Sequence record: NC_129898.1
Origin: a phage
Direction: 5' to 3' (one strand)
DNA length: 64,000 nt
The position numbers and the translations under genes are program-made. The notes under the pieces were generated by a model. The model saw only the letters and a program-made list of their open reading frames with translations. It did not search any database and had not been told where the DNA came from. Positions within the stretch are counted from its first letter, which is position 1; the number at the start of each line of letters is the position of its first letter. Shown here piece after piece: positions 1-64,000 of the stretch.

Positions 1-1
1 C

Positions 2-505
2 TTTAGAGGCACCATAGATGCAACCGGAGGTACCTTCCGTGGTCGTGTAGAAGCTTCTGTTATCCGCGCTAACCAGTTCGAAGGTGCAATTGTTGCACAC
101 AGGACTTACGGGGATTGTGCTCCAGTATATAACTCCCAGCAAAGGGTTTGCCGTTGGAGGTGGAGATACGTAGATAACGTTTCAGGTCAGGGTAAGAACG
201 TAACATTCTTCTTTAAACTGAATGGTACTCTTGCCAGCTCCCAACTGAATGCATGGATAGCTGGTCATCAGATCCTTGCTGGCAAGAAGTATTTTAACGC
301 TGGCAAGAAGTATTTTAACGACAACAACGGCATGTGTGCGGTAGGGATAACAGGTCTGGGTGAACAAACTATAGACATTGTTATCGAGATTTACACACCG
401 TGGTCAACGTCGAGCGTGACAGGTGTCACAATCTCCTGTCCTACTGTGATAGTAAGTCGTTCAAACTCTAGCTTCCAGGGACCTTGGAACGAGTCTCACG
501 ACTAA
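2..505 (+). CDS. hypothetical protein, C-terminal fragment (5' end lies outside the window)
   Basis: Frame is open from the window edge to TAA at 503-505 and is not in the ORF track because it has no in-window start; followed directly by a terminator hairpin. Confidence 0.45.
   Translation, partial: FRGTIDATGGTFRGRVEASVIRANQFEGAIVAHRTYGDCAPVYNSQQRVCRWRWRYVDNVSGQGKNVTFFFKLNGTLASSQLNAWIAGHQILAGKKYFNAGKKYFNDNNGMCAVGITGLGEQTIDIVIEIYTPWSTSSVTGVTISCPTVIVSRSNSSFQGPWNESHD
278..319 (+). repeat. perfect 21-bp tandem duplication (gctggcaagaagtattttaac x2), in frame
   Basis: Two identical adjacent 21-nt units inside the partial CDS, encoding AGKKYFN twice. Confidence 0.9.
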
Positions 506-512
506 CCTTTAA

Positions 513-540
513 AGCCCCGCTTCGGCGGGGTTTATTTTTA
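513..540 (+). terminator. rho-independent terminator
   Basis: Hairpin gccccgc-ttcg-gcggggt followed by a T-tract; the same hairpin recurs at 26691. Confidence 0.7.
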
Positions 541-548
541 TGCTCAGA

Positions 549-577
549 TTGACTATTGTTACAAAATTTGGTAAAAT
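549..577 (+). promoter_or_regulatory. sigma70-like promoter (TTGACT-17-TAAAAT)
   Basis: Near-consensus -35 and -10 hexamers with 17-nt spacer, followed by RBS GGAGGA and GTG at 611. Confidence 0.6.
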
Positions 578-610
578 ACCTTGTAGAGATTTTCATACCG
601 GAGGAGTGAC

Positions 611-2101
611 GTGGCTAAGTATGGATTGACAGAGGCTGGTTTCGTTATACCAACCCTAAATGACCTAATCGTTGAAACTAAGCAAAGCCTGATCCGTGCT
701 TTTGGCGAAAACTTCAACGTACAAAGTAACTCCGTTGCAGATAAGCTGACCACTATCTTCAACGAGCGAGAGTATCAACTTATTCTTATGGCAGCATCTG
801 TATACGCATCGCAGACGCTGTATGGGGCAGAAGGTATTTACCTTGATGAACTTCTTGGGAGGCAAGGTATTTACCGGAGAGGCCGTTCTAAATCATCAGG
901 TACTTGCCAGTTGACAATTAACACAACTGTCCCGTACAATATGATTTATGATTCCAAAACCTACACGCTGGATAGTGGCAACTTTGTTCTTAGCAGTGAC
1001 GTGCAGGTGGCTGGAAACCTTATTGCTCACAGAATAAACGCTCCAGATCTAAGAATTGGTAAATACAACTTTCAAATTACCAACCAGACGGATGGAAGTA
1101 TCAAAACAAAAAGTCTGGTTTTAACCGATAAGTCTCTGGACTCTTCTGATTTACCAAGCTTTTACGGCGAGATTAAGCAATTCATTGTAGATAATACAAC
1201 CTTGTTGAACGACGATCTAATTCAGATAGATATGTTGACAGGAACGTTGTGGATAGGATACAATTCGAATCTTGATCAAGTTGGGCTTAATAGCAGAGTA
1301 GATTTCAGAGTATCCCCGATTGTAGGTGAAAGAACTATCACCCTGGATGTTATCGCTAACGAGGCAGGTGAGCTGTCAAGAGAGGCAGAAACTGTAACAA
1401 CAATGTCGCCTACTCCAAGCGGATTTATCAAACTTACCAACCGAGAAAGATTCAATGATGGCAGGGATGTTGAGAAGGACTCAGAGTACCGCCTAAGAGC
1501 TTCCAGCACTAAGCAGTTGACATCTAAAGCTACCCGCCCTGCAATCCTTAGCGCTGTGAGCGAAGTGAAAGGTGTTGAGAAAGTAAGAGTGTTCTCTAAC
1601 AACACCGATAAAACGGATGCGAAAGGTATACCACCTTATAAGTTTCAAGTGGTGGTGTTTGGTGGTGCAACAGAGGATATTTGTCAAGCGCTGTATCAAA
1701 CCATAGCTTGCACAAACAGAACTTATGGGAATATCTTCTACGATATTACCACATCAGACGGTCAGACTGAAAGGATTTATTATTCTAAGGCAAACACTTA
1801 CCGCCTGGATATGAGAATTACTTACTCGGGTGCTGCACTTTCCACTACCGAAAAAGATGCCATTACAGAGGCTCTTTTGCAGGTTGTTAACGGCTTGGAT
1901 GTTGCCGACACGTTGTATAATATCCAATTAGTTGGCGCTGCATCGGCTGCTGTGTCAATAGGCAGATTTAACAGACTTGTAATTCAAGTTAAACCTGTTG
2001 GAGCCTCTGACGAAGCTTACACTACAAACGATATTGTTGCAAACATGACCGAGGTGTTTGACCTCGACGAAAGTAATATAACTTTCCAACAAACTATTTA
2101 A
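611..2101 (+). CDS. hypothetical protein, putative virion structural protein (tail/baseplate module)
   Basis: 496-aa ORF with GTG start and RBS GGAGGA; first gene of the tail-fibre-containing operon; no motif recognised. Confidence 0.6.
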   Translation: MAKYGLTEAGFVIPTLNDLIVETKQSLIRAFGENFNVQSNSVADKLTTIFNEREYQLILMAASVYASQTLYGAEGIYLDELLGRQGIYRRGRSKSSGTCQLTINTTVPYNMIYDSKTYTLDSGNFVLSSDVQVAGNLIAHRINAPDLRIGKYNFQITNQTDGSIKTKSLVLTDKSLDSSDLPSFYGEIKQFIVDNTTLLNDDLIQIDMLTGTLWIGYNSNLDQVGLNSRVDFRVSPIVGERTITLDVIANEAGELSREAETVTTMSPTPSGFIKLTNRERFNDGRDVEKDSEYRLRASSTKQLTSKATRPAILSAVSEVKGVEKVRVFSNNTDKTDAKGIPPYKFQVVVFGGATEDICQALYQTIACTNRTYGNIFYDITTSDGQTERIYYSKANTYRLDMRITYSGAALSTTEKDAITEALLQVVNGLDVADTLYNIQLVGAASAAVSIGRFNRLVIQVKPVGASDEAYTTNDIVANMTEVFDLDESNITFQQTI

Positions 2102-2112
2102 GGCGGCGAGAT

Positions 2113-2799
2113 ATGGCAGAGATTAAGTCGGATGTCAACCACATCCACACTCTGCCAGATTTTGTTCAGGGAGGTCTTGACTACCTACCTGGAGATTTTC
2201 TGGCTGAGAAGGTTAATTTAGTCACATTCTTAACCGTGTACCTTAAAAGGTTGGAGAATGTTGATAAGATGCTGGTAGGTTTGGCTGAAGGAAGACTGCT
2301 TAACAATGCCAGCGGAAGATACCTTGACGAAGTTGGTAATCAACTTGGTATTCTTAGGAATGGGCTTTCAGATGCAGATTTTCGTGCTACCTTGGTTATT
2401 CAGCAAGCAGCAGCATCAAGGGGTGGGACTCGCGAAGATGTCATCTCCACCTTGCGACAATTGTTCGGAAGAGACAATTTCGATACGTGGAAAGGGGACA
2501 ACTTCAGGTTTGACATAAACATTAGAAAAACCTGCTTTGACATACTGCAGTCTATCGACCAGATCTTAGATATGCTGCCATTGCCTTGTCATTTGCGTCT
2601 TACAGAGTCGCAAGGGCAAGCTTTTGGTTTTGAAGGGGACTCTACAGCTCTCGGCTTCGGGTCGGTGTGGGAAGAAAACCAGTTCGGTGTTGGAGGGTTG
2701 GCTACTTTGCTATATGTTCCTGACGTAAGACCTGATTGGGACACCACAACTATTTATTGTGAAAGTATTACAGTAAACGCAACTAGACAGGAGGGTTAA
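2113..2799 (+). CDS. hypothetical protein, putative structural
   Basis: 228-aa ORF tightly packed in the structural operon; stop overlaps the next start (TAATG). Confidence 0.6.
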   Translation: MAEIKSDVNHIHTLPDFVQGGLDYLPGDFLAEKVNLVTFLTVYLKRLENVDKMLVGLAEGRLLNNASGRYLDEVGNQLGILRNGLSDADFRATLVIQQAAASRGGTREDVISTLRQLFGRDNFDTWKGDNFRFDINIRKTCFDILQSIDQILDMLPLPCHLRLTESQGQAFGFEGDSTALGFGSVWEENQFGVGGLATLLYVPDVRPDWDTTTIYCESITVNATRQEG

Positions 2800-4871
2800 T
2801 GGCAACAGCTGTTTTTAAACCTTACCGTGATTACTCTACAATGGCTGCACGGTTTCATTACCGCACAGTTCAGGATACTGCAGTTCCAGGTAGGGATTAT
2901 GATCATGTTGAGGGCGATGTAACTATCCCGGTTGGGGCAACCAGTATTGAGATCCCTGTAGAAATTGTTGACAAATTGCCAAACAGGTTGCCAAGAAGCT
3001 TCTTTATGGAGTTTTCATCAAACTCCCAAGGGGTTATGATTGGAACACAAAGAGCAAAATGTACAATAGTTTCAGATGAGAATCTTGACAGAATATCTTG
3101 GGATACCGTTGAGGAGAGAATGTTTCACCCAAGATATTGGGTTACAACCACACAGCAGACTGAAAGCACCTGTATTGTTGCGGATAATAACTGCTGTATT
3201 AACCGTTTAGTGTCAAGAACATATGGAGGCATGGCTGGGTGCATTTGGGAAACAGTTGACAAGTATGACCATTTCGGCATTGGATTTGATGATCACTATG
3301 AGATGAGAAACACCAAGCTTTGGTTCAGAATGTCAATAACTAATGCCAGCAACTTCTCCACCCCTGAAAAGATGATTATGACTGTAGACCTTGTTGATGG
3401 TACAATCATCTATGTTCCTTTAGCTCAATATGCTGTCAGCATCTCAGAGGATAAGAATGTTGCAGAAATTCATATTGATTTCGAGGACTGCGTCGGGATG
3501 GACCAGAACAACAACATGATGGGTGTTGATCCTCGACAGGTGAGAAGGATTCTAATACCACTTATGCCTAAAGATTGGGTAAGTAATAGCACAGACCCAA
3601 GAACGGAAAATGTAGAGTGTGAGTTGCGTCTAGATCTGCTTCAGCCAGACACAGGCTGGAAAATGATGCAACTTAACAATATCCAGGTGAAAGAGCACGA
3701 CGTTGGGATCTGCACAGCATATGACGATATGTGGAACGTATCTCCTTTAAGGGTGTTGAGCAATATCAAGCGTCTGGGCTATACCGGAACCATAAACCAT
3801 TATGTTGGTATGAGCCATTATTATGATTACACATGGTCCGGAACCCAATGGTCTATAAACAGGACAGGGGCTCTAAACGCTGCAGCTTATAAATGGCACG
3901 ATGACTTTATGTATAATGCCAAGCGACATGACTTCGACGTTATGCAGTCTGTAAGCTTTGAGCTTTATAGCGATGCCTGTCCGTTAGAGTGGACCCAGAG
4001 AGATTGGAACGATAACTATGCTAAAACAGGCTATACGCCTTGTAGTTACCTCTTGTCTCCAACCATTGAAGAGGGTATGAATTTCCTTACTGCAGTATTT
4101 AAGAATTTTGCATCAGCCGCTATGAGAAACAACCTGCCAGTAATTATGCAGATTGGTGAACCGTGGTGGTGGTTCAATACCGATACTCGTAAGCCTTGTA
4201 TTTATGACTACCCTACAAAACAGGCGTTTTATGATGAGACTGGTGAATATGCACTAGACATTGGGACTGTTGACGATCCTAAAACTGGCGGTGTTTATGA
4301 CAAGTATGTAGCATTTTGTCGTGGTAAGCTTGGAGCTCGTATTGCAGCTATTTCAAAGGCAATAAAAGCACACGCTGCATCGGCTCAGATGACAGCTTTG
4401 CTGTTTTTTCCGACCATTATGGAAACCGAGCTTACGCAAAAGCTGAACCTTGCTGACCAATATAAAAAGGAAGCAGGTGCTCTTGATTTCTTCTGCACTG
4501 AGTGCTACGATTGGGTGATGCAGGGTGGTATTGAAAAGGCAAAAGAGTCTGTAAACATACCTATCGTTAAGTTAGGTTGGCAACCGTCTGAAATACAATA
4601 CCTTGCAGGGTTCGTTCCTAGCAAAGAGCTTGCTCCGGTATATGGCTACGACCCAACCAGGAATTACCAAGAATTTTTATGGAGATGCATCTGCGGAAAC
4701 ATGGCAACCATAGAGTATAGATACCCTGAGGTAAAACAGTATGTGTGGGCATACCCGCAAGTAATGTCTGACAGCATCACTGTTACCGCTAGGGATTCTA
4801 CCGTGCTTCATATGGGGCAGGTTGCTCTGAAAGGGTATGTAGAAGATGTTGTCCCGCCAGACTTCTCATAA
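2799..4871 (+). CDS. hypothetical protein, putative tail/baseplate structural protein
   Basis: 690-aa ORF translationally coupled to the upstream gene; lies just upstream of the tail-fibre genes. Confidence 0.6.
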   Translation: MATAVFKPYRDYSTMAARFHYRTVQDTAVPGRDYDHVEGDVTIPVGATSIEIPVEIVDKLPNRLPRSFFMEFSSNSQGVMIGTQRAKCTIVSDENLDRISWDTVEERMFHPRYWVTTTQQTESTCIVADNNCCINRLVSRTYGGMAGCIWETVDKYDHFGIGFDDHYEMRNTKLWFRMSITNASNFSTPEKMIMTVDLVDGTIIYVPLAQYAVSISEDKNVAEIHIDFEDCVGMDQNNNMMGVDPRQVRRILIPLMPKDWVSNSTDPRTENVECELRLDLLQPDTGWKMMQLNNIQVKEHDVGICTAYDDMWNVSPLRVLSNIKRLGYTGTINHYVGMSHYYDYTWSGTQWSINRTGALNAAAYKWHDDFMYNAKRHDFDVMQSVSFELYSDACPLEWTQRDWNDNYAKTGYTPCSYLLSPTIEEGMNFLTAVFKNFASAAMRNNLPVIMQIGEPWWWFNTDTRKPCIYDYPTKQAFYDETGEYALDIGTVDDPKTGGVYDKYVAFCRGKLGARIAAISKAIKAHAASAQMTALLFFPTIMETELTQKLNLADQYKKEAGALDFFCTECYDWVMQGGIEKAKESVNIPIVKLGWQPSEIQYLAGFVPSKELAPVYGYDPTRNYQEFLWRCICGNMATIEYRYPEVKQYVWAYPQVMSDSITVTARDSTVLHMGQVALKGYVEDVVPPDFS

Positions 4872-4883
4872 TCAGGAGATAAA

Positions 4884-5924
4884 ATGTCAAAACCTAGTTT
4901 TCCATTAGAGATTTGGGCAGAGGAGGATCAGGTTCTGCCTAACACCCACAGACAGAACAGGCTACGCCCGATTGATGATTTGTGGAGAAAAGGTTGGGAT
5001 CTTGGTCAAAAGCCATCCTGTGAAGAACTTAACTATATTTTCAATATGCTCGGGACTTGGGCAAAATACATTGCTGACGAGCAGATCCCCGCTCAAGAAG
5101 GCCGTTATCTGGTACGTGATAATAACCTGAGTGATCTTTTGAACATCCCTGTTGCCCGTAGAAACCTTGGGATTATTACTAAGGAAGAGGCAGACGCCAG
5201 GTATGTAAAAGTTACAGGTGATACAATGACAGGCCCATTGGGTTTGCAACGTATCAACTTTAAAGCTGCCGAGACAGATAAGGCTTGGATAGAGACAACT
5301 ATCGGCCCAGATAAGACAACCCTTGACTTTGGGTTAAGTGATAATATTGGGGCGTTCGATGATGGTGGCACATCTACAGTAGATGCGTTCCGTTGGAGAT
5401 TCCAGCCAACTCAGCCGAACATTAACCCAGAGTTCACTCTGATGTACCTGAACGCGATCACGGCTAATCGTGCGTTGTTGAAAGTGGTGGGCAATGTTGA
5501 AGTTGTTGATAACATGCGATGTAATAACCTCACCATTAGCAGCGCAGCAACATTCACCAACTGCAATGTAGCTAGTCAGTTGACGGCTGGGTCAGTATAT
5601 GTCAATGGCGGTGCAAGTTGTGACAGTATGGTTGTAAGAAGCCAGCATTGTGTTGTCGGTAACAGAAATGTGGTGCGCTCTGTGAATGGAGTGACGGCTA
5701 ACGGCAACGGAGATGTAACGATCACCATCCCGCAGACAGGTGTACAGGATATCAGAATCGGCGCAAGACTTGTTGATGGTGTTTCTGAATCTCCAGTTCG
5801 CAACGGCTACGTTGTCACAGGTTGGCATTTTGGTGATAAAAAAGAGATGCGTGGCTCAACCTACTGGGCAGGGCCTTTACAGAAACTTGTAAATGGTCAA
5901 TGGATCACTGTTAATTATGCGTAG
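4884..5924 (+). CDS. tail fibre protein (paralog A)
   Basis: 346 aa; contains the tail-fibre motif ARRNLGI...YVKVTGDTMTGPLGL; followed by a tail fibre assembly gene; N and C termini shared with the ORF at 6940. Confidence 0.75.
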   Translation: MSKPSFPLEIWAEEDQVLPNTHRQNRLRPIDDLWRKGWDLGQKPSCEELNYIFNMLGTWAKYIADEQIPAQEGRYLVRDNNLSDLLNIPVARRNLGIITKEEADARYVKVTGDTMTGPLGLQRINFKAAETDKAWIETTIGPDKTTLDFGLSDNIGAFDDGGTSTVDAFRWRFQPTQPNINPEFTLMYLNAITANRALLKVVGNVEVVDNMRCNNLTISSAATFTNCNVASQLTAGSVYVNGGASCDSMVVRSQHCVVGNRNVVRSVNGVTANGNGDVTITIPQTGVQDIRIGARLVDGVSESPVRNGYVVTGWHFGDKKEMRGSTYWAGPLQKLVNGQWITVNYA

Positions 5925-5938
5925 GTCGGAGGACTAGC

Positions 5939-6523
5939 ATGAAAATACTTCAAGAGTTTAAGCTTTACCAGCCGGGATCTGGCGAATACCACACCAACAA
6001 AGGTACCAAGGAGCTGACTCCTCAGGAGGTTGAGGATTACACGGCATACACTGGATATTTTTTACGTAATGATGATGGCGATTGGTATGTGCAATCACGA
6101 ACACTGCGACAAGAAAATCCAGGCTGTATCTTCCTACTTGTTGACGAGAAGGGTATTCTTAAGACATCTACAGAAGAACCTGATGCCTTGTGGCCTGCTC
6201 CAGGTCTTCGTGTGGTTATCGCCAAAAAAGAAGAGGTACCAGAAAACATTATGCTCCACCACGACGCTTTGCGTTTAGTTGGTGATGAATTTGTCACAGA
6301 CAATGAATTCTTTGTTCAACAGGCAGAGGGTGTCATAGAGACAGAACTTGCTTGGGCTACTGCTAGAATTGGTGCCTATCAAGACATGATTGACCTTGAA
6401 TACGATCTTACTGATGACCAAAAACGCAACATCAGAGATTTGAAAATGTACAGGGTAAAACTTCTTGAAATAGATACATCTAAAGCCCCTGACATTTTCT
6501 TCCCGGAACGACCTACCCTCTAA
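5939..6523 (+). CDS. tail fibre assembly chaperone (Caudo_TAP/Tfa-like)
   Basis: C-terminal motif KMYRVKLLEIDTSKAPDIFFPERP resembles the conserved Tfa C-terminus (WKKYRV..NRVDTS.APDI.WP); sits immediately 3' of a tail-fibre gene. Confidence 0.7.
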   Translation: MKILQEFKLYQPGSGEYHTNKGTKELTPQEVEDYTAYTGYFLRNDDGDWYVQSRTLRQENPGCIFLLVDEKGILKTSTEEPDALWPAPGLRVVIAKKEEVPENIMLHHDALRLVGDEFVTDNEFFVQQAEGVIETELAWATARIGAYQDMIDLEYDLTDDQKRNIRDLKMYRVKLLEIDTSKAPDIFFPERPTL

Positions 6524-6534
6524 GAGGAGGTGTT

Positions 6535-6849
6535 GTGGAGTTGGATTTGGCGGCATTGTACGGTATCTGCATGGGTACCGTTGTCCCGATCTGTGTATGG
6601 GCTTTCAACCAGTGGCACACCAAATGGAAAGGCATTTCCAAGAGGCTGGATGAGCTGGAGAAAGACCTCATTTTAGTGAAAAATAGCATGGTTACAAAAG
6701 ATAGACTTGATTCCATTATTGAGACCCGGTTAAGTAAGCTAGAGGCCGATATTAACGACCTTAAGCAAGATGTCAGGACAGATGTCTCCGGTATCAGAGC
6801 AGATGTGCAAAAGATTTTACACATGCTTGTAGAGCATAGTAAAAGGTAA
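6535..6849 (+). CDS. small membrane-anchored coiled-coil protein
   Basis: 104 aa, GTG start after RBS GAGGAGG; N-terminal hydrophobic segment then heptad-like charged region. Confidence 0.5.
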   Translation: MELDLAALYGICMGTVVPICVWAFNQWHTKWKGISKRLDELEKDLILVKNSMVTKDRLDSIIETRLSKLEADINDLKQDVRTDVSGIRADVQKILHMLVEHSKR

Positions 6850-6859
6850 ACAAAGGTCA

Positions 6860-6892
6860 GAACGGCAAGGATGCCGTTCTTGCATTTTGTTC
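6860..6892 (+). terminator. rho-independent terminator
   Basis: Hairpin gaacggca-agga-tgccgttc followed by a T-rich tail. Confidence 0.6.
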
Positions 6893-6908
6893 TCTAAAGT
6901 GTTAAAAT
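6880..6908 (+). promoter_or_regulatory. sigma70-like promoter (TTGCAT-17-TAAAAT)
   Basis: Hexamers with 17-nt spacer overlapping the terminator tail, upstream of the second tail-fibre gene. Confidence 0.45.
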
Positions 6909-6939
6909 AGTCCTTAAGGAATTTTCTCAGGAGAACGTG

Positions 6940-7983
6940 ATGACTAAACCAGTTATCCCTCTTGATATTTGGGCCAATCAGGATGTTGTGCTTGAAAATA
7001 CAGGAGAGTTGAACAAATCTCAACCGAACAAAGAAGAGAGATTGAAAGGTTGGGATATGACACAAAGGATAGCATGTGAAGTTGTTAACTTTGAACTCCA
7101 CATGCTCTCTGCGTGGCTAAAGCATTTAACAGAAGATGTTGTCCCAGGATGGGATAATAGATTCTTAATGGTCACTAATAATCTGGCAGACGTTCCAGAC
7201 AAAGCTGCTGCACGTCAAGTTCTCAATGTATACTCGCCTGAAGAAATGGATGACCTTTATGTTGACAAGGCTGGAGACACAATGATCCAGACTCAAACTT
7301 TAGGTCTTCAAAGAATCGAGTTTGCATCCGCGTCAACAGACAATGCGGCGATATACACCACCATAACTTCAGACAAGACGATGATGGATTTCTGGATTAT
7401 GGACAACATCGGTGGTGCTGACGGCACAGACCTTGATGATCCCTCTCACCAAATAGACGGTTTCCGTTGGAGATTTCAACCTTCCGGTGGGCAGCCTGTG
7501 TTTTCGGCTATGAAGCTCAATGCTATAACTGCCAACCGTGCAAGACTAGCTATCCAAGGAAATCTTGAATGCAATGATGCAAAAAGTTCCTCTGCAAATG
7601 CTAATGCGGTAACGATACCTAGAGCCACTGTTAATGGACAACAATCCTGCGGCAGCGCTCAAATAGGTGGAAGAGTAGATTGTAACGATAAAACCGCCAG
7701 GGGTCAATATGCAACAGTTGGTGGAAGAAACGTGGTCCGCAGGGTAAATGGCAGTAGCGCAGACAGTAGTGGTAACCTTACTATTCCTATGCCTAGTAGA
7801 GGTGTTGAAGATGTAAGGATAGCAAACCGTTTCAGAACCACCTACAGAGAATCAAGAGTATACCCTGGGCATGTAATGTGCTCCGGCAATTACGCCTATA
7901 AACACCCGTATCAGGGTGACTATTGGACTGGAGCTATTCAAAAATTTGTAAACGGTCAATGGATCACCATATCTTATGCTTAA
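6940..7983 (+). CDS. tail fibre protein (paralog B)
   Basis: ATG at 6940 follows RBS AGGAGA (the track starts at GTG 6937); N-terminus IPLDIWA and C-terminus KFVNGQWITISYA match paralog A; central region divergent. Confidence 0.7.
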   Translation: MTKPVIPLDIWANQDVVLENTGELNKSQPNKEERLKGWDMTQRIACEVVNFELHMLSAWLKHLTEDVVPGWDNRFLMVTNNLADVPDKAAARQVLNVYSPEEMDDLYVDKAGDTMIQTQTLGLQRIEFASASTDNAAIYTTITSDKTMMDFWIMDNIGGADGTDLDDPSHQIDGFRWRFQPSGGQPVFSAMKLNAITANRARLAIQGNLECNDAKSSSANANAVTIPRATVNGQQSCGSAQIGGRVDCNDKTARGQYATVGGRNVVRRVNGSSADSSGNLTIPMPSRGVEDVRIANRFRTTYRESRVYPGHVMCSGNYAYKHPYQGDYWTGAIQKFVNGQWITISYA

Positions 7984-7992
7984 AGAGGGTAA

Positions 7993-8259
7993 ATGAAATT
8001 AACTCAGTTTTTATGGGGACTGGTTGCAGCATCTGATGACCCTACAAAAGTGTCCCAATCTAAGCTATGGTCAAACATAGGCATGGCAGTGATGACTGGG
8101 GTGTTTATTCATATGGGGTACAATGATACGCTTCCTGAATGGTATGCGTGGATATACGCACCTTCGGTAGCCTGCCCCCAGCTTATTAGCAAATTCATCT
8201 CGCTCCGGTGGGGTTGCCAGCACCCTGACCACGTTAAAAACGAAGAGCAAAAAGCTTAA
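7993..8259 (+). CDS. hypothetical protein
   Basis: 88-aa ORF downstream of tail-fibre paralog B; hydrophobic stretch present. Confidence 0.45.
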   Translation: MKLTQFLWGLVAASDDPTKVSQSKLWSNIGMAVMTGVFIHMGYNDTLPEWYAWIYAPSVACPQLISKFISLRWGCQHPDHVKNEEQKA

Positions 8260-8268
8260 GGAGAAATC

Positions 8269-10014
8269 ATGGCGCAAGACATGACAAGCTTTGAGCAGGC
8301 GGTAGATCAAGTAATTGTTGATTCTGAACGTTTGCACCTGATTGTCAACGGTAACGCTGTGGATGAAGTTGTCGTAGAGGATGGTACCACTATCCCTACG
8401 GTACGAAAAGCCATGCTTGACACCCTTTATTTTAAAACGCCACCAATCCCTTGGGCGTATGGTGCATCCACAACAGTTTTTAACCAGCTGTATGAGTTTA
8501 AAGGAGACACAGGTCCCCAATGGTGGTACGCTCCAGCAGCATCAAAATCTAATCCGGTGAGGATGCCAGCAGATCCTTCACAATCTCCGAACTGGAGATT
8601 ATATACCGATTCTGCAGTAATGGCAAAATACTACGCAAAACTTAACAGCCCAAGATTCGAAGGTGACCCGAGAGTACCTACACCTCCAATGGACGATAAG
8701 TCCGAGTCTATAGCAAACACAGAATTTGTTGTTGACTATGTGGACAGCATATTTAAAGCCATGGAGGGGATGAAAGTTACTGTAGGGTCTTTGGTGGTAA
8801 AAGGTCTTACAGAACTTGCTAACACCATAGTTGGTGGCACCCTTACCATACACGGGCCTGTTAATGGAGCGGATTCTACTGCACGCTTCAGGAACCTAAT
8901 CCTTACTGCAAATACTTCTACACTAACTTTTGCGTGGAGCGATCCTAAGCATGCAGACTGGAGAAGCACAGAGCTGCAACCTCATGAAGTGGTCACCCAC
9001 AGAGTTATAGCTGACACTATAACTTCTGGGAAACCAGTGGCTAATAACAACGATGTGCATTTTGATGGTCTAGGTAATAACTTTTTTGACTACGTGTACA
9101 TTCGTGGTAATGCCATGAAGGCAGCAACCGAACCGACATTGCAGGTTGATGGGACCACCAGGGTTAAGAACCTTGAGGTGACAGGTACCGTTACAGGGAT
9201 AACCTACTCTGTAGATGGCACCATGATCTACCCTAGCTATATTGAAAGCACTGGAGATGCACTGATCAATGGAGATTTAGAGGTTGGCGGATCTATAGTC
9301 ATTCGTGGCACAGCATCCGTTCAGAACATATCTTTAAATACTCTGAGGGTGAATGAGCGTGCCACTTTTGAAGGAGAAGGGCTTACAGCCAACAAAGGTG
9401 CAATTACCGAGCTGACAACCACTACTCTAACTGCAACAACTGCAAACTCTGAAAACTGCAACGTTACCCGCAACTTGCAGGTAAATGGAGATGTTAGTTT
9501 AAACGCAGCAGGTACCGGAACCACTTATCTTCACAACCTTGAAATATCCGGCACGGTGACTGGGTGGCTGCCAGACTTCTCTAATGTTAACTTTGTCTGC
9601 AACGGCATTAACTCCAGTGGTAAGATAACCACCTCTCAAGAAATTGAGGCTGGTAAAACTATTACTGCCCCTACTTTCCACGCAGGGAAGGTAGATTTTG
9701 ATTTAGAGGAGGTTGACGCATCTAGTGGGACATGGACACCTAACGGGCAGGCCAGCATGTATGTTGTCCACGCGAAAGGGGATTTTACAATAGGTCAATG
9801 GCCTGGAACATCGGCTGAAGATAAACCTTACCCGTTTACTGCAATCATCTATGTCATTCAAGATGCTGTAGGCCACAACGTGACTTTGCACGATAAATAT
9901 GCCATACTGTCGGCTACCCCTGTCATTAACAACAAAGCCAACAGTGTTACCTTGCTACAATTGACATATTGTGGTGTTGGTGATATTGTGGATGTGGTTA
10001 TTGCACAACGTTAA
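8269..10014 (+). CDS. putative tail fibre / receptor-binding protein
   Basis: 581 aa, rich in Thr/Gly/Asn with repeated VTGTVTG-like segments typical of fibrous beta-structure proteins; in the fibre locus. Confidence 0.55.
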   Translation: MAQDMTSFEQAVDQVIVDSERLHLIVNGNAVDEVVVEDGTTIPTVRKAMLDTLYFKTPPIPWAYGASTTVFNQLYEFKGDTGPQWWYAPAASKSNPVRMPADPSQSPNWRLYTDSAVMAKYYAKLNSPRFEGDPRVPTPPMDDKSESIANTEFVVDYVDSIFKAMEGMKVTVGSLVVKGLTELANTIVGGTLTIHGPVNGADSTARFRNLILTANTSTLTFAWSDPKHADWRSTELQPHEVVTHRVIADTITSGKPVANNNDVHFDGLGNNFFDYVYIRGNAMKAATEPTLQVDGTTRVKNLEVTGTVTGITYSVDGTMIYPSYIESTGDALINGDLEVGGSIVIRGTASVQNISLNTLRVNERATFEGEGLTANKGAITELTTTTLTATTANSENCNVTRNLQVNGDVSLNAAGTGTTYLHNLEISGTVTGWLPDFSNVNFVCNGINSSGKITTSQEIEAGKTITAPTFHAGKVDFDLEEVDASSGTWTPNGQASMYVVHAKGDFTIGQWPGTSAEDKPYPFTAIIYVIQDAVGHNVTLHDKYAILSATPVINNKANSVTLLQLTYCGVGDIVDVVIAQR

Positions 10015-10023
10015 TATATCTGA

Positions 10024-10049
10024 CCGCTCCTGACGGGGCGGTTTTCTTA
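10024..10049 (+). terminator. rho-independent terminator
   Basis: Hairpin ccgctcc-tgac-ggggcgg followed by ttttcttat. Confidence 0.6.
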
Positions 10050-10062
10050 TCTGGAGAACACA

Positions 10063-13000
10063 ATGCTTCCAATCCCTTTGCTAAAACTTGGTCGTCATTT
10101 CCTCGATAAGAGGGGTGGAGTTAAGGAACTTGCTGTTCTGTCATACCCAATAGACAACAGTGACGGTACAAGCACTACAGTAGCCTATGTAAATAGCTTA
10201 GCTATACTTTTTGACAATGGTCAGCTTAATATTACGGGTTATAACAAATTCGGGGAGTGTCGCACTGGGGATAGTGACCCTATAAACTACCCTAGCGAAA
10301 CAGCCTGGAATGTTGATCATGTGTGGAGAGCAGACCGTGCGTTTGTGATCCGGACTTTTGATAACCAGTTTTTCTACATCGGCTGCACTGCAGGCCTTAT
10401 CGGGTCAACTGCGGCAGGTGGTAATGATGTTTGCGTAAACGAGTGGACACCTCTTCCTGAACAGATTGTTAAAGGGTTGCACCTTGATACCCACCCAGAG
10501 CGCCTTGTTGAGGTGATGGGCGGTATTAACAACACTATCTGGGTTATTGCAGAGGCAGAAGGCACTGGAATACTGAACCTGTACGGATCGGGTAACAACA
10601 CCTACGGATCTTTGCATGTAGATAAAAACCAGCATGCAACTCCTGTAAAGATTGGTGAAACATCAGAAAATCCTGAAACAGGTCCTTGGAAAAACCCAAG
10701 CATTAACTGCGAGGTGCATGATAACTCTGTTATTTTCGGTGGCCCTAGAGGTTTCTGGATTGCTGGATATGACTTTCTGAGAAATAATAGCAGAAACACT
10801 CTCGTTTGGCCCCCTGCTCAGATTACCCGTGACGATTTGAGGGGCATTCCTACAGATGAGGAGTGGAAAGGGTTCATGTGCGGTCCGAACGGGGCAGTGG
10901 TTGTAACACAAAGAATGCACAGACCTGATGACCAGCAACTTGTTAACGTATTCTACGGGCAAGATGTTTGGGGAGATGATACGTGGCGTGCCTTGAATAT
11001 CACCTACACCCATGAGGTAATAATGGCTCGTGGGTACGGCACAAGTGGCATTTTCTTCAACAATGGTACTAAGCAGTACCGTGGATTCTCTCGCAACTTG
11101 TGTAATGATATTGGTGCACAATCTGCAAACAATAGCCCTAGGGCTAATTTTATCCACTATCAGGCTCTTGCTACAGCTAAATATGTTGAGCAACGCCTGC
11201 CAGTTAGCTGGACAGAGAGTGTTTATTTCCAAGGCATCCACAGGGAAGGTTTCTTAGGAACCTTTACTGTTGTTAATGGCAAACTTTGGTGGTCAGGCAT
11301 CCCAAGAGGAAGTTTTGCAGGTTCTAACAACCTGTTTGGCGGCAGACTTAACAGTCAGGGGTTCACAGAGGTTCCTGAGAATTGGTATAAAAATGTCCCG
11401 GTAGATAGTTGGGGTGTTGAGGATATTTTCGACGTTAACGGTGTTAGCAGCGTTAGCAATATTTACATTGGTGACACGGTCAAGATGAAATTGAAGCCTC
11501 AGCCAGAGGGGGCTACGTTCATTATTGACAAGGTTGAACTGGTAAATGCTGCAGGCACGGTTGTTACAGATGCAAATTACCAATTCTCCACCAACTGGAA
11601 CCACGGTGGGGCCAACGAAGTTATTGTTACTCAGTATAACAGGAATGTTAACAGGCGTGGCCTGTACTCTGTAAAAATAACCTATCATGACAAACATGGT
11701 ACAGGCAGGACCCACACAACAAGGACTTTGAACTGGAACACTATTGTTCCGGCGTATCCGTCTGATGGTAAATGGCATACTGTCGGTAGAAACAAACAGT
11801 TCCATGTTAATGACACTGTATACTTTGGACTGAATGGGGCTCAGCCTGCAGTAGAAGGGGATACATCGTATATGGTCAGACTCCATAGAATGGATGCTGG
11901 ATCAGTAACTTATGATGTTACCCAAGAGATTTATGATCAGCGACGAAATACCTACAATAACTTGGTGCAGACGCAGGCCTTATGGGAGTTCAACCCCAAC
12001 GGCAGAGGTGGTAAAATGCTGCAGATCAACGAACAAAATGGGACATCGTTGACTGTTCACGAACACTCAGACCCGTGGCCTGATCCCGGAAAACCTCACC
12101 CAGGTGCTCGCACACTAAAAATTGTCAGCCATGACGTAGGATATTTCGGAATACGCTGGGAAGCAACGGTAAGATATGCCGACGGGACGACAAACAATAT
12201 AGGGATCACTCTTGGTGGAACCAGTGAGGATAACTCGCTGAAAATTGCCTACACACCCAGAGGCATCTCTATTGATAGTATGGATGTTGTTCGCAACGGT
12301 TACGGGGATGTGAACATCAAAGTTACTCTTGGTGAACATCTTGGCGGGGAAAGGATCATCATGTATGCCTTTGATCATGACCCTCGCACCAATGGAACAT
12401 ATGCAGACCAGGCGTGGAGCTACCTGATAAGCGCACCTGAGCCAAATACTAAAGAATTCTACTACGGTATGAAGCGAGATGTGTGCAAGAAAACAGGGAC
12501 ACATGACTGGATTGCGATCTGTGTTAAAGATGAACGTACCGCTTGGAACGAGCCTGTTAACAGATGGTTCATAGGTATTCCCACCCGAAGTGATAAATAC
12601 GTTGAAGAATATATTGTGTGCATGGGCGGCACCAACCTTAATATGTGTTGGAACGAGGATGCAAACAACAAATACTCTGATTATGACTATATGCGGGACT
12701 ATTCTTGCAATCAGTGGTTTAACCAACCTGGATATGCTGATCGACAGGCAAGAGTGAATCCTGCAATCTTCACAGATACTCAGGTTTTCTTGACAAAACA
12801 GGCTAACGAGGTTCAGACCTTCAAGAACAAATACGATCCTAACAAGTGGTTTTATAACTGTTATGGCGCATTTTTCTGGGGTCCTGGCGAACTACCTAAT
12901 GGAGGATCTTGCTTCGAGGCTGCAACTTACGCCAGTGACAGGTTTATGGGGCAGGTTAAGAAGTACAAGATAATCCCTGGTCCTGAAACTCTGGGCAATG

Positions 13001-15699
13001 CCGTTGACCCTTATATCGTCATGACCGTGCTGAGATCAAACATGGATGGGACATCCATGTCTATGCAAGTTCCAGTAACAAACGGGTACAAACGTGTTGT
13101 GATGATCATTAAGTGCGACTTAATAGGTAAGCAAGTTCTTGCAGAAAACGGAACCTCAACACATTTATTCGAGACTGCTCTGCATTATCAGTTTGCTGAT
13201 TCACCTTTTGCAGGGGATAAGAGAATATCTGATACAGACAATGCTCGATGCAAGAAATTTATGCTTGGTGGTGGATGGTGGTGGTATGAATTTGATTTAA
13301 CAGACAAATTCACCGACACGTCTAAAGTGGTGACAGGGCTTCGTCTAGATCTTGGCGAAAACATGCACAAAAGTGTTTGTGATGGCACCTACGGTGACCC
13401 AACAATCTACTTAAAGTATGTTTCTTTTGAGCACCCAGAGGATGTCGTTTATGGTCCAAAACTGAGACTGTTTGGCAATTGGATTGCTAAAGACAGGGCA
13501 GGTATGGGTAAAAAGGTGAGAGGGTTCTTAGTTGATGCAGGAACAGAAGACATGTTGGTTAATGCAGTGTGGCCTGAATTACCGGGAACTCAGTGGGACA
13601 ATTCTGCTAAGTCTATAAACTGGTTCAATATCCACAGAGCTATGTGGGCAACTAACTGCTATCTGTGGAAAGAGTTGAATGACGGCGCTTTCGGGTTTAC
13701 TGGTGGCAGAAGAATGGCAATCATTTGCTGGACAACGCTGCAGAGATGTTATGACCATGACTACGAGATTGGAGGCAGGGCATGGAAAAATATAAGGGAT
13801 AGAATCATAACTAACTTTGCAGATCCTAACGGTGGCGGGGCGTATGGTTTCGACTGCAGCAGGCTTATCCATTTGAACGGATCTTCGGCCTATAAGAAAG
13901 AAGGCTACTCTGGGTCCATGATTGAATGGGGCTTGGTAAAAGATTCTCGTGTGTTGATGGGTCAGCAACTTGCTGCTGCAATAGGACCGAACGCAGTACA
14001 ATCTGTTAAACCAGCATGGTTCGATATCCCATTATGGTCCTCTGGAACACCAGGAACTGCTGCAATCAACCCTACCACTGGGGATCTGGAAATCTCCTGG
14101 GAGGACCTGAAGCAGGTCGGTGGCTGGGATAAGACAGGGTACCAGGTGCAATGGTGGAGATCTGACGGATCATTGGCGGCTGATGAGTTTGTTAAGGACA
14201 ATTTCTACACCATGTCCTCTGCAAAAGCACAGCAATTGTTTGGTCAGGCCACTCCGTCAACGATCACCATGTCCATGTGCTGTAAAGACACCAGGACTGG
14301 AGCTCTGGGGCCAAGGGTTGCTAAAGTTTTCTCAGGTATTAAATGGAATCTCCCTGTTCAAAGTGTTTCATGGAAGCAAATAGGTGATAACAAGCTGCTG
14401 GTTACCCCAGCTTGTCAGTTCAACGCAACTCTTAACGTTGATCCTGCTGTTGCGGCAAACTCAGCTAAAGCTTCTGACTTCTCTGTGTCTAACACTGCTA
14501 TGGCAGATGTGAGGAAGATTGACACGCTGAACGCCAGAATTACCTGTAAAAACACTTATGGCACATTCCAGATCATCAACAACTTCACAGATGCTGATTC
14601 TAAGGTAGTGAGGACAGCAAGCCAAACTCTGAGTTTAGGAACTCTGGCCTACGCGGCCCTGATCACTGAACAGTCGGCAACACTCCAAGGAGGCGGTGTA
14701 GGCAAGTCCATTGCAACACCTGTGTGGAAGCCAAATGAGTGGGTTGTGTTTGATTTAACTGTGGACTTCTCCAGCGATAATAACTGGACATGGGTAAGGA
14801 ATTGCTTGTCACAACTGATGGGTGGTCCAAACTCCGTTAGTGATAGCCAAGACTCCACTGACCCGAGTGTGTTTCAGGTGGGTAAAACTCACCCAGAAAC
14901 TGGGGCACCGTTGCCTGACAGGAAGTATGCTTTGGTTTGCATCTCTTACGGAAAAGCAGATGTAACCTTCTCAGGGACACACACATATAACGGCACTTAC
15001 AACTTCTCTAAAAAGTACAGCCTCAAGGCAGGTAACATTGTAGACGAGGTTGGTGCGTTGTATAATCCAGGAAACGGGATAGGGATTGTAGGTGGTAAAC
15101 TGCAGATGCAGGAACCTTCTATTACCCCTTCCAACGTAGCCGGGATTAGAAAGACTTGGGAAAGTAGTAATACCAACATTGCAACAGTGGATGCTACCAC
15201 AGGACTAGTAACATTTAAAGCTCCTGGCAATGTCACTATAACGTTTGTAGCTACTGATGATGCAGGGCGCAAAACGTCTTCAACATCTTTTACTGTCAAA
15301 CAGATGACACCACAGTGGAGAATGTGGATAGGTACAGCAACAAACGGGGCATATCCTAATCCGGCAGGGACTTCTGGTATGAAGACTTTCTCTACAAGCA
15401 AGCCGATGGAGTACGGCAGCGGTCCTAAGGTAGGGCAGATGGTGTACTTTGGTGCGTATATTCCTGAAATTATAGGGCTTCCGAGAAGTCAGCTTCAGTT
15501 GCTGTTTGGGGCTGGTGTTGACGATCTTGCCACTTTCGGGTATAGAGACAACATCGATGCTGCAAGGAGTTCAGGATGGGTAGGGTTCAGAATGGAGTCT
15601 GGAAAGGAAGGCAGGATTCTAGGGACAGCCTCTATAGGTGTTATGTTCCCTGGTGACCAGCAGTATCGTCTAGAAGCCTACGCAACCTTTTCTCGTTAA
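10063..15699 (+). CDS. giant virion protein with Big_2 (bacterial Ig-like) domain, putative tail fibre/adhesin
   Basis: 1878-aa uninterrupted ORF; near the C-terminus the segment ITPSNVAGIRKTWESSNTNIATVDATTGLVTFKAPGNVTITFVATDDAGRKTSSTSFTVK resembles a Big_2 domain. Confidence 0.75.
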   Translation: MLPIPLLKLGRHFLDKRGGVKELAVLSYPIDNSDGTSTTVAYVNSLAILFDNGQLNITGYNKFGECRTGDSDPINYPSETAWNVDHVWRADRAFVIRTFDNQFFYIGCTAGLIGSTAAGGNDVCVNEWTPLPEQIVKGLHLDTHPERLVEVMGGINNTIWVIAEAEGTGILNLYGSGNNTYGSLHVDKNQHATPVKIGETSENPETGPWKNPSINCEVHDNSVIFGGPRGFWIAGYDFLRNNSRNTLVWPPAQITRDDLRGIPTDEEWKGFMCGPNGAVVVTQRMHRPDDQQLVNVFYGQDVWGDDTWRALNITYTHEVIMARGYGTSGIFFNNGTKQYRGFSRNLCNDIGAQSANNSPRANFIHYQALATAKYVEQRLPVSWTESVYFQGIHREGFLGTFTVVNGKLWWSGIPRGSFAGSNNLFGGRLNSQGFTEVPENWYKNVPVDSWGVEDIFDVNGVSSVSNIYIGDTVKMKLKPQPEGATFIIDKVELVNAAGTVVTDANYQFSTNWNHGGANEVIVTQYNRNVNRRGLYSVKITYHDKHGTGRTHTTRTLNWNTIVPAYPSDGKWHTVGRNKQFHVNDTVYFGLNGAQPAVEGDTSYMVRLHRMDAGSVTYDVTQEIYDQRRNTYNNLVQTQALWEFNPNGRGGKMLQINEQNGTSLTVHEHSDPWPDPGKPHPGARTLKIVSHDVGYFGIRWEATVRYADGTTNNIGITLGGTSEDNSLKIAYTPRGISIDSMDVVRNGYGDVNIKVTLGEHLGGERIIMYAFDHDPRTNGTYADQAWSYLISAPEPNTKEFYYGMKRDVCKKTGTHDWIAICVKDERTAWNEPVNRWFIGIPTRSDKYVEEYIVCMGGTNLNMCWNEDANNKYSDYDYMRDYSCNQWFNQPGYADRQARVNPAIFTDTQVFLTKQANEVQTFKNKYDPNKWFYNCYGAFFWGPGELPNGGSCFEAATYASDRFMGQVKKYKIIPGPETLGNAVDPYIVMTVLRSNMDGTSMSMQVPVTNGYKRVVMIIKCDLIGKQVLAENGTSTHLFETALHYQFADSPFAGDKRISDTDNARCKKFMLGGGWWWYEFDLTDKFTDTSKVVTGLRLDLGENMHKSVCDGTYGDPTIYLKYVSFEHPEDVVYGPKLRLFGNWIAKDRAGMGKKVRGFLVDAGTEDMLVNAVWPELPGTQWDNSAKSINWFNIHRAMWATNCYLWKELNDGAFGFTGGRRMAIICWTTLQRCYDHDYEIGGRAWKNIRDRIITNFADPNGGGAYGFDCSRLIHLNGSSAYKKEGYSGSMIEWGLVKDSRVLMGQQLAAAIGPNAVQSVKPAWFDIPLWSSGTPGTAAINPTTGDLEISWEDLKQVGGWDKTGYQVQWWRSDGSLAADEFVKDNFYTMSSAKAQQLFGQATPSTITMSMCCKDTRTGALGPRVAKVFSGIKWNLPVQSVSWKQIGDNKLLVTPACQFNATLNVDPAVAANSAKASDFSVSNTAMADVRKIDTLNARITCKNTYGTFQIINNFTDADSKVVRTASQTLSLGTLAYAALITEQSATLQGGGVGKSIATPVWKPNEWVVFDLTVDFSSDNNWTWVRNCLSQLMGGPNSVSDSQDSTDPSVFQVGKTHPETGAPLPDRKYALVCISYGKADVTFSGTHTYNGTYNFSKKYSLKAGNIVDEVGALYNPGNGIGIVGGKLQMQEPSITPSNVAGIRKTWESSNTNIATVDATTGLVTFKAPGNVTITFVATDDAGRKTSSTSFTVKQMTPQWRMWIGTATNGAYPNPAGTSGMKTFSTSKPMEYGSGPKVGQMVYFGAYIPEIIGLPRSQLQLLFGAGVDDLATFGYRDNIDAARSSGWVGFRMESGKEGRILGTASIGVMFPGDQQYRLEAYATFSR

Positions 15700-15710
15700 C
15701 AAGGGGGTAA

Positions 15711-15745
15711 ATAAAAAAGGGGCCAAACGGCCCCTTTCTTTTTAT
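15711..15745. terminator. bidirectional rho-independent terminator between convergent operons
   Basis: Hairpin aaaaggggcc-aaac-ggcccctttt with A- and T-tracts on both sides. Confidence 0.75.
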
Positions 15746-15747
15746 AG

Positions 15748-15948
15748 TTAGTAATACTCCCAACATGCCCCATCTTCAGACGGCTTGACGCGCTTACCTT
15801 TATGGTCAACATAGGTATAGCCACAACCTTCACAAATAACAGGTGCTGCATAGCCTTCCTTCCACTGATCCTCAGTGATCAGACCTTCCAAATCTTTGCA
15901 GTCAAAGCCAAACAACTCTTCAGAGCAATCTTTACAAAAATCAGCCAT
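15748..15948 (-). CDS. small zinc-ribbon-like protein
   Basis: 66 aa with CxxC pairs (CKDC and CEGC). Confidence 0.5.
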   Translation of the reverse strand: MADFCKDCSEELFGFDCKDLEGLITEDQWKEGYAAPVICEGCGYTYVDHKGKRVKPSEDGACWEYY

Positions 15949-15951
15949 TTC

Positions 15952-16434
15952 TCAGTCCTCGCATTTAACAAATTTTTCTACAGATCCGCCAAGCACAGCT
16001 TGTTGCTTGATGGCACTTCCTTCATCATAGTGGATAGATTTATGCTCCGTTCCACCAAACTTCCCTGTGTGGAAGGTGTGCACCCAAATCTCTTTGGGAA
16101 GGGATTTATTCTCTTCTCCCACCAATTCCCACATACCCCACAAGTGATCTGTGATATCTCTGATGAAATATCCCTCACCGAGGTTTGTATTCACACTATA
16201 GGCCGATTCGTGATCTCCGTGAGTATAACGGAAGGCAGTGTACTCTTTCCCCGGTGTGAAGTGGGTATCCATCAGTATAGCTGTTAGAGAATTAGGGTCT
16301 CGAAAGCCCAAGAACTTTAGTTTAACAATTTCTACGTTTACACTTGCAAGATTATCCATGACAATCTCCTCTGTTGGGTTGGTGAGATAATCATATATAA
16401 ATCTGGTGTTAGTGTCAAGCTTAATTTTAAGCAA
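15952..16434 (-). CDS. hypothetical protein
   Basis: 160-aa ORF; several His/Asp residues but no motif assigned confidently. Confidence 0.5.
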   Translation of the reverse strand: MLKIKLDTNTRFIYDYLTNPTEEIVMDNLASVNVEIVKLKFLGFRDPNSLTAILMDTHFTPGKEYTAFRYTHGDHESAYSVNTNLGEGYFIRDITDHLWGMWELVGEENKSLPKEIWVHTFHTGKFGGTEHKSIHYDEGSAIKQQAVLGGSVEKFVKCED

Positions 16435-16522
16435 TTTGAGAGGGTATTTTATTCAGAAGGGTAATCGCACATAGGTAGGAAGTTTATGAAGGCACAGGCC
16501 TCGTTTGAGGCCTTAAAATCGA

Positions 16523-16975
16523 TTATGACACTTTGACGTAGCGCTCTGACAAAGCTGGAAAGCCAACAGCAGTACCTATGCTGCCGTATGCTATCCACCA
16601 TTGAAGTTCATCGTGACACCATTTTCCGATCAGAAAGGTGCTGGGGTAGCGAGTCAGTATTTTGGCATAAGCTTTAGGGTCTGCATCCTCTGGGATAATG
16701 ATGCTTGGAGCATCTTTGTTATGACCACAGCAGCAGTTTATAGTTTTCAATCCTGCCGCCCATAGACTCATGATAGGCTTAGCCATGCACTTATCAAGGC
16801 ACACACGTTTTTTTGCCGTCACGGAGCTTTTTAGGCACATCAACGATAACATTTGGATGCTTGGCACCTTTAACTTTCCAATTATAGGATTTACACTTGC
16901 ACATTTAATCAGTCTCCATTTAGAAATACACACTATTACGTTTTTGAGGCATACCTTACTTAAAGTCTTTGTCAC
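16523..16975 (-). CDS. hypothetical protein (start uncertain, possibly internal)
   Basis: 150-aa ORF; N-terminal part is low complexity, C-terminal part is protein-like. Confidence 0.35.
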   Translation of the reverse strand: MTKTLSKVCLKNVIVCISKWRLIKCASVNPIIGKLKVPSIQMLSLMCLKSSVTAKKRVCLDKCMAKPIMSLWAAGLKTINCCCGHNKDAPSIIIPEDADPKAYAKILTRYPSTFLIGKWCHDELQWWIAYGSIGTAVGFPALSERYVKVS

Positions 16976-17126
16976 CTATTACGATTGCACGAATCCACTC
17001 ATTGTGATGCTTAATGGCGGTAAGGTGTAACATAATGTAGTGATTGTCATTACCAAACACGGCGCGATAAGCTTTAGCAGCACCATGGTATAACTTCCAC
17101 ATCAAGTAATGGTATCTTCGTTTCAT
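16956..17126 (-). CDS. small hypothetical protein (56 aa)
   Basis: ATG overlaps the upstream stop (ATGA); below the ORF-track size cut-off; found by manual translation. Confidence 0.3.
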   Translation of the reverse strand: MKRRYHYLMWKLYHGAAKAYRAVFGNDNHYIMLHLTAIKHHNEWIRAIVIGDKDFK

Positions 17127-17602
17127 GGCTCTTTCTCCGGTTCAGGGTCTGGGTAATCTTCAATAATAAAGGGCCATCCATTACGCTTAGCGTCAGACTT
17201 ATACTCAATTTCCTTCATTGCAAATTCTAGCTGATTCTTAGCTGGAATGCAAGCTGGAGAATCATCAACCCAGATGTCCGGGTAGATATCAAACTGAGCC
17301 AGATAAGCGGCCTTCTGAACACCTACAGTATAAAACACTCCAACATCAAGCTCCTTGCGCCAGTATTCAATGTCCACATTATCTTGAGTGATGAACCGAA
17401 AAGTCACAAGGTAGACTGTCCACCCTTCCTTCTTCAGGTCCTTAATCAAGCGGGAGAAGATGAAAGGGCTCGCATTAAACGTTCCATCAAAGTCAATGGC
17501 GATGATATGCGTGCCGTGGCGAGTCTCATATGGATTGCTCGTGGTAAGATTGCTGTAGTTAAAAGGCACTTCTTCCCCGCAGTAGCTGTAGTCCATATTC
17601 AC
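17123..17602 (-). CDS. HAD-superfamily phosphatase
   Basis: HAD motif I IIAIDFDGTF (DxDGT) and a downstream WVDD acidic motif. Confidence 0.65.
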   Translation of the reverse strand: MNMDYSYCGEEVPFNYSNLTTSNPYETRHGTHIIAIDFDGTFNASPFIFSRLIKDLKKEGWTVYLVTFRFITQDNVDIEYWRKELDVGVFYTVGVQKAAYLAQFDIYPDIWVDDSPACIPAKNQLEFAMKEIEYKSDAKRNGWPFIIEDYPDPEPEKEP

Positions 17603-17874
17603 ACCTTCTCGTTGATAAATTTACGGGCGGTTTGGTGAGTTGTTTCCGCTGTCTTCAGGATAATATCGATCTTGTTGTCAAGATCCGCCATTTCAGCAGT
17701 AAGCTCAGGAATCTCTCCGGCATGCATGGTGAAATCATACATAGGCATGCCAAGAATCTCATTGATGCGGCGGTTGCATTCTGCAGCACGCTGGTTCATT
17801 TTCCACGCTAACACCAAAGCCTCCTGTGTGGCTTCTAATGCAAAGTCTAATACGTCGGCCTCTTCTTTCGTCAT
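17599..17874 (-). CDS. hypothetical protein
   Basis: 91-aa ORF coupled to neighbours. Confidence 0.5.
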   Translation of the reverse strand: MTKEEADVLDFALEATQEALVLAWKMNQRAAECNRRINEILGMPMYDFTMHAGEIPELTAEMADLDNKIDIILKTAETTHQTARKFINEKV

Positions 17875-17929
17875 CTCAGTCTCTCCTGTTTATTGTTGAT
17901 AGGTGCATGAATACCTTATAACTAACTCT

Positions 17930-18496
17930 TTATTCAAATTGCAATAGCAAGTCCACCACCGCGCTAGGTCTGTCAACAAACTCACCAGGTCCACATGCCC
18001 ACAGAGGGTATCCGTCCACATACCTCCATATCCAACCTGAAGTGTGGAGCTCAAGAAGGGCAGTGCCGTCCTTACTGTCAACCACTCTTTCCCACAGTGT
18101 TGGGCAGCGAAGCTTGAGGATCGGATCCCCGCCCTTATACCCATCCATGTAGATACCCATTGCAAAGTTCAGCATCATCTTTTTGTGCACTGACCTCTTG
18201 CTGAGGGTGCTCATCACTTCCTCTTTGTGGATGTTTGTAAGCTTCTCCTTGGCTACCCGCAGATCGTTGCAGCCATTGCTCAGAAGATCTTCCAGACACT
18301 TGACCCGAAGGTCGTGAATATCTTTGTCGTGCACCGTTGGTACAGGGTCGTAGCGATATAGCACTGTTGATACAAGGTTGCTAGGGTGTGGGTCTGACAG
18401 CAACCCATAACCCCAATACTCTTCTGTATCTGAAAGGACAAGACACCCAATATCTCTATCAAGCTTTCCTGTGTTGTAAGCCACATTGACCGCCAT
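17930..18496 (-). CDS. hypothetical protein
   Basis: 188-aa ORF. Confidence 0.5.
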   Translation of the reverse strand: MAVNVAYNTGKLDRDIGCLVLSDTEEYWGYGLLSDPHPSNLVSTVLYRYDPVPTVHDKDIHDLRVKCLEDLLSNGCNDLRVAKEKLTNIHKEEVMSTLSKRSVHKKMMLNFAMGIYMDGYKGGDPILKLRCPTLWERVVDSKDGTALLELHTSGWIWRYVDGYPLWACGPGEFVDRPSAVVDLLLQFE

Positions 18497-18498
18497 AA

Positions 18499-18744
18499 TT
18501 ATAGCTCCACTAGCAAAGTGCTTTCAAAATGCCTCTCATGCAGACCGCTATAAGGAACCACTTCCACAACACCGTCTCGGATATATGGAGTCATCATGGC
18601 AACATAATCACCGAATGGGTTGGCATTATCACTAACCACAACCACATGCTGCCCCTCCTTGGCAGAGTGCCAGATAGATCTGCATTTCATCATGTGTTCG
18701 AGAGCGCCAGGTAAAATCTTGTTACGTTCTTTACGGGTCTTCAT
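18499..18744 (-). CDS. hypothetical protein
   Basis: 81-aa ORF. Confidence 0.45.
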   Translation of the reverse strand: MKTRKERNKILPGALEHMMKCRSIWHSAKEGQHVVVVSDNANPFGDYVAMMTPYIRDGVVEVVPYSGLHERHFESTLLVEL

Positions 18745-19190
18745 AACAGGTATAGCTCCTTATGAAAGTGGGCTTTCAATTTCTCACCGAGAAACTTCTT
18801 GATACCTTCCTCTAAGGTGTTTTCGATGTAGTCCAGCTTAACTGCTTCGATGGACATATCATAGATCGCCAGCTCTAAGCTGTCAAGTCCCATCATAGCA
18901 TGAACCATAAGATTTTCATCTTCAGATACATTCAGGGGACTGCCTATAACATCCGTGGGCAGAATAGTTTCCCAATTATTCTGGGTGGTAGATCTCTCGC
19001 CATCCACCTTACGTCGCAGCTCGAAGGTGTTTTTAGTGTAAAACACTTCATAAGAAACGATACGACTGTCGCTCTCGTAATAAACGAAGTTCAGGTAGGA
19101 GCCGAGCCGTAGTCGGCAAACTTCTACTCCAAACCATTGTTTCTTATAAGAATTCAGGCTGATGCTTTCGCATTCACGTTTGCTCAACAC
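18741..19190 (-). CDS. hypothetical protein
   Basis: 149-aa ORF; start overlaps the upstream stop. Confidence 0.5.
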   Translation of the reverse strand: MLSKRECESISLNSYKKQWFGVEVCRLRLGSYLNFVYYESDSRIVSYEVFYTKNTFELRRKVDGERSTTQNNWETILPTDVIGSPLNVSEDENLMVHAMMGLDSLELAIYDMSIEAVKLDYIENTLEEGIKKFLGEKLKAHFHKELYLL

Positions 19191-19207
19191 GGCTCTCTCT
19201 CCTTTTG

Positions 19208-19477
19208 TTAATCTTCGTAAATCAGGATCTCTGCTTTAGGTTTTCGTGCTTTCAGGTCCAGCTCTATCCAGTGCACCACAGCTGTTTCAAGAAAAACAGC
19301 CTGTATACATCCGTCTTCAGCGTGTCCTACCAACATAACAAGATCTTCACCTTCGTCATCTTCATCACGAACATACAGAATCTCTCCGGGTTCAAAATCT
19401 TTCACAGTTTGATTGTTGGACAACTTACGAATTCTTGCCATATTAGAAACCCTCCACGAAGCTCTTGTAGAAAACAA
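19208..19477 (-). CDS. hypothetical protein
   Basis: 89-aa ORF. Confidence 0.45.
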   Translation of the reverse strand: MFSTRASWRVSNMARIRKLSNNQTVKDFEPGEILYVRDEDDEGEDLVMLVGHAEDGCIQAVFLETAVVHWIELDLKARKPKAEILIYED

Positions 19478-19706
19478 TCTCAGTATCTACACCAGTCACG
19501 ATCTTGTCGTTCCTGATTTCATCTGTAAGATAGGTGTCAAAACGCAGAACCTGTGTGGTGTTGTCACACATCCACTCGGCTGTGACCATGGCGAAAATCT
19601 TAGCATCCTCATTGTCCGGTGTGAATGTTACCACCTCACCGCATTTAAACTTTTCGATAGGTTGCGTGTTAGCTTTCGGTTCTGCAATGGTGATTTTTGT
19701 GGTCAT
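19443..19706 (-). CDS. hypothetical protein
   Basis: 87-aa ORF. Confidence 0.45.
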   Translation of the reverse strand: MTTKITIAEPKANTQPIEKFKCGEVVTFTPDNEDAKIFAMVTAEWMCDNTTQVLRFDTYLTDEIRNDKIVTGVDTEIVFYKSFVEGF

Positions 19707-19972
19707 TGCTCTTCCTCCATAGTTTCACCAAATACTTCGATACGAGCGTCAAGCTCTGTTGCTTTCAGTTCTCCAACAAAATCTTTCAGTTCTTTCTCGT
19801 CAAGATCATATGCCCACACACAAGATGAGCATGCAGATTTCACGATTAGCAGTGTAGATACACGTCCTGACTCTGTAATCATGCTCACAATGGTTCCTAC
19901 AGGGAACGTGTTGATAGCTTTTTTAACTGGGCGTTCAGCCTTAATTACTACTTCTGTTGCCATAAATAACAT
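19703..19972 (-). CDS. hypothetical protein
   Basis: 89-aa ORF. Confidence 0.45.
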   Translation of the reverse strand: MLFMATEVVIKAERPVKKAINTFPVGTIVSMITESGRVSTLLIVKSACSSCVWAYDLDEKELKDFVGELKATELDARIEVFGETMEEEQ

Positions 19973-19978
19973 CCTCTC

Positions 19979-21460
19979 TTATTTAGCGTACTCGATTAAT
20001 TCTACAGTTTTCCCAAAGCTTGGGATATAATTTTTATTATACCCTTCGGTGAGAACCCATAAAGTATCGTACTTTTTCCACTTGTTGTCAACAGCCTTTT
20101 GTTCAAAGTTATGCTCAAAGTATAGGTCGGTCAGGACGATGACATCTTTTGCATTTGGTATGTTAGCGTCCAGATACTCGAACACGCAAGCGGCTGTTGT
20201 TCCCCATGTTGAGTGGACCTCATAGTTGATCATCTCGTCGATGTTCCCGCGAGTGTATACTTTAACCTCTCCAACCTCAGTTGACCAACAGAACATCGTA
20301 ACCTTGAACTCTTTATACAGATTGCACAACCCAGTGATCTCATTGAACATTTTCTTTAAAGTTCTTTGGGAGATCGATCCAGAAACGTCTAGAGCCACCA
20401 CAATATCTATAGTGTTTTCCGGATTACGACCTGGAACAACAACGTGCTGATTCTTGTTTATAGCCCCAACTTTTCGCATTGTGCTGGTCAAAGACCCAGA
20501 TCGGCGACCGGGTTTTCTATAGGTTAGTTCAGCCTTTCGTTTAGACAGCATACGTTGCTTAATGATGTCTATATAATTGATTACAGGCTTACCTCTGTTC
20601 TTGACAAACTCACGCACAGCCTCAGGGCAACGACCTCCGGAAGCCTGCATTGCTGCTTCCAACATGTCACCAGAGTCCTGCATAGCTTGATCTTTATCAG
20701 ATTGACTGATCACTGGTTGTGGCTGATCATACCCCATCGCCTTTCCAAGATCATCACTAGTGCCACCGTTACCACTCATGTGATCATCGGTTTGTCGTTT
20801 ATCTCCTTGAGAGTTCTCGCCTTTACCGTTCTTACTTTTACCGCTATTCTGATCTCTTTGCTTATCAAGAACCGCATAGACGTTCTCAGCAATCCATCCA
20901 TGGAACCTCATGTCACAGTAGCAACTAGCTAAGAAGCCAAAAGGCTTACCTTTTACAAACGTAGTGCTTTTCCCCTTCGGGAAGAAAACACAAGGTGGCT
21001 TGCTAAAGTCAACCACAAGACCTGTGTTGATAACATGATCACAGGCAATATTGAACAGTTCCGGCTCAAAGCTTTTACCACGGACCAGATGATCACAGAT
21101 AATATGCCCCACCTCATGCGATAGAAGAAATGCCACCTCTTTCACAGATTTGGGGGAATAGAAAACCTCAGCCATCTCAAACTGCTTGTCAGTCAAAGAT
21201 GCCTTAAGAATGGTTTTGCGCTCATCAGCCAATCCCATAACGAACTCAGGACTGTAATAAATGCGTTTATGATCTGTTGCCATGGTGGAGCACCATGTGT
21301 GGTTTTCTACGAACTGCAACCCTGACAACAGTGTGCCATAAAACGGCAGTTTTTCAAGAAGATACATACGTGCTGCCTGCAGCATTCGCAAGGCGTCATC
21401 TTTTTGTGCGGCAATGATTTCTGAACTTCTGCTATCCATTAAAGCTCCAGAAGGGGCCAA
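19979..21460 (-). CDS. vWA-domain protein with N-terminal putative zinc metallopeptidase domain
   Basis: HExxH motif (HEVGHIICDH) in the N-terminal half; C-terminal vWA MIDAS motif DVSGS (IVVALDVSGSIS); Gln/Ser/Gly/Asp-rich linker. Confidence 0.7.
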   Translation of the reverse strand: MAPSGALMDSRSSEIIAAQKDDALRMLQAARMYLLEKLPFYGTLLSGLQFVENHTWCSTMATDHKRIYYSPEFVMGLADERKTILKASLTDKQFEMAEVFYSPKSVKEVAFLLSHEVGHIICDHLVRGKSFEPELFNIACDHVINTGLVVDFSKPPCVFFPKGKSTTFVKGKPFGFLASCYCDMRFHGWIAENVYAVLDKQRDQNSGKSKNGKGENSQGDKRQTDDHMSGNGGTSDDLGKAMGYDQPQPVISQSDKDQAMQDSGDMLEAAMQASGGRCPEAVREFVKNRGKPVINYIDIIKQRMLSKRKAELTYRKPGRRSGSLTSTMRKVGAINKNQHVVVPGRNPENTIDIVVALDVSGSISQRTLKKMFNEITGLCNLYKEFKVTMFCWSTEVGEVKVYTRGNIDEMINYEVHSTWGTTAACVFEYLDANIPNAKDVIVLTDLYFEHNFEQKAVDNKWKKYDTLWVLTEGYNKNYIPSFGKTVELIEYAK

Positions 21461-21472
21461 AGGCCCCTGTCA

Positions 21473-22528
21473 TTATTTAACGTGCTTGAAAATACCAGCC
21501 AACTCGGTCATCGTCATGCGAGTGGTCTTCATAAGGTCTGTCATAGCCTTCTCCATGATTGGAGATACTACCATAAAGTTACCTTTGGTGAAACCTTTAT
21601 TCCAGTCGGTTACTAATAGTGGTTTAAGTCCGGTACCGAGACGCTCACCAGTTAAAGCACAACATTTTCTAATGTACGTGCTCTTAAATTGACTGAATGA
21701 CAGATCAACTTTCATACCTGCATCGTAGAACGTCTGGCAATAGAAAGTGTAAGCTTTGGCAATCTCAACATCGTCAGGCAGTGCAGGAACCTCTTCTGTG
21801 AGCTCTTCTTCGGCCCCTTGAGGCTCTTTTTCCTCTTCGTGATCCTGTTGCATCATTTCTTCAATCTCTTCTGTTACAGGCTCGTTTACAATGTCAGAAA
21901 TGTGCTTGTTGGCTCCACGATTAGCCATGAAGTTTTTAAAATCCTGCATTGGTGACATATCTTCCTCCCATTCTTCGTCAAAGAGTGCTAGTTTATCCTC
22001 TTCAGTTCCATATTGCAAGATGAAATCTTCAAAAGTGTAATCACCTTTCAATTTCTCCATACGCTCTTCGCTCAGGTGGAGCATCATCTGCTGGACAATT
22101 TTTCGATCAGTTTTGTCTTTAATCAAGATTGCGGTCTTTTTATCTACCAGGCAGTCTTTCAGAGAGTTACACCTCAATCCTACCACACAACAGTTATCAA
22201 TTGCGTAAGGACCTTCATCATCTATCCGCTCCAGAGATGGGTAGAAAGGATTCCCCAGCCCGTTTTCATCTGTGTGCATGTCGAAAGGTATAAGGGTATA
22301 GTCGCATACCCCCTCTCCTAAAAGTTTTTTACCAAATAGGAGGTATTCTTCCCATGACAGGTTGAACTCTATATCTCGTTTCCGTGCATTATTTTGTTTG
22401 CGTCTGTATTTTTTGAGCAGGCGCTCTAACTCTTCTGGTGTATAATATTTTTCAAGATTCATGAGTTGTCTCTTGTGCTCTGTAGGTGGAGAAATCTTAT
22501 CAAGCACCTGGGAATATGTCAACCTCAA
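21473..22528 (-). CDS. tandem HNH-like (His-Me finger family) domain protein, putative homing-endonuclease relative
   Basis: Two copies of a motif set (RKRDIEFNLS...C.YT...PSLERIDDEGPYAIDN and KVDLSFSQF...CALTGE...VTDWNKGFTKGNFMVV) flank an acidic linker. Confidence 0.4.
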   Translation of the reverse strand: MRLTYSQVLDKISPPTEHKRQLMNLEKYYTPEELERLLKKYRRKQNNARKRDIEFNLSWEEYLLFGKKLLGEGVCDYTLIPFDMHTDENGLGNPFYPSLERIDDEGPYAIDNCCVVGLRCNSLKDCLVDKKTAILIKDKTDRKIVQQMMLHLSEERMEKLKGDYTFEDFILQYGTEEDKLALFDEEWEEDMSPMQDFKNFMANRGANKHISDIVNEPVTEEIEEMMQQDHEEEKEPQGAEEELTEEVPALPDDVEIAKAYTFYCQTFYDAGMKVDLSFSQFKSTYIRKCCALTGERLGTGLKPLLVTDWNKGFTKGNFMVVSPIMEKAMTDLMKTTRMTMTELAGIFKHVK

Positions 22529-22535
22529 AAACGTG

Positions 22536-22564
22536 TTGACTTTACTCTAAATCCACGATATAGT
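22536..22564 (+). promoter_or_regulatory. sigma70-like promoter (TTGACT-17-TATAGT) in divergent intergenic region
   Basis: Hexamers with 17-nt spacer upstream of RBS AGGAG and ATG 22605. Confidence 0.55.
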
Positions 22565-22604
22565 TCACCCATTCGAAAGAAAACGAACACAGGAGTACTT
22601 AATC

Positions 22605-23504
22605 ATGGCAAATCTTAACAGCTTTAGCACTCGATGGAAACAAGATATCACAACTAATCTCTCTGCAGGCGATATCCTTTCTGCAATTTACGAGGCTTTG
22701 GATGATAAAGCTACTTCAAAATCGGTTTGTACCAACCCGTTAATTCCTATGGTAATGAAGGTGATTGAGCGTAGGTTGGTATCCGGATCTGATAAGTGGA
22801 CATATCTGGATAATGGAGGCCACACTTACTCCAACGGATATGTCGATATAAAAGTAGAATATGCGGTATCATATCGCCGGAGCGGCTCTGTAACTTTCAA
22901 CTTCTCTGGTGGTTTCCGATCTTTGGCAACTTCACCTTTTGTTTCCTCAGAGGAGAGGTTTGAACTTCCGTTCCTTTGGATGATGGCTAACGCGACAGGC
23001 AAAACCCCTGTAAGCATTCGCGTAAAATACAACTACAACGGATCTAGTAAGATCTATGCCGAGAGTGTCTCAGCAAGTTTTTATTTTGTGATGGGGGATG
23101 GAATCCTCAAACATATAAAGATGTGCGATATGCATGATGTTATAAATGAAGTGACTGATAAGAATGTTCTGGTGAAGGATCTCAACAATTTTTATACACC
23201 GGGAGACTATTACGTCAACCGTCCACTGTGCATCTTTAATGCTGTACACCCTTTAGGTGAGTATTTGATCGCCAATAGTGATATTGCCAATAACCGCTTC
23301 GAGGTAGCAAGAGTACAGAATGAGGTATTGACATCTTGCAAGAGTGGTGATAAGTTTACCGAAGAAGAGCTGGGTGTTTTAGAAATGATGGGATATAAGT
23401 GCAGTCTTTGGGTAGATGAGGTGTTTAATGACGGCATCTACGGACAGGATATTTACCCGTTAAAGAAGTATACTGATTCCAGTTTAATTTACGCGGAGAT
23501 TTGA
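22605..23504 (+). CDS. hypothetical protein
   Basis: 299-aa ORF, first gene of the plus-strand early block. Confidence 0.55.
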   Translation: MANLNSFSTRWKQDITTNLSAGDILSAIYEALDDKATSKSVCTNPLIPMVMKVIERRLVSGSDKWTYLDNGGHTYSNGYVDIKVEYAVSYRRSGSVTFNFSGGFRSLATSPFVSSEERFELPFLWMMANATGKTPVSIRVKYNYNGSSKIYAESVSASFYFVMGDGILKHIKMCDMHDVINEVTDKNVLVKDLNNFYTPGDYYVNRPLCIFNAVHPLGEYLIANSDIANNRFEVARVQNEVLTSCKSGDKFTEEELGVLEMMGYKCSLWVDEVFNDGIYGQDIYPLKKYTDSSLIYAEI

Positions 23505-23779
23505 CTATGATGAAGGCATGTGGTAGTGTATACTATGTGGGTGAAAATGTTCAGGCAGACAGTGTGTGGAAATCCATTAAGTCCACCACCGATGATGCCT
23601 TCTTGAGCGGGTTATGTTTCCCCAATCCTGGAGACATTCTCCCTCACCCTGGGGATTTTGTTGTTAACAAGACAGATGGTTATACTGTGTGCCTGATGGT
23701 TGAAAAAATCTTTTTAGACACTAGACACAATCACCGTCTTGTGTTAAGATTTCAAGAATGTAAAATGACAGTTGCCTAA
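23501..23779 (+). CDS. hypothetical protein
   Basis: 92-aa ORF coupled to the upstream gene. Confidence 0.45.
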   Translation: MTMMKACGSVYYVGENVQADSVWKSIKSTTDDAFLSGLCFPNPGDILPHPGDFVVNKTDGYTVCLMVEKIFLDTRHNHRLVLRFQECKMTVA

Positions 23780-23791
23780 GGAGGCCTACCA

Positions 23792-24148
23792 ATGTCTAAA
23801 GTTACTTATCGTGCAGCTATTTACTGCAATGAGCAACCAATCAATAGTGATGGTCACTGCTTTTTTAAAGAAAATCAGTTGGGCTGTATTGCCCTCCTTG
23901 ATGAAGGGGAAGGTTATATGATTGCATTGACAGGGTTTGAGCCTGAAGCCTTGGAAGCCAATCTGGACTACCTGGTAGAGAAGGGTGCTGCAGACTTGGT
24001 TGCCAATGGCCTCTCCATAAGCCTTGAAGAAGTGGAGCGCTTCATGGGCAACTACCGTGTAGTGCGTGAGTTTACTATCGAGGTGGAAACTCCAGAGTGG
24101 GGTAGCACCGAAACTAATGCTGAAGAAAAAGAAGAGGAGACAGAATAA
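23792..24148 (+). CDS. hypothetical protein with acidic C-terminus
   Basis: 118-aa ORF after RBS AAGGAGG. Confidence 0.5.
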   Translation: MSKVTYRAAIYCNEQPINSDGHCFFKENQLGCIALLDEGEGYMIALTGFEPEALEANLDYLVEKGAADLVANGLSISLEEVERFMGNYRVVREFTIEVETPEWGSTETNAEEKEEETE

Positions 24149-24405
24149 TGAAAGTACAGATCTTGACTAATGCCGAGAAGATGTTTATTGAAGATACGCC
24201 TTTTGAAACTGGTGAGCTACAGTTTGTATATTTTGTTGACTTAGATAAGGTTTTTCCTGCGCTTAATCTGGGTTTGGAGAAAGTACCTTATAAAACTCTA
24301 TGCCAGGTTGTCCGTGCCTTAGCAGCAGATGGAGAGTTCCACACCCTTGAAGATATCCAGACCTATGGGTATCTTGAACTGCAACGAGAAGAAGAGGTAG
24401 ACTGA
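24148..24405 (+). CDS. hypothetical protein
   Basis: 85-aa ORF with ATGA overlap. Confidence 0.45.
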   Translation: MKVQILTNAEKMFIEDTPFETGELQFVYFVDLDKVFPALNLGLEKVPYKTLCQVVRALAADGEFHTLEDIQTYGYLELQREEEVD

Positions 24406-24407
24406 TA

Positions 24408-24788
24408 ATGGCCCAGTGGAAGACAACAGTTGACCTTCATGATCAGTGGTTAGGACGCATAACTGAGGACGGGAAACTGGTAGAGTGGGACAACAAGCAT
24501 GTTAGCGAGTTGGCAAGTATTGTGGCTGGCAAGTTACGCTCCAAGTTCCCTGAACAGCTGGATCCTGATAGTTCAAAGTTCGATCCTGAGTTGGAGGATG
24601 TTGTATACTACTTCGATACCGTTGATGACTACGACGCGTGGTTTGCAGCACGAGAGCTTTACCCACAAGGCTCTGCTATGCGCCAGATGGAAGAAGATTA
24701 TCCTCCGTGTGAGCAATTCAATAGTGCAATGACTTGCCTCTATGATTGGGCAGATAAGAACCTTGTCTGGATTCGGACTGCATTTTAG
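24408..24788 (+). CDS. hypothetical protein
   Basis: 126-aa ORF. Confidence 0.5.
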   Translation: MAQWKTTVDLHDQWLGRITEDGKLVEWDNKHVSELASIVAGKLRSKFPEQLDPDSSKFDPELEDVVYYFDTVDDYDAWFAARELYPQGSAMRQMEEDYPPCEQFNSAMTCLYDWADKNLVWIRTAF

Positions 24789-24832
24789 TGGGTAGGGATG
24801 GCGGCAAGGATGCTGCTTAAGGAGTAGTAGAG

Positions 24833-25102
24833 ATGTTATACCAGCAGTACGAACTTCGTGCAGAAAAAGAATTAAATTTTGACAAAGATATTCACAGATA
24901 TTATTATGGGAAAGTTAGAGGGCAAGCAAGAAAGTGTACTCCAACACTTTTTTATGCCAGCAGACGACTAGCGCCAGAAGAGGCAACAGCAGAAAGGGTT
25001 GCATATGGCTGGAGAGTTGCGTATGATATTGACAGATCCGATGTGATGTCTGTTTTGGAAAACTTTGAAAACACTTACACACAAGTAGAGGACTTTTACT
25101 AA
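24833..25102 (+). CDS. hypothetical protein
   Basis: 89-aa ORF; stop overlaps the MoxR start. Confidence 0.45.
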   Translation: MLYQQYELRAEKELNFDKDIHRYYYGKVRGQARKCTPTLFYASRRLAPEEATAERVAYGWRVAYDIDRSDVMSVLENFENTYTQVEDFY

Positions 25103-26286
25103 TGTCAAGAAACGTATTCGAAAGTGGTCAAATCACTGTCCGCGAGTTGCCAGCTATTATTCAATTTGCCCAGCGTCATAACCGATCCGTCCTGATTTTA
25201 GGACCGATGGGTGTGGGGAAGAGTCAGGTGATGAAGCAGATTGCTGATAATATGTTCGGTGAGCGAGATGACAACCTGGTTGACGTGCGGTTGTCAGATA
25301 AAGATCCTGCTGACTTATCTGGACTGCCTATCCCTGTGGAGGCAGATGGAACTACACGTACCGTGTTTGCAATTCCAGAATTTTGGCCTGCGGACTCGGA
25401 CTGGAGCGGAATTATCTTTCTGGATGAGCTTACTCATGCAGATAACTACCTGCAGAAGGTTGCAATGCAAATTATGCTCGACCACAAGTGCGGCACCTAT
25501 GCATTTCCTAAGGGCTCTGTTTTTGTAGCTGCAGGTAACCGTGCTACAGACGGTGCTGTTCTTTCGGCACTCGAAGCTCCTCTAGCTAACCGCTTTATCA
25601 TTGTAGAAGTTACAAGCAATGCAGAGGTGTTTATTGAGGACTATGCATTCCTTAATGGGGTGCACTCCTCGGTAATTGGATATCTGAAAAGAGTCCCATC
25701 AGCCATCGATAATTATGAGGCCATGGCTGAGATTAATTGTCCATCTTTTGCTACACCGCGATCTTGGGTTGCTGCATCTGACATCCTGCACGATTTTGAC
25801 AGCGGTATTATTTCTGACGCTATGGCTCGTGTTCTTCTGCAAGGCGCTATCGGTCACACTGCAGCGGTAGAAATCTGGACCTACCACACCAAGAAACGAA
25901 ACTTGCCAGAAATCGGTCGGATTATGGCAGGGGGTTGCAAAGAGTATGTAGGTCCTAAGCAGCCAGACATCTTGTGGATTCTGGGGTCTGAAGGTTGTAT
26001 CGCTATTCGTAACATGATGGAAAATGCAAGTATCTCCGACGAAGATCTTGTCAGCTGTGTGGCAAACTTCCTTGATTTCCTTTGGGAAAATTTCAAGGAT
26101 GAGAACCGAGACTTTGTATTCTCAGTCTTTATGGCAATGATGAAACCCAACGCCCTAGGAAATGCCTTACTTATTGGTAAAGGTCGGGACAAGATCGTTG
26201 CTCAGCTGATCAAAGCATACCCAAACCTGATGAAGATTGTAAAAGAGTTTGGTGAAGAGTTTAGCGCCATTTTAGCTAAAGCTTGA
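25102..26286 (+). CDS. MoxR-family AAA+ ATPase (CbbQ/NorQ/CobS-like)
   Basis: Walker A LILGPMGVGKSQ and Walker B IIFLDELTHA at spacing typical of AAA_5/MoxR proteins. Confidence 0.75.
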   Translation: MSRNVFESGQITVRELPAIIQFAQRHNRSVLILGPMGVGKSQVMKQIADNMFGERDDNLVDVRLSDKDPADLSGLPIPVEADGTTRTVFAIPEFWPADSDWSGIIFLDELTHADNYLQKVAMQIMLDHKCGTYAFPKGSVFVAAGNRATDGAVLSALEAPLANRFIIVEVTSNAEVFIEDYAFLNGVHSSVIGYLKRVPSAIDNYEAMAEINCPSFATPRSWVAASDILHDFDSGIISDAMARVLLQGAIGHTAAVEIWTYHTKKRNLPEIGRIMAGGCKEYVGPKQPDILWILGSEGCIAIRNMMENASISDEDLVSCVANFLDFLWENFKDENRDFVFSVFMAMMKPNALGNALLIGKGRDKIVAQLIKAYPNLMKIVKEFGEEFSAILAKA

Positions 26287-26295
26287 GGAGGTTGT

Positions 26296-26676
26296 ATGGC
26301 TAAAGTAGGTAAGCGGGGAAACTACCTGGTGGTATTGACCGAGGAGCCGGAAAAGGAGTACGAATGCAGCTCCACTTGCGTGATCGATATCCGAGAAAAA
26401 GATGTAGATGAAATCTGGTTTAAAATATTGGACGCTTGCGACAGCAGTGACTATTTCTTCATCTATGTCAACGATAAAGCGGGGTTCTTCCATGACGATG
26501 GAGAGTTACCGTATGAAATCTATGAACTTGTAGAGGCTTGCCATCGTGGAGATGCGGAGTTGTTTGGTCTACGGCTGAAAAGTGGTAAGTTCTTCTACCA
26601 AGACGAATGCATGAATCTTCACAACTTCGTAGAGGGAACTTGCAACGATGGAGAGATTCTGGCACACTACGACTAA
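26296..26676 (+). CDS. hypothetical protein
   Basis: 126-aa ORF after RBS GAGGAGG. Confidence 0.5.
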   Translation: MAKVGKRGNYLVVLTEEPEKEYECSSTCVIDIREKDVDEIWFKILDACDSSDYFFIYVNDKAGFFHDDGELPYEIYELVEACHRGDAELFGLRLKSGKFFYQDECMNLHNFVEGTCNDGEILAHYD

Positions 26677-26688
26677 TTTCTAAGACCA

Positions 26689-26718
26689 CCCCCGCTTCGG
26701 CGGGGATTTTCTATTTGG
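26689..26718 (+). terminator. rho-independent terminator
   Basis: Hairpin ccccgc-ttcg-gcgggg plus T-tract; same hairpin as at 515-533. Confidence 0.7.
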
Positions 26719-26725
26719 AGTTATT

Positions 26726-27226
26726 GTGAAAATTAAAATCTTTGCTATTATTTTGAGCGCATTTTTATCGCTGCCTGTTGTTGCAGCACCAAAACAAAAA
26801 GTATATCACACCTGCAAGCCATCGGATACTAAGGAGAACATTCTGGCATGCAATATCTACAGGGAAGCCAGAGGAGATGGCACGATGGGTATGTTGGCAT
26901 CTGGGTTTGCCACACTGAACAGGAAATCTCACCCTAAATACCCAGACACTATAAGAAAGATTGTCTACCAACCTAACCAGTTTTCGTGGACAAACCACGG
27001 CAAAACTTTTAAGGTGACAGAAAAAGATTCATGGGATCACGCTAAAAGTCTTGCAAAGATGCTTCTAAAGGTCTATAATAACAACCATGTTGCATACATG
27101 GCTATGGATATAACAGGTGGAGCAACACACTATCATACAACAAAAGTACGACCGGAATGGGCAAAAAAGATGCAGAGGACAGCTCAATTCGGGAGTCATA
27201 TCTACTACAAGGAGCGCAATAAATGA
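26726..27226 (+). CDS. SleB-type cell wall hydrolase (Hydrolase_2 family) with N-terminal signal peptide; candidate secreted endolysin
   Basis: N-terminal MKIKIFAIILSAFLSLPVVAAP signal-like segment; motifs NIYREARGDG and YQPNQFSW match the SleB family signature. Confidence 0.65.
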   Translation: MKIKIFAIILSAFLSLPVVAAPKQKVYHTCKPSDTKENILACNIYREARGDGTMGMLASGFATLNRKSHPKYPDTIRKIVYQPNQFSWTNHGKTFKVTEKDSWDHAKSLAKMLLKVYNNNHVAYMAMDITGGATHYHTTKVRPEWAKKMQRTAQFGSHIYYKERNK

Positions 27227-29205
27227 TTGTAAACAGTAATGAAACTAAAGCAGTGCTAACTGGGAATATGGAGGTCACAAGGGGATCAATTTCTCTGAAT
27301 AAAGAGACTTTTGGGTTAATCATTAAAGGGATTTATGAAGATAAGGTGCTGGCAAGCTGCCGTGAACCAATCTTCAATGCTGTAGACTCCCATGTTGAGT
27401 CTGGACGGAGTGATGTACCGATCATTATTCACTCTCCTACAGATCTTGAACCATACTTCTTTGTGCAGGACGTTGGCCTAGGCATGTCAGAAGAGATGGT
27501 CCGCAACACCTTCATGAACCTCGGTGAGTCAACCAAGCGCAATAGCAACGCTCTGGTTGGTAATAAGGGTGTTGGTTCAAAGGCCCCGTTCAGCATGGTA
27601 GACACTTTCGATGTAATCAGTGTGCACAATGGTGTGGAAAGCACATATCTATTGTTCTTGGATCAGGGCATCCCAAATGTCACCAAGATCCGTGAGCGGA
27701 AGACTGAAGAGCACAACGGGGTAAAAGTTCAGTTTCATGTTAAGAAAGAGCATGTTCTGAAATATCGCACTGCTATTGCATCATGTTTGCGCTATGCAAA
27801 ATTTCCGTTCACTGTCACCGATCCGATGACGAGCAAGATGCTGGAGGGAGACAAAGTAGAGGCGCAGTATTATTATGAAAAAGATGGTTGGAAGATGACC
27901 ATCCTGAAGGGCTATACCAGTTCTGACGAGAGTCGTGTGGTAATGGGTCACCAACCTTACCGTTCTAAGTTCCTGGAAACACTAACAGATTATCCTGCAA
28001 TTTGTGTAGAGATCCCTATCGGAGATTGCAATATTAACCCAGGGCGTGAATGGACCATAGAAGGTCACGATGATGGTGGATTCCAAGAGCGTTTGGAAGC
28101 TTTTGTCAAAGAAGGCATTCGCCTTCGTGGAGCAGAAGTTGTTGCAGAACTAGAGACAGCAAAAACATCCTCAGAAGCACGCGAGATGATGAAGAACAGT
28201 GGAGTGTTCGGGCACATCTTCGGTAAGAATTTTATGTATGACCGCTGGGAAGAAACAGGGCTAGGGAATTTGGGGGACTGCGAGATCTTCGCTGGCGGCT
28301 TAAATAAAGGCCGCATAGGTTACGCCTGCTACGGAAAGGTAGAATTCTTACGGGGAGTTTATTTAGTATTTAACGACGGAGACGGCAAATATAACCGGAA
28401 TAAGTGTAACTACTTAAGCGAGATCACCGGACGCAACGTTTTCTATTGCCGTAACACGGATCTGGTGAAAGAGTTTAAAGAGGCGGCACACCATCCGTTT
28501 TTTGCAGATACGGTCAAATTGTTATCAGAGCTCCCTCGCCGACCTGTGAAGAAAGGTGAAACAAAAACTCGTTATGAGCCCGGTTATTGGGTTAAAAAAC
28601 TTGAGAAGGATGGTTACTTCCGTCGTGAGCGTATTACCAAGGCAGAGTTCAGGAAGATTAAGCACTGCATACCGTATGAGGGGGATATCCAACGCGGAAG
28701 TTGTTGGCTAGGGCAGATGAGTAACATCTACCAGCAAAATTATGACCGTGTGCGTGCGGCACTCCAGATCCCTGAAGGTGAAGATCTGTACCTGGTATCA
28801 GAATCTCGTCTGCTTTGGACTGATCCTAATTGCCAATATGTTACAGAGAAGAATGTGGAACATTTGCTGAAAGAGGATGCTTGGAAATTCTTACTGACTC
28901 GCGCAGCAAATGAAACTTCATATGACAGCCTGTACAGACAGTTAGGTAAAATTATACCCATGCAGGATTTTGGAAATTATCAGCCACATTTCCACAAGTG
29001 GGAAGGTAGCACCACGTGGAAGTATGGTGAGCTGAATCATCGTGCCAAAGTCTTAATCGCCAACCGAGTTAAGTGCGGGAAGGCCTATATTGCAAGATTG
29101 GAAAAGAAATATCCACTTTTAAAGCATGTAGGCTTGAAATATTGGGACACCCCTGCTATGATTGAATACCGTGAACTGATCGATACAAAGAATAACATCA
29201 AATAA
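27223..29205 (+). CDS. GHKL-type ATPase domain protein, possibly rIIA-like
   Basis: N-terminal Bergerat-fold motifs: N-box EPIFNAVDS, G1 box QDVGLGMS, G2 box VGNKGVGSKAPFS; 660 aa; followed by a candidate rIIB-like gene. Confidence 0.55.
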   Translation: MIVNSNETKAVLTGNMEVTRGSISLNKETFGLIIKGIYEDKVLASCREPIFNAVDSHVESGRSDVPIIIHSPTDLEPYFFVQDVGLGMSEEMVRNTFMNLGESTKRNSNALVGNKGVGSKAPFSMVDTFDVISVHNGVESTYLLFLDQGIPNVTKIRERKTEEHNGVKVQFHVKKEHVLKYRTAIASCLRYAKFPFTVTDPMTSKMLEGDKVEAQYYYEKDGWKMTILKGYTSSDESRVVMGHQPYRSKFLETLTDYPAICVEIPIGDCNINPGREWTIEGHDDGGFQERLEAFVKEGIRLRGAEVVAELETAKTSSEAREMMKNSGVFGHIFGKNFMYDRWEETGLGNLGDCEIFAGGLNKGRIGYACYGKVEFLRGVYLVFNDGDGKYNRNKCNYLSEITGRNVFYCRNTDLVKEFKEAAHHPFFADTVKLLSELPRRPVKKGETKTRYEPGYWVKKLEKDGYFRRERITKAEFRKIKHCIPYEGDIQRGSCWLGQMSNIYQQNYDRVRAALQIPEGEDLYLVSESRLLWTDPNCQYVTEKNVEHLLKEDAWKFLLTRAANETSYDSLYRQLGKIIPMQDFGNYQPHFHKWEGSTTWKYGELNHRAKVLIANRVKCGKAYIARLEKKYPLLKHVGLKYWDTPAMIEYRELIDTKNNIK

Positions 29206-29215
29206 GGAGACCAAG

Positions 29216-30421
29216 ATGATTTTCATCTACGAACATTTCAAAACCCGTAAAGAAGCACGAGACCGCCGTGCAGAACTTGAGAAGAAAGGTTTCACATGCG
29301 CTATTGAGAAAGGTGACACAACCTGGACACTGGCAGTGGGTGCCCCAGAGGTGTTCGATCCTGACCGTGACAGCGTCTGCTACACCCGTGAGGATTTTGA
29401 AACCCGTGAAGAGGCCCGTTTATTTCGATATGGGTTGGAAGATAACGGTAAGTACGCCATGATCCTAGACTTAGGCGAAGGTTCCGTTAAACGTTGGGGC
29501 GTGGTATACCCACTGTGTGTTGTTCACGGTGTGGGGTTCACTGGGGTAGCAGTTAAGTCAGAAGAACCTTCGGTAGAAGTCAAAGACCCGGTGCTGGAGG
29601 TGGTGAGCAGTGTGTCTCAGCAACAGACTCGAAGCATCGAGCCTTTGGTAGTTATTTGCGGAGAACTCCTCCAGATCACCTGCAACGAAGGTATTTTTGA
29701 AATTCGCCGTAGCGAAAGTGAGGAAGTTTACCAGAAAGTCTTCGACCATATCTCTGTTCAGGAATATGATGAGGCAATTGGTGAAATCCTTATCTGGCTG
29801 GAACGCAAGAATGAGTTCACTACACTGACAGACAACCTGATTATGAAAGATGGTAAGCTCTACTACTACGGTGTAGAGATGCGATCTACCATTGCAAAGA
29901 AAATTGAGAAAGATTATGCAGATGGAACACTGGATGACCGCTATGTGAAATTCCTAGTTCGCCTGTTACGCAATCCGTCTGCAAAATCTGTAAACATGCT
30001 CTACGATTTTATGCAGGCAAACGACATTCAGATTGCAGAAGATGGTCGAATCATTTGCTACAAAGGGGTTCAGTTTAACGGCGACAAGTGGGTGGATTGG
30101 CACAGTGGTAAAGTCCCACAATACCAGGGTGCTTTTGTATCCATGCCTCGTAACTTTGTAGAGGATGATCCGGAAGCTGCATGCTCTTATGGTCTGCACT
30201 GTGCCAGCAAAGAGTGTGCAAAGAGCTACGGCACTGTGATGACGGTTATGGTTGACCCTGCTGATGTAGTCAGTGTACCTTACCAACACAACAGCGCTAA
30301 GTGCCGTGCATGCCGCTACGAAATCGTAGTAGCTCCAGAATCGCGCAAAGATGGAGACCCAATCGAGTACGTGGTTGACCGCGACGGCAACACTATCGAC
30401 ATTATCTACGAGGAGGCGTAA
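29216..30421 (+). CDS. hypothetical protein, possibly rIIB-like partner
   Basis: 401 aa; C-terminal region SYGLHCASKE...VMVDPADVVSVP...CRACRYEIV resembles what I recall of the rIIB C-terminus; recall-based. Confidence 0.4.
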   Translation: MIFIYEHFKTRKEARDRRAELEKKGFTCAIEKGDTTWTLAVGAPEVFDPDRDSVCYTREDFETREEARLFRYGLEDNGKYAMILDLGEGSVKRWGVVYPLCVVHGVGFTGVAVKSEEPSVEVKDPVLEVVSSVSQQQTRSIEPLVVICGELLQITCNEGIFEIRRSESEEVYQKVFDHISVQEYDEAIGEILIWLERKNEFTTLTDNLIMKDGKLYYYGVEMRSTIAKKIEKDYADGTLDDRYVKFLVRLLRNPSAKSVNMLYDFMQANDIQIAEDGRIICYKGVQFNGDKWVDWHSGKVPQYQGAFVSMPRNFVEDDPEAACSYGLHCASKECAKSYGTVMTVMVDPADVVSVPYQHNSAKCRACRYEIVVAPESRKDGDPIEYVVDRDGNTIDIIYEEA

Positions 30422-31791
30422 TGGAAAAAGGGCAGTACGATGTAGGCACAGATGCTGCCCTTGTTGCAATCATGAGTGGTGAGAATGTCTTCGTAAGTGG
30501 ACCGGGTGGAACCGGGAAGACATATCTTATCAACATGATCCAGTCTATGTATGGAGACTCTTGTATAACGGTTGCCCCGACAGGGGTAGCCGCTTTAAAC
30601 GTTAATGGAGCAACAGCACACCGAACTTTCGATCTTGCCGCAGGTGTGAGCATGGAGTCAGACTGGACAGCAATAAGGGCAAAAACAGCAAAGCCTCTGA
30701 AAAGCAAGGCATTTACCATCCTAATTATCGATGAAATCTCTATGATCCGTGCTGACAAGTTCATAGAGATGGACAGAAAACTCCGCTTTCTTCGGAAAAA
30801 TGACAAACCTTTCGGAGGCATTCAGGTGTTATTGTTTGGAGATTTCTACCAAGCGCCTCCAGTTGTCTCTTCCATGGAGAAAGAAGCCTACTTCAACTTC
30901 TACCACACAGATCTGTGTTGCTATACAGAATCTTGGGAGGATCTTAATCTTCACAATATAGCCTTAGTAGACCAGTTCCGTCAGGAATCTGTTCGCTTCG
31001 CCACAATGTTGAACTGTGTTCGTGAAGGTCGTCGCATAAAAGAGGTTGTAGCAGAGCTTAACACTCGTTGCTATCATGGCGGTGTCCCAACAGATGCCTT
31101 GACCATCTGTGCCACCAATAAGCAAGCAGAGGAGGTGAACAGACGTTTCTATGATGCCATCAAGGCCCCAGAGAAGACCTACATTGGTAAAATGAAGGGT
31201 AAGTTCCCTTCCACACTGCCTGTGGAGCAGGAAATGAGGCTGAAGATAGGGATGAAGGTTATGATAACCTCAAACGATGTTGACCCTACTCACAAAGTTC
31301 CGTATTATGTCAACGGGACACGTGCCACAGTGGTAAAATTCAAGACCAAATCCGTGGTAGTTGAGCTAGAAGATGGGGCACAGGTTGAAATTGAGCCGAG
31401 ATTGTGGGAGAATAACGAGTACAAACCTTCCCAGAGGTACAATATTGCCGAAAGGAAGATGGAGAAGTTCATAGAGAGGGTTGTGATCGGGTCTTATGAG
31501 CAACTCCCTTTGAAATCGTGGTACGCAGTAACATCGCATAAAAGTCAAGGACTTACACTAGATTGTTACAACCTGGACCTCGGAAAGAACGGAGCTTTCT
31601 CTCCCGGAATGACGTATGTTGCCTTGAGTCGGGTTAAGACGATACAAGGAATAAACTTGTTGCGTCCATTAAGAGAGGTGGATATTATTGTTGACCCGCG
31701 AGTCGTAGAGTTTTATAATACAACTTTCCCTGGCTTAGACGAGAAAGTCAGGAAAGATTTTGAAACTAGAGTAGAAAAGGGGGACGTATGA
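30421..31791 (+). CDS. Dda/PIF1/RecD-like superfamily 1 DNA helicase
   Basis: Walker A GPGGTGKT, Walker B LIIDEISM, motif LLFGDFYQAPPV and C-terminal SHKSQGLTLD. Confidence 0.8.
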   Translation: MEKGQYDVGTDAALVAIMSGENVFVSGPGGTGKTYLINMIQSMYGDSCITVAPTGVAALNVNGATAHRTFDLAAGVSMESDWTAIRAKTAKPLKSKAFTILIIDEISMIRADKFIEMDRKLRFLRKNDKPFGGIQVLLFGDFYQAPPVVSSMEKEAYFNFYHTDLCCYTESWEDLNLHNIALVDQFRQESVRFATMLNCVREGRRIKEVVAELNTRCYHGGVPTDALTICATNKQAEEVNRRFYDAIKAPEKTYIGKMKGKFPSTLPVEQEMRLKIGMKVMITSNDVDPTHKVPYYVNGTRATVVKFKTKSVVVELEDGAQVEIEPRLWENNEYKPSQRYNIAERKMEKFIERVVIGSYEQLPLKSWYAVTSHKSQGLTLDCYNLDLGKNGAFSPGMTYVALSRVKTIQGINLLRPLREVDIIVDPRVVEFYNTTFPGLDEKVRKDFETRVEKGDV

Positions 31792-32126
31792 GTTTGTGGA
31801 GAAATATAGTTAACTACGTGTGTGGCAATCCAAATCCTGAAGAGAAGGCTGTTGTGATTCACGATTTTACTAAAAGATCTCGTGAAAAAGACCTCCTGCT
31901 AACAAAGGTGATCGATAAAGACCCTGTAGGGGACTGGGCAGGGTTTGCGTTTACATCTGACAAATACACCTTTAACAAAGGTGACTACCTTGTTGTGGAT
32001 TTTAACGAAGACATCGAGGGTGCTGAACCTTACTATCAGACCCTTATCGTTGCGGAGTGTGTTGAGCTATCTGCAAACATGCACAGTTTGATTCTTTTTG
32101 AGCTTGACTCTGAAGACCTTCAGTAG
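31788..32126 (+). CDS. hypothetical protein
   Basis: 112-aa ORF coupled to the helicase gene. Confidence 0.5.
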   Translation: MSLWRNIVNYVCGNPNPEEKAVVIHDFTKRSREKDLLLTKVIDKDPVGDWAGFAFTSDKYTFNKGDYLVVDFNEDIEGAEPYYQTLIVAECVELSANMHSLILFELDSEDLQ

Positions 32127-32149
32127 TTAGTAAGACGTGAGTATAAAGG

Positions 32150-32167
32150 GGAGGAACTCCTCCCCAC
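32150..32167 (+). promoter_or_regulatory. intergenic hairpin (ggggagg-aact-cctcccc) upstream of the methyltransferase gene
   Basis: Perfect 7-bp stem with no T-tract; function unknown. Confidence 0.35.
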
Positions 32168-32190
32168 AAAACTGGGGAGAGCACCAAACG

Positions 32191-33531
32191 ATGAGCAAAA
32201 CCAAATTAGAGCTTACCTGGACAGGCAAAAACGAGCGAAAAAAGTTAGATCCGTGCATTTTGTTAGAAGATACGAGCAAGTCTTATCACGCCAGTCAAAA
32301 GGTTACCGAAAACGATATTTTTGATAATAAACTGATTTTTGGCGATAACTTACTGGCATTGAAGGCACTAGAGCAAGAGTATGCAGGCAAAGTGAAGTGT
32401 GTTTACATAGACCCACCATTCAATACCGGAAGGGATTTTGAGCACTACGATGATAGCCTGGAGCACTCCATTTGGCTGGGCTTAATGCGGGACAGGTTAG
32501 AAATAATTCGTAATCTGCTAAGCGATGATGGAGTAATATTCGTTCACCTAGATGACTGCGAAATGGCTTATTTAAAAGTTTTGATGGACGAGATTTTTGG
32601 TCGTGCAAATCAGTTAAATACCATATCGATGACCACGAACTGTCCTTCGGGCTTTAAGGCAACAGGAACTACAGTTTTCTCCACAGCAAACTTTTTGCTT
32701 GTATATGCAAAAGATCGTACCAAGAAGCCGCTTAACAAAATCTATATACCTAAAGGATATGATACGGGATATAACAAATATCTATTAAACCCGGATGACC
32801 ATTATAAAAGTTGGACGTGGTGCGGTATTGCCGATGCGTTTGCAAAGGCCAATGGCTATAAAGATACAAAAGAGGCCAAGAAAAAACTGCCTGATACATT
32901 TGATGATGAATTAGCACAATTTGCAATTGATAATGCAGAACGTGTATTTCAATCCGTTGCAATTGGCGGCGGTGCTAAGATAAAGAGAAAAGAAACTATC
33001 GAGAAGTCAAAGAAAGACAGGGATAAGGTTTATGTACATCCAAATGAGGATGTCGAAGGCTTTTATATCGTAAATGGTAGGCAAATGGTATTTTACTCTA
33101 ATAGGCTTTTGGAAATTGACGGTGAGATGCAGCCTGCTGAACTAATAACTGATGTTTGGACTGACATTAGTTGGAATGGAATAGCAAATGAAGGAGGCGT
33201 TAGTTTCAAAAATGGGAAAAAACCTGAAGCGCTTTTAAAGCGGATTTTCGAAATGTGTACGCGAGAAGGGGATTTAGTCTTGGATTCGTTCGGCGGTTCA
33301 GGAACTACTGCTGCTGTAGCTCACAAGATGAAAAGACGTTGGATCTCGGTCGAGCTAGGTGATCATTGTCATACCCATATCATCCCGCGCTTGCAAAAAG
33401 TGATCGATGGCGAAGATCAAAGTGGTATTTCTAAATCTGTAAACTGGCAAGGTGGCGGCGGCTTTCGCTATTACAAACTTACCCCGAACTTAGTTGTGAA
33501 AGATAGGTTTGACTCAGAAGAAGATTTATAG
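32191..33531 (+). CDS. beta-class N6-adenine or N4-cytosine DNA methyltransferase (N6_N4_Mtase family)
   Basis: Motif IV DPPF (VYIDPPFNTG) N-terminal and AdoMet motif I LDSFGGSGTT C-terminal; ATG 32191 chosen after RBS GGGGAGAG (track begins upstream at 32137). Confidence 0.75.
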   Translation: MSKTKLELTWTGKNERKKLDPCILLEDTSKSYHASQKVTENDIFDNKLIFGDNLLALKALEQEYAGKVKCVYIDPPFNTGRDFEHYDDSLEHSIWLGLMRDRLEIIRNLLSDDGVIFVHLDDCEMAYLKVLMDEIFGRANQLNTISMTTNCPSGFKATGTTVFSTANFLLVYAKDRTKKPLNKIYIPKGYDTGYNKYLLNPDDHYKSWTWCGIADAFAKANGYKDTKEAKKKLPDTFDDELAQFAIDNAERVFQSVAIGGGAKIKRKETIEKSKKDRDKVYVHPNEDVEGFYIVNGRQMVFYSNRLLEIDGEMQPAELITDVWTDISWNGIANEGGVSFKNGKKPEALLKRIFEMCTREGDLVLDSFGGSGTTAAVAHKMKRRWISVELGDHCHTHIIPRLQKVIDGEDQSGISKSVNWQGGGGFRYYKLTPNLVVKDRFDSEEDL

Positions 33532-33590
33532 TAATATTTAAAACATCGAAGGGGAGGTCTACTCTCAGCCCGAGATAAGGAGAACACCGA

Positions 33591-33896
33591 ATGATGAAGC
33601 GTTATAAACCCTACACTTTTGAAATCGATTTCGAACTTGACGATATGCTCACTGTAGAGGCTCAGGCAGTTGTCCAGCTGCCAGATCAGGAGTGCTGTGA
33701 TTCTGATGTTGATTATTATGGATTTAGACAAATTACTGATGTGCATGTTTACCACAACGGAGAAGAGGTGGATTTTCACCAGCTGCCAAACGATCTGCGC
33801 CACTCGATTTACAAACGTGCAGCACGTGAACTAGAGTCCTATTTGGATGCAGCAACAACAGCAGCAGCATTTGCTGAAGAAGTAGGAGGCTTCTAA
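33591..33896 (+). CDS. hypothetical protein
   Basis: 101-aa ORF after RBS AAGGAGA. Confidence 0.5.
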   Translation: MMKRYKPYTFEIDFELDDMLTVEAQAVVQLPDQECCDSDVDYYGFRQITDVHVYHNGEEVDFHQLPNDLRHSIYKRAARELESYLDAATTAAAFAEEVGGF

Positions 33897-34294
33897 TGAT
33901 TACAGATGTGAAGATTATTCAATACCACTTAACCAAATTGGAAGATGCTGAAAAAGAGCTTGCAGAAGTTCTGAATAGTGGGTATACTTTACTTACATGC
34001 TCCTGTTCAGACACATACATTGTGTGGACACTTGCTAAGAAGGAAGAACCAGCAGGAATCTTGGTGCCAAACCCTAAGATTATTAGTGAGGTGGACGACT
34101 ACTCTCAGGATGGCCTGCCAGAAGGCTGGGAAGCATGGGAAGGTGGTGAAAACCCTGCACCAGGTAAGTGGGTAAAATACAAGCTGCGGAGTGGTACACA
34201 ACATGCTTACTACTCTGATGATCTGGACTGGGGTCACTCTTCACCAGATTCGTTTGAAAGTCAATATGATATCGTTGCTTATCAGGAAGAATAA
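33896..34294 (+). CDS. hypothetical protein
   Basis: 132-aa ORF with ATGA overlap. Confidence 0.5.
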   Translation: MITDVKIIQYHLTKLEDAEKELAEVLNSGYTLLTCSCSDTYIVWTLAKKEEPAGILVPNPKIISEVDDYSQDGLPEGWEAWEGGENPAPGKWVKYKLRSGTQHAYYSDDLDWGHSSPDSFESQYDIVAYQEE

Positions 34295-34306
34295 GGAGAT
34301 AGTGTT

Positions 34307-34789
34307 ATGTCAGATTTCATGTGGAAGGTAGGCTATGCTTCTCCTGAAATGTGCGAGGCCTGCTTTGTGAAAATAGGTCGAGAGGATATCGATAAAGTGA
34401 TCCTTAAGTTTCGTGATGTGGCTGTAATCGGCAACCGAGTGCTTAAGCACTTAAAGAATCTGAAGCTCACCAAAAAGAAGTTCTTTGGGCTTTTCGAAGA
34501 GAAAGTTGATGCTTGGACCCATTGCATTCAGGAAGCTAAATCTCACTACAGTGCTATCGTTACCCCAGAACGGGTAGCTAAGATGGAAGGATTCATCAAC
34601 AGCACAGAGTTTGAGTGCCTAAAGGCTGCCCTTGATAGCTATCCAAAGTGCCTCAAACACCTTGACAAGTATGTGGAAAAAGATGGGGAAATGTATCTCA
34701 CCCTGGATGCATACTATGAGATGCAAGAAATTTTAAATTTAGATTTGACATTGGTATCCACCGAGTATACAATAGGTATCCGGGTTTAA
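34307..34789 (+). CDS. hypothetical protein
   Basis: 160-aa ORF after RBS AAGGAGA. Confidence 0.5.
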   Translation: MSDFMWKVGYASPEMCEACFVKIGREDIDKVILKFRDVAVIGNRVLKHLKNLKLTKKKFFGLFEEKVDAWTHCIQEAKSHYSAIVTPERVAKMEGFINSTEFECLKAALDSYPKCLKHLDKYVEKDGEMYLTLDAYYEMQEILNLDLTLVSTEYTIGIRV

Positions 34790-34793
34790 CACT

Positions 34794-34823
34794 AGGCCCT
34801 GCCCGAAAGGGTGGGGCTTTTTG
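34794..34823 (+). terminator. rho-independent terminator
   Basis: Hairpin gccctgccc-gaaa-gggtggggc plus T-tract; near-identical copy at 45915. Confidence 0.65.
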
Positions 34824-34840
34824 CATTAGGAGACAGCAAA

Positions 34841-35605
34841 TTGAAATTTATCTACAAAGAACACTACCACAAAGGTGTTGTGTGGAGTCTATTTGACGGG
34901 TCTGGTGGTGCAGTTATTGACTGGGCAAAAGCTGGATATCTGTGCCTGTGCTTTAACGCAGAAGGCGCTGACCATGGCAGTTATGCAGAGGTGATAACCG
35001 ATCATCCAAACATTCACTACGTGGATTATTGGATTGACCCGTGGTTTCCTCAAGAAACTTTTTGCATGTACCCAGCTCCAGACTTTATTCTTGCATTTCC
35101 TCCGTGCACGCATTTAGCAGTATCAGGTGCTGCACATTTTAAGAAAAAGCTGGCTAAGGATCCTCTGATTCAAATTAATGCTGTAAAAGATGCTCGGGTT
35201 GCAGAAGAGTTAGGAGAGATTTACGATTGCCCGTGGCATGTGGAGAATCCTGTGGGAGTTATGTCCACACTGTGGCGAAAACCTGATTACCGTTTTCATC
35301 CTTCAGATTATGGCGGGTATTTACCGGAGGATGATGTAAACCCGTGGTTTCCTGAATTTATAGCTCCACGTGATGCCTACCCAAAAATAACTTGCGGTTG
35401 GATAGGCAATGGATTTATAATCCCAGCCACAAAACCTGTTCCGCAAATAGTAGATGCGGTTAGTGGTTATTCTATGCAACACGCTAAGCTAGGTGGAAAG
35501 AGTGCAAGGACGAAGATGATTCGAAGCCTTACACCACGTGGCTGGGCTAAAGCTGTATTCTTAGCAAACGAGCCTGCAGTAAGGAGCAGAATTAATGGGC
35601 AGTAA
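34841..35605 (+). CDS. compact cytosine-5 DNA methyltransferase-like protein
   Basis: Motif I SLFDGSGG, motif IV-like FPPCTHLAVSGA, motif VI HVENPVG; TTG 34841 chosen after RBS AGGAGA (track starts at GTG 34811 inside the terminator); no obvious target-recognition domain. Confidence 0.55.
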   Translation: MKFIYKEHYHKGVVWSLFDGSGGAVIDWAKAGYLCLCFNAEGADHGSYAEVITDHPNIHYVDYWIDPWFPQETFCMYPAPDFILAFPPCTHLAVSGAAHFKKKLAKDPLIQINAVKDARVAEELGEIYDCPWHVENPVGVMSTLWRKPDYRFHPSDYGGYLPEDDVNPWFPEFIAPRDAYPKITCGWIGNGFIIPATKPVPQIVDAVSGYSMQHAKLGGKSARTKMIRSLTPRGWAKAVFLANEPAVRSRINGQ

Positions 35606-37673
35606 ATTCATGGCATCTGCATACAACCGTTTCGGTGAGCCAAACCCGAAAGCAACCAAATATAAAAGTGGGGGGAGTGTGAAACGAGACTATCGTGATG
35701 AAAAAGAGGTCGAAACTGTAGAGACTGTTTTAGAAAATACTAAAATTGTCCCTGTCCCACAACAAAATATCGGACTAATGGCTGCACAATACTTTGGTGT
35801 GCGATCAGCATTGTCTCAAGAAGATGGGGTAACGGTCACTGCAACATATTTCCCATATTACGACCGCTACGGTAATCTATCTGGCTTTAAAAAGCGCGAC
35901 TGGACAATCCCTAAAGAGCAAAGAGGCCATTTCTCAGTTGTTGGCATAGTAAAGGCCAACTCTCAGATGTTTGGTCAAAAGCTGTGTGCATCCTCCAACA
36001 ACCGCAAGCAGATTAACGTTTGTGAGGGGGAAGGGGATGTTATTGCAGCATGGCAAGCTGCATATCAGATACAAGTGAAAGGTATTCTCACCAATGCTAA
36101 AGCCCCCGCGAAGGTGAAGCAGTGGGCTAAAGAAGTTCAGGATGGGATCGATGCAGTTATCAACGGCGGCGATCTGGCAGGAAAACCCTGCCTGCCTTTT
36201 GTTGGAATTAACTGCGGGTGTGCAAACGCCGTAGATACTTTTGCTAACAATGAGAAATTTATCCGTAGCTACGGAACAGTGGTCCTTGCAATGGACAACG
36301 ATGCAGCTAACGAGGTAGAGAAGCAAAAACACGTTATCAAAGGTGTTGAGGCCACACATAATATCGCAGCATTTTTGATGGCTGATAACGTTTACCACGT
36401 GGAATACCCAGGTGAGGTAAACGACCCTGATGGTGTAAAAGATATTCGTGACATGCTGAAGGCTAAAAAGCTGGAAGATATTGTCAACATGTTCCGTCAC
36501 CCAGTTAAATATGTGCCCGATGCTGTATCTGATTTAGAAGACTTCTCCATTGAGTCTCTTCGTAAGAAGACTTCCAATGGCGTGGATATCAGTGCGGAGT
36601 TCCCTAAATTGCAGAAGATGCTGAAAGGGCTCCACAAAGGCACCTTGATGATGCTGACAGGTCCATCTGGCGGTGGTAAAACAACTGTAGCCAAGAAGCT
36701 GGAACACTGCATCGCAAGATACTTGATGGATCCAACATGCCCTAAAGCTGATGATTATGAAGAGGATGATCGCCTGTGTCTGATTCACCTTGAAGAGGAT
36801 CCTGAGGAAGCAATCAACTCTCTGTACGCTAACCAGTTGGGGTTTGATGTTAAAGAGTTTGTTGAAGACCCTAGTCAGTTCCTGACCGACCAGGAGCACG
36901 CTGAGATTCATCAATCTTGGGCCAAGGCCGGAAAAATCAAAGTGTTCAAGCATTTCGGCTCCATCCCTGTGGATGAGCTGATCACTAAGCTTAAACAAAT
37001 GGTGTGCCTGTATCACTGCCGTTACATTGTGCTGGATCACTTGTCTATGGTGATTTCAGGGCTTAATGTTAAGGATGAGCGCAAAGAACTTGACATGGCT
37101 ATGACCCAACTAGCTGCGTTCTGTAAGCAGTTTAATGTGTTTATCCTGGTGATTGCTCACCTGAAACGTACAGAGATTGTACCTCCTAAGGATAAGGATG
37201 GGAATCCGTTGCCTTTCTGGTACCCTGTACGAAAAGAGAACCTTCGTGGTAGTGCCGGATTGGAGCAACTCAGCTGGGTAGTTGTTGGGGTAGAAGCAGA
37301 AGAGATGGTGGATCGTTCTCGTGGGCGTGTCCGTCTAGTAGGTCTTAAAAACCGTCCAGCAAAAACGTTAGGTATTGCGGACACTTTAGTTATGGATCCG
37401 CACACAGGCAAGTTCCACGATGCCAGCAATTGGTACTGGGATAAAGAAATGCAAATGTTTACAGACGGAGAAGGTGGGGAGGTTGTTTGGAGACCTCAGG
37501 CTATGTTTGAGGATCAGGATCATGCAGTTGTGGAAACACCTATGGGCAAGGTTGTGGCTGATAAGGTTGTAACTCCTACTGTTACCCCAGTTGACACACA
37601 GGAAGACCTTCAGTATGATGATCCGTCCTCTAACCACGTTCCTGGTTTTGAAGACGACGAAACACCTTTTTAA
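35595..37673 (+). CDS. bifunctional primase-helicase (Toprim primase plus DnaB-like helicase, T7 gp4-like)
   Basis: Toprim acidic motif VVLAMDNDAANE, Walker A MLTGPSGGGKTT, Walker B-like YIVLDHLSMV. Confidence 0.75.
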   Translation: MGSKFMASAYNRFGEPNPKATKYKSGGSVKRDYRDEKEVETVETVLENTKIVPVPQQNIGLMAAQYFGVRSALSQEDGVTVTATYFPYYDRYGNLSGFKKRDWTIPKEQRGHFSVVGIVKANSQMFGQKLCASSNNRKQINVCEGEGDVIAAWQAAYQIQVKGILTNAKAPAKVKQWAKEVQDGIDAVINGGDLAGKPCLPFVGINCGCANAVDTFANNEKFIRSYGTVVLAMDNDAANEVEKQKHVIKGVEATHNIAAFLMADNVYHVEYPGEVNDPDGVKDIRDMLKAKKLEDIVNMFRHPVKYVPDAVSDLEDFSIESLRKKTSNGVDISAEFPKLQKMLKGLHKGTLMMLTGPSGGGKTTVAKKLEHCIARYLMDPTCPKADDYEEDDRLCLIHLEEDPEEAINSLYANQLGFDVKEFVEDPSQFLTDQEHAEIHQSWAKAGKIKVFKHFGSIPVDELITKLKQMVCLYHCRYIVLDHLSMVISGLNVKDERKELDMAMTQLAAFCKQFNVFILVIAHLKRTEIVPPKDKDGNPLPFWYPVRKENLRGSAGLEQLSWVVVGVEAEEMVDRSRGRVRLVGLKNRPAKTLGIADTLVMDPHTGKFHDASNWYWDKEMQMFTDGEGGEVVWRPQAMFEDQDHAVVETPMGKVVADKVVTPTVTPVDTQEDLQYDDPSSNHVPGFEDDETPF

Positions 37674-37731
37674 TGTTTAACCAAGAGTGGGAGGGGTAGT
37701 ACAACCGCCTCCCCTTTAAGGAGAACTGTAT

Positions 37732-40155
37732 ATGAGTATGTGGTCTTTCGATCTGGAGGCCTCTGGCTTGCTGGAAGATCCAGATCTTTATTATCACTGC
37801 GGTTTGTTTAAAGAGCTGAATAAGAACCGTTTTATGCTGTTCCTTCCTCTAAATGACCGCACACACTACTCGGAAGAGGATGTAGAGAAGGCTAAGAACT
37901 TTATTCTGGCAAAGAGAACTCTTTATAAAGATTTTGAGGTTCGCATAGCAGATTTTTCAGAGTTGGAAGGTTGGCTTACAGGCAACTCAGACTGGTCACC
38001 TACGGCTTTGAACTGTCATAACTGCTACAGCTATGACTTTATGCTGATGGAAAGATTATCCGGTGTTCATTTTGATATGTTCCGTGATCCTAAATGTATG
38101 GGGACTATTAACGACCACCAGGTTAATCTGTTTGATACGTTGGCGATGAGTCGAATCTTGTGGCCTGACCGCCCTTTGCCAAAAGGTTGTCCGGACGCAG
38201 TATTCAATCCAGTTACCAAGAAAATGCAGCCTGTTGGGCCTCATGGCCTTATGGCATGGGGCTATGCCCTTGGTAACCAGAAAGTTCAAATCGATGACTG
38301 GCGTGAGCTTCCGCTGTGGAAGTATGTGGATCGTGTGTTCGAGGACGTTATCATCCAGGAGTTGCTCTGGAAAGAGTTGGTAGCGGAATCAAAAGGTGTA
38401 TTCTACGGCAAATCTGACATGCAGAACTTTATGTATGACCCTGCCAAAGAGAAGCCTAAAGGATTCAAGAAGATTACCTGGAAGAATGCATTACGCCGAG
38501 GCATGCTGCAGCATTTCCTGATGGAGCTGCAGGCTCGACAGGGTGTGTATTTCGACATAGATGGGGCTATTGCTTTACGTGACCGCTGCGATGCGTGGAT
38601 GAAAGAGATCGCTGATCGTGTTGAACCACAACTTCCTTTAAAAGAGTTATCAATGTCTCAGCGGCCTAAGTTCCCTGAAAAGCCGTTTAACCAGGATGGG
38701 ACAATCTCCAATAATGGTTGGAAATGGTTAAAAGACAAGCTTGGCTATCCTGTGGATATGAGCGCTTTAGAGTTCAAAGCTCCTCCTAAGCGAGCATTTA
38801 CCTCCACAGGGGATGTCAGTAAAATGGGGATAAAATGGTGTGAAGAGATGGGCTGTAAAGACCCAGATAAGATGGCTGATTTCTTGAGAGGGTATATCAA
38901 AGGAACTTCTACACCACACCCTTTACCTAAAGAGCTAATGGATCAGGCAATAAGTGACCTACAGCAGAAGCGAATGCCTGACTGCAAGATACCTATGAAA
39001 ATCAGCAATCAGGACGACATCAAGCGATACCTGATCAGTGCTGGTTGGCTCCCAACAATGTGGAGAACTAAGGATGTAACTAAAGACAGCAAGAAGAAAG
39101 CTCTGCCTGATGCTGATGTTGATGCACGAGTATATGCATATATGGACGAGCTTTTAGAGTCAGAGTATTGTGACCTAATTATCAACTTCTGGAACAAAAC
39201 TGATGCTAAGTTTCAGACAACCGTGCACAAGTTCCGAAGCTTCCCTAACTCAGAAAGGATTAAAAAGGAAGTGTTTGGGAAGATACGTAGAAAAGCCAGA
39301 GCGCTTATTACTTCTCCGCAACTGAAAGATACGTTTGGACACCTATGTCCGAATCTTGAAAAGTTGAACGGAGAGATGGCTAAAGATATCGTCTTGTGGT
39401 TATCCTTGCGAAACCGTAGATCGGTCCTTGATCCAATCAAGGAGGATAAGGTTGATACTGGTCTTCTTAATCATCCACGTTTGAAGATTGACCATAAGCT
39501 TCCTGCTAAAAGTTCTGGATTAACAAACACTTCCAGACAGAAACACAGCATTTGTGCAAACATGCCTAAACCATCTCCTAAAGTGGTTATGGGTAAAGAG
39601 ATGCGTAGTCTGTGGGGTGTTCCTCCAGGATACTTTGAGATCGGTATTGACGGGTCCAACTTAGAGCAGCTTATCGGGGCTTGGGGTGCCTTTGAGTTCG
39701 ACAACGGCCTGTACTATGATGTTGTAAGTAACGGGGACGCGCACCAAAACAATGCTGAGGCATATACAAAGGTAGCAGGTAGGGAGGTGTCTCGTAACGA
39801 TGGTAAACCTATCACGTATGGGGTTATGTATGGGGCACAAAAAGATAAAGTTGCAGATATGCTGGATATCTCTCCAGAGCTGGGGCAGAGAGTAATCGAT
39901 GCTCTCTGGGATGCCAACCCAGGCCTTAAGGGGCGTAAAGAGGATCTGGAGAAATTCTGGGAAGCAACAGGTAAGAAATTTATCTACTCTTTTGACGGTC
40001 ATGCCATTTGGACCCGCTCTAAACACTCTTTGCTTAATGCATATCAGCAAAATGGCGGTGCATCGTTGTGCGACTTGGTCGGAATCCTCATGCACCACCA
40101 AATGGTGAAGCGTGGATGGTATGATGAGGGTGTTCGTCGTATTATTTATTACCAT
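37732..40155 (+). CDS. family A DNA polymerase, exon 1 (3'-5' exonuclease and most of polymerase domain)
   Basis: Exo I motif FDLEASGL; motif A-like IGIDGSNLEQL; motif B RNDGKPITYGVMYG; frame as annotated stops 1 codon after the proposed splice site, before motif C. Confidence 0.8.
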
Positions 40156-40483
40156 AAATAACATTGTGGCTTCGTGCAGTGATGCACGTCGAAAACCTCT
40201 TTAATTGACGGGAAGGCTAAGTTGACTTTTACACCTAAACATGGTAAAAGCTCAATATGCTAATCCGCAGCGAAGCATCCGAGAGGATGAACGTTCAGAG
40301 ACTATCGAAAGCATAGCTCCAACACAGTTTGGGGTGAAGAAGCGAGTAGAGTAGGCCAGCAAGTGCGGTCGAAATGAGAGGTGCCTTGGTAACAAGGCAG
40401 TGAGATAGTCCGATCCATACGGGAAACTGTATGGCTATGCACGTAATGGTGCGGGGTAGCTTAACGACCTACCTGAACTATTG
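40156..40483 (+). ncRNA. group I self-splicing intron in the DNA polymerase gene, no internal ORF
   Basis: Conserved core elements P (aattgacgggaagg 40203), Q (aatccgcagc 40262), R (gttcagagactatc 40303), S (gagatagtccg 40402); 5' exon ends in U, intron ends in G; guide-like gtgg at 40167 pairs with exon end ccau. Confidence 0.7.
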
Positions 40484-40837
40484 GATGAGTACCAACTTCA
40501 AGTCCCTGACACACCTAAGTATAAAACTGTATACACCTTCGACACAATTGAAGAGCTGGAAACATTTAAGTCCCAGCAGGAGGCTAAACTTCATGTGTTC
40601 GACGGTCATAAGTACAAAAAGGCACGCAAGGATGAAGAAGGAAACGAAGTAGTTGACAGTGATGGAAATACGGTATACGATCCTATCTTGAACGATGACG
40701 GAAAGCTTGAACTTATCTGGAGCCCTGTGGGCGAAATGGTGGTACATTGCTTCTGGCAAGCTTCTAAAATGATGGGCGTTCCGTTCCAGATCACAGGTGA
40801 ATACTTGTGTGGACGTAACTGGGGCGATTGTCACTAA
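40484..40837 (+). CDS. family A DNA polymerase, exon 2 (motif C and C-terminus)
   Basis: Joining to exon 1 gives IIYYHDEYQLQV (motif C HDE); C-terminus GRNWGDCH matches the NWxxxH end of Pol I-type enzymes; frame open from 40460. Confidence 0.7.
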   Translation, partial: DEYQLQVPDTPKYKTVYTFDTIEELETFKSQQEAKLHVFDGHKYKKARKDEEGNEVVDSDGNTVYDPILNDDGKLELIWSPVGEMVVHCFWQASKMMGVPFQITGEYLCGRNWGDCH

Positions 40838-40886
40838 TGTAAACTATCAACACACGGAAGTGTTGTTAGACAGAGAGGAGACTTTT

Positions 40887-41171
40887 ATGGTAGTAGAACC
40901 GACAAAAACATTCACCTCCATGACTATTCCTGTTATTATGCAGGTAGAGTGCGTTCAGGTGTCCCAAGTGTGGCCAGGTACTAAAATTCCAACAGGGCCT
41001 GATTTCTTCCAGGTTGGAAAGGTGTACAATGTATGGAAGGCACCGGATTGTTACCCTTTCATTAAAGATGACCGTGGAATGTTATGGTATCTAGGAAATG
41101 ATTTGACACTGCATCTTGGAAATGCTATTATTGCAGTGTTCCGGCTCAACAAGAAGGAGACAGATCAATGA
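40887..41171 (+). CDS. small protein, paralog family member 1
   Basis: ATG 40887 after RBS GAGGAG; shares pattern FxxGxxY...KDDxGxxW with the next two ORFs. Confidence 0.5.
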   Translation: MVVEPTKTFTSMTIPVIMQVECVQVSQVWPGTKIPTGPDFFQVGKVYNVWKAPDCYPFIKDDRGMLWYLGNDLTLHLGNAIIAVFRLNKKETDQ

Positions 41172-41395
41172 CAACTTTGGTTAAAGCTACGTTTGTAGAA
41201 GAAAAGATGACAGGCTTGTCATTCTTTAAAGAAGGAAAGACCTACAAGGTTTATTACGATAAGGATCGCGGAAACAATATGATCGAAGACGAGGAAGGTA
41301 TTTCCTGGTATATCTCTCACCTGGCAAATGGTGAGTATCATATCTATGGAACCACCCTACTTGCCAAGTTTGTAGCTGTTGAAGAGGATCTATGA
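41168..41395 (+). CDS. small protein, paralog family member 2
   Basis: 75 aa; FKEGKTYKVY...IEDEEGISWYI. Confidence 0.5.
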   Translation: MTTLVKATFVEEKMTGLSFFKEGKTYKVYYDKDRGNNMIEDEEGISWYISHLANGEYHIYGTTLLAKFVAVEEDL

Positions 41396-41586
41396 AAGTA
41401 AAGTATCTGGCTGAAGGTATGAGTAGGTATTTTACCCTTGGAGAAGAGTATTGGCCCTTTACGGAAAATGGAGATGTATACGTGAAGGATGACCAAGGTG
41501 TGCCGTGGTTTCTGCACCATAATGGGTTGGGGTATTCCATCTACTGCGGTGCAGTGAACAACACAACCCTTGCAGAGTTTGTCTAG
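41392..41586 (+). CDS. small protein, paralog family member 3
   Basis: 64 aa; FTLGEEYWPF...VKDDQGVPWFL. Confidence 0.5.
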   Translation: MKVKYLAEGMSRYFTLGEEYWPFTENGDVYVKDDQGVPWFLHHNGLGYSIYCGAVNNTTLAEFV

Positions 41587-41596
41587 AGGAGGCAGA

Positions 41597-41968
41597 ATGT
41601 TAGTAAAAGGTACCCACACAGTCAAGCAACGTATTGAAGTTGAGATCGATGATTGTGAGCTGAAGCATATTTTACGGTCATGCTCCAACGTTTTGCTCCT
41701 TAGTATTCTCCAGGAGCGAGCGGAGAGCGAGTTCCTAAATGCACTAGCAGGCCGTCCTGGGGACTTCTGTGTGCGTAAGCGTGAAGATCATAAGTCATGG
41801 TTGTGGGAAATCGATGCCGACTGGGATTACCACAAAAATGAGGGCATAGATGAGCCTATTCGTGAATTGACAGATAAAGAGATTCAGATGTACAATGAAG
41901 TTTGTCATTGGGCAAAACGCCAACAAATTTACCTCGACCCTGTGTGGATGATTGAAAATAGCCATTGA
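41597..41968 (+). CDS. hypothetical protein
   Basis: ATG 41597 after RBS GAGGAGG (track begins at 41570). Confidence 0.5.
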   Translation: MLVKGTHTVKQRIEVEIDDCELKHILRSCSNVLLLSILQERAESEFLNALAGRPGDFCVRKREDHKSWLWEIDADWDYHKNEGIDEPIRELTDKEIQMYNEVCHWAKRQQIYLDPVWMIENSH

Positions 41969-42044
41969 CAAGAAGTAAGATTGGATATAAGATGCTTCAC
42001 ACAAACAGAGAGTTGATTTTTAAATAATTGAGGAGACTGCTAAG

Positions 42045-42299
42045 ATGCAAATCACTTTGAAGCCAGAATGCGTTGCAAATGACCGAGCTTTTAAAGATTG
42101 CACAATCGGTGCAATTTATGAAGCAGAGTTTTGTGAGAACCCTCTGGTAAAAGCTCTTCTGGAAGAAGGGACCTATTTATCACAAGAAGAACTTGATGAG
42201 TTGGAAAACTCAGCCCAGTGCCTTACCTTTAAAGATGATGAAGGAGATTCTGTCTGGTGCACCGTTAACGAAGTAGTTTTTGTAAAACCTGAGCATTAA
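42045..42299 (+). CDS. small protein, paralog family member 4
   Basis: 84 aa; DRAFKDCT...KDDEGDSVWCT shared with the ORF at 42363. Confidence 0.5.
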   Translation: MQITLKPECVANDRAFKDCTIGAIYEAEFCENPLVKALLEEGTYLSQEELDELENSAQCLTFKDDEGDSVWCTVNEVVFVKPEH

Positions 42300-42362
42300 T
42301 ACTTGACAACAGCGATAGGGCCTAATATAATGGTCCTATCAAAACGAAAGGAGACCACAACA

Positions 42363-42635
42363 ATGACCAAACAGTATCAACGAATTAAAGCCAAGGTTAA
42401 GCCAGACTACTTGGAGAAGGACTCTGCTTTTCGAGACTGCACCGCAGACAAAGTTTACACAGGTGCCGTTCTGTTAAACGACGAATTTGAAGTGGATGTG
42501 CTGGGTAAAGAGGCTACTATCAAGGACGACCAGGGAGATTATGTTTGTTGCACCACCAGAGAGCTGGAGGTATTAGAATACTTCGGTGAAATCTTCACCT
42601 CTCTTGATGATTACTTAGATGACGAGGAAGAGTGA
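42363..42635 (+). CDS. small protein, paralog family member 5
   Basis: ATG 42363 after RBS AAGGAGA; DSAFRDCT...KDDQGDYVCCT; acidic C-terminus. Confidence 0.5.
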   Translation: MTKQYQRIKAKVKPDYLEKDSAFRDCTADKVYTGAVLLNDEFEVDVLGKEATIKDDQGDYVCCTTRELEVLEYFGEIFTSLDDYLDDEEE

Positions 42636-43036
42636 TGAAAAACATTTGGGATATTAATATCTTTGAAGCCTCTGAGCTTGACGGTGCCGATGGTGTTATT
42701 ATAGTTTCTGATGGAAAGGTAACATTGACCTCTGGACTGACCTACTATGACACTACCTACGTATTGGGCGATCTTGCCTTGTTGAAATCAACAGGCGACT
42801 CTCTGGAAGAACGTCTGCAAGGATTTGCCTTTAAAGAAGGCACAAACACCACACTGATGTGCACTACACGCACTGTTCAGTTGGGCAACGGGGTATATAT
42901 GGTCATTGCAGTGTGCCCCAAATTCAGCAACATTAATAAAGATGATGCTGACGCTGTCAACGACGTGGTTGTCCTCTTCGTGGGTGACGCTATGGCAGAT
43001 CTGATGAATGCAGGAGAAGCAGCAAATGAAGACTGA
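42632..43036 (+). CDS. hypothetical protein
   Basis: 134-aa ORF with ATGA overlap. Confidence 0.5.
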   Translation: MMKNIWDINIFEASELDGADGVIIVSDGKVTLTSGLTYYDTTYVLGDLALLKSTGDSLEERLQGFAFKEGTNTTLMCTTRTVQLGNGVYMVIAVCPKFSNINKDDADAVNDVVVLFVGDAMADLMNAGEAANED

Positions 43037-43328
43037 AAACATTACACCAGAAGGATTCCTGAAAGTATACCGTGAACTATTGTATACCACAGAGGATAGT
43101 GTTCTAGAGTACCCAGAATATCTTTTGCTGTATAAGTATCTGCAGGAAGCTGGTGAAAATCTTCCAATTAGCGCAGAAGGTGGTCCAAACTGGGTCTACA
43201 GTGCATGGAGAAAGGTTGACATTCTCCCAGATCCCGGTAAAGATATGGTAGTTTGGCAGCTTATCAACAACATCGGGATTCCAATCTTTGATGAAGCTGT
43301 TAAAATCTATTTTGAACTTGACGATTAA
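43026..43328 (+). CDS. hypothetical protein
   Basis: ATG 43026 after RBS AGGAGA (track begins at 43008). Confidence 0.5.
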   Translation: MKTENITPEGFLKVYRELLYTTEDSVLEYPEYLLLYKYLQEAGENLPISAEGGPNWVYSAWRKVDILPDPGKDMVVWQLINNIGIPIFDEAVKIYFELDD

Positions 43329-43344
43329 TATCAGGAGACTTAAG

Positions 43345-43590
43345 ATGGCTGAAGTAGTTGCTCGTGCAGGACAGAAAGTGCGTTGTGTTGAAGTGGGTTT
43401 TGGTGGCAAAGGGTGTCAAAACTTGACTCAAGGTAAGGAATACACTGTTATTTCTGGCGGTGGTGACGAAAGTATTGTGTTCGATGATCATATTCTGGAT
43501 GCTGAAAACTTTGAAATAATTGACGATGATGGTGATCCGATCACCTGCCTGCTGAACGGGAGTTGGGGAACTTTCGAAGTAATTGGCTAA
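43345..43590 (+). CDS. small protein, possible distant member of the paralog family
   Basis: ATG 43345 after RBS AGGAGA; GKEYTVISGGGDESIVFDD pattern. Confidence 0.45.
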   Translation: MAEVVARAGQKVRCVEVGFGGKGCQNLTQGKEYTVISGGGDESIVFDDHILDAENFEIIDDDGDPITCLLNGSWGTFEVIG

Positions 43591-43627
43591 CAAATACCTG
43601 TTGTAATTTACAGAAGGAGATGCTAAA

Positions 43628-44038
43628 ATGGTGTCTCCTTTATGTTGTTCAAATAAAATCGGAGATTCCACAATGGAACAAATGAACGATCAAGCGTCGG
43701 TTGCGATGAACGAGCAAGAACAACCTCAAGACTTTTTCTTAGGGTTAAGCAAAGATCAAGTGTCTCTTCTGTTGGTACTTTCTTCTTTCATGGGGAGACT
43801 TCAGGAGCTTACACAACAACCGGAGGCTGAACAGTTATTTCAGGCCCTGCGTGAAGAAGAAAAATATCGTCGTTTGGATTATGCCTTAGGTTGGGTAGCT
43901 CAACAACGAGATATGCTAATGGCCCTTTCTGGGACAACAAGTTTTGCAATGGGACTGTTGGCTCAAGTCCAGGACAAATTAATTCAGGCAGGGTTTGCAA
44001 ACACAGCGACCACTAACGAAGAACAAGGAGACAAATAA
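43628..44038 (+). CDS. hypothetical protein
   Basis: 136-aa ORF after RBS AGGAGA. Confidence 0.5.
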   Translation: MVSPLCCSNKIGDSTMEQMNDQASVAMNEQEQPQDFFLGLSKDQVSLLLVLSSFMGRLQELTQQPEAEQLFQALREEEKYRRLDYALGWVAQQRDMLMALSGTTSFAMGLLAQVQDKLIQAGFANTATTNEEQGDK

Positions 44039-45309
44039 TGAGCGTTATTCAACAATTCACCAACCCGATGAATCCGCGTGAAACTGTTTTACTGGCTCAC
44101 GGTATGATTAAACGTGTCAGCATCAAGCCTATCAAAGGTGCTGATCCTACAACAGGTATTAAAACCACTGTGTGGCAAGGTAAGAAAATCGAGTCCAGTC
44201 ACACCATCTCTTTACTGATTTCTGAACTGGATTCTTCTGATAACCTACTTCAAGGTGGTGAAGAAGTTTGGATCAGCATGGGTGATAAATTGCTCAAACC
44301 CGGTCATCAAGATTCCGTCTCTGTTAAAATTGATGACAAGTGGGAAACAGTAACGCCAGGATGGATCGTAAATATCCCTTTAAAGGCAAATGAGCATAAC
44401 GGTAAGACCTACTACAAAGGCTCATTGGCTAAAATGGTTAAGCTGGGGGCAGGAGATGCTCCAGCAGCCCCACAGCAACAAAAACAGCAACAAGGCACAC
44501 AATCACAAGGCCAGAAGCAGAAACCTCAGCAGAATGCCAATCAGGACGTTTTACGCATCTATGGTGATGTGACTCAGATTGTTGGTAACGTGGTTACTGT
44601 CAATGACCACAAGATTGGCGAAGGTGCTATGGTTGTCTCCGATGAGCAGCTTAAAGACCTGGTGGTTGGCGGTCGTGTTGCAGCTATTGTTGACAAAGAC
44701 ACCGGGAATATTATCAGCGGCTTCAAGGCCTACCCGCCTAAAGCAGAGAACGGTACACAAGGTTCTGGTGGTAAGCGTAAATCCTCTTACGACCCCATCG
44801 GTGTAGAGACAGGGCACAGTATCAATGCGTTGCAGATCATTCTGGATCGCGGGTTTAAGATTGACAGTCCTTTAGATGTGGCTAAAACACTGCACGTGGT
44901 CACCATCGAGCTTAAGAAAGAGTACGCTCAAGCCACCAACCGAACTGAAGATGAAGTAGGTGCCAGTGTTGGTAATGCGGTATTGAACGCTTGTCGCCGT
45001 ATTGACAAGAAGACGAAAGTTGATGATTTTGCAGTAGCAATTACTGCAGAGGCAAAAGATGTCTTGACTAATCTTGCTGAACCGTTGTATGATTGGATCA
45101 AGAACGGTGCTGGAGCCACTGACCATCAAGAGCCTCAAGCTGCCAAACAGGAAGCCTCCCCACAGCAAAACACTGTAGACGCCCCTCCTGTAGATGATGC
45201 GGAAGATGACCCAATGGATCAGAATCCAGCACAGTATGACTTCTGTGATGACATACCTTTCGCTCCGGTGGGTTTGCAATATGGCAAAAGTAGAATCCAC
45301 GCATTGTAA
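44038..45309 (+). CDS. putative DNA-binding protein with Gln-rich linker and SSB-type acidic tip motif (DDIPF)
   Basis: 423 aa; low-complexity [25 protein letters not shown] linker; DFCDDIPF at 45247-45261 resembles the SSB C-terminal tip but is followed by 15 more codons. Confidence 0.35.
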
Positions 45310-45904
45310 GAGGTGCATCAAGTGCGGAGAGGTGAAAAACCTCTCCGAGTTCTACAAACACCCAAAGATGTCTGACGGTCATCTTAATAAGTGCAAAGAG
45401 TGTTGTAAGAAGGCCAGTAGGGAGGCTGACCAGTTTTCCCACGACTCTTCAGAAAAAGGTGTAATACGCGTGTTGTACAAGGCTCAAAAGTGCAACAGCA
45501 AGCAAAGAGGTCACCCTCCTCCGACTTACACCAAAAAAGAGTTTAAGGAGTGGCTATACCTGAACGGTTACAAAGAGTTGTATGACCAGTGGGTAGCCAG
45601 CGGATACGACAAAAGGAAAAAGCCCTCTTGTGACAGGATAGATGATTTCAAAGGGTACTCTTTTGATAATATCCGTTTAACGACCTGGGGAGAAAATAAA
45701 GACAAGCAGACGGAGGATATTCTGTTGCATAGAAGCACCAGCGGTAGACGGTGTAAAAATGTAAGGAGGTTGGACATGAATGGCAACGTTCTTAAAGAAT
45801 GGGTATCCCACAATTCTTGTAGAAGAGAAACCGGAATATGTGTTGATTACTACATTCATGAAAAAATTCCAGCTCCCGATGGATACCTCTATGAATACTT
45901 TTAG
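45281..45904 (+). CDS. HNH-family homing endonuclease-like protein
   Basis: ATG 45281 (track begins at 45194); N-terminal CxxC...CxxC cluster; motif [25 protein letters not shown]; overlaps the 3' end of the upstream gene. Confidence 0.55.
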
Positions 45905-45914
45905 CACCTAACTG

Positions 45915-45945
45915 ACATAGCCCTGCCCGAAAGGGTGGGGCATTT
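45915..45945 (+). terminator. rho-independent terminator
   Basis: Hairpin gccctgccc-gaaa-gggtggggc plus T-tract; duplicate of the element at 34794. Confidence 0.65.
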
Positions 45946-45966
45946 TTGTATAAGGAGATCTGAAAA

Positions 45967-46383
45967 ATGACATTAGAAGATATCATTGTTAAACCTGAGA
46001 ACTATGACCAATACAATCTATCAACTCAATCTGTGGACCTTGGATGCGCTACGGTCAGTGCGTGGCTGGTTAACGGAAAAGAGCTGGATAAATGCTTAGA
46101 AGCTCACATGACTGTGAACAAGTTCCTTGATGAAAATACTCACTGGCTTGAGGGTGCAGGCGTATATGCTTCATGGTTGGAGAGTATGGGATTCGACTAC
46201 CAATCTGAAGAGGGGTGGTGGAGCTATTTAGCTATCTGTCCAGAGACGCTACAATGCTTCATGAAATATTCTGAAGATTTGGAGTACCGGGCGAGGGTTG
46301 ATAGTGCTATTGCCCGTTATAGCCGTAAACCTTTTTCCCACGACATTAAAACTGTGGAAGAATTTGTTGAAGTTTTCTGTTGA
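45967..46383 (+). CDS. hypothetical protein
   Basis: 138-aa ORF. Confidence 0.5.
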   Translation: MTLEDIIVKPENYDQYNLSTQSVDLGCATVSAWLVNGKELDKCLEAHMTVNKFLDENTHWLEGAGVYASWLESMGFDYQSEEGWWSYLAICPETLQCFMKYSEDLEYRARVDSAIARYSRKPFSHDIKTVEEFVEVFC

Positions 46384-46479
46384 CACAGATTGAAAGGTGT
46401 GCAATTATAACTTCATAGAACGGGAGGACGTGATGAACGAAGAAAACTGGGATGTATAACTAACAGGAGGCCACTGCCC

Positions 46480-46677
46480 ATGATTTATCGAATCCGTGTA
46501 AGAGAAGATGCACCAGGCTGTTACTTTGACTGGCGTGGGTGGTGGTTTCTCCACCCGATGGATGGACTCACAGATAGAATGCTGGATGCTGCCCTTTATA
46601 CAGATACCGACATAGAATATAATCTCTATCTGAAGGACGGTATAGATAACGGTCTATTTGAAGCAATTCCTGTGTAA
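46480..46677 (+). CDS. hypothetical protein
   Basis: 65-aa ORF. Confidence 0.4.
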   Translation: MIYRIRVREDAPGCYFDWRGWWFLHPMDGLTDRMLDAALYTDTDIEYNLYLKDGIDNGLFEAIPV

Positions 46678-46745
46678 GAGGATGTGATAGCCATGTTTTA
46701 TGATCTTCCTATAGCGCCACCACCTGTTGAACACGGAGAACTAAG

Positions 46746-47171
46746 ATGACCTATGAAATGCCAAAACTGATTCGTGATGATGCCCAAAACGCTCACACCA
46801 TTATTATGGGCAAACGCATGGATATTATTTGTCATAAAGATTTCTGGGAAGGAAGTTACTTCACAGAGTATTTTGGTAAACTGGACAATGGTCTGCTGAT
46901 CCAGTTCTACACCGATGCGGAAAACAACATTCACTGGGAGTTCGAAACTGAAGATATCCATAAACTTTTCACCTTCCTCGGTATCAAGGTTGAGGCCAAG
47001 TTTGAAGAAGGTGAGTGCGACGATTGTGGATTCTACGAGGTAACAGATTTCTATCTTCCGAGTGGTGAGAACCTTTACTATGAAAGCCACTTCGGTAACT
47101 CTAATATGCCACAGAGCTGGACTGAGTTTTTTGAAATTGTGGAAGAGGAGCTGGCATATCGTGATTATTGA
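46746..47171 (+). CDS. hypothetical protein
   Basis: 141-aa ORF; stop overlaps the macro-domain gene start. Confidence 0.5.
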   Translation: MTYEMPKLIRDDAQNAHTIIMGKRMDIICHKDFWEGSYFTEYFGKLDNGLLIQFYTDAENNIHWEFETEDIHKLFTFLGIKVEAKFEEGECDDCGFYEVTDFYLPSGENLYYESHFGNSNMPQSWTEFFEIVEEELAYRDY

Positions 47172-47619
47172 TACTGTAGAGGGAGATTTAATCTCCCTTT
47201 TTAAGAGCGGCACTGGTCACCTGATCCACGGTTGTAACTGCTTCCACACAATGGGTAAGGGTGTAGCAAAACAGATTGCCCGTGAGTTCCCTCAAGCATT
47301 GGAAGCTGATAAAACGACTACCTACGGTTGCCTAAGTAAGCTAGGTGCGTTCTCTCGGTGGGAGCACTTATCTCCGAAAGGTATTGTATACGGAATCAAT
47401 CTGTACACTCAGTTCTACCCAGGGCCTAATGCTGAATATTTCTCAATTCTGAAAGGCTTTGAGCGAGTCAATGAGATATTTAAGGGATCGACTTTACCAT
47501 TCTACATCCCTAAGATTGGGTGCGGCATAGGCGGCTTGAAGTGGGGACACGTGGAGGACGTTATTAACCTTGCCACTTTTGATATAGATATTATCGTGGT
47601 GGAGTACAAAGAGTGTTGA
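47161..47619 (+). CDS. macro-domain protein (ADP-ribose binding / ADP-ribosyl hydrolase fold)
   Basis: GTG 47161; EGDLISL...LIHGCNCFHTMGKGVAKQI aligns with macro-domain N-terminal motifs (GD..., AAN...GGGV); IPKIGCGIGGL matches the phosphate-binding loop. Confidence 0.6.
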   Translation: MIIDTVEGDLISLFKSGTGHLIHGCNCFHTMGKGVAKQIAREFPQALEADKTTTYGCLSKLGAFSRWEHLSPKGIVYGINLYTQFYPGPNAEYFSILKGFERVNEIFKGSTLPFYIPKIGCGIGGLKWGHVEDVINLATFDIDIIVVEYKEC

Positions 47620-47673
47620 CAGCAGGATTTTGAGGTGGTATAGTCACCACAACGACTAAGACAGGGGAACACT

Positions 47674-47868
47674 ATGGAGACTAAAATCTTAATTCTAGCT
47701 GTGATAGATACAACAGAAGGAGCCATGTTTGAATCTGCAGGAGGGTATTTCTACCTGCCCTCTGGAAAAAGAACTTCCGAGCCGAGTAAAGATTCAATCC
47801 TTAAAGTGTTCCCGTGTGCTTTCTGGCTGGAGATTCTGATAGAGGATTGCAGAGGATTGGGGAGATAA
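47674..47868 (+). CDS. hypothetical protein
   Basis: 64-aa ORF. Confidence 0.4.
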   Translation: METKILILAVIDTTEGAMFESAGGYFYLPSGKRTSEPSKDSILKVFPCAFWLEILIEDCRGLGR

Positions 47869-47870
47869 TT

Positions 47871-48065
47871 ATGAGAAACAAGAAAGAGCTTTACTCTGGA
47901 GAGTGGATCAACGATCAACAGGTCGGAGAGGTAACCTGCTTCCGGTGCTTTACTCGGTACAATCTTAAAACTGCACCAAAAAGTGTTCCAAAGACTGATG
48001 GTTATTACATAAAAGAACCTCATTGCCCAAAATGCAAATGCCGATTATACTGGAGTAACCTGTAA
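47871..48065 (+). CDS. small zinc-ribbon protein
   Basis: ATG 47871 after RBS GGGGAGA; CxxC...CPKC motifs. Confidence 0.5.
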   Translation: MRNKKELYSGEWINDQQVGEVTCFRCFTRYNLKTAPKSVPKTDGYYIKEPHCPKCKCRLYWSNL

Positions 48066-48128
48066 AAGGTTGACATCTGAAAACTGCAGTATATAATACA
48101 AACATAGACTAGCAGAGAGGAACAAATT

Positions 48129-48320
48129 ATGGTAATTTTTAATCGAGACGGTATCATAGTTAGACAGCACCCATTCCTTGAATACTATCAAATTGAGCAA
48201 TGGTGTTACGGAGATTGCAGTCACTCCTATGGGCAAAGTTGGGGATATCGCACAGTTTTTGAATCAACAGATCTTGATAAAGTAAAACAGAAAGTTTTAG
48301 AACTTCTTAACAACAAGTGA
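48129..48320 (+). CDS. hypothetical protein
   Basis: 63-aa ORF. Confidence 0.4.
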   Translation: MVIFNRDGIIVRQHPFLEYYQIEQWCYGDCSHSYGQSWGYRTVFESTDLDKVKQKVLELLNNK

Positions 48321-48330
48321 GTATTATACT

Positions 48331-48663
48331 ATGGTAACATTAGAAAGACGTAAAGCTATCGCCGCCACACTGGCAGACATCTTTTGGGATTGTAATTTAA
48401 AAGATACCCGATATTGCGGCGCATCTATAGATGTATTATTCCCACGGCCCACCATTGTTGCAATGGGTAGCCTACTGGGCGTAGTTGCAGGTGCATGGGA
48501 TAAGGAAGGCGGTTTCTATATCTGGCAGCCTGACTACGGGACCTGGAAAGAAGTAAGAGGTGCTGAGGACTTTGGACCTGCAGCTGCTAAGATGGATGGC
48601 TGGGAAATTTATGTTGGAAACGACATGAAGCTGAAAGGCGAGATTGTTTACTGGTTACCTTAA
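48331..48663 (+). CDS. hypothetical protein
   Basis: 110-aa ORF. Confidence 0.5.
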   Translation: MVTLERRKAIAATLADIFWDCNLKDTRYCGASIDVLFPRPTIVAMGSLLGVVAGAWDKEGGFYIWQPDYGTWKEVRGAEDFGPAAAKMDGWEIYVGNDMKLKGEIVYWLP

Positions 48664-48683
48664 GAAAGTGCAGGAGATAAAGT

Positions 48684-48929
48684 ATGAACAAAGGGTGGAC
48701 ATTCGTAGACGGCGTTGAAAACATGCCTCTTGGAAAGTATATCGTAGCCATGGCTGACGAGAATGGCAATGTAGATTTCGGAGCTTGCGAGGTTGTTCTT
48801 GCAGGATCTGGTGACTATGTGCACAAAACTGGGGTAATTAATGGTCAGTTCTACTTTGATCACAACCCTGTTGTAGCGTATACGGCTATGCCAGAGTTCA
48901 AGTTCCCAAAGGAGGGTGCCGATGTTTAA
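48684..48929 (+). CDS. hypothetical protein
   Basis: 81-aa ORF after RBS AGGAGA. Confidence 0.45.
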   Translation: MNKGWTFVDGVENMPLGKYIVAMADENGNVDFGACEVVLAGSGDYVHKTGVINGQFYFDHNPVVAYTAMPEFKFPKEGADV

Positions 48930-49116
48930 GCTTAAATCTGCATGGAACATTGCTGTAGGTGATGAGATCCGCATTCCGGGTGGGAAGACCGTTATGAAGA
49001 TATCTCGTATTGAATACGAAGGTGACCGTGTATTCCACATTTTTGCAAAAGATGGTCGAGAAATTTATATACAGGCAGGCTCACACATCTATATTCGTAA
49101 AGGGGATGACAAATGA
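48916..49116 (+). CDS. hypothetical protein
   Basis: 66-aa ORF. Confidence 0.45.
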   Translation: MPMFKLKSAWNIAVGDEIRIPGGKTVMKISRIEYEGDRVFHIFAKDGREIYIQAGSHIYIRKGDDK

Positions 49117-49454
49117 CAGAGATCATCATTTCAACTGCAGGGTATGTATTCCTGACAATCATTGCGCTGATCATCTTGGTGGTGGTGTATGGATTTGTTA
49201 TCCTGCCTATTCTTGAGACATTTAGTTTGTGTCGGTGTTGGAGAAAGGCTTACGGACCACAGCCGTGGAAAGACTGGCCTCATCTGTTACGCATAGCGTT
49301 CTCCTATGCCTATGATCACTCCAGCAGTGCATGCATAACTGGGTACCACGCCCACAATTGGAACTGGGAAGGGTTGGGGAGATGGAATGTTACAAAGACT
49401 ATACCTCTACGCATGTACAAAGGAAAAGGTGGGATTGATGGGAATACCTGTTAA
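49113..49454 (+). CDS. membrane protein
   Basis: 113 aa with N-terminal transmembrane-like segment YVFLTIIALIILVVVYGFVILPIL. Confidence 0.45.
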   Translation: MTEIIISTAGYVFLTIIALIILVVVYGFVILPILETFSLCRCWRKAYGPQPWKDWPHLLRIAFSYAYDHSSSACITGYHAHNWNWEGLGRWNVTKTIPLRMYKGKGGIDGNTC

Positions 49455-50082
49455 AGACAGAAAAGTATGTGGTCGTGGAGTAAACGATTTAAAAGACAAA
49501 GTCCCAATGTACCAATCTGTTAATGGTAAGAGAGTACCAGAACCCCACTATGCTACATGGAAAGCATTATTCCAGAGGTGCTACGGCGATAACTCAAAGT
49601 ACCATACAGGTTGTGAAGTTGTAGAAGATTGGTGGTTGTTCTCAGAATTCTGGAAATGGATGGATACACAAGAGTGGAAAAGAGACGCTAAGAAGTTCAC
49701 TCTTGACAAAGATCTGAAAATCCCTGGAAACAGAATATACTCCCCAGAAACATGCATGTTTGTTCCACCACAAATAAACACCCTATTTGGCATAAGACAG
49801 GCAGCACGAGGGGATTTACCTTTGGGTGTGACACTTAGAAAAGATGTAAACAAGTATCTCGTGCATTGTCATCGAGATGGAAAAATTGTTCATGGCGGTC
49901 ATTTCGATGATCCACAGACAGCACACAAGGTGTGGCAAGAAATGAAACTTGAGGAGATGAAACTTCAGGCTATTAAAAACAAAGATGAGATTTGGCTGTT
50001 CGCCATTAAACGTGCAATAACTATCCTTGAGAATGATTTGAAAAATAATAAGGAGACTATAACATTGGTGAAATTTATTTAA
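49438..50082 (+). CDS. AP2-domain protein, putative HNH-AP2 homing endonuclease
   Basis: ATG 49438; C-terminal GVTLRKDVNKYLVHCHRDGKIVHGGHFDDPQTAHKVW resembles the AP2 DNA-binding domain; N-terminal W..F..RCY...GC.V...W.FSEFWKWM motif. Confidence 0.5.
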   Translation: MGIPVKDRKVCGRGVNDLKDKVPMYQSVNGKRVPEPHYATWKALFQRCYGDNSKYHTGCEVVEDWWLFSEFWKWMDTQEWKRDAKKFTLDKDLKIPGNRIYSPETCMFVPPQINTLFGIRQAARGDLPLGVTLRKDVNKYLVHCHRDGKIVHGGHFDDPQTAHKVWQEMKLEEMKLQAIKNKDEIWLFAIKRAITILENDLKNNKETITLVKFI

Positions 50083-50411
50083 GATATTTATGGTAGTATT
50101 TATTTTAAAATTATAAAAATTTTAGGCGATGAGGGAAAATATGTAATGGATTTTCCCTTATTTATCAGATATTTGCAGATATTTGGAAATCCTTAGAAAA
50201 TCAGAAAATGGATCGAAAACTAAAATGGATTTTTTCAAGACAGGCACGATAAGCTGCGCTGCTCATTCTATCGTTCGCACCGTACTTCAAATCACCATTC
50301 CAGATTTTCCGCACATACTCTCACCCCTCTGCCAGAACTTTCCCAACTTACCTTCAGCCTTTTATGACAATAAGTTAATTATTATCAGTAAGTTTTGATA
50401 CATCTCTCTCA

Positions 50412-50495
50412 GTACTCGATCTGTTTTTCATTTCAAAGATTGGATTTTCTGAAAATTTTTCTCGATAAATTTTTCGGTACTCGATCTGTTTTTCG
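50412..50495. repeat. 18-bp perfect direct repeat pair (gtactcgatctgtttttc) in an AT-rich non-coding block
   Basis: Copies at 50412-50429 and 50478-50495; further short repeats (aaatggatttt, ttttcgttttc) nearby. Confidence 0.85.
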
Positions 50496-50730
50496 TTTTC
50501 TGAATCGGATTTTCTTGAAATTGGTCCAGCACCAGATCTAAAATTTTTGGGAACGAAAGCGATTTTTCGTTTTCAGAAATGGATTTTTAAAATTTCTATA
50601 TGGGAATATTTTATGAGGTATTATTTTATATAGAATTGTCACGGTAGGTAATTAGCATGCTAACTAAATTTATGAAATGCGAAAAGTTCTCATTTAGAAT
50701 TTTGAATGATAATCATTCTCGTTTGCAGAA

Positions 50731-50906
50731 TAACGGGCACCCCCGGTGATTGTCTCCCGGCCCCTACTGCCCCGGCTTGTTATTATAGTATCACACAGGA
50801 CAAAGAAAGCAAGAAGTTTTTGCATAAATTTTTAGACGATAATGATAATCGTTCTCATTTCATGCAGCGCCCATCCCCGGTGGTTGTCTCCCCCGTCACC
50901 GGTGCC
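50731..50906. repeat. two direct copies of a roughly 45-70 bp dyad-containing repeat unit
   Basis: acgggcacccccggtgattgtctcccggcc at 50731 and cccatccccggtggttgtctcccccgtcaccggtgcc at 50870; inverted copy at 59118-59160. Confidence 0.85.
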
Positions 50907-51064
50907 TGCCGTCCTTTCGATATGTATATTGTGCCACCTGGCGGGGCCGCTGTCAACACTTTTCAAAAAAATTCTAACCTGATGCGCTAACCGTTGCAAC
51001 CTGGCGGGGCCAGCCTGGTGGGCCTATGCTATAGGATAGTAACAATTGAAGAGGAGGTACAAAA

Positions 51065-51181
51065 ATGGAAGGTAATATGATCCCCCTGGAAAATGTAGCT
51101 ATTAATGACGCTGAGGCTATCGCCCTGGTTGAAAAGGCTATGGCGGGAGCGTTGGAACATAAAGAAGAGTACGAAAAATGA
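51065..51181 (+). CDS. small hypothetical protein (38 aa)
   Basis: ATG after RBS GAGGAGG; below the track size cut-off. Confidence 0.35.
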   Translation: MEGNMIPLENVAINDAEAIALVEKAMAGALEHKEEYEK

Positions 51182-51243
51182 CGGTTAACCTGGCAGGGGC
51201 GGCGGCTGGGGAATTTTGCCCAAAAAATAATTTTAACTAGTGG

Positions 51244-51272
51244 TTGACAGCTCGGACAGTTTTTGTTATTCT
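51244..51272 (+). promoter_or_regulatory. sigma70-like promoter (TTGACA-17-TATTCT)
   Basis: Consensus -35 with 17-nt spacer. Confidence 0.5.
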
Positions 51273-51325
51273 TATCCTCGCAAGGTGAACAACACCACAC
51301 TAATTAACAGAGAGGATAAAAAATC

Positions 51326-51523
51326 ATGAACGCCTACGGAATCAAAGTACGTCGCAGCACTCGCCAGGTGGTCACCGATCAAATGATTTGCCAGGTGGAT
51401 GTGACCATCAACAACGGGCAAGGCCTTTATAAATTCCGTCGCGGTCAGAGCTATACCCGGCAACAGCTTAATCGTTGCGCCCTGACAAAAGGCCAGATCA
51501 ACCACTGGTTTAATAAAAAATAA
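51326..51523 (+). CDS. hypothetical small basic protein
   Basis: 65 aa after RBS GAGAGGA. Confidence 0.5.
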   Translation: MNAYGIKVRRSTRQVVTDQMICQVDVTINNGQGLYKFRRGQSYTRQQLNRCALTKGQINHWFNKK

Positions 51524-51526
51524 GTA

Positions 51527-51555
51527 TTGACATATAGGCCGACACCAAATACACT
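51527..51555 (+). promoter_or_regulatory. sigma70-like promoter (TTGACA-17-TACACT)
   Basis: Hexamers with 17-nt spacer upstream of the ORF at 51588. Confidence 0.5.
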
Positions 51556-51587
51556 AAAAGCACAAAAGACACTGAGAGGATAAAATC

Positions 51588-51986
51588 ATGAAAACCACCA
51601 CCTTTAATTTTGATAATGCGGACTTTTCTTTTTCTGATGTCAAAAACTGCCGCCGTGATCGTGGATTTTACAAGGCCTATAATCTGGTGGGCCTGGACGA
51701 TGACAATAATTTGCACGAAGTAGCTGAGATCCGGTATTATGCCGCCGCCAGCGGGAACACTTACTACTGCGTTTTTTGGATACACGACAACAAGAACAAT
51801 AAGTACGGCTATACTGGCGGCAAGGCGAGCGGTCACGGTTACGATAAAGCTAACGCAGCACTTGAGAGCGCATTAAATGCTATGGGGATCACTGCCGACG
51901 GCTGGATCTACGAAGAAGAGTTTTTGTCGGCACTTGCTGCCCATCTAGGGTATAAAAAGCACATTGTGACATGTGCCCACGAATAA
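51588..51986 (+). CDS. hypothetical protein
   Basis: 132 aa after RBS GAGAGGA. Confidence 0.55.
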   Translation: MKTTTFNFDNADFSFSDVKNCRRDRGFYKAYNLVGLDDDNNLHEVAEIRYYAAASGNTYYCVFWIHDNKNNKYGYTGGKASGHGYDKANAALESALNAMGITADGWIYEEEFLSALAAHLGYKKHIVTCAHE

Positions 51987-51991
51987 AAATC

Positions 51992-52048
51992 ATTGACACG
52001 CTGCAAAATTCAAGTAAACTAGACACAAAAGGCGGGAATGTTTCCCGC
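51992..52048 (+). promoter_or_regulatory. promoter plus 5'UTR stem-loop cassette (TTGACA ... ggcggg-aatgtt-tcccgcc)
   Basis: -35 TTGACA at 51992, -10-like aaacta, perfect stem-loop at 52030-52048, then aacacaaa and RBS. Confidence 0.5.
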
Positions 52049-52068
52049 CAACACAAAGGAAAAAGATC

Positions 52069-52473
52069 ATGAATAAGAACGTACGCCGCATCATGAACGA
52101 GTTGGCAAACGATGAAAAAATTATTGACATGCATTTGATCAACATTTGCCGCCGTTGTGTAACATATAACAACCGCGCCGCAAAAGCGCGTGAGATGAAC
52201 GCAAAAGGCACCTTAAAGCCATTCCAGGTGGTGGTAAAGGCCATTAAAAATGTAACTAATACGGCAAACCAGGTACAGGGGAACACCAACGAGAGTACCA
52301 ATATTGATCCGGCTTACATCATGAAACGGATCCGGACCTATAAGAACAAAGAGCAAGTGTATAATGTTATAGACTGGTTGGATTCTATGGGCGACGTGGT
52401 GTACAATAGATTCTCGGCAGCTATTGAGATCCAGCTTGACAGGTTGGACGGTAAAGTACTGAAAACTTATTAA
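52069..52473 (+). CDS. hypothetical protein
   Basis: 134-aa ORF. Confidence 0.55.
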   Translation: MNKNVRRIMNELANDEKIIDMHLINICRRCVTYNNRAAKAREMNAKGTLKPFQVVVKAIKNVTNTANQVQGNTNESTNIDPAYIMKRIRTYKNKEQVYNVIDWLDSMGDVVYNRFSAAIEIQLDRLDGKVLKTY

Positions 52474-52484
52474 GTTTATTTTTA

Positions 52485-52508
52485 GATGGCCTTGACTCTA
52501 GGGCCATC
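52485..52508 (+). repeat. conserved hairpin element gatggccttgactctagggccatc (copy 1 of 4)
   Basis: 7-bp stem with TTGACT in the loop; preceded by tttatttttag and followed by aataaagtaaac; copies at 53107, 53437 (variant), 56829. Confidence 0.8.
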
Positions 52509-52553
52509 AATAAAGTAAACTAGTCTCAACTAAGCGAAAAAGGGGGCTTTAAG

Positions 52554-52673
52554 ATGAGCACTACACGCCAATACACAAAGGTAACTATTATCGTTTGCGT
52601 TGTCGGTTACATCCTGGCGCAAATGTTAATGAGTAGCGCCAACAGTTTTGCAAAATTTTTCTTAAATTTTTAA
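52554..52673 (+). CDS. small hydrophobic peptide (39 aa)
   Basis: ATG after RBS AAGGGGG; central hydrophobic segment. Confidence 0.4.
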   Translation: MSTTRQYTKVTIIVCVVGYILAQMLMSSANSFAKFFLNF

Positions 52674-52730
52674 TTGACAAGTAAATCTCAATAAGTATAC
52701 TTAAACACGTAAACGGGAAAACTTCCCAGA
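52674..52730 (+). promoter_or_regulatory. promoter plus stem-loop cassette, copy A (TTGACA-16-TATACT, degenerate stem-loop)
   Basis: Nearly identical over about 55 nt to the cassette at 54512-54568. Confidence 0.55.
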
Positions 52731-52752
52731 ACACACAAAAGGAGAAAACACC

Positions 52753-53094
52753 ATGACTACTATGACCGCCGCAGAAAAAGCTATGCAGATCGCCGCGCTG
52801 AAAAAACAGATCGCAGACCTTGAGAACAAGATCGATAACTTTGAAATCGACGAGGACAAGTACGACGAAAACTATAATGAATGGCTAGACGAGATCCACG
52901 GCGAAATTATGATCGGTAACATTTCTTTTCTTCCGTCGCGTATCCTCAAAGAGTTAGATCCTATTGCTTACCGCTGCGGATTTAGCGATTACATCGATAG
53001 CCTGGATATTGAGGACGATGAAGAGTACCAAGAATTGCAGATAGAGCTGGGAGAAGTGAAAGAGGAGCTTTCAAAGCTGGAAGAGAACGAGTAA
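52753..53094 (+). CDS. hypothetical acidic protein
   Basis: 113 aa after RBS AAGGAGA. Confidence 0.55.
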   Translation: MTTMTAAEKAMQIAALKKQIADLENKIDNFEIDEDKYDENYNEWLDEIHGEIMIGNISFLPSRILKELDPIAYRCGFSDYIDSLDIEDDEEYQELQIELGEVKEELSKLEENE

Positions 53095-53106
53095 AATTTA
53101 TTTTTA

Positions 53107-53130
53107 GATGGCCTTGACTCCAGGGCCATC
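53107..53130 (+). repeat. conserved hairpin element (copy 2)
   Basis: gatggccttgactccagggccatc with the same flanks. Confidence 0.8.
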
Positions 53131-53181
53131 AATAAAGTAAACTTTACACTGTTAACACTGAACTAATGAGGAGTTAAAACT

Positions 53182-53427
53182 ATGGCAGCACTAATCACCA
53201 AATATTATGCGCCTACCAACACAAAAAGCGCCCGTATCATGGTAAAAGGCTTCGGACGTAAAAAGGTTTACGCCTGGGACTATTCCCTAGATATGGAAGA
53301 CAATTATACCAACGTAATGACCGATTTTATTAATGATCTGAATAAACAGATCTTAACCGACTACAAAGTGACCGATATTGCTTACATAGGTGAAGGCGGG
53401 ATCTGTTTTGTAGGCATTGTGAAATAG
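53182..53427 (+). CDS. hypothetical protein
   Basis: 81 aa after RBS GAGGAG. Confidence 0.5.
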   Translation: MAALITKYYAPTNTKSARIMVKGFGRKKVYAWDYSLDMEDNYTNVMTDFINDLNKQILTDYKVTDIAYIGEGGICFVGIVK

Positions 53428-53436
53428 TTATTTTTC

Positions 53437-53460
53437 GGTGGTCCTGGTTGCAGGGCCATC
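53437..53460 (+). repeat. conserved hairpin element (copy 3, variant)
   Basis: ggtggtcctggttgcagggccatc with a similar 5' flank. Confidence 0.6.
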
Positions 53461-53502
53461 TATAAAGATAATTTATTAACACCATGAAAGGAGAAAGTAC
53501 AC

Positions 53503-53856
53503 ATGATCAGCGGGGCTAGTTTTATTATTGGCGCTATTGCTACGGCTTTAATTGTAAACAAGATCCAGGATAAAAAGGAAAGAGGAAGTACCGCCCTTGC
53601 AGAATATCCATTTTGGACATTTAACGATAACGAAGATTATATTATAAAGTATAAAAATAAAGAAGGCGACCAAGTAACACCGCGACCGATCCCGGCTTAC
53701 AAAATGCAGGAAACACTATACCGCTTGGAGGCGGGGGGCGCAAAAATTGTTGACTTTTGGGGATACGACCACACAGATCAGGAAGTTATAAAGCGCCGTA
53801 TCCGGGCTATTCAGGCCAATATTGAGGTTAACAAGGGGGGAATATATGAAAATTAA
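53503..53856 (+). CDS. hypothetical protein with N-terminal hydrophobic segment
   Basis: 117 aa after RBS AAGGAGA. Confidence 0.5.
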   Translation: MISGASFIIGAIATALIVNKIQDKKERGSTALAEYPFWTFNDNEDYIIKYKNKEGDQVTPRPIPAYKMQETLYRLEAGGAKIVDFWGYDHTDQEVIKRRIRAIQANIEVNKGGIYEN

Positions 53857-54043
53857 TTTCGAGAAAATTGTAAAGCGCCCTCATGATTCCGAAGAGTTGC
53901 CAGAACGCCGACAGCGCAACAATAAACTGAATAAGCCAAAAAGGTTTGGGAAGATCTGGCGGAATCATTATGATCGTAAATTGCCCGGCCTACTTTTGGA
54001 ACGTGAACGACAGGCAGAACGATACCGCCATAAAGACAAATAA
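53846..54043 (+). CDS. small basic protein
   Basis: ATG 53846 after RBS AAGGGGGG (track begins at 53822). Confidence 0.45.
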   Translation: MKINFEKIVKRPHDSEELPERRQRNNKLNKPKRFGKIWRNHYDRKLPGLLLERERQAERYRHKDK

Positions 54044-54049
54044 CAACCA

Positions 54050-54080
54050 ACGCCCCGCCATTGTGCGGGGCTTTTTATTT
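54050..54080 (+). terminator. rho-independent terminator
   Basis: Hairpin ccccgc-cattgt-gcgggg followed by ctttttattt. Confidence 0.65.
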
Positions 54081-54201
54081 CTATCCTACGAATAGCGCCC
54101 CTGGTTGGCCCTGTAAGCGCCAAAAAGGCCCCCACCTATGCAATCGCCCCCTTTAACCTGAAAACATCGCTCAGGGCCGTTTTATAGCGTTAAAAATATC
54201 A

Positions 54202-54229
54202 TTGACATCGTCAACAGGTTAGCTATACT
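54202..54229 (+). promoter_or_regulatory. sigma70-like promoter (TTGACA-16-TATACT)
   Basis: Upstream of RBS AAAGGAG and the ORF at 54262. Confidence 0.5.
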
Positions 54230-54261
54230 AACCACATCAAAGAGAGAAAGGAGTAAACGCC

Positions 54262-54522
54262 ATGCGTAAATTAAAAAATTTTGATAAAGTTGATGTTATC
54301 CTGAATAATTTTTACTACTGCAACAACAAGGCTATTTGGTGGCGGGATAGTTCCACCGATAAAGTCAAGGCGCGCTTTCTTCAGGGGCACTGGCAAGGCC
54401 GCCCAGTGATTAAAATCATGGGGCAATTGGTAGCGTTTAAAAATTGCCGCCGTGTTGATGACGTTGAGGAGATTTTAAACATTTTGCGCCACAATAATTT
54501 AAAAAATAGTGTTGACAAGTAA
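54262..54522 (+). CDS. hypothetical protein
   Basis: 86-aa ORF. Confidence 0.5.
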   Translation: MRKLKNFDKVDVILNNFYYCNNKAIWWRDSSTDKVKARFLQGHWQGRPVIKIMGQLVAFKNCRRVDDVEEILNILRHNNLKNSVDK

Positions 54523-54568
54523 ATCTCAATAAGTATAATTAAACACACAGGCGGGAAAACTTCCCGCC
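54512..54568 (+). promoter_or_regulatory. promoter plus stem-loop cassette, copy B (TTGACA-16-TATAAT, ggcggg-aaaact-tcccgcc)
   Basis: Consensus promoter then perfect stem-loop at 54550-54568; duplicate of the cassette at 52674. Confidence 0.6.
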
Positions 54569-54596
54569 ACTAACAAAGAAAACAGGAGAAAATATC

Positions 54597-55220
54597 ATGA
54601 CCACCGTTAACATTACCACAGGTTACAATTTATCTTTCGACGTGCTGACCGACGAACAAAAAGAAAAAGCCATTGAAATGGTCCGCGAAAGAGAAGAACG
54701 CAGCGGGGATGATTTTTTCGCAGAAAATGTAATTGATTACTACAAAGAATATATCTTTCCAGAGTACGGCCTTGAGGATACCGAAGTACATTGGTCCGGC
54801 TTTTGGTGTCAAGGCGATGGCGCATCGATTAGTGCTGAAAATGTAGACTTAGAAAAATTCTTGCGTAAAGTCAAGGCCCTGACCAAGTTCAGATCAATTC
54901 GTCACTTGTTCGGCACAATGCACGATGGCGAACTATCCGCCAGTGTTGAACGCGACAAGTACAGCCATTACAGCCATGAAAACACTGTAAGCGGGTACAT
55001 TGATACCACTTGGATAGATCTGACCGCCAAACAAGAAAACAAAGTGGAAGATCTGGAAGAATTGATCACCGAGACGGTACGGGAGCTATCCCGCAAGGTT
55101 TACGTAGACCTTGAGGAGGCCTATCTAGAACAGTTCACCGCAGAAAACCTGATCGGCCTTATTCAGGCCAATGATTGGCGGTTTGATGTCGATGAATATG
55201 GTGAGATGACTTTTTCATAA
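54597..55220 (+). CDS. hypothetical protein
   Basis: 207 aa after RBS AGGAGA. Confidence 0.55.
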   Translation: MTTVNITTGYNLSFDVLTDEQKEKAIEMVREREERSGDDFFAENVIDYYKEYIFPEYGLEDTEVHWSGFWCQGDGASISAENVDLEKFLRKVKALTKFRSIRHLFGTMHDGELSASVERDKYSHYSHENTVSGYIDTTWIDLTAKQENKVEDLEELITETVRELSRKVYVDLEEAYLEQFTAENLIGLIQANDWRFDVDEYGEMTFS

Positions 55221-55228
55221 ATAAAGTG

Positions 55229-55289
55229 TTGCAATAACCTAAAAACCTGCTATATTAAAACTCAAGGCGGGCGAGACGTTTGCCCGCCA
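55229..55289 (+). promoter_or_regulatory. promoter plus stem-loop cassette (TTGCAA-16-TATATT, ggcgggcgagacgtttgcccgcc)
   Basis: Stem-loop at 55267-55289 followed by aacacaaa and RBS AGAGGA. Confidence 0.5.
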
Positions 55290-55313
55290 ACACAAAACAA
55301 AGAGGATAACATC

Positions 55314-55694
55314 ATGAAAAATACTACCAAGGCTATTGACACCGTTATGTTTAACCTGGTTACATTCCGTGAAGATATGAAAGATCTTCCGCGTGAAACA
55401 GTGTGCGACCATATCGAAAACTATCGCAAACTAATCAAAGAGTTGCCTTTAAAACGTGATCAATATGCGGCTAACGCCATGCTTAATGCCATGATCAAAA
55501 AGATGATCCAGTGTGATTTAACCCTGGCCTATGATTATGCAGGCGGTCGTTTTGCAGTATACAATCAGCCCGTGCCCGGTATGAGTACCACCGAAGAATT
55601 GCACGCGCTCAATCTAAAACAGGACGTGTGGGATAGTATGCCTCGCGTGGTGGTATGGGTAGAAAGCGGAAAGATTTACGGCGATAATTTTTAA
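55314..55694 (+). CDS. hypothetical protein
   Basis: 126-aa ORF. Confidence 0.55.
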   Translation: MKNTTKAIDTVMFNLVTFREDMKDLPRETVCDHIENYRKLIKELPLKRDQYAANAMLNAMIKKMIQCDLTLAYDYAGGRFAVYNQPVPGMSTTEELHALNLKQDVWDSMPRVVVWVESGKIYGDNF

Positions 55695-55758
55695 TCAGGT
55701 AGCAGGCGGCATATTTGCCGCCTTATTGTTGATCAGAACTGCAAAAGAGGTACATAGA

Positions 55759-56130
55759 ATGGAATTTATTATTTTGGCTGTATTGGTTGCCTTATTTAAC
55801 GCCTGGATCGCTGGCAAGATGGGAAGATCCGCCTTTTTATGGTTTATTATATCTATTTTCCTGGGGGTGGTTGCAACTATTGTATTGGTTATCCTTGCAA
55901 TTGTTGACAAGGGGAATAATAGAAAGGGTAAAGTATTTTCAGACCTGTACGACGCTCAAACTTTTGTTAACGCCTATTATAGTGATCTCCCAGTCTCCCT
56001 ACGTTGCAGCCTTGCACAACAGGTTTTCGATGAAGCTAAAACCAGAGACCACGCCCATGAGATTTGTTTAACTGAGGCGGATCGCTTATTTGAGAGGAAT
56101 AGAAAATATGTGGGCCAGCCGTTTAAATAA
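55759..56130 (+). CDS. membrane protein (two predicted TM segments)
   Basis: ATG 55759 after RBS AAGAGG (track begins at 55726); hydrophobic helices. Confidence 0.5.
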   Translation: MEFIILAVLVALFNAWIAGKMGRSAFLWFIISIFLGVVATIVLVILAIVDKGNNRKGKVFSDLYDAQTFVNAYYSDLPVSLRCSLAQQVFDEAKTRDHAHEICLTEADRLFERNRKYVGQPFK

Positions 56131-56329
56131 TACCACGTTAATTAATCCATTTAGTGAAGATTTGAGGCCAGCCGCCTGGCGGGATGGATTCAATAACGAA
56201 AAATTTACTTTTAGGCCTGATCTTGAGGAATTTTATAACAATGGATCGAACAACGACAGAGATAATTTTTCTTGCGGTGTGTGTCGTGATCGGACTACTG
56301 GGAGCCATTGCAAACCACGTAACCGCTAA
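56108..56329 (+). CDS. hypothetical protein (alternative frame 56241-56366 also possible)
   Basis: ATG 56108 after RBS GAGAGGA; overlaps a second plausible small TM ORF in another frame. Confidence 0.3.
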   Translation: MWASRLNNTTLINPFSEDLRPAAWRDGFNNEKFTFRPDLEEFYNNGSNNDRDNFSCGVCRDRTTGSHCKPRNR

Positions 56330-56349
56330 CAGAAGGAAAGGGGGAGACG

Positions 56350-56469
56350 ATGACACCCAAGGATAAGCCCCGCACCGATAAGGCGCGCCGTGTTATGGTA
56401 TGGCTGGAGATCATCGCCCTTGAAATATTGTTAGGCGTAGGGATGTATTTTATCGCCGTACGTACCTGA
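56350..56469 (+). CDS. small membrane peptide (39 aa)
   Basis: ATG after RBS AAGGGGGAG; hydrophobic C-terminal half; terminator follows. Confidence 0.45.
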   Translation: MTPKDKPRTDKARRVMVWLEIIALEILLGVGMYFIAVRT

Positions 56470-56473
56470 TAAC

Positions 56474-56506
56474 GGCCCCCGATCCCTGGGGGCCTGACTT
56501 TTTTCA
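56474..56506 (+). terminator. rho-independent terminator
   Basis: Hairpin ggccccc-gatccct-gggggcc followed by tgacttttttc. Confidence 0.65.
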
Positions 56507-56528
56507 AAAAAATTTTTCTTCCGGGGTG

Positions 56529-56582
56529 TTGCAATCCGGTCCGGGATATGGATAATAACAATCAACGGGGAGACACTCCCCA
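56529..56582 (+). promoter_or_regulatory. promoter plus stem-loop cassette (TTGCAA-16-GATAAT, ggggag-acac-tcccc)
   Basis: Shares the spacer core atatggataataa with the cassette at 57347. Confidence 0.5.
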
Positions 56583-56615
56583 CCACACAGACAAAGTTCC
56601 AAAAGGAGAAACAAA

Positions 56616-56816
56616 ATGAGCAACAATATCCGCGTTATTAATTTCAAAAAAGAAGAAAAAATCGCTGTGCTGGTTGATGGTCAAGAAATATTCAAGGGGT
56701 ATTATGAAGATCATCAGGCGGCGATCAGTATTACCCGCGTAATTGGTTACCATAATTTTTACCCTCAAGGCGCTGAGGCAGCAGTAAAACGAATTAAAGA
56801 GATCGTAGGCCTGTAA
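56616..56816 (+). CDS. hypothetical protein
   Basis: 66 aa after RBS AAGGAGA. Confidence 0.5.
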   Translation: MSNNIRVINFKKEEKIAVLVDGQEIFKGYYEDHQAAISITRVIGYHNFYPQGAEAAVKRIKEIVGL

Positions 56817-56828
56817 AATTTATTTTTA

Positions 56829-56852
56829 GATGGCCTTGACCCCAGGGCCATC
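56829..56852 (+). repeat. conserved hairpin element (copy 4)
   Basis: gatggccttgaccccagggccatc with the same flanks. Confidence 0.8.
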
Positions 56853-56902
56853 AAATAAAGTAAATTTAAACCCTGCTAAAATAATCAGTGCAAAAAGGAG
56901 CA

Positions 56903-57208
56903 ATGATCATGTTTATACCCGCCAATAATCTTTATTTCTTTGATGGTCAGATCGTAGACGGCGTGGAAGTTGAGATCACTGGATGTCAAGGCGGCCAGGT
57001 AATGATCTTCCGCAATAGTGCCTTTAACGATCATTTTATTACAATGACTGTGGAAGTTAAAAAGCTGGATGATAAGAAAACACTCATTGACTATTCCGTG
57101 AAAGATCATCCAGACTACCACATGATCTATGGTGATTTGTGCATTGTTGACCGTGACAAGGTGGGCGGCATTGTGATCGCTATTGTGAACGATGTTTTCT
57201 CTGAATAA
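56903..57208 (+). CDS. hypothetical protein
   Basis: ATG 56903 (or 56909) after RBS AAAGGAG (track begins at 56888). Confidence 0.5.
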   Translation: MIMFIPANNLYFFDGQIVDGVEVEITGCQGGQVMIFRNSAFNDHFITMTVEVKKLDDKKTLIDYSVKDHPDYHMIYGDLCIVDRDKVGGIVIAIVNDVFSE

Positions 57209-57346
57209 TTCCGGCAAATGATGCAAAATAAGGCCCATGGCAGGGCCTGCAGCGATATAATCACACAAAGGCTATGCGGTTGCATGGCCTTTTTTATTTT
57301 AGCGCTACAGCGGCCCCCAAGGCGTTTAAAAAATTTTTAAAAGTAC

Positions 57347-57398
57347 TTGCATCAAGTCCGACAATATGGATAATAAGACTTATCAGGGGGCGGCCCCC
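57347..57398 (+). promoter_or_regulatory. promoter plus stem-loop cassette (TTGCAT-16-GATAAT, gggggcggccccc)
   Basis: Hexamers with 16-nt spacer, stem-loop at 57384-57398, then RBS and ATG 57431. Confidence 0.5.
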
Positions 57399-57430
57399 AA
57401 TCATTAACCGGATAGATAGGAGTTAAAATC

Positions 57431-57715
57431 ATGGCTATTGTTACTGTTGGCGATGTAGTAGAAATGGAAGCAAAATACTTAAAAGCGGGTATGCATATCC
57501 TACGCAACGATCTTGAACTAGTCCTGACAATGGTCGACTATAATCCCGGTCAGGATTATCCAAGCATCGACTACTTTTTCCAGTATGTTGATGAAGAATT
57601 AAAAGAGGATGAGGCTTATCAGGGTGAATTTTGTAATTTCTTTTGCCCTGACGAGATTGTAAAAGTTATCTATCAACCTGGCGTACCTTTCCCGTTGCAC
57701 GCCATCAATAAATAA
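57431..57715 (+). CDS. hypothetical protein
   Basis: 94 aa after RBS TAGGAG. Confidence 0.55.
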   Translation: MAIVTVGDVVEMEAKYLKAGMHILRNDLELVLTMVDYNPGQDYPSIDYFFQYVDEELKEDEAYQGEFCNFFCPDEIVKVIYQPGVPFPLHAINK

Positions 57716-57778
57716 GCCTGGCGGGGCCGAAAAAGGCCCCTCCTGAAAATATGAAAAAATAAAGATAGGTGAATCATC

Positions 57779-58012
57779 ATGATGGAACAAATTAAACGCG
57801 CTGAGGCTATTAATGGTAATGTGATCTATTTTGTCAGCAAAAACGAAAAAGGCGTACCCTATGCGGCGGTAATAGTACAGCCTGACGGCGATTATTGGTG
57901 CACTGTGTACGGCGCTTATTCTTTTGGGCGTCCAGTGCATGATAAAATTTTGAAAGTAGCGAACCCTACCGGGAAAAATATCACAGCAGAAAAATTTTTT
58001 GAAAATAGTTGA
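57779..58012 (+). CDS. hypothetical protein
   Basis: 77-aa ORF. Confidence 0.5.
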   Translation: MMEQIKRAEAINGNVIYFVSKNEKGVPYAAVIVQPDGDYWCTVYGAYSFGRPVHDKILKVANPTGKNITAEKFFENS

Positions 58013-58076
58013 CAACAAACAACAATCTAACAAAGCATAATACATAAGGCGGCAATGATGCCGCCAACATGACAGA

Positions 58077-58340
58077 ATGAGAAACATCATTTACAGACTG
58101 ACAAAACGCAACATTATGATCGCCACCGTGATCGCTTGCCTTTTCGCTTTCGTGAGTAACGCAACGTTTAACGCCGTGGGCGGGGCGATGTTTAATGCTG
58201 GCAGCGTTTCAACAGCTAACACAATGATCGATTGTTTGCAACTTTTCTTTTATGTTGCCTTTCGTTTAAAAATAGCTTGCAAGGTAGACCGTTTTGATTT
58301 ACCTTTCATTTGTGGCGGCGTGATCGCTATCGTATGTTAA
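58077..58340 (+). CDS. hypothetical hydrophobic protein (start uncertain)
   Basis: 87 aa; preceded by a TTGACA promoter-like site and stem-loop ggcggcaatgatgccgcc; weak RBS. Confidence 0.35.
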   Translation: MRNIIYRLTKRNIMIATVIACLFAFVSNATFNAVGGAMFNAGSVSTANTMIDCLQLFFYVAFRLKIACKVDRFDLPFICGGVIAIVC

Positions 58341-58507
58341 GGATCAGAAGATGGGAAAACTCTCAATTCTGTTGTTTTATCAAAAACCTTGACAATATCA
58401 GAATGTACAGACGGTTAAAAATAATTGTTGACACCAGGCGCGGATCTGGTAAAGTGTACGACATAGGGCGGGGCAATAAGGCAACGCCCATTAATGATGG
58501 TGGAATC

Positions 58508-58612
58508 ATGTTAGAAAAAATTTTCACGGTTGTAGTAGTTGGCATGGCATTATCGGTTGGAGTGGTTGCAACTATGGCTAACATGATCCTATCTTCCCAC
58601 GGTATCGGGTAA
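58508..58612 (+). CDS. small membrane peptide (34 aa)
   Basis: Internal ATG of track ORF 58310-58612; the region upstream of it carries promoter-like sequence, so the longer ORF is unlikely. Confidence 0.3.
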   Translation: MLEKIFTVVVVGMALSVGVVATMANMILSSHGIG

Positions 58613-58613
58613 G

Positions 58614-58838
58614 GTGAAACAAATGATCACGAACAAAACAGGGAAAACGGAATTTTTACGCGGCTTGCAAATAGGCAAGCCTGAGATCTGGCATTGCACT
58701 AAAACACCACGTGACGAAATGAAAGACTTTACCGCCACGCTGAAGCGGGTAAAAATATCCATTACGCAGAAAAAAGCCTTGATAGTGGTGGAAGGTGAGA
58801 TCCCTCAAACCGTTGTTATTGTTGAGCGTACAGCATAG
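58614..58838 (+). CDS. hypothetical protein
   Basis: 74-aa ORF. Confidence 0.45.
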   Translation: MKQMITNKTGKTEFLRGLQIGKPEIWHCTKTPRDEMKDFTATLKRVKISITQKKALIVVEGEIPQTVVIVERTA

Positions 58839-58927
58839 TTTAATCTATACCGTACGCCCCATTGACTAACAAAGCATAAGCAGGCGGCGGTGACCGCCTT
58901 GAACGCAACAGAAAGAGAATAGAAAAC

Positions 58928-59062
58928 ATGAGAAAGATAATTATTACCATGGGGATCGTGGCGGCAATGTTGGCGATCTTTCCCTTTATGGTTAGGTATG
59001 TGCTGATCAGTGTTGTCCTGATAGGCAGTGATCTATTGGAAACGGTTGGCAACTGGTTTTAA
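58928..59062 (+). CDS. small membrane peptide (44 aa)
   Basis: Manual ORF, strongly hydrophobic; preceded by a promoter-like site and stem-loop ggcggcggtgaccgcc. Confidence 0.35.
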   Translation: MRKIIITMGIVAAMLAIFPFMVRYVLISVVLIGSDLLETVGNWF

Positions 59063-59117
59063 GATAATAAACAGGGCTTGAAATGGTCCTGTTTTTTGTT
59101 ATACTTATCTCACGGGT

Positions 59118-59160
59118 GGCACCTGGCGACGGGGGGAGACAATCACCGGGGGTGCCCGTT
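59118..59160. repeat. inverted copy of the 50731/50870 dyad repeat unit
   Basis: gggagacaatcaccgggggtgcccgtt is the exact reverse complement of 27 nt at 50731-50757; the extended match resembles the 50870 copy. Confidence 0.85.
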
Positions 59161-59182
59161 ATATAAAAAACTATAAAAACAG

Positions 59183-59211
59183 TTGACATCTGCCAGGTGG
59201 TTAGGTAACAT
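59183..59211 (+). promoter_or_regulatory. sigma70-like promoter (TTGACA-17-TAACAT)
   Basis: Followed by short stem-loop ggggcaaaagtgccc and RBS GAGAGGA before ATG 59266. Confidence 0.5.
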
Positions 59212-59265
59212 TTATCTTGAAGGGGCAAAAGTGCCCACACAACAACCGGAAGAGAGGAAAACATT

Positions 59266-59538
59266 ATGTCAAGCTGGATTAATCAAGAAATCGAATCACG
59301 TTTTAATGCTATTTGGGATCTCATCGAAAAAGAGGACGGAACATCAAGCCCTTATCTCAATAACCTGGAATTTCATTTTGTGGAAGCGATGAACGCAGAA
59401 CATGATCACGAAGGTGGCGCGGATGAGTTCGCTCAAGGGTATGGCTTCAACAATGCCAACGAAATGATTGAGGCGGTTGTACTTCAGGCTGAGGAAGATT
59501 ATCAATTAAAAACACTTGAATTTTGCCGCCGTAAGTAA
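59266..59538 (+). CDS. hypothetical acidic protein
   Basis: 90-aa ORF. Confidence 0.55.
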   Translation: MSSWINQEIESRFNAIWDLIEKEDGTSSPYLNNLEFHFVEAMNAEHDHEGGADEFAQGYGFNNANEMIEAVVLQAEEDYQLKTLEFCRRK

Positions 59539-59599
59539 TAAGATAATGACACTGGCCAAAAGGCCCACCAAACCAGAACCCCATAAAGAGGAAAACATC

Positions 59600-59863
59600 A
59601 TGAAACGCCTTGATCAGCTCAAACTAGTTCAGTACATGGCCTACAAAGTTATTGAAGTCCAAAAAGGTAGTAAAAAGGAGGTTTGCGAGAAAGCGTACAA
59701 GATCTTTACTCGTAAAAAAGATGATTGGATGTTGCGCCAGACCAAAAAGGCTGATATCCTGGGGTACCTGGAAGAAGAGATCCGGCTTGAAGAGCAAGAA
59801 GAGATCCGCCGAAGTGAGGCAGATTATCAGGCAGCTTGGGAAAGCTGGATGAGCAACAAATAG
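59600..59863 (+). CDS. hypothetical protein
   Basis: ATG 59600 after RBS AAAGAGGA (track begins at 59516). Confidence 0.5.
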   Translation: MKRLDQLKLVQYMAYKVIEVQKGSKKEVCEKAYKIFTRKKDDWMLRQTKKADILGYLEEEIRLEEQEEIRRSEADYQAAWESWMSNK

Positions 59864-59875
59864 TACAACATTATC

Positions 59876-59910
59876 AAGGGGCCTTAAGGCCCCTTTCTTT
59901 TTTGTTTTCT
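59876..59910. terminator. rho-independent terminator ending the plus-strand early block
   Basis: Hairpin aaggggcc-ttaa-ggcccctt followed by tcttttttgtttt. Confidence 0.7.
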
Positions 59911-60510
59911 CTTTTCCTACCATAAACGGCCCCGCCTGGCAAGTGGAATAATTAACGAGCCATCAATCCCGCACACTGTACAAATATACATGTAAAATAG
60001 TTATTGCATAACCTTTCATTGTGTGGTAGCGGTGCTATTTTTACCTGTTTTCTCTCCCAAAATTGCACGTAATGCAGCTATTGCACAAAATTTAACCTGA
60101 TGCACATCTTCAGTATACTGTCAACAATTAAAAACCCTTATAAGTCATACACTTACACAAACCAAAAAGCGCGTCCTACGTGAAAAATCGGGTGTAACTA
60201 TAGCCGACAGATCTCAGAATCCACGTACGATCACCATTCTATAGCCTGCAAAGTATTTATTCCAACCACAGAATAACGGAATAGTCAATACCTGTACAAA
60301 ATAATTATTCGTACAAACTGCATAACATAAACCTGCCCAGGTGTCAACATTTTTCGTAAACAGTTAGAAATTGTCACGATAGGTTACTATAATCAGAGAA
60401 ATATTTAGTCGTCTAATGTTTACTGTACATAACTATACTGACTGGAATCATTAGATGACTAAGAGAAAGATAAGAAATAGTTAACAATGTAATTGTTTTA
60501 CCTGTAACAA

Positions 60511-60707
60511 TAAGGCAACTATGCAAACGAATGGCATGGCGCGACGGAGTCGCGACATAATATAAAAGCAGTAACAATCACCCCCGTGATAGTTTGTCTG
60601 CAATCTATTAATCAGATCATAGTTGCCTTGTATTTAGTTAATCATGACATAACAAGCAAGGCAACTATAGATCTTCTAATAGTTGCCCTGCTTTTATATT
60701 ATGTCAT
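60511..60707. repeat. nested inverted repeats (18-bp gacataatataaaagcag pair; 12-bp atagttgccttg pair) in the non-coding region
   Basis: Perfect 18-bp inverted repeat at 60555-60572 and 60690-60707 encloses a 12-bp inverted repeat pair (60620 and 60656); related copies at 60513 and 60678. Confidence 0.8.
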
Positions 60708-60761
60708 AGAAACGCCCGAAGGGGTGACCTAGTCACCTGGCATAGCCAGCGAAATATTATT

Positions 60762-60824
60762 AACTTGTTAATTGTCAGCTTGTTGGCTGTTAGCTTGTCA
60801 ATTGTTAACTTGCTAATTGTTAAA
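60762..60824. repeat. four tandem copies of a 15-bp unit (agcttgtYaattgtt)
   Basis: acttgttaattgtc agcttgttggctgtt agcttgtcaattgtt aacttgctaattgtt read directly. Confidence 0.8.
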
Positions 60825-62459
60825 CTCGGGAGCATAGCCCTCGTCTCAAGGGTGTTATCATGCAAACGAATGTCATGGCTTATCATCTATGCGTAAACTG
60901 TCAGGGTGTAGACTATTCAGGCGTAAACAGTCTATGCGGGAACAATCTATACGTGAACAGTGAAATATGAAATAATAACAGTCGTTATTGTATCGAAAGT
61001 GTATAAGGTGTCAGATTATGGCATATTGTGTGACATTGTGTCAGACAAGTTTTTCTCCTCTTTGTCAAGTGCTGCATGGAAAATTTACAATCTGGTATGG
61101 TAGCATTTTTGCGGCCCTGTTTACATTCAGGAGTGTATGTATAACCCTTGTTGTGTGGGCGTTTAGACGTCTGGACGGTCAGAAGTCTGCAGGTTAATAT
61201 CTAATCTATTGGTCGCTAACTATATCCCCCACAAATAATAAGAAATGCAATTGTTATATGCGTAAACAGTAACTCATGTTATCAATCCCTGTATGTATCG
61301 CCAGTGGTGCGCATAATGGGTATTATGTTAAATTGCCCGTAATGATAACAGTTCTCACAATGATAGGTATTCTCATTCACCCCCACAAAATAGATTGCAA
61401 ATGTTGTGCCACTGTGTGAACGGCCTCGCCTATTAATTTGCCTCACTGCTCCGATATTTGAGAATTGTTATAAGAATGAGAAGTATTCCCATTTCGTCCG
61501 CCTGGCAGCGCTCCTGTAGGTCAGGTCAAAATCGTGGTAGAACTGGACCCCTTCAGATATTTCTAGCTGACTCTTCAGGCCTGTGTGGGAAAAGCCAACC
61601 TCTCCGGCGGGGCAGGGGGGTCAATTAAAAAATTTACGTAGGGTACGAAGCGCTCTTCAGGTAAGGCATGTATTAGAGGATGAAACCCTCTTCAGGTGAT
61701 GATATTTGTGGGTGTGATATTTGCTGGAAAGCCAGATATGACGGGACTACCGGCGGGGATGGGGTAGTATAGGCAGGGAAAATGTGGAGAATGTGGTTGG
61801 TAAATTTATCAGGCAGGTAGAGTATGGGATATGTTACAGGTATGTTAAATATGGAGGTAGGATATTTGTAAGATTTGTGTGTAAAATCAAAGACTTAAGT
61901 GGTGTTGTGGTATTTTCTATAAATAATTCAAGTTTAATAGGTAATATTTGTCTCTATCCACTTTGTGGGGTAAACAGATTCTAATTGAATTGGTTTACAA
62001 GTGTATATAAAGTATACAAATTAAAGATATAAGAAACCCCCCTCCCCCTTCGGCTACCATTCACCTTTTCCTCTGACTGGTACTTAAACACTTATTCAGA
62101 CTCTTCAGGTTATCACCCATATACTATATGGCAGTGACTGGTGTCCTCTGGCCCCTCTTTCGTCACCCGTCCGCTTCGCCATGCTAATGCCATAGCTAAA
62201 GGTTCGGTTGTTCACCCTGTTCACTCAGGTGTATCTCCATACCCCTTCAAACCGAAGAGAACAGAAAACCCGAATTACTCGGTAAAAGAAAAGAGAAGAA
62301 CTTAATTTTATCAGGATAGGCAAGAATGTCAAGGCATGACTGCTCACTAAACAAGCAAACAGTCATGTGTGGGAGGTAAGTGATTGTGGTGGTAGGAAAT
62401 TTAGTTGAAAGATGTGTTATAGGTGCTTCCAGCACTTTAGCCGGGCAGCTAATTGTGTG

Positions 62460-62675
62460 TCAGTCCAGCGGTTCATCCTCTACTTCACTGAAATCGATGT
62501 TCAGGGTCTCTTCCCAACCATCGATCTCAGCACAAGAGTGGAGTTCTTTAGGGTTTACTCCCAAAGCCTCAGCAACAGCGTCTATATTTAACACCTCTGG
62601 CAGGTATGATTCATCAAATTCAAGGTAAATCAGGCCACGAGTGTTGTCAGCTCCACCAAATATTTCTATCTTCAT
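62460..62675 (-). CDS. hypothetical acidic protein
   Basis: 71-aa ORF, first gene of a minus-strand block. Confidence 0.5.
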   Translation of the reverse strand: MKIEIFGGADNTRGLIYLEFDESYLPEVLNIDAVAEALGVNPKELHSCAEIDGWEETLNIDFSEVEDEPLD

Positions 62676-62795
62676 AAAATCTCCTCTGGAAATGAGAGTG
62701 TGAACAGGGTTATACGTTCCAATGCGCAGGAATTTATATACGTTTGCCTCTTCAGGCCATGCTTTAGCATGATAAACTTATGTGGGCTCGGTGCT

Positions 62796-63185
62796 TCATA
62801 GTCTGCCACCTCTGAACTCTTCGTGCTCAGGCAGGATAGATAACCAGATGTCTAAGATGTCTTCCCACGTCAGGTCATCAGCCTCAGGATCCACCTGAGA
62901 CGGAGATAAAGAATCCTCAGAATTGAAGTTTTCCTCTGTAGTCACTTCTTCAGATGACTCTTTAGGTGCATGTGTGTTGGTCATGTTCCACCCGTTAGTA
63001 TTCCGGCAACAGCTGCTATGGACGTAATGATCATCAGGATCACCACCAAAACCTCGGACAATGTTTTCATTGCGTATTCCATATTCTCCAAACGATGTGT
63101 GGATACTATCACAGGAGCTGTAATGTGTCAACAGAAACACCGCGAGGGTTTGGTTAAAATCCGAGCGTATGGTGATTTGGGTCAA
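62796..63185 (-). CDS. hypothetical protein
   Basis: 129-aa ORF. Confidence 0.5.
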   Translation of the reverse strand: MTQITIRSDFNQTLAVFLLTHYSSCDSIHTSFGEYGIRNENIVRGFGGDPDDHYVHSSCCRNTNGWNMTNTHAPKESSEEVTTEENFNSEDSLSPSQVDPEADDLTWEDILDIWLSILPEHEEFRGGRL

Positions 63186-63344
63186 AACGGACGTGCGTTC
63201 TCGCCACGCTCGAAATAGAGAGTTGTTTGCAGACCGCTCTTAAACGCTCTGTAGCGAGATTATTCATCTAAGGTATGCAATCGTGCACCAGATAAAGAAA
63301 AGGACGCCACAGAGCGTCCTAGGTGTCTTAAATTTGATATTTTG

Positions 63345-63656
63345 CTATACCCATGAGGGCTTATCAAGGTTGGAGTAGCTAAAAGGTGTCAAAAGGTGAC
63401 TGTCAAAATCTTTCAAACTATCCAAATCTTTTTCCTCGTCCTGACACCATCTGTGCCTACATTTATTGTTGTAGTGCATGGAATGCATAGCGTTCTGCAA
63501 TTTAACAGGCACAAGTGATTCAGGAGTAGATAGTATTGTAGGGTATGCCAGAACCACCTCAAACAGTGGAAACACATCGAAACTAAAGTCTACCTCTGCA
63601 GAGGTTGATGGCATATAGGAGTATTTAGCCGCCTTTGTAGACATAATCCACCTCAC
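63345..63656 (-). CDS. hypothetical protein
   Basis: 103-aa ORF. Confidence 0.5.
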   Translation of the reverse strand: MRWIMSTKAAKYSYMPSTSAEVDFSFDVFPLFEVVLAYPTILSTPESLVPVKLQNAMHSMHYNNKCRHRWCQDEEKDLDSLKDFDSHLLTPFSYSNLDKPSWV

Positions 63657-63979
63657 ACAGGTTTGATAATACCTTTACCGAATAACTCTTCGTATCTAAT
63701 CTTATCCGGATCCCACTCCTGGATAATTTCGAAGACAATATCTAACCCAGGGATAATCACTTCTCCAGTGTCAAGTTTGGCAAGAACAAAACCAGAAGGC
63801 TGAATGGTTTCCCAGTTGCGACGATTGGAATAGAAGACCTCAAAAATATCACCGACCTCGATCTGTTGATCAAGATGTTCAAGATTCTCTTTCATACGGA
63901 CGCAGCGGATTTTTCGTGCAGGCCATAGACCACCTGCATCACGTTCATTCAACTCTTTTACAGTGATCGGTATACCCAT
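63653..63979 (-). CDS. hypothetical protein
   Basis: 108 aa; RBS AAGGAGA upstream on the minus strand; ATGA overlap with the downstream ORF. Confidence 0.55.
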   Translation of the reverse strand: MGIPITVKELNERDAGGLWPARKIRCVRMKENLEHLDQQIEVGDIFEVFYSNRRNWETIQPSGFVLAKLDTGEVIIPGLDIVFEIIQEWDPDKIRYEELFGKGIIKPV

Positions 63980-64000
63980 CTCAAATCTCCTTCATAGATA

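Follow-up and report, generated by a model that had tools for sequence, protein, structure and literature searches.

Paralogous Mu GpS-like short tail fibre genes, probably served by one chaperone, in an rV5/FV3-type Vequintavirus

The DNA analyzed here, a 64,000-nucleotide stretch of phage sequence (record NC_129898.1; hereafter the window), contains a locus that probably codes for a pair of co-resident Mu GpS-type short tail fibres with a shared chaperone, the second fibre being a duplicate of the first. To judge from its sequence, the source is a Vequintavirus, an rV5/FV3-type E. coli phage and thus a myovirus; its nucleotide identity with Escherichia phage FV3 is 98.4–98.6% (FV3 sub-type). 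Paralog A (4884..5924, + strand, 346 aa) is the ortholog of rV5 gp33; its N-terminal docking module is canonical, and a shaft leads from there to a tip resembling that of Mu GpS. Paralog B (6940..7983, + strand, 347 aa) is the ortholog of rV5 gp30, its N-terminal module being divergent and its tip, though Mu GpS-like, of a second type; its open reading frame mechanically opens at a GTG at 6937, and the ATG at 6940 is the start annotated in relatives.

The two similar genes are the known short tail fibre pair of this phage type, with one common assembly chaperone, and they form a conserved part of the tail. This pair was published as Mu GpS/GpU-like short tail fibres by Kropinski et al. in 2013 (PMC3606486) and in the BASEL collection by Maffei et al. 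in 2021 (PMC8594841), both of which point out that the fibres are paralogs (42.3% identity) and that there is only one chaperone, so the basic finding is already known. Identity to rV5 gp33 is 98.3% for A, and identity to rV5-type gp30 is ~95% for B; the loci agree in gene order, in the chaperone and in the small membrane genes, and there is no substantive difference, the window merely representing the FV3 sub-type. What is new is that B appears to be a lineage-specific duplicate evolving faster than A, with its own late-promoter-like motif behind a hairpin, in the slot that a membrane-protein gene fills in single-fibre relatives; that the stable difference between A and B seems to be the N-terminal baseplate-docking module; and that an uncultured sister lineage carries nearly the same receptor tip on both paralogs.

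Comparison of the two fibres with each other and with known fibres

A and B align over their full length with 43% identity (BLASTP, E = 7e-95), and when aligned globally they score 42 SD higher than shuffled sequences. These results bear out the first-pass annotation, which had called the two genes paralogous fibres, and contradict the alternative of no similarity beyond composition. Both also match phrog_4465 end to end (A, 4.3e-171; B, 9.9e-162). The same annotation had described conserved ends and a divergent centre, and this description did not survive the alignment. Identity in 30-aa windows runs from 27 to 63%; the best-kept block is central (aa 106–200, about 43–63%) and the lowest values fall at aa 46–90, 205–245, and 291–330; at the ends just the first ~12 and the last ~15 residues stand out, the latter nearly identical in A and B. 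The motif IPLEIWA, previously read in the first fibre, is in fact FPLEIWA. The tips of this lineage share 43% identity over the last 60 aa, and the shafts differ by several indels of 2–6 residues, with more in the uncultured lineage.

Searched against PDB, the fibre family profile matches the phiTE short fibre (3e-34), Mu S over shaft and tip (4.3e-13), and Mu S' (1.9e-06). In PDB sequence searches the N-terminus of the phiTE short fibre (9cuy_c) is matched by residues 1–108 of A (1.7e-19) and residues 1–74 of B (5.2e-08). The Mu S tip is matched by A (5e-06 among PDB sequences; 9e-07 by BLASTP against Mu S) and, taken alone, weakly by B (E = 0.003, pairwise BLASTP); phmmer with B alone gave no Mu S tip match among PDB sequences at E up to 1. 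Structure prediction, which had been proposed as a check, led to Mu S (5yvq) for both proteins: it is the sole significant Foldseek match of the AF2 model of A, and it is matched at 2.3e-06 by the low-confidence model of B. However, both models are low-confidence monomers (pLDDT 63.7 and 55.9), so their fold matches carry little weight next to the sequence evidence.

The likeness to Mu GpS/GpU (PDB 5yvq) thus covers shaft motifs and the C-terminal tip as well as a chaperone homologous over its full length, and the LPS-core receptor of Mu is one that we infer for the window phage as well. The two systems differ in organization. In Mu, S/U and S'/U' alternate by Gin-mediated inversion behind one common gene head and each tip is paired with a chaperone of its own, whereas in the window phage both genes are complete, lie on one strand and are presumably co-expressed, with a single chaperone and with no invertase found in the ORFs scanned around them, and the fibres carry a docking module of the phiTE/Vequintavirinae type rather than the Mu type. 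That module is homologous to the N-terminus of the phiTE short fibre (PDB 9cuy/9mjn), of which residues 3–92 dock on Wedge 1 (PMC11972413), a protein with an ortholog in the window (ORF 2113–2799). The phiTE fibre itself differs: it is 554 aa long, contains a coiled coil as well as Ig-like domains, and is single-copy; it has been proposed to bind flagella (PMC11972413). The lone ortholog of the pair in phi92 is gp147, or fibre III, described as Mu/Milano-like and present as six trimers on the wedge (PMC13450770). Its gene likewise lies just past the wedge genes, with genes for a chaperone and for a TM/coiled-coil protein next in line, but it is single-copy, without a B-type paralog, and only 23–28% identical overall. 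With T4 gp12 the fibres presumably share a functional role, LPS-core binding for irreversible adsorption. T4 gp12 depends on gp57A, not on a Caudo_TAP chaperone. An HHpred similarity to gp12 was claimed by Kropinski et al. (PMC3606486); neither phmmer with A and B nor the family profile matched T4 gp12 among PDB sequences at E up to 1.

Chaperone, neighbouring genes and predicted transcription units

Directly 3' of A lies the gene for a 194-aa tail fibre assembly chaperone (5939..6523, +), the ortholog of rV5 gp32, which matches Pfam Caudo_TAP (1.1e-11) and phrog_136 (2.1e-36) and aligns over its full length with Mu U at 23% identity (E = 0.002). B is instead followed by a gene for an 88-aa membrane protein, and tblastn found no second chaperone copy within the 64 kb window, in agreement with the earlier observation that a Caudo_TAP-like chaperone follows the first fibre only. 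Since the window has no other chaperone gene of this kind, A and B most likely share it.

Two small membrane-protein genes were absent from the first-pass account. The one at 6535..6849 (+), orthologous to rV5 gp31, encodes a protein of 104 aa that has a coiled coil and, at its N-terminus, a single transmembrane segment (phrog_5345, 1.1e-48; no Pfam family over the cut-off), and it adjoins the chaperone gene across Vequintavirinae and phi92-like phages. The 88-aa protein (7993..8259, +), orthologous to rV5 gp29 (phrog_1322, 2.7e-32), has orthologs at the same position in Av-05, GAP31, L007, L012, and L014.

The order of genes is Wedge 2, Wedge 1, an N4 gp65-like protein and A, with B 1 kb further. 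The 496-aa baseplate wedge protein (611..2101, +; Baseplate_J, phrog_6) is the ortholog of phiTE Wedge 2 and phi92 gp145 (PDB sequence search: 9cuy_T, 3.1e-159; Phi92_gp145, 1.6e-55), and the 228-aa wedge protein (2113..2799, +) that of phiTE Wedge 1 and phi92 gp146 (9mjn Wedge 1, 6.3e-67; Phi92_gp146, 1.5e-23). Between these and A, a 690-aa protein (2799..4871, +) with a TIM barrel resembles the N4 gp65 "non-contractile tail sheath" protein (PF23845, 9.8e-80; PF23844, 6.8e-13); BASEL annotates it as "lateral tail fiber with glycosidase and deacetylase domains", and it is a candidate binder of the NGR surface glycan, which a 2026 preprint assigns to the genus.

Beyond the pair, the 581-aa fibre (8269..10014, +; phrog_4549, with PF26208 and PF26209 on orthologs) is the ortholog of rV5 gp28; its N-terminal half resembles the phiTE long tail fibre (9cuy_g, 2.3e-76, residues 8–339), a protein anchored to Wedge 2 and the sheath initiator and in contact with the short fibre. 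The 1878-aa Big_2 protein that follows (10063..15699, +; Pfam Big_2, 3.1e-08; phrog_15684), the ortholog of rV5 gp27, is annotated in BASEL as "lateral tail fiber protein with intimin domain"; its gene is among the large lateral-fibre genes that vary between genomes, variation being reported for the largest fibre genes (PMC8594841). Both proteins are present as first described, and the multi-fibre adsorption apparatus proposed on their account fits rV5/phi92 relatives, which have three lateral fibre sets in addition to short fibres (PMC8594841, PMC13450770).

A pattern search gave two matches in the window to a late-promoter-like motif. One, TGGTAAAATA at 569..578 (+), precedes the wedge genes and is the counterpart of rV5 P036, a putative late promoter in rV5 Table S4. 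The other belongs to an element directly upstream of B (6888..6924, +; core TGTTAAAATA at 6900–6909), whose counterpart in rV5 Table S4 is P030. This element follows a stable, terminator-like hairpin that has a weak T tract and separates the 104-aa gene from B (6859..6880, +; -21.6 kcal/mol, z = -4.4); hairpin and motif had both been overlooked in the first pass. A comparable hairpin precedes B in L007, L012, and L014, where TGCTAAAATA is found at the same place upstream of B. Split by these elements, A and B fall into different predicted transcription units, and a further hairpin resembling an intrinsic terminator, the counterpart of rV5 t028, lies past the 581-aa gene (10022..10043, +).

Conservation, duplication and the question of host-range switching

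Across ~116 Vequintavirus records both genes are present in all, at 90% identity or more, with A 97.7–100% and B 90–99% identical; two further lineages keep both fibre genes as well. With dN/dS of 0.029 for A and 0.070 for B, B evolves about 2–3 times faster than A, yet strong purifying selection persists. In a neighbor-joining tree A and B are sister clades (bootstrap 86%), B on a long branch, and the outgroups have one fibre and a 157-aa membrane-protein gene in B's slot; B accordingly probably arose by duplication of A inside the Vequintavirus lineage. In the uncultured lineage (L012 and L014, from a cluster of 172 members) the tips of A and B are 85–90% identical in amino acids and 69–84% in nucleotides. 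This nearly identical tip on both paralogs suggests that the tip has been exchanged between them.

The locus had also been put forward as one for host-range switching, a proposal that the comparison with relatives turned against: the fibre locus is among the most conserved of the genus, and Maffei et al. report no considerable allelic variation there (PMC8594841). The homology to Mu S, whose tip switches by G inversion, is what would speak for a cassette like the Mu G segment, or for a shufflon or diversity-generating retroelement. Nevertheless, A and B are both complete and on the same + strand, with no opposed tips. The inverted repeats at the locus are of 14–19 nt with 74–93% complementarity and no flanking pair, no direct repeat is longer than 63 nt (75% identity), and Pfam scans of the 16 ORFs in the region 611–21460 found no recombinase (invertase) or reverse-transcriptase domain. 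In addition, RB-TnSeq with 18 Vequintavirus phages on K-12 gave a single terminal receptor, the first outer-core glucose. These results from the locus and the flanking ORFs scanned contradict a switching cassette, including one like the P1 C segment, and we give this reading next to no credence.

Attachment and function of the pair

In the working that we propose, the N-terminal module would join a fibre trimer to the baseplate wedge, followed by the shaft, and the C-terminal tip would bind a terminal receptor in the LPS core, after which the particle would be bound to adsorb irreversibly and contract its sheath. Trimerisation and folding of the tip would be assisted by the Mu GpU-like chaperone, which although encoded after A would most likely do so for both paralogs; against such sharing, the tips are only about 43% identical in this lineage. 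Also to be counted against this working, phi92-like phages, which have a single short fibre, use the same terminal receptor as Vequintavirus, and the working does not account for what a second fibre adds. The sequence comparisons establish the paralogy, the homology to parts of Mu S/U and of the phiTE short fibre, the conservation, the synteny and the mosaicism, and from these we infer trimers, the presence of both A and B in virions, the sharing of the chaperone, the docking sites and the sugar that each tip binds. The text of the rV5 paper names gp30, gp32, and gp33 as detected, whereas among the 19 proteins of its MS table none is 346 or 347 aa long, and six short signature strings from the window's two proteins, which are 95–98% identical to rV5 gp30/gp33, are all missing (PMC3606486).

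Whether A and B attach at the same place bears most on how the pair is read. It is possible, though we would not call it likely, that they compete for the same six wedge sites, giving mixed virions whose divergent tips serve two LPS-core chemotypes; this was the view of the first-pass annotation and a 2013 suggestion of Kropinski et al., who proposed that two LPS chemotypes are perhaps recognised (PMC3606486). Matches of both N-termini to the phiTE docking region (1.7e-19 and 5.2e-08) and the tip divergence in this lineage agree with it. However, the model leaves unexplained why the uncultured lineage has two paralogs with the same tip, and the single terminal receptor of the 18 phages on K-12 speaks against it. 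The changes in B also hit conserved positions of the docking module. Among N-terminal positions conserved at 90% or more in 24 other family members, a set in which one sub-cluster predominates, B departs at 17 of 54 and A at 7 of 54, the departures of B including P19E, I30N, L33E, W34R, and Y62H and those of A being mostly conservative. Attachment at one site, as first claimed, is supported by the shared match to the phiTE docking region and made questionable by these departures.

The same departures favor a reading with A and B at two docking positions or partners, as two rings of short fibres in which geometry and valency come first and receptor choice is secondary; we regard it as a tentative option of the same standing. 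Over the N-terminal 125 aa, A-types are 79–89% and B-types 56–77% identical, but A and B always only 37–41%, a difference that is stable over three lineages and kept in the uncultured one despite almost identical tips. B is moreover predicted to share a transcript with the 581-aa fibre, and the phiTE homolog of that fibre is in contact with the short fibre. On the other hand, nothing in Wedge 1 is peculiar to two-fibre lineages, single-fibre Av-05 having the C-terminal extension too; the outgroup set behind the N-terminal count is, as stated, uneven; and the N-termini may instead have diverged to keep mixed trimers from forming. Mixed trimers are themselves very improbable. The near-identity of the last ~15 residues, and of the whole tip in the uncultured lineage, would suit heterotrimeric fibres of A and B, the tip being the presumed start of chaperone-assisted trimerisation (PMC9608196), but the shaft indels, more numerous in that lineage, and the different predicted transcription units argue against them. 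To our knowledge there is no precedent for heterotrimers among Mu S-type fibres, which we also count against this reading.

Taken together, the A/B pattern hints at two docking positions rather than one common site. The lasting difference between the paralogs may then lie in the docking module and not in the tip, and rV5-like phages might conceivably have Mu S-type short fibres in two sets, each anchored separately, with tips that can be exchanged or homogenised between the paralogs, being nearly identical in the uncultured sister lineage and divergent in cultured Vequintavirus. If this were true, it would represent an undescribed way to raise short-fibre valency and then to split specificity.

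Composition of the fibre locus

Megablast with the interval 4884-10014 of NC_129898.1 matched 117 phage records, 110 of which match at 90-99% identity over 80% or more of the query, led by Escherichia phages EPFV3, HMD-6 and FV3 (98.4-98.6%). Because of these matches the phage is assigned, on nucleotide similarity, to Vequintavirus, the rV5/FV3 group of myoviruses. The locus in annotated relatives runs in the order baseplate wedge, baseplate protein, 690-aa protein, tail fibre (rV5 gp33), tail fibre assembly protein (gp32), 104-aa membrane protein (gp31), tail fibre (gp30), 88-aa protein (gp29), 581-aa fibre (gp28) and 1878-aa Ig-like protein (gp27). The gp33 and gp30 orthologs are here called A (4884-5924, 346 aa) and B (6940-7983, 347 aa). 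Neighbouring genes have solved homologs as well: ORFs 611-2101 and 2113-2799 are orthologs of Wedge 2 and Wedge 1 of phiTE and of gp145 and gp146 of phi92, respectively, and the 581-aa protein has a homolog in the long tail fibre of phiTE (2.3e-76).

Some public annotations of this region need care. Between 16 and 21 “Campylobacter phage” records (GenBank MG065639-MG065676, host C. jejuni) match 4884-10014 at ~94% nucleotide identity; with their E. coli Vequintavirus locus, they are probably mislabelled or contaminant genomes. The record for Escherichia phage A6-1 (PQ510733.1; L011 201-2166) lists A as “putative tail fiber assembly protein” and the 104-aa membrane protein as “tail fiber protein.” The apparent second assembly protein in A6-1 is thus a mislabelled A, and the 104-aa label is likewise an annotation error. 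Beyond the fibre cluster, a 493-aa protein (19979-21460, minus strand), with a putative metallopeptidase domain (DUF2201_N) and a VWA-like domain, opens a leftward early-type gene block.

The gene between Wedge 1 and A (2799-4871) encodes the 690-aa protein, which has the N-terminal and TIM-barrel domains of the N4 gp65 “non-contractile tail sheath” and a weak Calx-beta match; it is likely the binder of the NGR surface glycan in Vequintavirus. Av-05, a single-fibre phage, has one such gene, and Seunavirus-like relatives have none. Comparison of Wedge 1 between one-fibre and two-fibre phages revealed no feature specific to the latter. A C-terminal extension of ~15 aa was considered as a correlate of the second fibre and rejected, as it tracks the N4 gp65-like gene instead.

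Two paralogous, probable Mu-type short fibres

A and B align over their whole length at 43% identity (E 7e-95), with a global score 42 SD above shuffled controls, and each matches phrog_4465 end to end. The similarity proposed in the first-pass annotation is therefore real, but its description as conserved ends around a divergent centre is not supported by the alignment: identity is highest in the middle (about 43-63% in 30-aa windows over aa 106-200) and lowest at aa 46-90, 205-245 and 291-330, and the ends are conspicuous only in the first dozen and last fifteen residues. The N-terminal motif quoted for A was also wrong; it reads FPLEIWA. The pair itself is an already-described, conserved feature of Vequintavirus and textbook for the genus, since Kropinski et al. 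(2013) gave 42.3% identity between rV5 gp30 and gp33 (PMC3606486) and Maffei et al. (2021) described two paralogous short tail fibres in Vequintavirinae sensu stricto (PMC8594841). The latter authors also noted homology of these fibres and their chaperone to Mu GpS/GpU, and a single short fibre copy in phi92-like phages and Phapecoctavirus.

A profile built from 32 members of the fibre family matches three solved fibres: the phiTE short tail fibre at its N-terminus and tip (3e-34), Mu tail fibre S along its shaft motifs and tip (4.3e-13) and Mu S' (1.9e-06). On its own, A gives 5e-06 and 9e-07 against the Mu S tip, and B gives only a weak pairwise match (E 0.003). AlphaFold2 monomer models (pLDDT 63.7 for A and 55.9 for B) are too low in confidence for domain-level conclusions; their only significant Foldseek match is the Mu fibre-chaperone complex (5yvq), which rests partly on sequence and may be taken as weak corroboration of a Mu-type fibre. 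The short fibre of phiTE docks on Wedge 1 through a joint made up of its residues 3-92, and phi92 has a single ortholog, gp147 (fibre III), described as Mu-like and hung as six trimers from the wedge. The best-supported reading is that A and B are two co-resident Mu S-type short fibres, which would dock on the baseplate wedge and bind the LPS core.

That a chaperone gene follows the first fibre only was borne out: a Caudo_TAP gene (5939-6523) lies downstream of A, and tblastn across the window detected no second copy. Its product aligns with Mu U along its full length. In Mu, the variable N-terminal domain of the chaperone binds the fibre tip and the conserved C-terminal domain drives trimerisation (PMC9608196); here, one Mu U-type chaperone would probably serve both fibres. 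Mixed trimers of A and B are unlikely, because several shaft indels separate the two proteins.

Virion proteomics for the rV5 orthologs is equivocal. According to the text of PMC3606486, total phage proteomics detected gp30, gp32 and gp33, but its MS table (Additional file 5, 19 proteins) has no 346- or 347-aa entry and contains none of six short signature strings from A and B of our phage. Table S3 of the same paper flags MS evidence for gp34 and for neither gp30 nor gp33.

Host range and the origin of the second copy

The locus had also been proposed to mediate host-range switching, a reading that is not supported. A and B are both intact and share one strand. The locus has only short, imperfect inverted repeats, its longest direct repeat spans 63 nt (75% identity), and scans of the ORFs around it gave neither a recombinase nor a reverse-transcriptase domain. 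An inversion system or a diversity-generating retroelement (DGR), whose signatures were sought in these repeats and ORFs, was accordingly rejected. The locus is also conserved: identity among about 116 Vequintavirus records is 97.7-100% for A and 90-99% for B, with both copies in every listed record, and comparison with phage DrSchubert gives a dN/dS of 0.029 (A) and 0.070 (B). In L007, a more divergent lineage with the same gene layout, the C-terminal tips are the best-conserved part of both proteins (90-100%). Kropinski et al. (2013) suggested that rV5 gp30 and gp33 may recognise two LPS chemotypes (PMC3606486), and Maffei et al. (2021) found no considerable allelic variation in the short fibres (PMC8594841). 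The first outer-core glucose has been described as the terminal receptor of 18 Vequintavirus and 8 phi92-like phages.

The single-fibre relatives Av-05, GAP31 and a Salmonella Seunavirus-like phage share the order fibre, chaperone, 104-aa TM protein, 157-aa polytopic membrane protein, ~88-aa membrane protein and ~590-aa fibre. B occupies the slot of the 157-aa gene in Vequintavirus, and in a neighbour-joining tree over all columns A and B form sister clades (86% bootstrap), the B branch being long; together these point to a lineage-specific duplication as the probable origin of B. B has a dN 2-3 times as high as A, suggesting faster evolution thereafter.

Between the 104-aa gene and B lies a stable hairpin (6859-6880, -21.6 kcal/mol, z -4.4), followed just upstream of B by a late-promoter-like motif (6888-6924, core TGTTAAAATA) that matches P030, one of the putative late promoters of rV5; the sole other exact match to the motif in the window is upstream of the wedge genes. 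On this basis A and B are predicted to belong to different late transcription units. The same arrangement is present in L007 and in L012 and L014, two contigs of an uncultured Vequintavirus-like lineage. The hairpin is absent from the rV5 terminator list.

Small membrane-protein genes at 6535-6849 (104 aa, TM segment plus coiled coil) and 7993-8259 (88 aa) are conserved across Vequintavirinae and phi92-like phages, and a third, the 157-aa polytopic gene of the single-fibre relatives, sits exactly at the place of B (Av-05: L003 7949-8422). None of the three belongs to a Pfam family, and Pfam and PHROG gave no function for them. They are not obvious lysis genes, as rV5 has its lysin and putative holin at gene numbers far from the cluster (gp89 and gp129).

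Docking module and receptor tip

Near the N-terminus, 54 positions show 90% or higher conservation across 24 other members of the family. A differs at 7 of these, mostly conservatively, and B at 17, including P19E, I30N, L33E, W34R, G41T, P44I and Y62H; the changes in B are common to B-type sequences. The first 140 residues of B, run exhaustively with HMMER against 1.84 billion cluster representatives, recovered two B-type clusters only: that of our phage and a 354-aa type (P0034, 58% identity). The matches that follow are ordinary single-copy fibres at no more than 47%. The 354-aa type comes from the uncultured lineage (172 cluster members from NCBI TPA MAGs, IMG, ENA and Logan; contigs up to 142 kb), which has the same gene layout as the window.

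Both paralogs are present in this lineage (L012 116-3254, L014 1927-5065), with almost identical tips and distinct N-termini (about 40%). Its B-type protein is a mosaic: the first ~140 residues are B-type (52-60% to our B, 30-45% to the A of the same genome), and from a conserved VVGGRxVxRSVNG...ADGNGNL motif through the C-terminal end it is A-type. The last 60 residues are 85% (L012) and 90% (L014) identical to the same-genome A, vs. 34% to our B; at the nucleotide level, the tips share 69% (last 210 nt, L012) and 84% (last 180 nt, L014). This combination points to gene conversion between the paralogs, or to an exchange of their tips. Over the N-terminal 125 residues in three lineages, A-types are 79-89% and B-types 56-77% identical among themselves, and A vs. 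B is always 37-41%. Given these N-terminal classes and the mosaic tips, the stable difference between A and B is, on sequence grounds, the docking module, and the receptor tip has been exchanged at least once between the two. The mosaic pattern would favour distinct docking positions over competition of A and B for one site.

The new elements are this modular pattern and the tip exchange only, and they offer a modest lead for structural work. A difference in the docking module combined with a tip that has moved is a concrete, testable idea of why a second copy is kept, and the conserved motif marks a natural point at which tips could be swapped. The rV5-like phages, which feature in typing sets and therapeutic cocktails, rank among the E. 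coli phages isolated most often; for host-range engineering, it matters which fibre makes the irreversible contact.

Follow-up and report, generated by a model that had tools for sequence, protein, structure and literature searches.

A MoxR-class AAA+ ATPase and a protein with an N-terminal zincin-like domain and a C-terminal vWA domain, encoded on opposite strands of the phage DNA analysed here (the window, 64,000 nucleotides of NC_129898.1), form a cognate pair whose genes show close to obligate co-occurrence. Homology, motifs, folds, an ancestral adjacency of the genes and purifying selection on both of them were also observed. We think it rather probable, by analogy with characterized MoxR/vWA systems, that the two proteins are halves of one machine, in which a hexameric ATPase motor would drive, early in infection, a MIDAS-targeted metalloprotease or remodeller, with the zincin-vWA protein as adaptor and effector. 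Both genes are already annotated in GenBank relatives, so the finding is known as such and of modest interest.

Gene layout around the divergence point

The source phage is a Vequintavirus, an E. coli myophage of the rV5/FV3 type that shares 97% identity with FV3. The two reading frames reported in a first-pass annotation, 25102-26286 (plus strand) and 19979-21460 (minus strand), were both found at these coordinates, and homologues of the two in 671 and 812 of the 50,697 phage records surveyed for both families show that they are not chance ORFs. Purifying selection on the two genes is strong, with dN/dS values of 0.016 and 0.017 in the comparison with phage BP9. For the vWA gene, the reading frame exists in its longer form of 493 aa but its opening codon, TTG at 21460, is probably wrong; translation most likely begins with the ATG at 21439, because annotated relatives carry a 1461-nt CDS, a GGAG Shine-Dalgarno sequence lies 8 nt upstream and the TTG falls within a GC-rich hairpin (Table 1). 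On the minus strand this hairpin is followed by TCTGGAGCTTTAATG, with no clear U-tract, and may act as a partial terminator or as an RNA stability or processing element.

Table 1. Features of the two genes and of the region between them (positions in the window).
Feature	Position	Strand	Remarks
vWA protein gene, zincin-like + vWA	19979-21439	-	486 aa; Pfam DUF2201_N + DUF2201; homologue of N4 gp25
C-terminal vWA domain	19982-20422	-	~aa 340-486
DVSGS of MIDAS	20375-20389	-	D351-x-S353-x-S355
N-terminal helical zincin-like domain	20435-21439	-	~aa 1-335
HEVGH (HExxH)	21104-21118	-	residues 108-112 of the 486-aa protein
GC-rich palindromic hairpin	21452-21468	.	AGGGGCC-TTT-GGCCCCT; between Srd-like gene stop and vWA gene ATG
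Srd-like gene	21473-22462/22528	-	between vWA gene and promoter region
Back-to-back sigma-70-like promoter matches	22494-22564	both	divergence point; putative, consensus scan only
Putative minus-strand promoter	22522-22494	-	TTGACA-17-TAAGAT, with TG; consensus scan
Putative plus-strand promoter	22536-22564	+	TTGACT-17-TATAGT; consensus scan
Six small ORFs	22605-25102	+	ahead of ATPase gene
89-aa ORF	24833-25102	+	stop overlaps ATPase start (TAATG)
Promoter-like site inside 89-aa ORF	24879-24907	+	TTGACA-17-TATTAT; 11/12 consensus match
MoxR-class AAA+ ATPase gene	25102-26286	+	394 aa; ATG start; homologue of N4 gp24
Walker A GPMGVGKS	25201-25224	+	motif translation
Walker B IIFLDE	25411-25428	+	motif translation

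The start codons lie 3.66 kb apart with transcription pointing away from each other, in agreement with the divergent arrangement and the distance of about 3.6 kb first described, and neither gene directly flanks the divergence point. The promoter-like sites agree with the rV5 paper. Both genes belong to an early or replication-type region with the Srd-like gene, rIIA, rIIB and a Dda-like helicase gene, and not to a structural module. From the overlap of its stop codon with the ATPase start, the 89-aa ORF is probably translationally coupled to the ATPase gene, and it is also found upstream of the ATPase in a relative (L011, 72% identity). The PHROG label 'ATPase' (phrog_13164) for this ORF lacked Pfam support, and no P-loop was seen in the sequence.

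Domains and conserved residues of the two proteins

The ATPase carries the core AAA+ set of Walker A, Walker B, sensor 1, an arginine finger before strand 5 and sensor 2, and 162-163 of 163 family members have the corresponding residues (Walker A G37/K40/S41, Walker B D108/E109, sensor-1 N146, R164 and R220). Each protein was modelled as a monomer with AF2. In the model of the ATPase (pLDDT 84), R164 stands immediately before strand 165-170, a short pre-sensor-1 hairpin is predicted at ~129-134, ahead of strand 138-145, and a helix-2 beta-hairpin insert is predicted as strands 75-81 and 84-90, flanked by strand 59-63 and by the Walker B strand (102-108); this last insert has been named as the defining feature of the MoxR/midasin/chelatase clade (PMC7159879). 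When solved structures were searched with Foldseek, the top 18 PDB matches were NorQ chains and CbbQ2 (E 7.5e-9 to 3.5e-7). The Pfam scores of the protein itself were below the cut-offs for AAA_5 (PF07728, 17.0 bits, cut-off 22) and bpMoxR (PF20030, 15.8 bits, cut-off 27), and AAA_3 (PF07726) gave no Pfam match in it. Its homologues at E ~1e-43 carry AAA_3, AAA_5 and bpMoxR, a bacterial relative (L171) passes the cut-offs for AAA_5 (37.6 bits) and AAA_3 (30.7 bits), and an ATPase profile (A3) matches Midasin AAA modules at 1.6e-11. The assignment to the MoxR class made in the first-pass annotation is thus supported by motifs, predicted fold and relatives. With the PADLOC defence models, the ATPase gave only marginal P-loop matches (DpdH at 5.6e-4, mad8 and BrxF) over ~30-47 residues, and the vWA protein gave none.

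The second protein was confirmed as combining an N-terminal HExxH motif with a C-terminal vWA domain. Pfam DUF2201_N (PF13203; 98.7 bits, 5.7e-28, cut-off 23.2) is followed, in N-to-C order, by DUF2201 (PF09967, VWA-like; 43.7 bits, 3.6e-11, cut-off 26.4), both above the gathering score, and N4 gp25 has this same two-domain architecture, with 293 and 158 bits. In the AF2 model (pLDDT 81), the C-terminal domain adopts a Rossmann-like vWA fold, its Foldseek matches being vWA domains, and is minimal in size (~140 aa). Its MIDAS is complete (D351, S353, S355, T414 and D438), the first four residues being invariant among the 163 members and D438 being found in 162 of them. The 'finger' with which NorD reaches into the NorQ pore could not be demonstrated in this vWA domain, and the docking mode may therefore differ from that of NorD/NorQ.

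Assignment of the N-terminal domain as zincin-like is based on DUF2201_N and the HExxH motif, a weak match to M48 (E = 0.58) being the only hint from sequence. No solved zincin structure was among the matches returned by the fold search, since vWA matches dominated. In the AF2 model the HExxH sits in a helix (residues 99-118) with a second one (126-144) behind it, H117 and D134 being candidate third metal ligands. A disordered, charged and variable insert occupies ~aa 200-228. Used alone as a query, the domain retrieved at least 2000 cluster representatives, mostly of 380-520 aa. This architecture bears on the label given to the family by PHROG (phrog_1314) and by RefSeq, which calls N4 gp25 and many homologues 'HNH endonuclease'. 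That the 486-aa protein is such an enzyme is hardly credible: no HNH Pfam family was matched at E <= 0.01, the matches being those to DUF2201_N and DUF2201, no HNH or beta-beta-alpha-metal motif was present, the C-terminus is a vWA domain, and the N-terminal domain is helical, its conserved His lying, according to the model, in a long helix as part of HExxH and ahead of a second helix, as in a zincin-like rather than a beta-beta-alpha-metal fold.

Among the 163 members, H112 and H117 were present in 163, D134 in 161, H108 in 153 and the catalytic E109 in 117. The Glu was kept in 117/117 phage-type members and lost only in a chromosomal Campylobacterota clade, a sequence pattern that argues for catalysis being under selection in phages. 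In that clade, the loss of the catalytic Glu with the metal-binding residues kept suggests that metal or peptide binding, and not proteolysis, may be the conserved core function of this domain at the N-terminus. The main alternative, though a doubtful one, is that the pair is a chaperone for metal or cofactor insertion: driven by the ATPase, the vWA protein would open up a metalloenzyme of the phage or the host, and the His/Asp site of the N-terminal domain would bind the metal and hand it over, with no peptide being cut. Analogues for this type of activity are NorQ/NorD, which inserts iron into NO reductase, CoxD/CoxE and CobS/CobT. Consistent with it, NorQ and CbbQ, the nearest matches among solved structures, are MoxR ATPases that act in metal insertion or as enzyme activases, the Glu is dispensable in the 46 Campylobacterota members while H112, H117 and D134 persist, and the chromosomal homologues lie near genes for NifQ, a flavodiiron protein, a 2Fe-2S ferredoxin, a nitroreductase, a redoxin and hemerythrin-like proteins. 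The retention of the full HExxH in all phage-type members argues against it, as does the fact that no metalloenzyme gene is conserved with the pair across phage lineages, the neighbours varying among N4, jumbo phages, marine contigs and Vequintavirus.

Pairing of the genes and the split layout

Co-occurrence across relatives, the check put forward with the original claim, was apparent from either gene. Among the IMG/VR loci found via the vWA protein that had sequence on the upstream side of its gene, 53 of 56 encoded the ATPase within 10 kb, three viral loci having the vWA protein with no ATPase at that distance. Loci found via the ATPase with room downstream contained the vWA protein in 70/70 cases, directly downstream on the same strand in 67. 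Both genes were present in 70 of 79 bacterial or MAG loci, and seven of the other nine end too soon (~70/72). Genus counts from the 50,697 phage records were nearly equal for the two genes (for example, Escherichia 213/213, Pectobacterium 26/26, Cronobacter 17/17). The pairwise distance matrices of 163 ATPase/vWA pairs correlated with r = 0.91, a value expected from shared descent alone. An ATPase outside the MoxR clade, a second protein lacking a vWA fold or a lack of co-occurrence had been named as outcomes contrary to the claim; none of them was found, and the claim stands as supported.

Elsewhere the layout is nearly always that of a two-gene operon, the ATPase followed by the vWA protein, and the genes are adjacent in N4, a 578-kb jumbo phage, marine phage contigs and Certrevirus-like loci (L028, L032 and L070, with gaps of 17-537 nt). 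The divergent layout is limited to one subclade of the Vequintavirinae, the rV5/PVP-SE1 branch. The statement that the genes are not in an operon is correct for this phage, but the split is lineage-specific and adjacency is ancestral. In this branch the vWA gene would have come to lie in the opposite transcription unit, behind the Srd-like gene, with the ATPase gene remaining in the rIIA-rIIB-Dda helicase block.

The separation of the genes on opposite strands, 3.66 kb apart, and the three viral loci with a vWA gene and no ATPase within 10 kb could be taken as signs that the two became functionally unrelated after the split, the ATPase acting by itself or with a different partner and the zincin-vWA protein independently. 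This is very improbable, given that both genes are still present in all split-type loci examined, that the two have equal, very low dN/dS values, that their distance matrices are correlated and that no second vWA gene was found among the neighbours examined.

Comparison with known MoxR/vWA systems

The two proteins are homologous over nearly their full length to the AAA ATPase gp24 (hhalign E = 6.5e-36) and the vWFA protein gp25 (E = 9.3e-41) of N4 (Schitoviridae), and thus represent the same module in a rearranged layout. The neighbourhood order is also the same, with rIIA, rIIB and the Dda-like helicase downstream, whereas the N4 genes are adjacent, co-oriented and 167 nt apart. The Vequintavirus proteins are longer than those of N4 (394 vs. 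352 aa and 486 vs. 380 aa), and additional inserts are present in their zincin-like domain. The 14-gene core of N4-like phages includes gp24 and gp25, which have been described as middle-gene transcripts in N4 (PMC4193335).

The closest solved fold to the AAA+ module is that of NorQ/CbbQ (Foldseek E ~1e-8, target-normalised TM ~0.65), and the C-terminal vWA domain with its MIDAS resembles NorD/CbbO, the NorD vWA domain being among the structural matches. By analogy, a hexamer with one adaptor binding the target via its MIDAS would be expected here. However, sequence identity to these systems is only 16-21%, the phage ATPase has an additional C-terminal helical region of ~110 aa, the vWA domain is much smaller than those of NorD and CbbO, which also lack an HExxH zincin-like N-terminal domain, and no metalloenzyme gene is linked to the pair in phages. 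A MoxR ATPase is likewise coupled to a vWA protein in RavA/ViaA and in the MoxR-vWA 'ternary' conflict systems (Kaur et al. 2020, PMC7159879), some of which have a peptidase domain fused to their vWA component. The phage ATPase gives a weak bpMoxR match. In contrast, none of the third components of the ternary systems (VMAP, FtsH or a beta-propeller) is conserved with the phage pair, and those systems are found in multicellular bacteria, the pair described here in lytic phages.

In the machine proposed above, complex formation, the hexamer, MIDAS capture, proteolysis and timing are inferred from NorQ/NorD, CbbQ/CbbO and RavA/ViaA. Sigma-70-type promoters around the divergence point that the two genes share would drive their early transcription, a hexameric ATPase ring would dock the vWA domain, and the MIDAS metal site would capture a target protein by an acidic residue or peptide in it. 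ATP hydrolysis would then remodel the target or the adaptor, after which the HExxH domain would cleave or process the target. The general MoxR/vWA mechanism has been treated elsewhere (PMC13036017, PMC9976466, PMC7159879). No experiments on the ATPase/vWA family and no paper that tests its function were found in the searchable literature, in keeping with the initial remark that the role of such pairs in phages is poorly defined.

The archaeal two-tailed virus ATV likewise encodes a MoxR ATPase, p618, and a vWA protein, p892, which it binds; p618 also interacts with tail proteins (PMC4124505). As a component of the virion, p618 has been implicated in the growth of the tails outside the cell, and on this model the phage pair could be a chaperone helping to fold or assemble a structural component, as was proposed for p618/p892 in tail development. 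Its occurrence in podoviruses, myoviruses and jumbo phages is compatible with such a role, yet it is unlikely that virions of such different types share a single structural target. In addition, the two genes here lie in the early, non-structural region and their N4 counterparts are described as middle-gene transcripts, making this explanation improbable.

The same two families form chromosomal operons in Campylobacterota (Sulfurimonas, Arcobacter and Sulfuricurvum), where the genes are adjacent and the reading frames often overlap. The ATPases share ~33-36% identity with that of the phage, and in the HExxH motif T, C, A, I or V stands in place of the catalytic Glu. Downstream of the pair these operons have a third conserved gene, of ~235 aa, and their context is one of redox and metal proteins and not of phage genes.

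Position and layout of the two genes

The 8 kb around the genes for the ATPase and the vWA protein showed 97.4% identity to Escherichia phage FV3 and 93-97% identity to over 100 further Vequintavirus records (a genus of rV5-like myophages of E. coli). Several of these already name both genes, the first as 'MoxR ATPase' and the second as 'VWA-like domain-containing protein', 'putative metallopeptidase domain' or 'metal-dependent peptidase', and the homologues in phage N4 entered core-gene lists in 2009-2014; therefore, the observation of the pair is already known. What is new here is the link to N4 gp24 and gp25, the quantification of a near-obligate pairing, the lineage-specific nature of the split and the contrast between members that keep and members that have lost the catalytic Glu. 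In addition, 16 records under the name 'Campylobacter phage' (MG0656xx, with C. jejuni given as host) showed 93-98% identity to positions 19000-27000 of the window over the entire 8 kb; a mistaken host label or contaminated lysates may account for this.

Both ORFs were present where the first-pass annotation had placed them, on opposite strands and divergent, with the two starts 3.66 kb apart and pointing away from each other. For the vWA gene, the ORF stood but the start assigned at 21460 probably does not, as the ATG at 21439, giving a protein of 486 aa, is more likely the true start because the CDS annotated in relatives is 1461 nt long, a GGAG lies 8 nt upstream of this ATG and the TTG at 21460 falls inside a GC-rich hairpin.

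Features around the divergence point, with positions in the window
Feature	Position	Strand	Remarks
ATPase gene	25102-26286	+	394 aa
vWA ORF, longest reading from TTG	19979-21460	-	ORF call
Srd-like gene	21473-22462/22528	-	precedes the vWA gene
Six small ORFs	22605-25102	+	ahead of the ATPase gene
299-aa ORF	22605-23504	+	'putative alpha 1-3 fucosyltransferase' in relatives
89-aa ORF	24833-25102	+	stop overlaps the ATPase start
Sigma-70-like site	22536-22564	+	consensus scan; at the divergence point
Sigma-70-like site	22522-22494	-	consensus scan; back-to-back with the plus-strand site
Strong promoter match	24879-24907		consensus scan; just upstream of the ATPase gene, inside the 89-aa ORF
Hairpin	21452-21468		perfect, GC-rich; in the 33-nt gap from the Srd-like gene to the vWA gene
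SleB/CwlJ-type cell-wall hydrolase gene	26726-27226	+	between the ATPase and rIIA genes

The divergence point is not directly flanked by either of the two genes. The promoter sites listed are pattern matches only; from the sequence, we infer that the ATPase and vWA genes may be co-expressed. The hairpin scored as a terminator on the plus strand, which is the non-coding strand there, and showed no clear U-tract on the minus strand; it may set the ratio of expression between the Srd-like and the vWA genes. Both GC skew and AT skew were negative over approximately 16-22 kb (window 16000-22500). This stretch matches the minus-strand gene block to which the vWA gene belongs, in agreement with a transcription unit of long standing on that strand. 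The window contains no tRNA genes.

Two labels in this region deserve comment. The 89-aa ORF is labelled 'ATPase' (phrog_13164) but has no Pfam match and no visible P-loop, so that the label, which has spread, looks wrong. Similarly, the fucosyltransferase name of the 299-aa protein appears unsupported, as no Pfam or NCBIfam match was obtained and the sole match was a PHROG of unknown function.

Class of the two proteins

Direct searches with the ATPase against Pfam, NCBIfam and PDB sequences gave sub-threshold, P-loop-centred matches only. In Pfam, AAA_5 reached 17 bits (cut-off 22) and bpMoxR 15.8 (cut-off 27), the PDB sequences gave P-loop-level matches to ClpB and ClpC only, and NCBIfam held no meaningful family for either the ATPase or the vWA protein. 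Relatives of the ATPase were counted in thousands in a large protein database; those at E ~1e-43 (31-35% identity) carry PF07726 (AAA_3), PF07728 (AAA_5) and sometimes PF20030 (bpMoxR). Bacterial relatives exceed the Pfam cut-offs, and a family profile matched the AAA modules of midasin at 1.6e-11. In the AF2 model of the ATPase (pLDDT 84), strands 75-81 and 84-90 form a beta-hairpin inserted into the AAA+ core after helix 2, and a short hairpin precedes the sensor-1 strand; the helix-2 insert is what defines the MoxR/midasin/chelatase clade (PMC7159879). The closest solved structures were NorQ, both alone and bound to the vWA domain of NorD, and CbbQ2. Walker A, Walker B, N146, R164 (directly before strand 5) and R220 were present in 162-163 of the 163 family members. 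Membership of the MoxR clade, as claimed in the first-pass annotation, is thus accepted on the predicted fold, the NorQ/CbbQ2 matches and the domain-bearing relatives, with the window protein itself below the Pfam cut-offs. The ATPase is a divergent MoxR-class subfamily with an additional C-terminal helical region of ~110 aa.

In the partner, the Pfam matches are DUF2201_N (5.7e-28), described as a 'putative metallopeptidase domain', and after it DUF2201 (3.6e-11), a 'VWA-like domain'. The latter match, the conservation of the vWA metal site (MIDAS) and the fold matches, all of them to vWA domains, bore out the vWA domain proposed for this protein; among the MIDAS residues, D351, S353, S355 and T414 are invariant (163/163 members) and D438 is conserved in 162/163. 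The first 335 residues form a helical part, with the HEVGH motif within a long helix and the conserved N130/D134/N138 on the second helix after it; H112 and H117 were kept in all 163 members and D134 in 161. A PDB sequence search gave nothing, and no solved structure of any member of the family was found. Both fold searches made with the whole protein were filled by vWA matches and recovered no solved zincin structure. When the N-terminal domain was the sole query, at least 2000 cluster representatives were recovered, nearly all the full-length ones measuring 380-520 aa and carrying it N-terminally; therefore, the two-domain architecture is fixed.

Other names given to the partner in the records include 'anti-sigma factor' and 'gp25-like protein'. 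That of 'HNH endonuclease' (PHROG phrog_1314 and many RefSeq entries, including N4 gp25, at 3165-4307 of the N4 locus L008) is unsupported, as Pfam gives DUF2201_N/DUF2201 and the HExxH motif is helical; on a zincin-like vWA protein, this label looks wrong and propagated. An assignment of the pair to defence or anti-defence by homology was also rejected, since the PADLOC defence models gave nothing meaningful for it.

Linkage of the two genes and origin of the split

That the ATPase and the vWA protein form a cognate pair is the strongest result of this analysis and is highly probable. Co-occurrence across relatives was near-obligate from either starting protein. With the vWA profile, 53 of 58 IMG/VR loci had the ATPase within 10 kb, the misses being two contig-edge cases and three true exceptions. 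With the ATPase profile, the vWA gene was found in 70 of 80 IMG/VR loci; as the other 10 all stop within 1.1 kb of the ATPase, the figure is 70/70 where room exists. Bacterial and MAG contigs gave 70 of 79 loci with the vWA gene (seven had no room and two were without partner). The vWA gene was directly downstream on the same strand in 67 of the 70 IMG/VR pairs found through the ATPase, mostly less than 150 nt away. By tblastn against an annotated phage collection (50,697 records), the two proteins were detected in 671 and 812 records, with almost identical counts per genus, spanning Vequintavirinae, N4-like podoviruses and jumbo phages. Across 163 distinct pairs, the distance matrix of the ATPase was correlated with that of the vWA protein (r = 0.91, Mantel p <= 0.001), a value much of which shared descent alone would yield, and between the window and phage BP9 both genes showed a dN/dS of ~0.017 at a dS of ~0.35.

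The rival reading, that the two genes are functionally independent, is unlikely. Three viral loci with a DUF2201 zincin-vWA gene (L016, L031 and L051) showed no ATPase within 10 kb on either side, using a relaxed HMM and Pfam on selected neighbouring ORFs; the ATPase may lie further off, or these may be rare cases of an adaptor without a motor. In an Arcobacter MAG (L174, 7986-10199), a single ORF of 738 aa joins the ATPase, DUF2201_N and DUF2201. Compared to its relatives, one base is missing where the two genes overlap (ATGATGA); the ORF may thus reflect either a true fusion or a fault in the assembly, and it was not counted as evidence of linkage. In one bacterial genome (GCA_045600625.1; L005 1-17239), the pair lies in what resembles a conflict or mobile island, whose other genes encode an AAA_2 ATPase, a SNF2/ResIII helicase of 1076 aa, an M50-like peptidase, a Ser/Thr kinase, a PP2C phosphatase, a second vWA protein and a JAB-like protein.

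In N4, the homologues of the pair are two neighbouring genes, gp24 for the ATPase and gp25 for the vWFA protein. They are among the 14 core genes of N4-like phages and are described as middle-gene transcripts in N4, with their function listed as 'Unknown' (PMC4193335, PMC2784036). The gene neighbourhoods also resemble each other. In N4 (1939-14001), gp24 and gp25 are followed later by gp33 rIIA, gp34 rIIB and gp37 helicase, and the order in the window (25102-31791) is ATPase, a 126-aa ORF, SleB-like hydrolase, rIIA, rIIB and a Dda/PIF1-like helicase. In a 578-kb jumbo-phage contig (L006), the ATPase and vWA genes are followed by rIIA further downstream. This common order in an rV5-like myovirus, the podovirus N4 and the jumbo-phage contig suggests an old shared early/replication module. 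The hydrolase gene (Pfam Hydrolase_2, 2.7e-19) encodes a signal-peptide-like N-terminus, and no further lysis gene was found among the neighbours examined around it, in an early-type region.

The divergent layout, with 3.4-5.1 kb between the two genes, was present in all rV5-, PVP-SE1-, 4MG- and Mydo-like loci, whereas in the more distant Certrevirus/CR3-like loci (L028, L032 and L070; ~35% identity) the genes are adjacent and co-oriented. Thus, the split layout is lineage-specific. A single inversion as its origin does not fit the present gene order, because the ATPase keeps the co-oriented rIIA, rIIB and helicase genes while the vWA gene is second in the opposite unit; relocation plus inversion, or several events, are needed.

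Catalytic glutamate and putative mechanism

The first-pass annotation had described the role of the pair in phages as poorly defined, and this still holds: no functional study or functional data on the family were found in the literature on DUF2201, COG3864, TM0930, N4 gp24/gp25, CRISPRi-ART and phage Tn-seq. To a specialist, finding such a pair in a phage is no surprise, but the functional question, which concerns more than 600 genomes, is real and predates this window, the pair being among the more widely conserved phage gene sets without a tested function. As E. coli Vequintaviruses and N4 are genetically tractable, the function is directly testable.

By analogy with NorQ/NorD, CbbQ/CbbO and RavA/ViaA (PMC13036017, PMC9976466, PMC7159879), the pair probably acts as a MoxR/vWA remodeller. 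In such a scheme, the ATPase hexamer would dock the vWA domain, the MIDAS would bind an acidic residue or peptide of the target, ATP hydrolysis would remodel the target or the adaptor, and the zincin-like domain would then cut or process the target. An assembly chaperone like p618/p892 of ATV is a possible alternative, but it fits poorly with the early-region location.

The Glu of the HExxH motif was retained in 117/117 phage-type members, whereas 46 members carry T, C, A, I or V in its place. These 46 all come from Campylobacterota chromosomes (Sulfurimonas, Arcobacter, Sulfuricurvum and others) and keep the His/Asp residues and the MIDAS. As read from the sequences, this suggests one scaffold with two uses, catalytically competent in phages and non-proteolytic, possibly metal-handling, in Campylobacterota. 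For the remodeller reading, proteolysis is slightly favoured as the effector step. More tentatively, the pair could be an uncharacterised type of two-component AAA+ protease, in which the adaptor would be both HExxH protease and MIDAS selector, the MoxR ring would provide the unfolding or remodelling force, and one specific host protein (e.g. a housekeeping or defence factor) would be cut early; in Campylobacterota, the scaffold would have given up catalysis and taken on the role of a metal-handling chaperone. Such a protease, if real, would explain the core status in N4-like phages and the retention in more than 600 genomes of varied morphology. A targeted ATP-dependent protease or remodeller would also bring a new architecture to the MoxR/vWA family, in which most of the characterised members work in metal insertion or enzyme activation, and its substrate would expose a common early step of infection.

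The main rival, a chaperone for metal insertion, is less likely for the phage pair, where the catalytic Glu is invariant; the gene surroundings of the Campylobacterota pairs speak for it. In these loci (L148-L225; e.g. L171 3905-11497 and L197 5591-10873), the pair is succeeded by one more conserved gene, the third in the row, whose product has ~235 aa and no match in Pfam. Sulfurimonas-type loci have the pair among NifQ-like, flavodiiron, ferredoxin, nitroreductase, redoxin and ArsC-like genes, and the neighbours in Campylobacterota overall also include 2Fe-2S ferredoxin and hemerythrin-like genes. These loci may represent an undescribed chaperone system for metal cofactors.

Follow-up and report, generated by a model that had tools for sequence, protein, structure and literature searches.

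The restriction endonuclease PacI (PDB 3LDY and 3M7K; group 20 of the His-Me finger nucleases in Jablonska et al. 2017) is a type II enzyme from bacteria that works as a homodimer; it has two Cys4 zinc sites and a beta-beta-alpha-metal core that has lost the catalytic histidine. A loop tyrosine takes the place of this histidine, and Asp and Asn bind the metal (PMC5714182, PMC4081073; the role of N113 is described in PMC3996161). In the published classification of His-Me finger nucleases (PMC5714182), no Pfam family is given for the PacI group. The Srd protein of phage T4 (NP_049634, 248 aa) is the product of an early-region gene of a large virulent coliphage and has a single domain copy; passages of PMC4980113 and of PMC13232886, which each cite Qi et al. 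2015, state that it binds RNase E at its catalytic half and makes host mRNA decay faster. Free-standing HNH homing endonucleases known from phages include the I-HmuI/HNH_3 and HNH-AP2 types, T4 Mob and the 'PacI-like HNHE' of lactococcal Skunavirus (PMC12724721). They are encoded by small genes located between conserved genes, occur sporadically at fixed sites, and combine a nuclease with a DNA-binding module.

The analysed window, a stretch of 64,000 nucleotides (NC_129898.1), comes from a Vequintavirus, an rV5-like E. coli phage with approximately 95% identity to B9-1, FV3 and YP-6. Three open reading frames (ORFs) in this window, 21473-22528 (minus strand, ORF1), 45281-45904 (plus strand, ORF2) and 49438-50082 (plus strand, ORF3), were called HNH-like endonuclease genes in a preliminary description. 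All three were found at these coordinates, and no extra paralogues of any of them were found within the window. The search of Pfam and NCBIfam gave zero matches at E<=1 for the three proteins. In particular, none of them matched the Pfam HNH, HNH_3 or AP2 families, or NUMOD1, NUMOD3 and NUMOD4 at E<=1, and the profile check proposed in the preliminary description was thus empty for all three. The empty result does not imply that the fold is absent, because the PacI-like branch has no Pfam model. Strong matches to PHROG families (phrog_3118 at 4.5e-112, phrog_1035 at 4.4e-41 and phrog_953 at 4.5e-65 for ORF1, ORF2 and ORF3, respectively) and, for ORF1 and ORF2, alignments to PacI upheld the HNH-like nature of the proteins.

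These PHROG matches, together with profile-profile alignment and predicted structure, point to the histidine-less, PacI-like branch of the HNH (His-Me finger) superfamily for all three ORFs; this fold assignment, taken jointly with the duplication in ORF1 described below, is very likely correct. The ORFs have the branch motif (D/E)-R/K-x-D...Y...N...N, and in ORF1 and ORF2 its register matches the D-R-x-D...G-Y...N...N motif of PacI. Where the first strand ends, at the position of the catalytic histidine, each protein has Arg or Lys (E-R-I-D in ORF1, D-R-I-D in ORF2 and D-K-D in ORF3). The family of the ORF1 N-terminal domain aligns in catalytic register with PacI (hhalign E 1.9e-5) and with ORF2 (E 1.2e-5). 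Residues E78/R79/D81/Y86/N90/N99 of ORF1 and D118/R119/D121/Y126/N130/N139 of ORF2 correspond to D92/R93/D95/Y100/N104/N113 of PacI; for ORF2 and PacI the phmmer alignment (E 0.17) has the same register as the hhalign one. The alignments of ORF3 with PacI and ORF1 are weak (hhalign E 0.009 and 0.28), and its weaker link to the fold draws mainly on the 'HNH' names of its PHROG families and on motif invariance. Residues D90/K91/D92/Y101/N114 are invariant or nearly so within the ORF3 family, and their probable PacI register includes a longer loop ahead of the tyrosine. ORF2 shares with PacI the pre-core helix and the N-terminal CxxC...CxxC ribbon, the only one of the two Cys4 zinc sites that it retains. 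ORF1 has neither site; both ORF1 and T4 Srd have single cysteines at the CxxC positions of PacI. ORF1 further differs from PacI by Glu in place of the first Asp and by the fusion of two copies, one of them degenerate.

The maximal form of ORF1 starts at a TTG codon at position 22528. The real coding sequence is most likely 21473-22462 on the minus strand (329 aa plus stop), with ATG 22462 as the start codon, because a predicted promoter falls within the 5' extension and most relatives begin with MNLEKYY. This sigma70-like promoter (TTGACA-17-TAAGAT with a TG element; 22494-22522, minus strand) lies directly upstream of the ATG, making ORF1 the first gene behind it, and has a predicted divergent partner on the plus strand (22536-22564). 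In 243 phage records, ORF1 homologues occur as one full-length copy each, from Vequintavirinae-like phages out to phages of Aeromonas and Vibrio (22-26% identity). Among 118 relatives, ORF1 occupies an identical position in 117. This is the pattern that the preliminary description had set against its own suggestion of mobility, and the suggestion does not hold for ORF1, which lacks the sporadic presence of free-standing homing endonuclease genes.

ORF1 is the orthologue of rV5 gp11, named an 'Srd homologue' in the rV5 paper (PMC3606486). Its residues 4-143 align with residues 4-133 of Srd (BLASTP 9e-8; hhalign probability 97%, with a range of 91-97% and E down to 4e-11 among the Srd comparisons). 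T4 Srd matches the PHROG family of ORF1, phrog_3118, at 1.5e-16, and the two proteins share the motif S-L-E-R-x-D...G/P-Y...N...N. Both are products of early-region genes of large virulent coliphages. The homology is confined to the N-terminal domain and the helical segment that follows it; the C-terminal 100 residues of Srd are unrelated to ORF1, which instead has an acidic linker and a second, degenerate domain copy. We are highly confident that ORF1 is a fixed core gene, not a mobile one, and a homologue of T4 Srd.

The layout of ORF1 reflects a tandem duplication. The N-terminal PacI/Srd-like beta-beta-alpha-metal domain (residues 8-112; 22127-22441, minus strand) is supported by hhalign and AlphaFold. 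It is followed by the helical segment, a predicted disordered linker of variable length (residues 150-228; 21779-22015, minus strand; 33% D+E) and the C-terminal copy found by profile alignment (residues 229-329; 21476-21778, minus strand). BLASTP between the two halves (E 5.2) did not detect the duplication, nor did a shallow alignment (E 0.11). With a diverse family of 11 sequences, the N- and C-terminal domains aligned at hhalign E 1.3e-5 and a score of 33.8; 100 column-shuffled controls had a mean score of 11.0 (sd 2.1, maximum 18.6). Both halves also match the N-terminal domain of T4 Srd, at residues 7-89 and 28-85 (hhalign E 4e-11 and 1.6e-7; BLASTP 9e-8 and 8e-4, respectively). In the AlphaFold model of the full-length protein the N-domain has pLDDT of approximately 90 and the C-domain of approximately 83. 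Folded alone, the C-domain yields a poor model (pLDDT 54); support for its fold comes from the full-length model and the sequence profiles. The preliminary description, which reported two copies of the same motif set separated by an acidic linker, was therefore right about the duplicated domain and the linker, but the set of PacI-type catalytic residues is kept in the N-terminal copy only. In that copy E78, R79, Y86, N90, N99 and K102 are invariant, and D81 nearly so, in a family diverged down to 24% identity. The C-terminal copy retains C268, D286 and N295; the E-R pair is gone, and F291 stands in for the tyrosine and E304 for the last asparagine.

The strict conservation of these residues suggests that the nuclease-type site of ORF1 is still used, for metal or phosphate binding or for cleavage. 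ORF1 could itself have nuclease activity, perhaps as a single-site nickase with one live and one dead PacI-type domain per chain; it would then attack host or phage nucleic acid instead of activating RNase E. The conserved residues align with the catalytic residues of PacI and are also found in T4 Srd. Moreover, PacI is a homodimer (PMC4081073), which a tandem duplication could mimic, and the confident modelling of both domains in the full-length protein, but not of the C-domain alone, suggests that they may pack together. On the other hand, ORF1 has Glu, not Asp, as its first metal ligand, neither PacI zinc site is present, and the passages on T4 Srd in PMC4980113 and PMC13232886 report no nuclease activity. 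We regard such a nuclease as rather unlikely. Another proposal is reflected in most database records, where the label 'anti-sigma factor' is given to ORF1, and in the note 'postulated decoy of sigma factors' for T4 srd; ORF1 also matches phrog_4592, 'decoy of host sigma70', at 2.1e-13, and its early promoter is compatible with a takeover role. This label is a postulate inherited from T4, and the neighbouring vWA/metallopeptidase gene is labelled likewise, which points to annotation transfer. The fold is that of a nuclease, no Pfam sigma-factor domain was matched, and the function given for Srd in the cited passages of PMC4980113 and PMC13232886 is stimulation of RNase E. An anti-sigma factor or sigma70 decoy is therefore very improbable. 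By analogy with Srd, ORF1 would most likely take part in host takeover early in infection. Whether this would proceed through RNase E is a more tentative matter: such a route is possible, but since the C-terminal part of Srd is absent from ORF1, ORF1 may lack the surface that binds RNase E.

ORF2 (207 aa) is a PacI-like free-standing gene, as judged from PHROG and hhalign matches and from its distribution. It corresponds to rV5 ORF213, annotated as 'endonuclease VII', and is called a 'putative homing endonuclease' in BASEL phages. The protein has the zinc ribbon at its N-terminus, a core with D118-R-I-D121...Y126...N130...N139, and a C-terminal domain of undefined type. Relatives at <=46% identity are found in unrelated phages beside RNA polymerase, terminase, SSB and primase genes. 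Among 116 matching phage records, ORF2 is present in 49 (42%) and absent in approximately 67, always at one fixed site with borders sharp to the base. Comparison with endonuclease-free alleles delimits a cassette of 640 bp (45259-45898, plus strand), located between CCT and TTTTAA of ...GATGACATTCCT|TTTTAACATCTAGTTAACATAGCCC, at the stop codon of the SSB-like gene. The carriers fall into two allele types that differ in their 5' ends. Insertion of type A gives the SSB-like protein an extension of 15 codons and a stop after its DDIPF tip (45262-45309, plus strand). On the other side of ORF2 is an intrinsic terminator, GCCCTGCCC-GAAA-GGGTGGGGC with a T run (45920-45951, plus strand). It is common to all alleles, and ORF2, being upstream of it, is therefore probably co-transcribed with the upstream gene. 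In the carriers, four to five substitutions are fixed within 11 nt of the right junction. The gene is intact, with no internal stops, and dN/dS of 0.02-0.10 indicates purifying selection.

ORF3 (214 aa) was assigned by its PHROG match, family motif and distribution. Its core L-D90-K-D92...Y101...N114 is followed by an AP2-like region at approximately residues 128-170. The AP2 domain named in the preliminary description is weakly supported: the window protein has no match to Pfam AP2, two of ten family members do (best E 0.0011), and the family profile aligns in register with the AP2 domain of ERF096 at a non-significant E of 0.58. The cassette of 771 bp (49421-50191, plus strand) replaces approximately 120 bp of the endonuclease-free allele of FV3 and B9-1. 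It changes the final codons of the gene upstream (49113-49454) and deletes the start of FV3_00183, a small downstream ORF. A search of 50,697 phage records found ORF3 DNA in only three, at one and the same site, and these three are among 123 relatives. The same site of a divergent metagenomic phage carries a relative with 77% identity. The family as a whole is multi-copy, with 2567 places in 1518 records, and is spread over unrelated phages with varied gene contexts. ORF3 is intact and under purifying selection (dN/dS 0.12-0.20). The preliminary description had also placed an endonuclease gene next to a polymerase gene; ORF3 does not adjoin one. In the relative VB-EcoM-WM, another HNH gene adjoins the polymerase.

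The comparison of insertion sites with relatives thus agrees with the mobility proposed earlier for ORF2, beside the ssb-like gene, and for ORF3, both of which are sporadic at fixed sites. Each lies at the 3' end of a conserved gene, overlaps its last codons and has its own Shine-Dalgarno sequence. In lifestyle and modular architecture they resemble the phage HNH homing endonucleases; compared with the I-HmuI type they lack the catalytic histidine and the Pfam HNH_3 and NUMOD signatures. On the basis of homology and population pattern, we consider it very probable that both are free-standing homing endonuclease genes. The nuclease core would act together with a DNA-binding module, the zinc ribbon in ORF2 and the AP2-like region in ORF3. 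Upon co-infection with a related phage that has the endonuclease-free allele, the enzyme could cut this allele close to the empty site; the endonuclease gene would then be copied in as the cut is repaired by recombination. The clustered substitutions at the junctions of endonuclease-carrying alleles probably protect them against self-cleavage.

An improbable alternative is that ORF2, and possibly ORF3, is an ancestral gene lost by deletion in many lineages, or that it now serves the phage, for example by competitor exclusion or regulatory DNA binding, and is not actively homing. The frequency of ORF2 and its two allele types imply an old association, and the endonuclease-free phages YP-6 and HMD-6 have the upstream flank of type-A carriers (FCDDIPF), as expected after precise loss or recombination. 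However, the empty sites in the endonuclease-free genomes examined are base-identical with an intact DDDIPF-stop, which independent deletions would not produce, and for ORF3 a gain is far more parsimonious than approximately 120 losses. The purifying selection is stronger than expected for a purely selfish, decaying element and would fit a serving role, but marker exclusion is biochemically the same as homing, and this variant mostly renames the benefit. In the Skunavirus study (PMC12724721), the endonucleases reported to reduce plating did not include the one PacI-like phage endonuclease tested.

Homing remains the preferred reading, and two of the three 'HNH-like' genes, ORF2 and ORF3, are in all likelihood ordinary selfish homing-endonuclease insertions. 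Taken as a whole, the three genes of this phage likely represent two different things, a core Srd-like gene and mobile insertions, that share one fold, the PacI-type His-Me finger (HNH) nuclease domain.

The 25-kb segment of the window at 20001-45000 matches 139 phage records, nearly all of them from Vequintavirus (rV5-like E. coli myophages). The closest are B9-1, S127 BCL3 and ECP26, with ~95% identity over 98-99% of the query. Sixteen or 17 'Campylobacter phage' records (MG0656xx, host Campylobacter jejuni) are 91-95% identical to the window genome throughout; the stated host is odd and suggests mislabelled or contaminating coliphages. All three endonuclease-like genes of the preliminary description are present: ORF1 (21473-22528 on the minus strand at its maximum, with a TTG start), ORF2 (45281-45904, plus strand, 207 aa) and ORF3 (49438-50082, plus strand, 214 aa). 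No further paralogues of these genes were found within the window by phmmer and motif regex. The preliminary description took the positions of all three to fit homing-endonuclease mobility; its observation holds, and its interpretation is right for ORF2 and ORF3 and wrong for ORF1.

None of the three proteins matches a Pfam-A or NCBIfam model at E<=1, so the profiles proposed for recognizing them, HNH_3, AP2 and NUMOD, all fail at this threshold (Pfam-A, E<=1). Nothing relevant was obtained in Pfam and NCBIfam scans for phage T4 Srd and two distant ORF1 homologues. Matches to PHROG profiles are strong. For ORF1 the match to phrog_3118 ('HNH endonuclease', 4.5e-112) spans the entire protein, and the N-terminal part has additional matches to phrog_1400 ('Srd anti-sigma factor'), phrog_4592 ('decoy of host sigma70') and phrog_1035. 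The latter family, named 'endonuclease VII', is the match of ORF2 (4.4e-41), while ORF3 belongs with phrog_953 ('HNH endonuclease', 4.5e-65). In profile-profile alignments the N-domain family of ORF1 is similar to the restriction enzyme PacI (E 1.9e-5) and, in the same register, to ORF2 (E 1.2e-5). Residues D92, R93, D95, Y100, N104 and N113 of PacI correspond to E78, R79, D81, Y86, N90 and N99 of ORF1 (numbering of the 329-aa form). By phmmer, ORF1 and ORF3 had no significant match among PDB sequences; ORF2 alone finds PacI at E 0.17, in register and with the N-terminal zinc ribbon included. PMC5714182, PMC4081073 and PMC3996161 describe PacI as a His-Me finger enzyme without the histidine, in which a loop tyrosine takes its role and a single metal is bound by Asp and Asn (N113). 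Together with the structural model of ORF1 presented below, these matches and alignments argue that all three proteins have an HNH-like fold of the His-less, PacI-like branch.

The predicted link to this branch is weakest for ORF3. It is based on the PHROG names, a family-invariant L-D-K-D...Y...N pattern and an hhalign E of 0.009 to the N domain of ORF1. The word-indexed homologue search yielded 25 relatives for ORF1 and 10 for ORF3. Two of these 10 ORF3 homologues match Pfam AP2 (best E 0.0011), and the ORF3 family profile aligns in register with the ERF096 AP2 domain at E 0.58, and the AP2 region previously proposed in ORF3 is a plausible candidate. For the class represented by ORF2 and ORF3, His-less PacI-like phage homing endonucleases, no Pfam or NCBIfam model was returned here.

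The mobility of ORF1 is not borne out. The preliminary description itself took presence at an identical position in all relatives as a sign against mobility, and the 2.4 kb around ORF1 are present in full in 117 of the 118 records matched; ORF1 is therefore considered a fixed gene. By tblastn, 243 records contain it, each genome with a single full-length copy; among them are Vequintavirus, Vequintavirinae-like phages of Salmonella, Klebsiella, Cronobacter, Erwinia and Serratia and, at 22-26% identity, phages of Aeromonas and Vibrio. It is the orthologue of rV5 gp11, a probable Srd homologue according to the rV5 genome paper (PMC3606486). Residues 4-133 of T4 Srd align with residues 8-143 of ORF1 (BLASTP 9e-8; hhalign probability 91-97%), T4 Srd matches the PHROG of ORF1 itself at 1.5e-16, and the same nuclease-site residues are kept in Srd and in the N-terminal copy of ORF1. 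ORF1 is a known Srd homologue; its PacI-type fold and tandem duplication are new points, though modest ones.

The 5' extension of the maximal ORF1 contains a sigma70-like promoter (22522-22494, minus strand; TTGACA-17-TAAGAT with TG). Given this promoter and the start used by most relatives, the ORF1 start is assigned to the ATG at 22462 (CDS 21473-22462, 329 aa), so that ORF1 heads a leftward early unit. The 142-bp gap between this ATG and the ATG at 22605 contains back-to-back sigma70-like promoters, 22522-22494 on the minus strand and 22536-22564 on the plus strand, which mark a divergent early control region (22494-22564). The minus-strand promoter sits within the 5' extension that had been taken up in the preliminary ORF.

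ORF1 is labelled 'anti-sigma factor', 'anti-termination protein', 'HNH endonuclease' or 'type II restriction endonuclease' in different records. All of these labels share one origin, an Srd homologue with a PacI-type domain in tandem whose catalytic residues are conserved in the first copy only. The 'anti-sigma' label goes back to a postulate made for T4, and nothing in our analysis supports it. T4 Srd was found to bind RNase E in the N-terminal, catalytic half of the enzyme and to speed up host mRNA decay (Qi et al. 2015, as cited in PMC4980113 and PMC13232886). By analogy with T4 Srd, the most likely role of ORF1 is an Srd-like one in host takeover. The adjoining gene (19979-21460, minus strand) contains Pfam DUF2201_N (putative metallopeptidase with an HExxH motif) and DUF2201 (VWA-like) domains. 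It is labelled 'HNH endonuclease' by phrog_1314 and RefSeq, and 'anti-sigma factor' in some records; these labels are probably annotation spill-over from ORF1.

The internal duplication of ORF1 around an acidic linker is real. It was seen only once the Erwinia, Serratia, Aeromonas and Vibrio homologues were added. The two halves show no similarity when compared with each other directly (BLASTP E 5.2), and hhalign with a shallow 12-sequence alignment of close homologues gives E 0.11. With an 11-member alignment reaching 24% identity, the N and C copies match at E 1.3e-5 with a score of 33.8, compared to 11.0 +/- 2.1 (maximum 18.6) in 100 column-shuffled controls. Both halves align to the same domain of T4 Srd: the N half at E 4e-11 (hhalign; BLASTP 9e-8), and the C-domain family, against Srd residues 28-85, at E 1.6e-7 (hhalign; BLASTP 8e-4). 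The AlphaFold model, built from 12 members of the family, has high confidence for the two globular parts (about 90 for N and about 83 for C), with residues 185-248 of the longer 351-aa form disordered. In this full-length model both halves have an equal order of elements: long helix, short strand, helix, beta-hairpin region and helix. Folded alone, the C domain has a pLDDT of 54, too poor for a fold search, and in a PHROG search it matches its own family only. The duplication is ancient.

The two copies differ in the putative active site. Six residues of the N copy, E78, R79, Y86, N90, N99 and K102, do not vary across the family, and D81 is nearly invariant. All that remains in the C copy is C268, D286 and N295; its tyrosine position has Phe, and Glu stands in place of the last Asn. 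The linker between the copies is 33% acidic, variable in length and predicted to be disordered.

ORF2 is located at the 3' end of an SSB-like gene. Its homing mobility is supported by several lines of evidence. The 2.5-kb query around ORF2 matches 116 records; ORF2 is covered in 49, and the rest lack ~640 bp. In an alignment of 15 alleles the empty, endonuclease-free site reads ...GAT GAT GAC ATT CCT TTT TAA CATCTAGTTAACATAGCCC, i.e. the last codons of the SSB-like gene (DDDIPF-stop) followed by a conserved intrinsic terminator. The inserted segment of 640 bp (45259-45898) has sharp borders between CCT and TTTTA in the allele alignment; the empty allele of FV3 and B9-1 is found around GATGACATTCCT / TTTTAACATCTAGTTAACATAGCCC. 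The ORF2 stop codon occupies the former stop position of the SSB-like gene. Two types of carriers were distinguished. In type A (the window, rV5, WM, CM1, DrSchubert and JEP1) the endonuclease has 207 aa and its gene overlaps the upstream gene by 29 nt. In type B (WalterGehring and bov10K2) it has 192 aa and a different zinc-ribbon N-terminus, and starts 8 nt past an intact DDSIPF-stop. Compared to all seven empty alleles, type-A carriers have 4-5 fixed substitutions within 11 nt at the right junction and more in the last codons of the SSB-like gene, as target-site immunity and co-conversion would produce. ORF2 is intact in every allele (dN/dS 0.02-0.10). Its closest relatives in phages other than Vequintavirus reach 46% identity at most; these phages are unrelated, and the genes next to the relatives vary. 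ORF2 is a homing-type insertion that is already annotated, as ORF213 'endonuclease VII' in rV5 and as 'putative homing endonuclease' in BASEL phages.

Type A and type B alleles (window 45281-45400 compared with WalterGehring and bov10K2) are near-identical from about codon 40 on, while their 5' ends and zinc-ribbon N-termini are unrelated and their junctions with the upstream gene differ. This mosaic indicates recombination within the endonuclease gene.

The type-A insertion also changes the product of the SSB-like gene (44038-45309). At its 3' end (45247-45309) type-A carriers have no stop after the SSB-type tip DDIPF, and the protein gains 15 residues; in endonuclease-free and type-B alleles it terminates in DDDIPF or DDSIPF. 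The protein matches phrog_4477 ('unknown function'), whose profile stops at residue 408, upstream of the extension, and has no PDB or Pfam match; the SSB label is putative. Partners of SSB normally bind its free acidic C-terminal tip. In type-A phages, rV5 among them, this tip is buried under 15 residues and the phages are viable. These alleles are a natural experiment that could show the importance of a free C-terminal tip to the SSB-like protein.

ORF3 DNA was found in only three of 50,697 phage records: YP-6 and 241Ecol014PP, where it is at the same site as in the window, and a short contig of EC22.5-2. Relative to FV3 and B9-1, a cassette of 771 bp (49421-50191) replaces ~120 bp; the empty allele of FV3 extends from ...CGCATGTACAAGCCTAAAAAC to CTTAGAAAATC. 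Through this exchange the upstream 109-aa gene has different last codons, and a small ORF downstream has lost its start. In a metagenomic phage of greater divergence, a 77%-identical relative follows the same upstream gene. With 2567 places in 1518 phage records the protein family is very large and multi-copy; dN/dS is 0.12-0.20. Presence or absence at a fixed site, sharp borders, an intact gene under selection and a dispersed family support the proposed mobility here as well, and ORF3 is best described as a new, rare homing-type insertion. The ORF2 and ORF3 proteins would cut the empty allele during co-infection, and the genes would be copied in by repair. Database records name them 'endonuclease VII' or 'hypothetical protein'. 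Apart from annotation they matter little; to the catalogue of His-less (PacI-like) phage homing endonucleases they add two insertion sites, mapped and with the empty-site sequences defined.

The ORF3 cassette and a 2-bp difference destroy the start and frame of FV3_00183 (window 50146-50211, FV3 1389-1643), leaving only a TTG-initiated remnant at 50183-50398; FV3_00183 is either dispensable or no real gene. Just 3' of ORF3 lies a repeat-rich stretch of ~1.1 kb (50400-51050) with no convincing ORF, and neither a tRNA nor an Rfam match was found in it. A 47-65-nt unit (core GTACTCGATCTGTTTTTCGTTT) occurs in it three times, at 50402, 50467 and 50541, besides further pairs spaced ~135 nt. The stretch could represent small RNAs, regulatory repeats or origin-like iterons. 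A 70-nt segment (50687-50757) is ~90% conserved in the distant phages LNA4, FENT2 and Kashira. The relative VB-EcoM-WM has ~1.4 kb more than the window over the 25-kb match. Its record, at 17675-21714, gives a DNA polymerase CDS of 3399 bp (2778 bp in B9-1) with an HNH endonuclease gene annotated after it. From the annotations of these two phages, this looks like a third variable endonuclease site of the phage group.

No paper linking Srd to the HNH fold was found in the literature searched. Since both ORF1 and Srd keep the residues of the nuclease site, that site may have a direct catalytic or phosphate-binding role. We speculate, while considering it rather unlikely, that the Srd family, including T4 Srd and the Vequintavirinae-like ORF1 type, comprises His-less PacI-type nucleases with a working active site, the ORF1 type being a single-chain pseudo-dimer made by duplication, with one live site and one dead copy. 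If so, the Vequintavirinae version would in effect be a built-in nickase or RNA-cutting enzyme, and the host mRNA decay credited to 'activation of RNase E' would at least partly involve the phage protein's own catalysis or substrate delivery.
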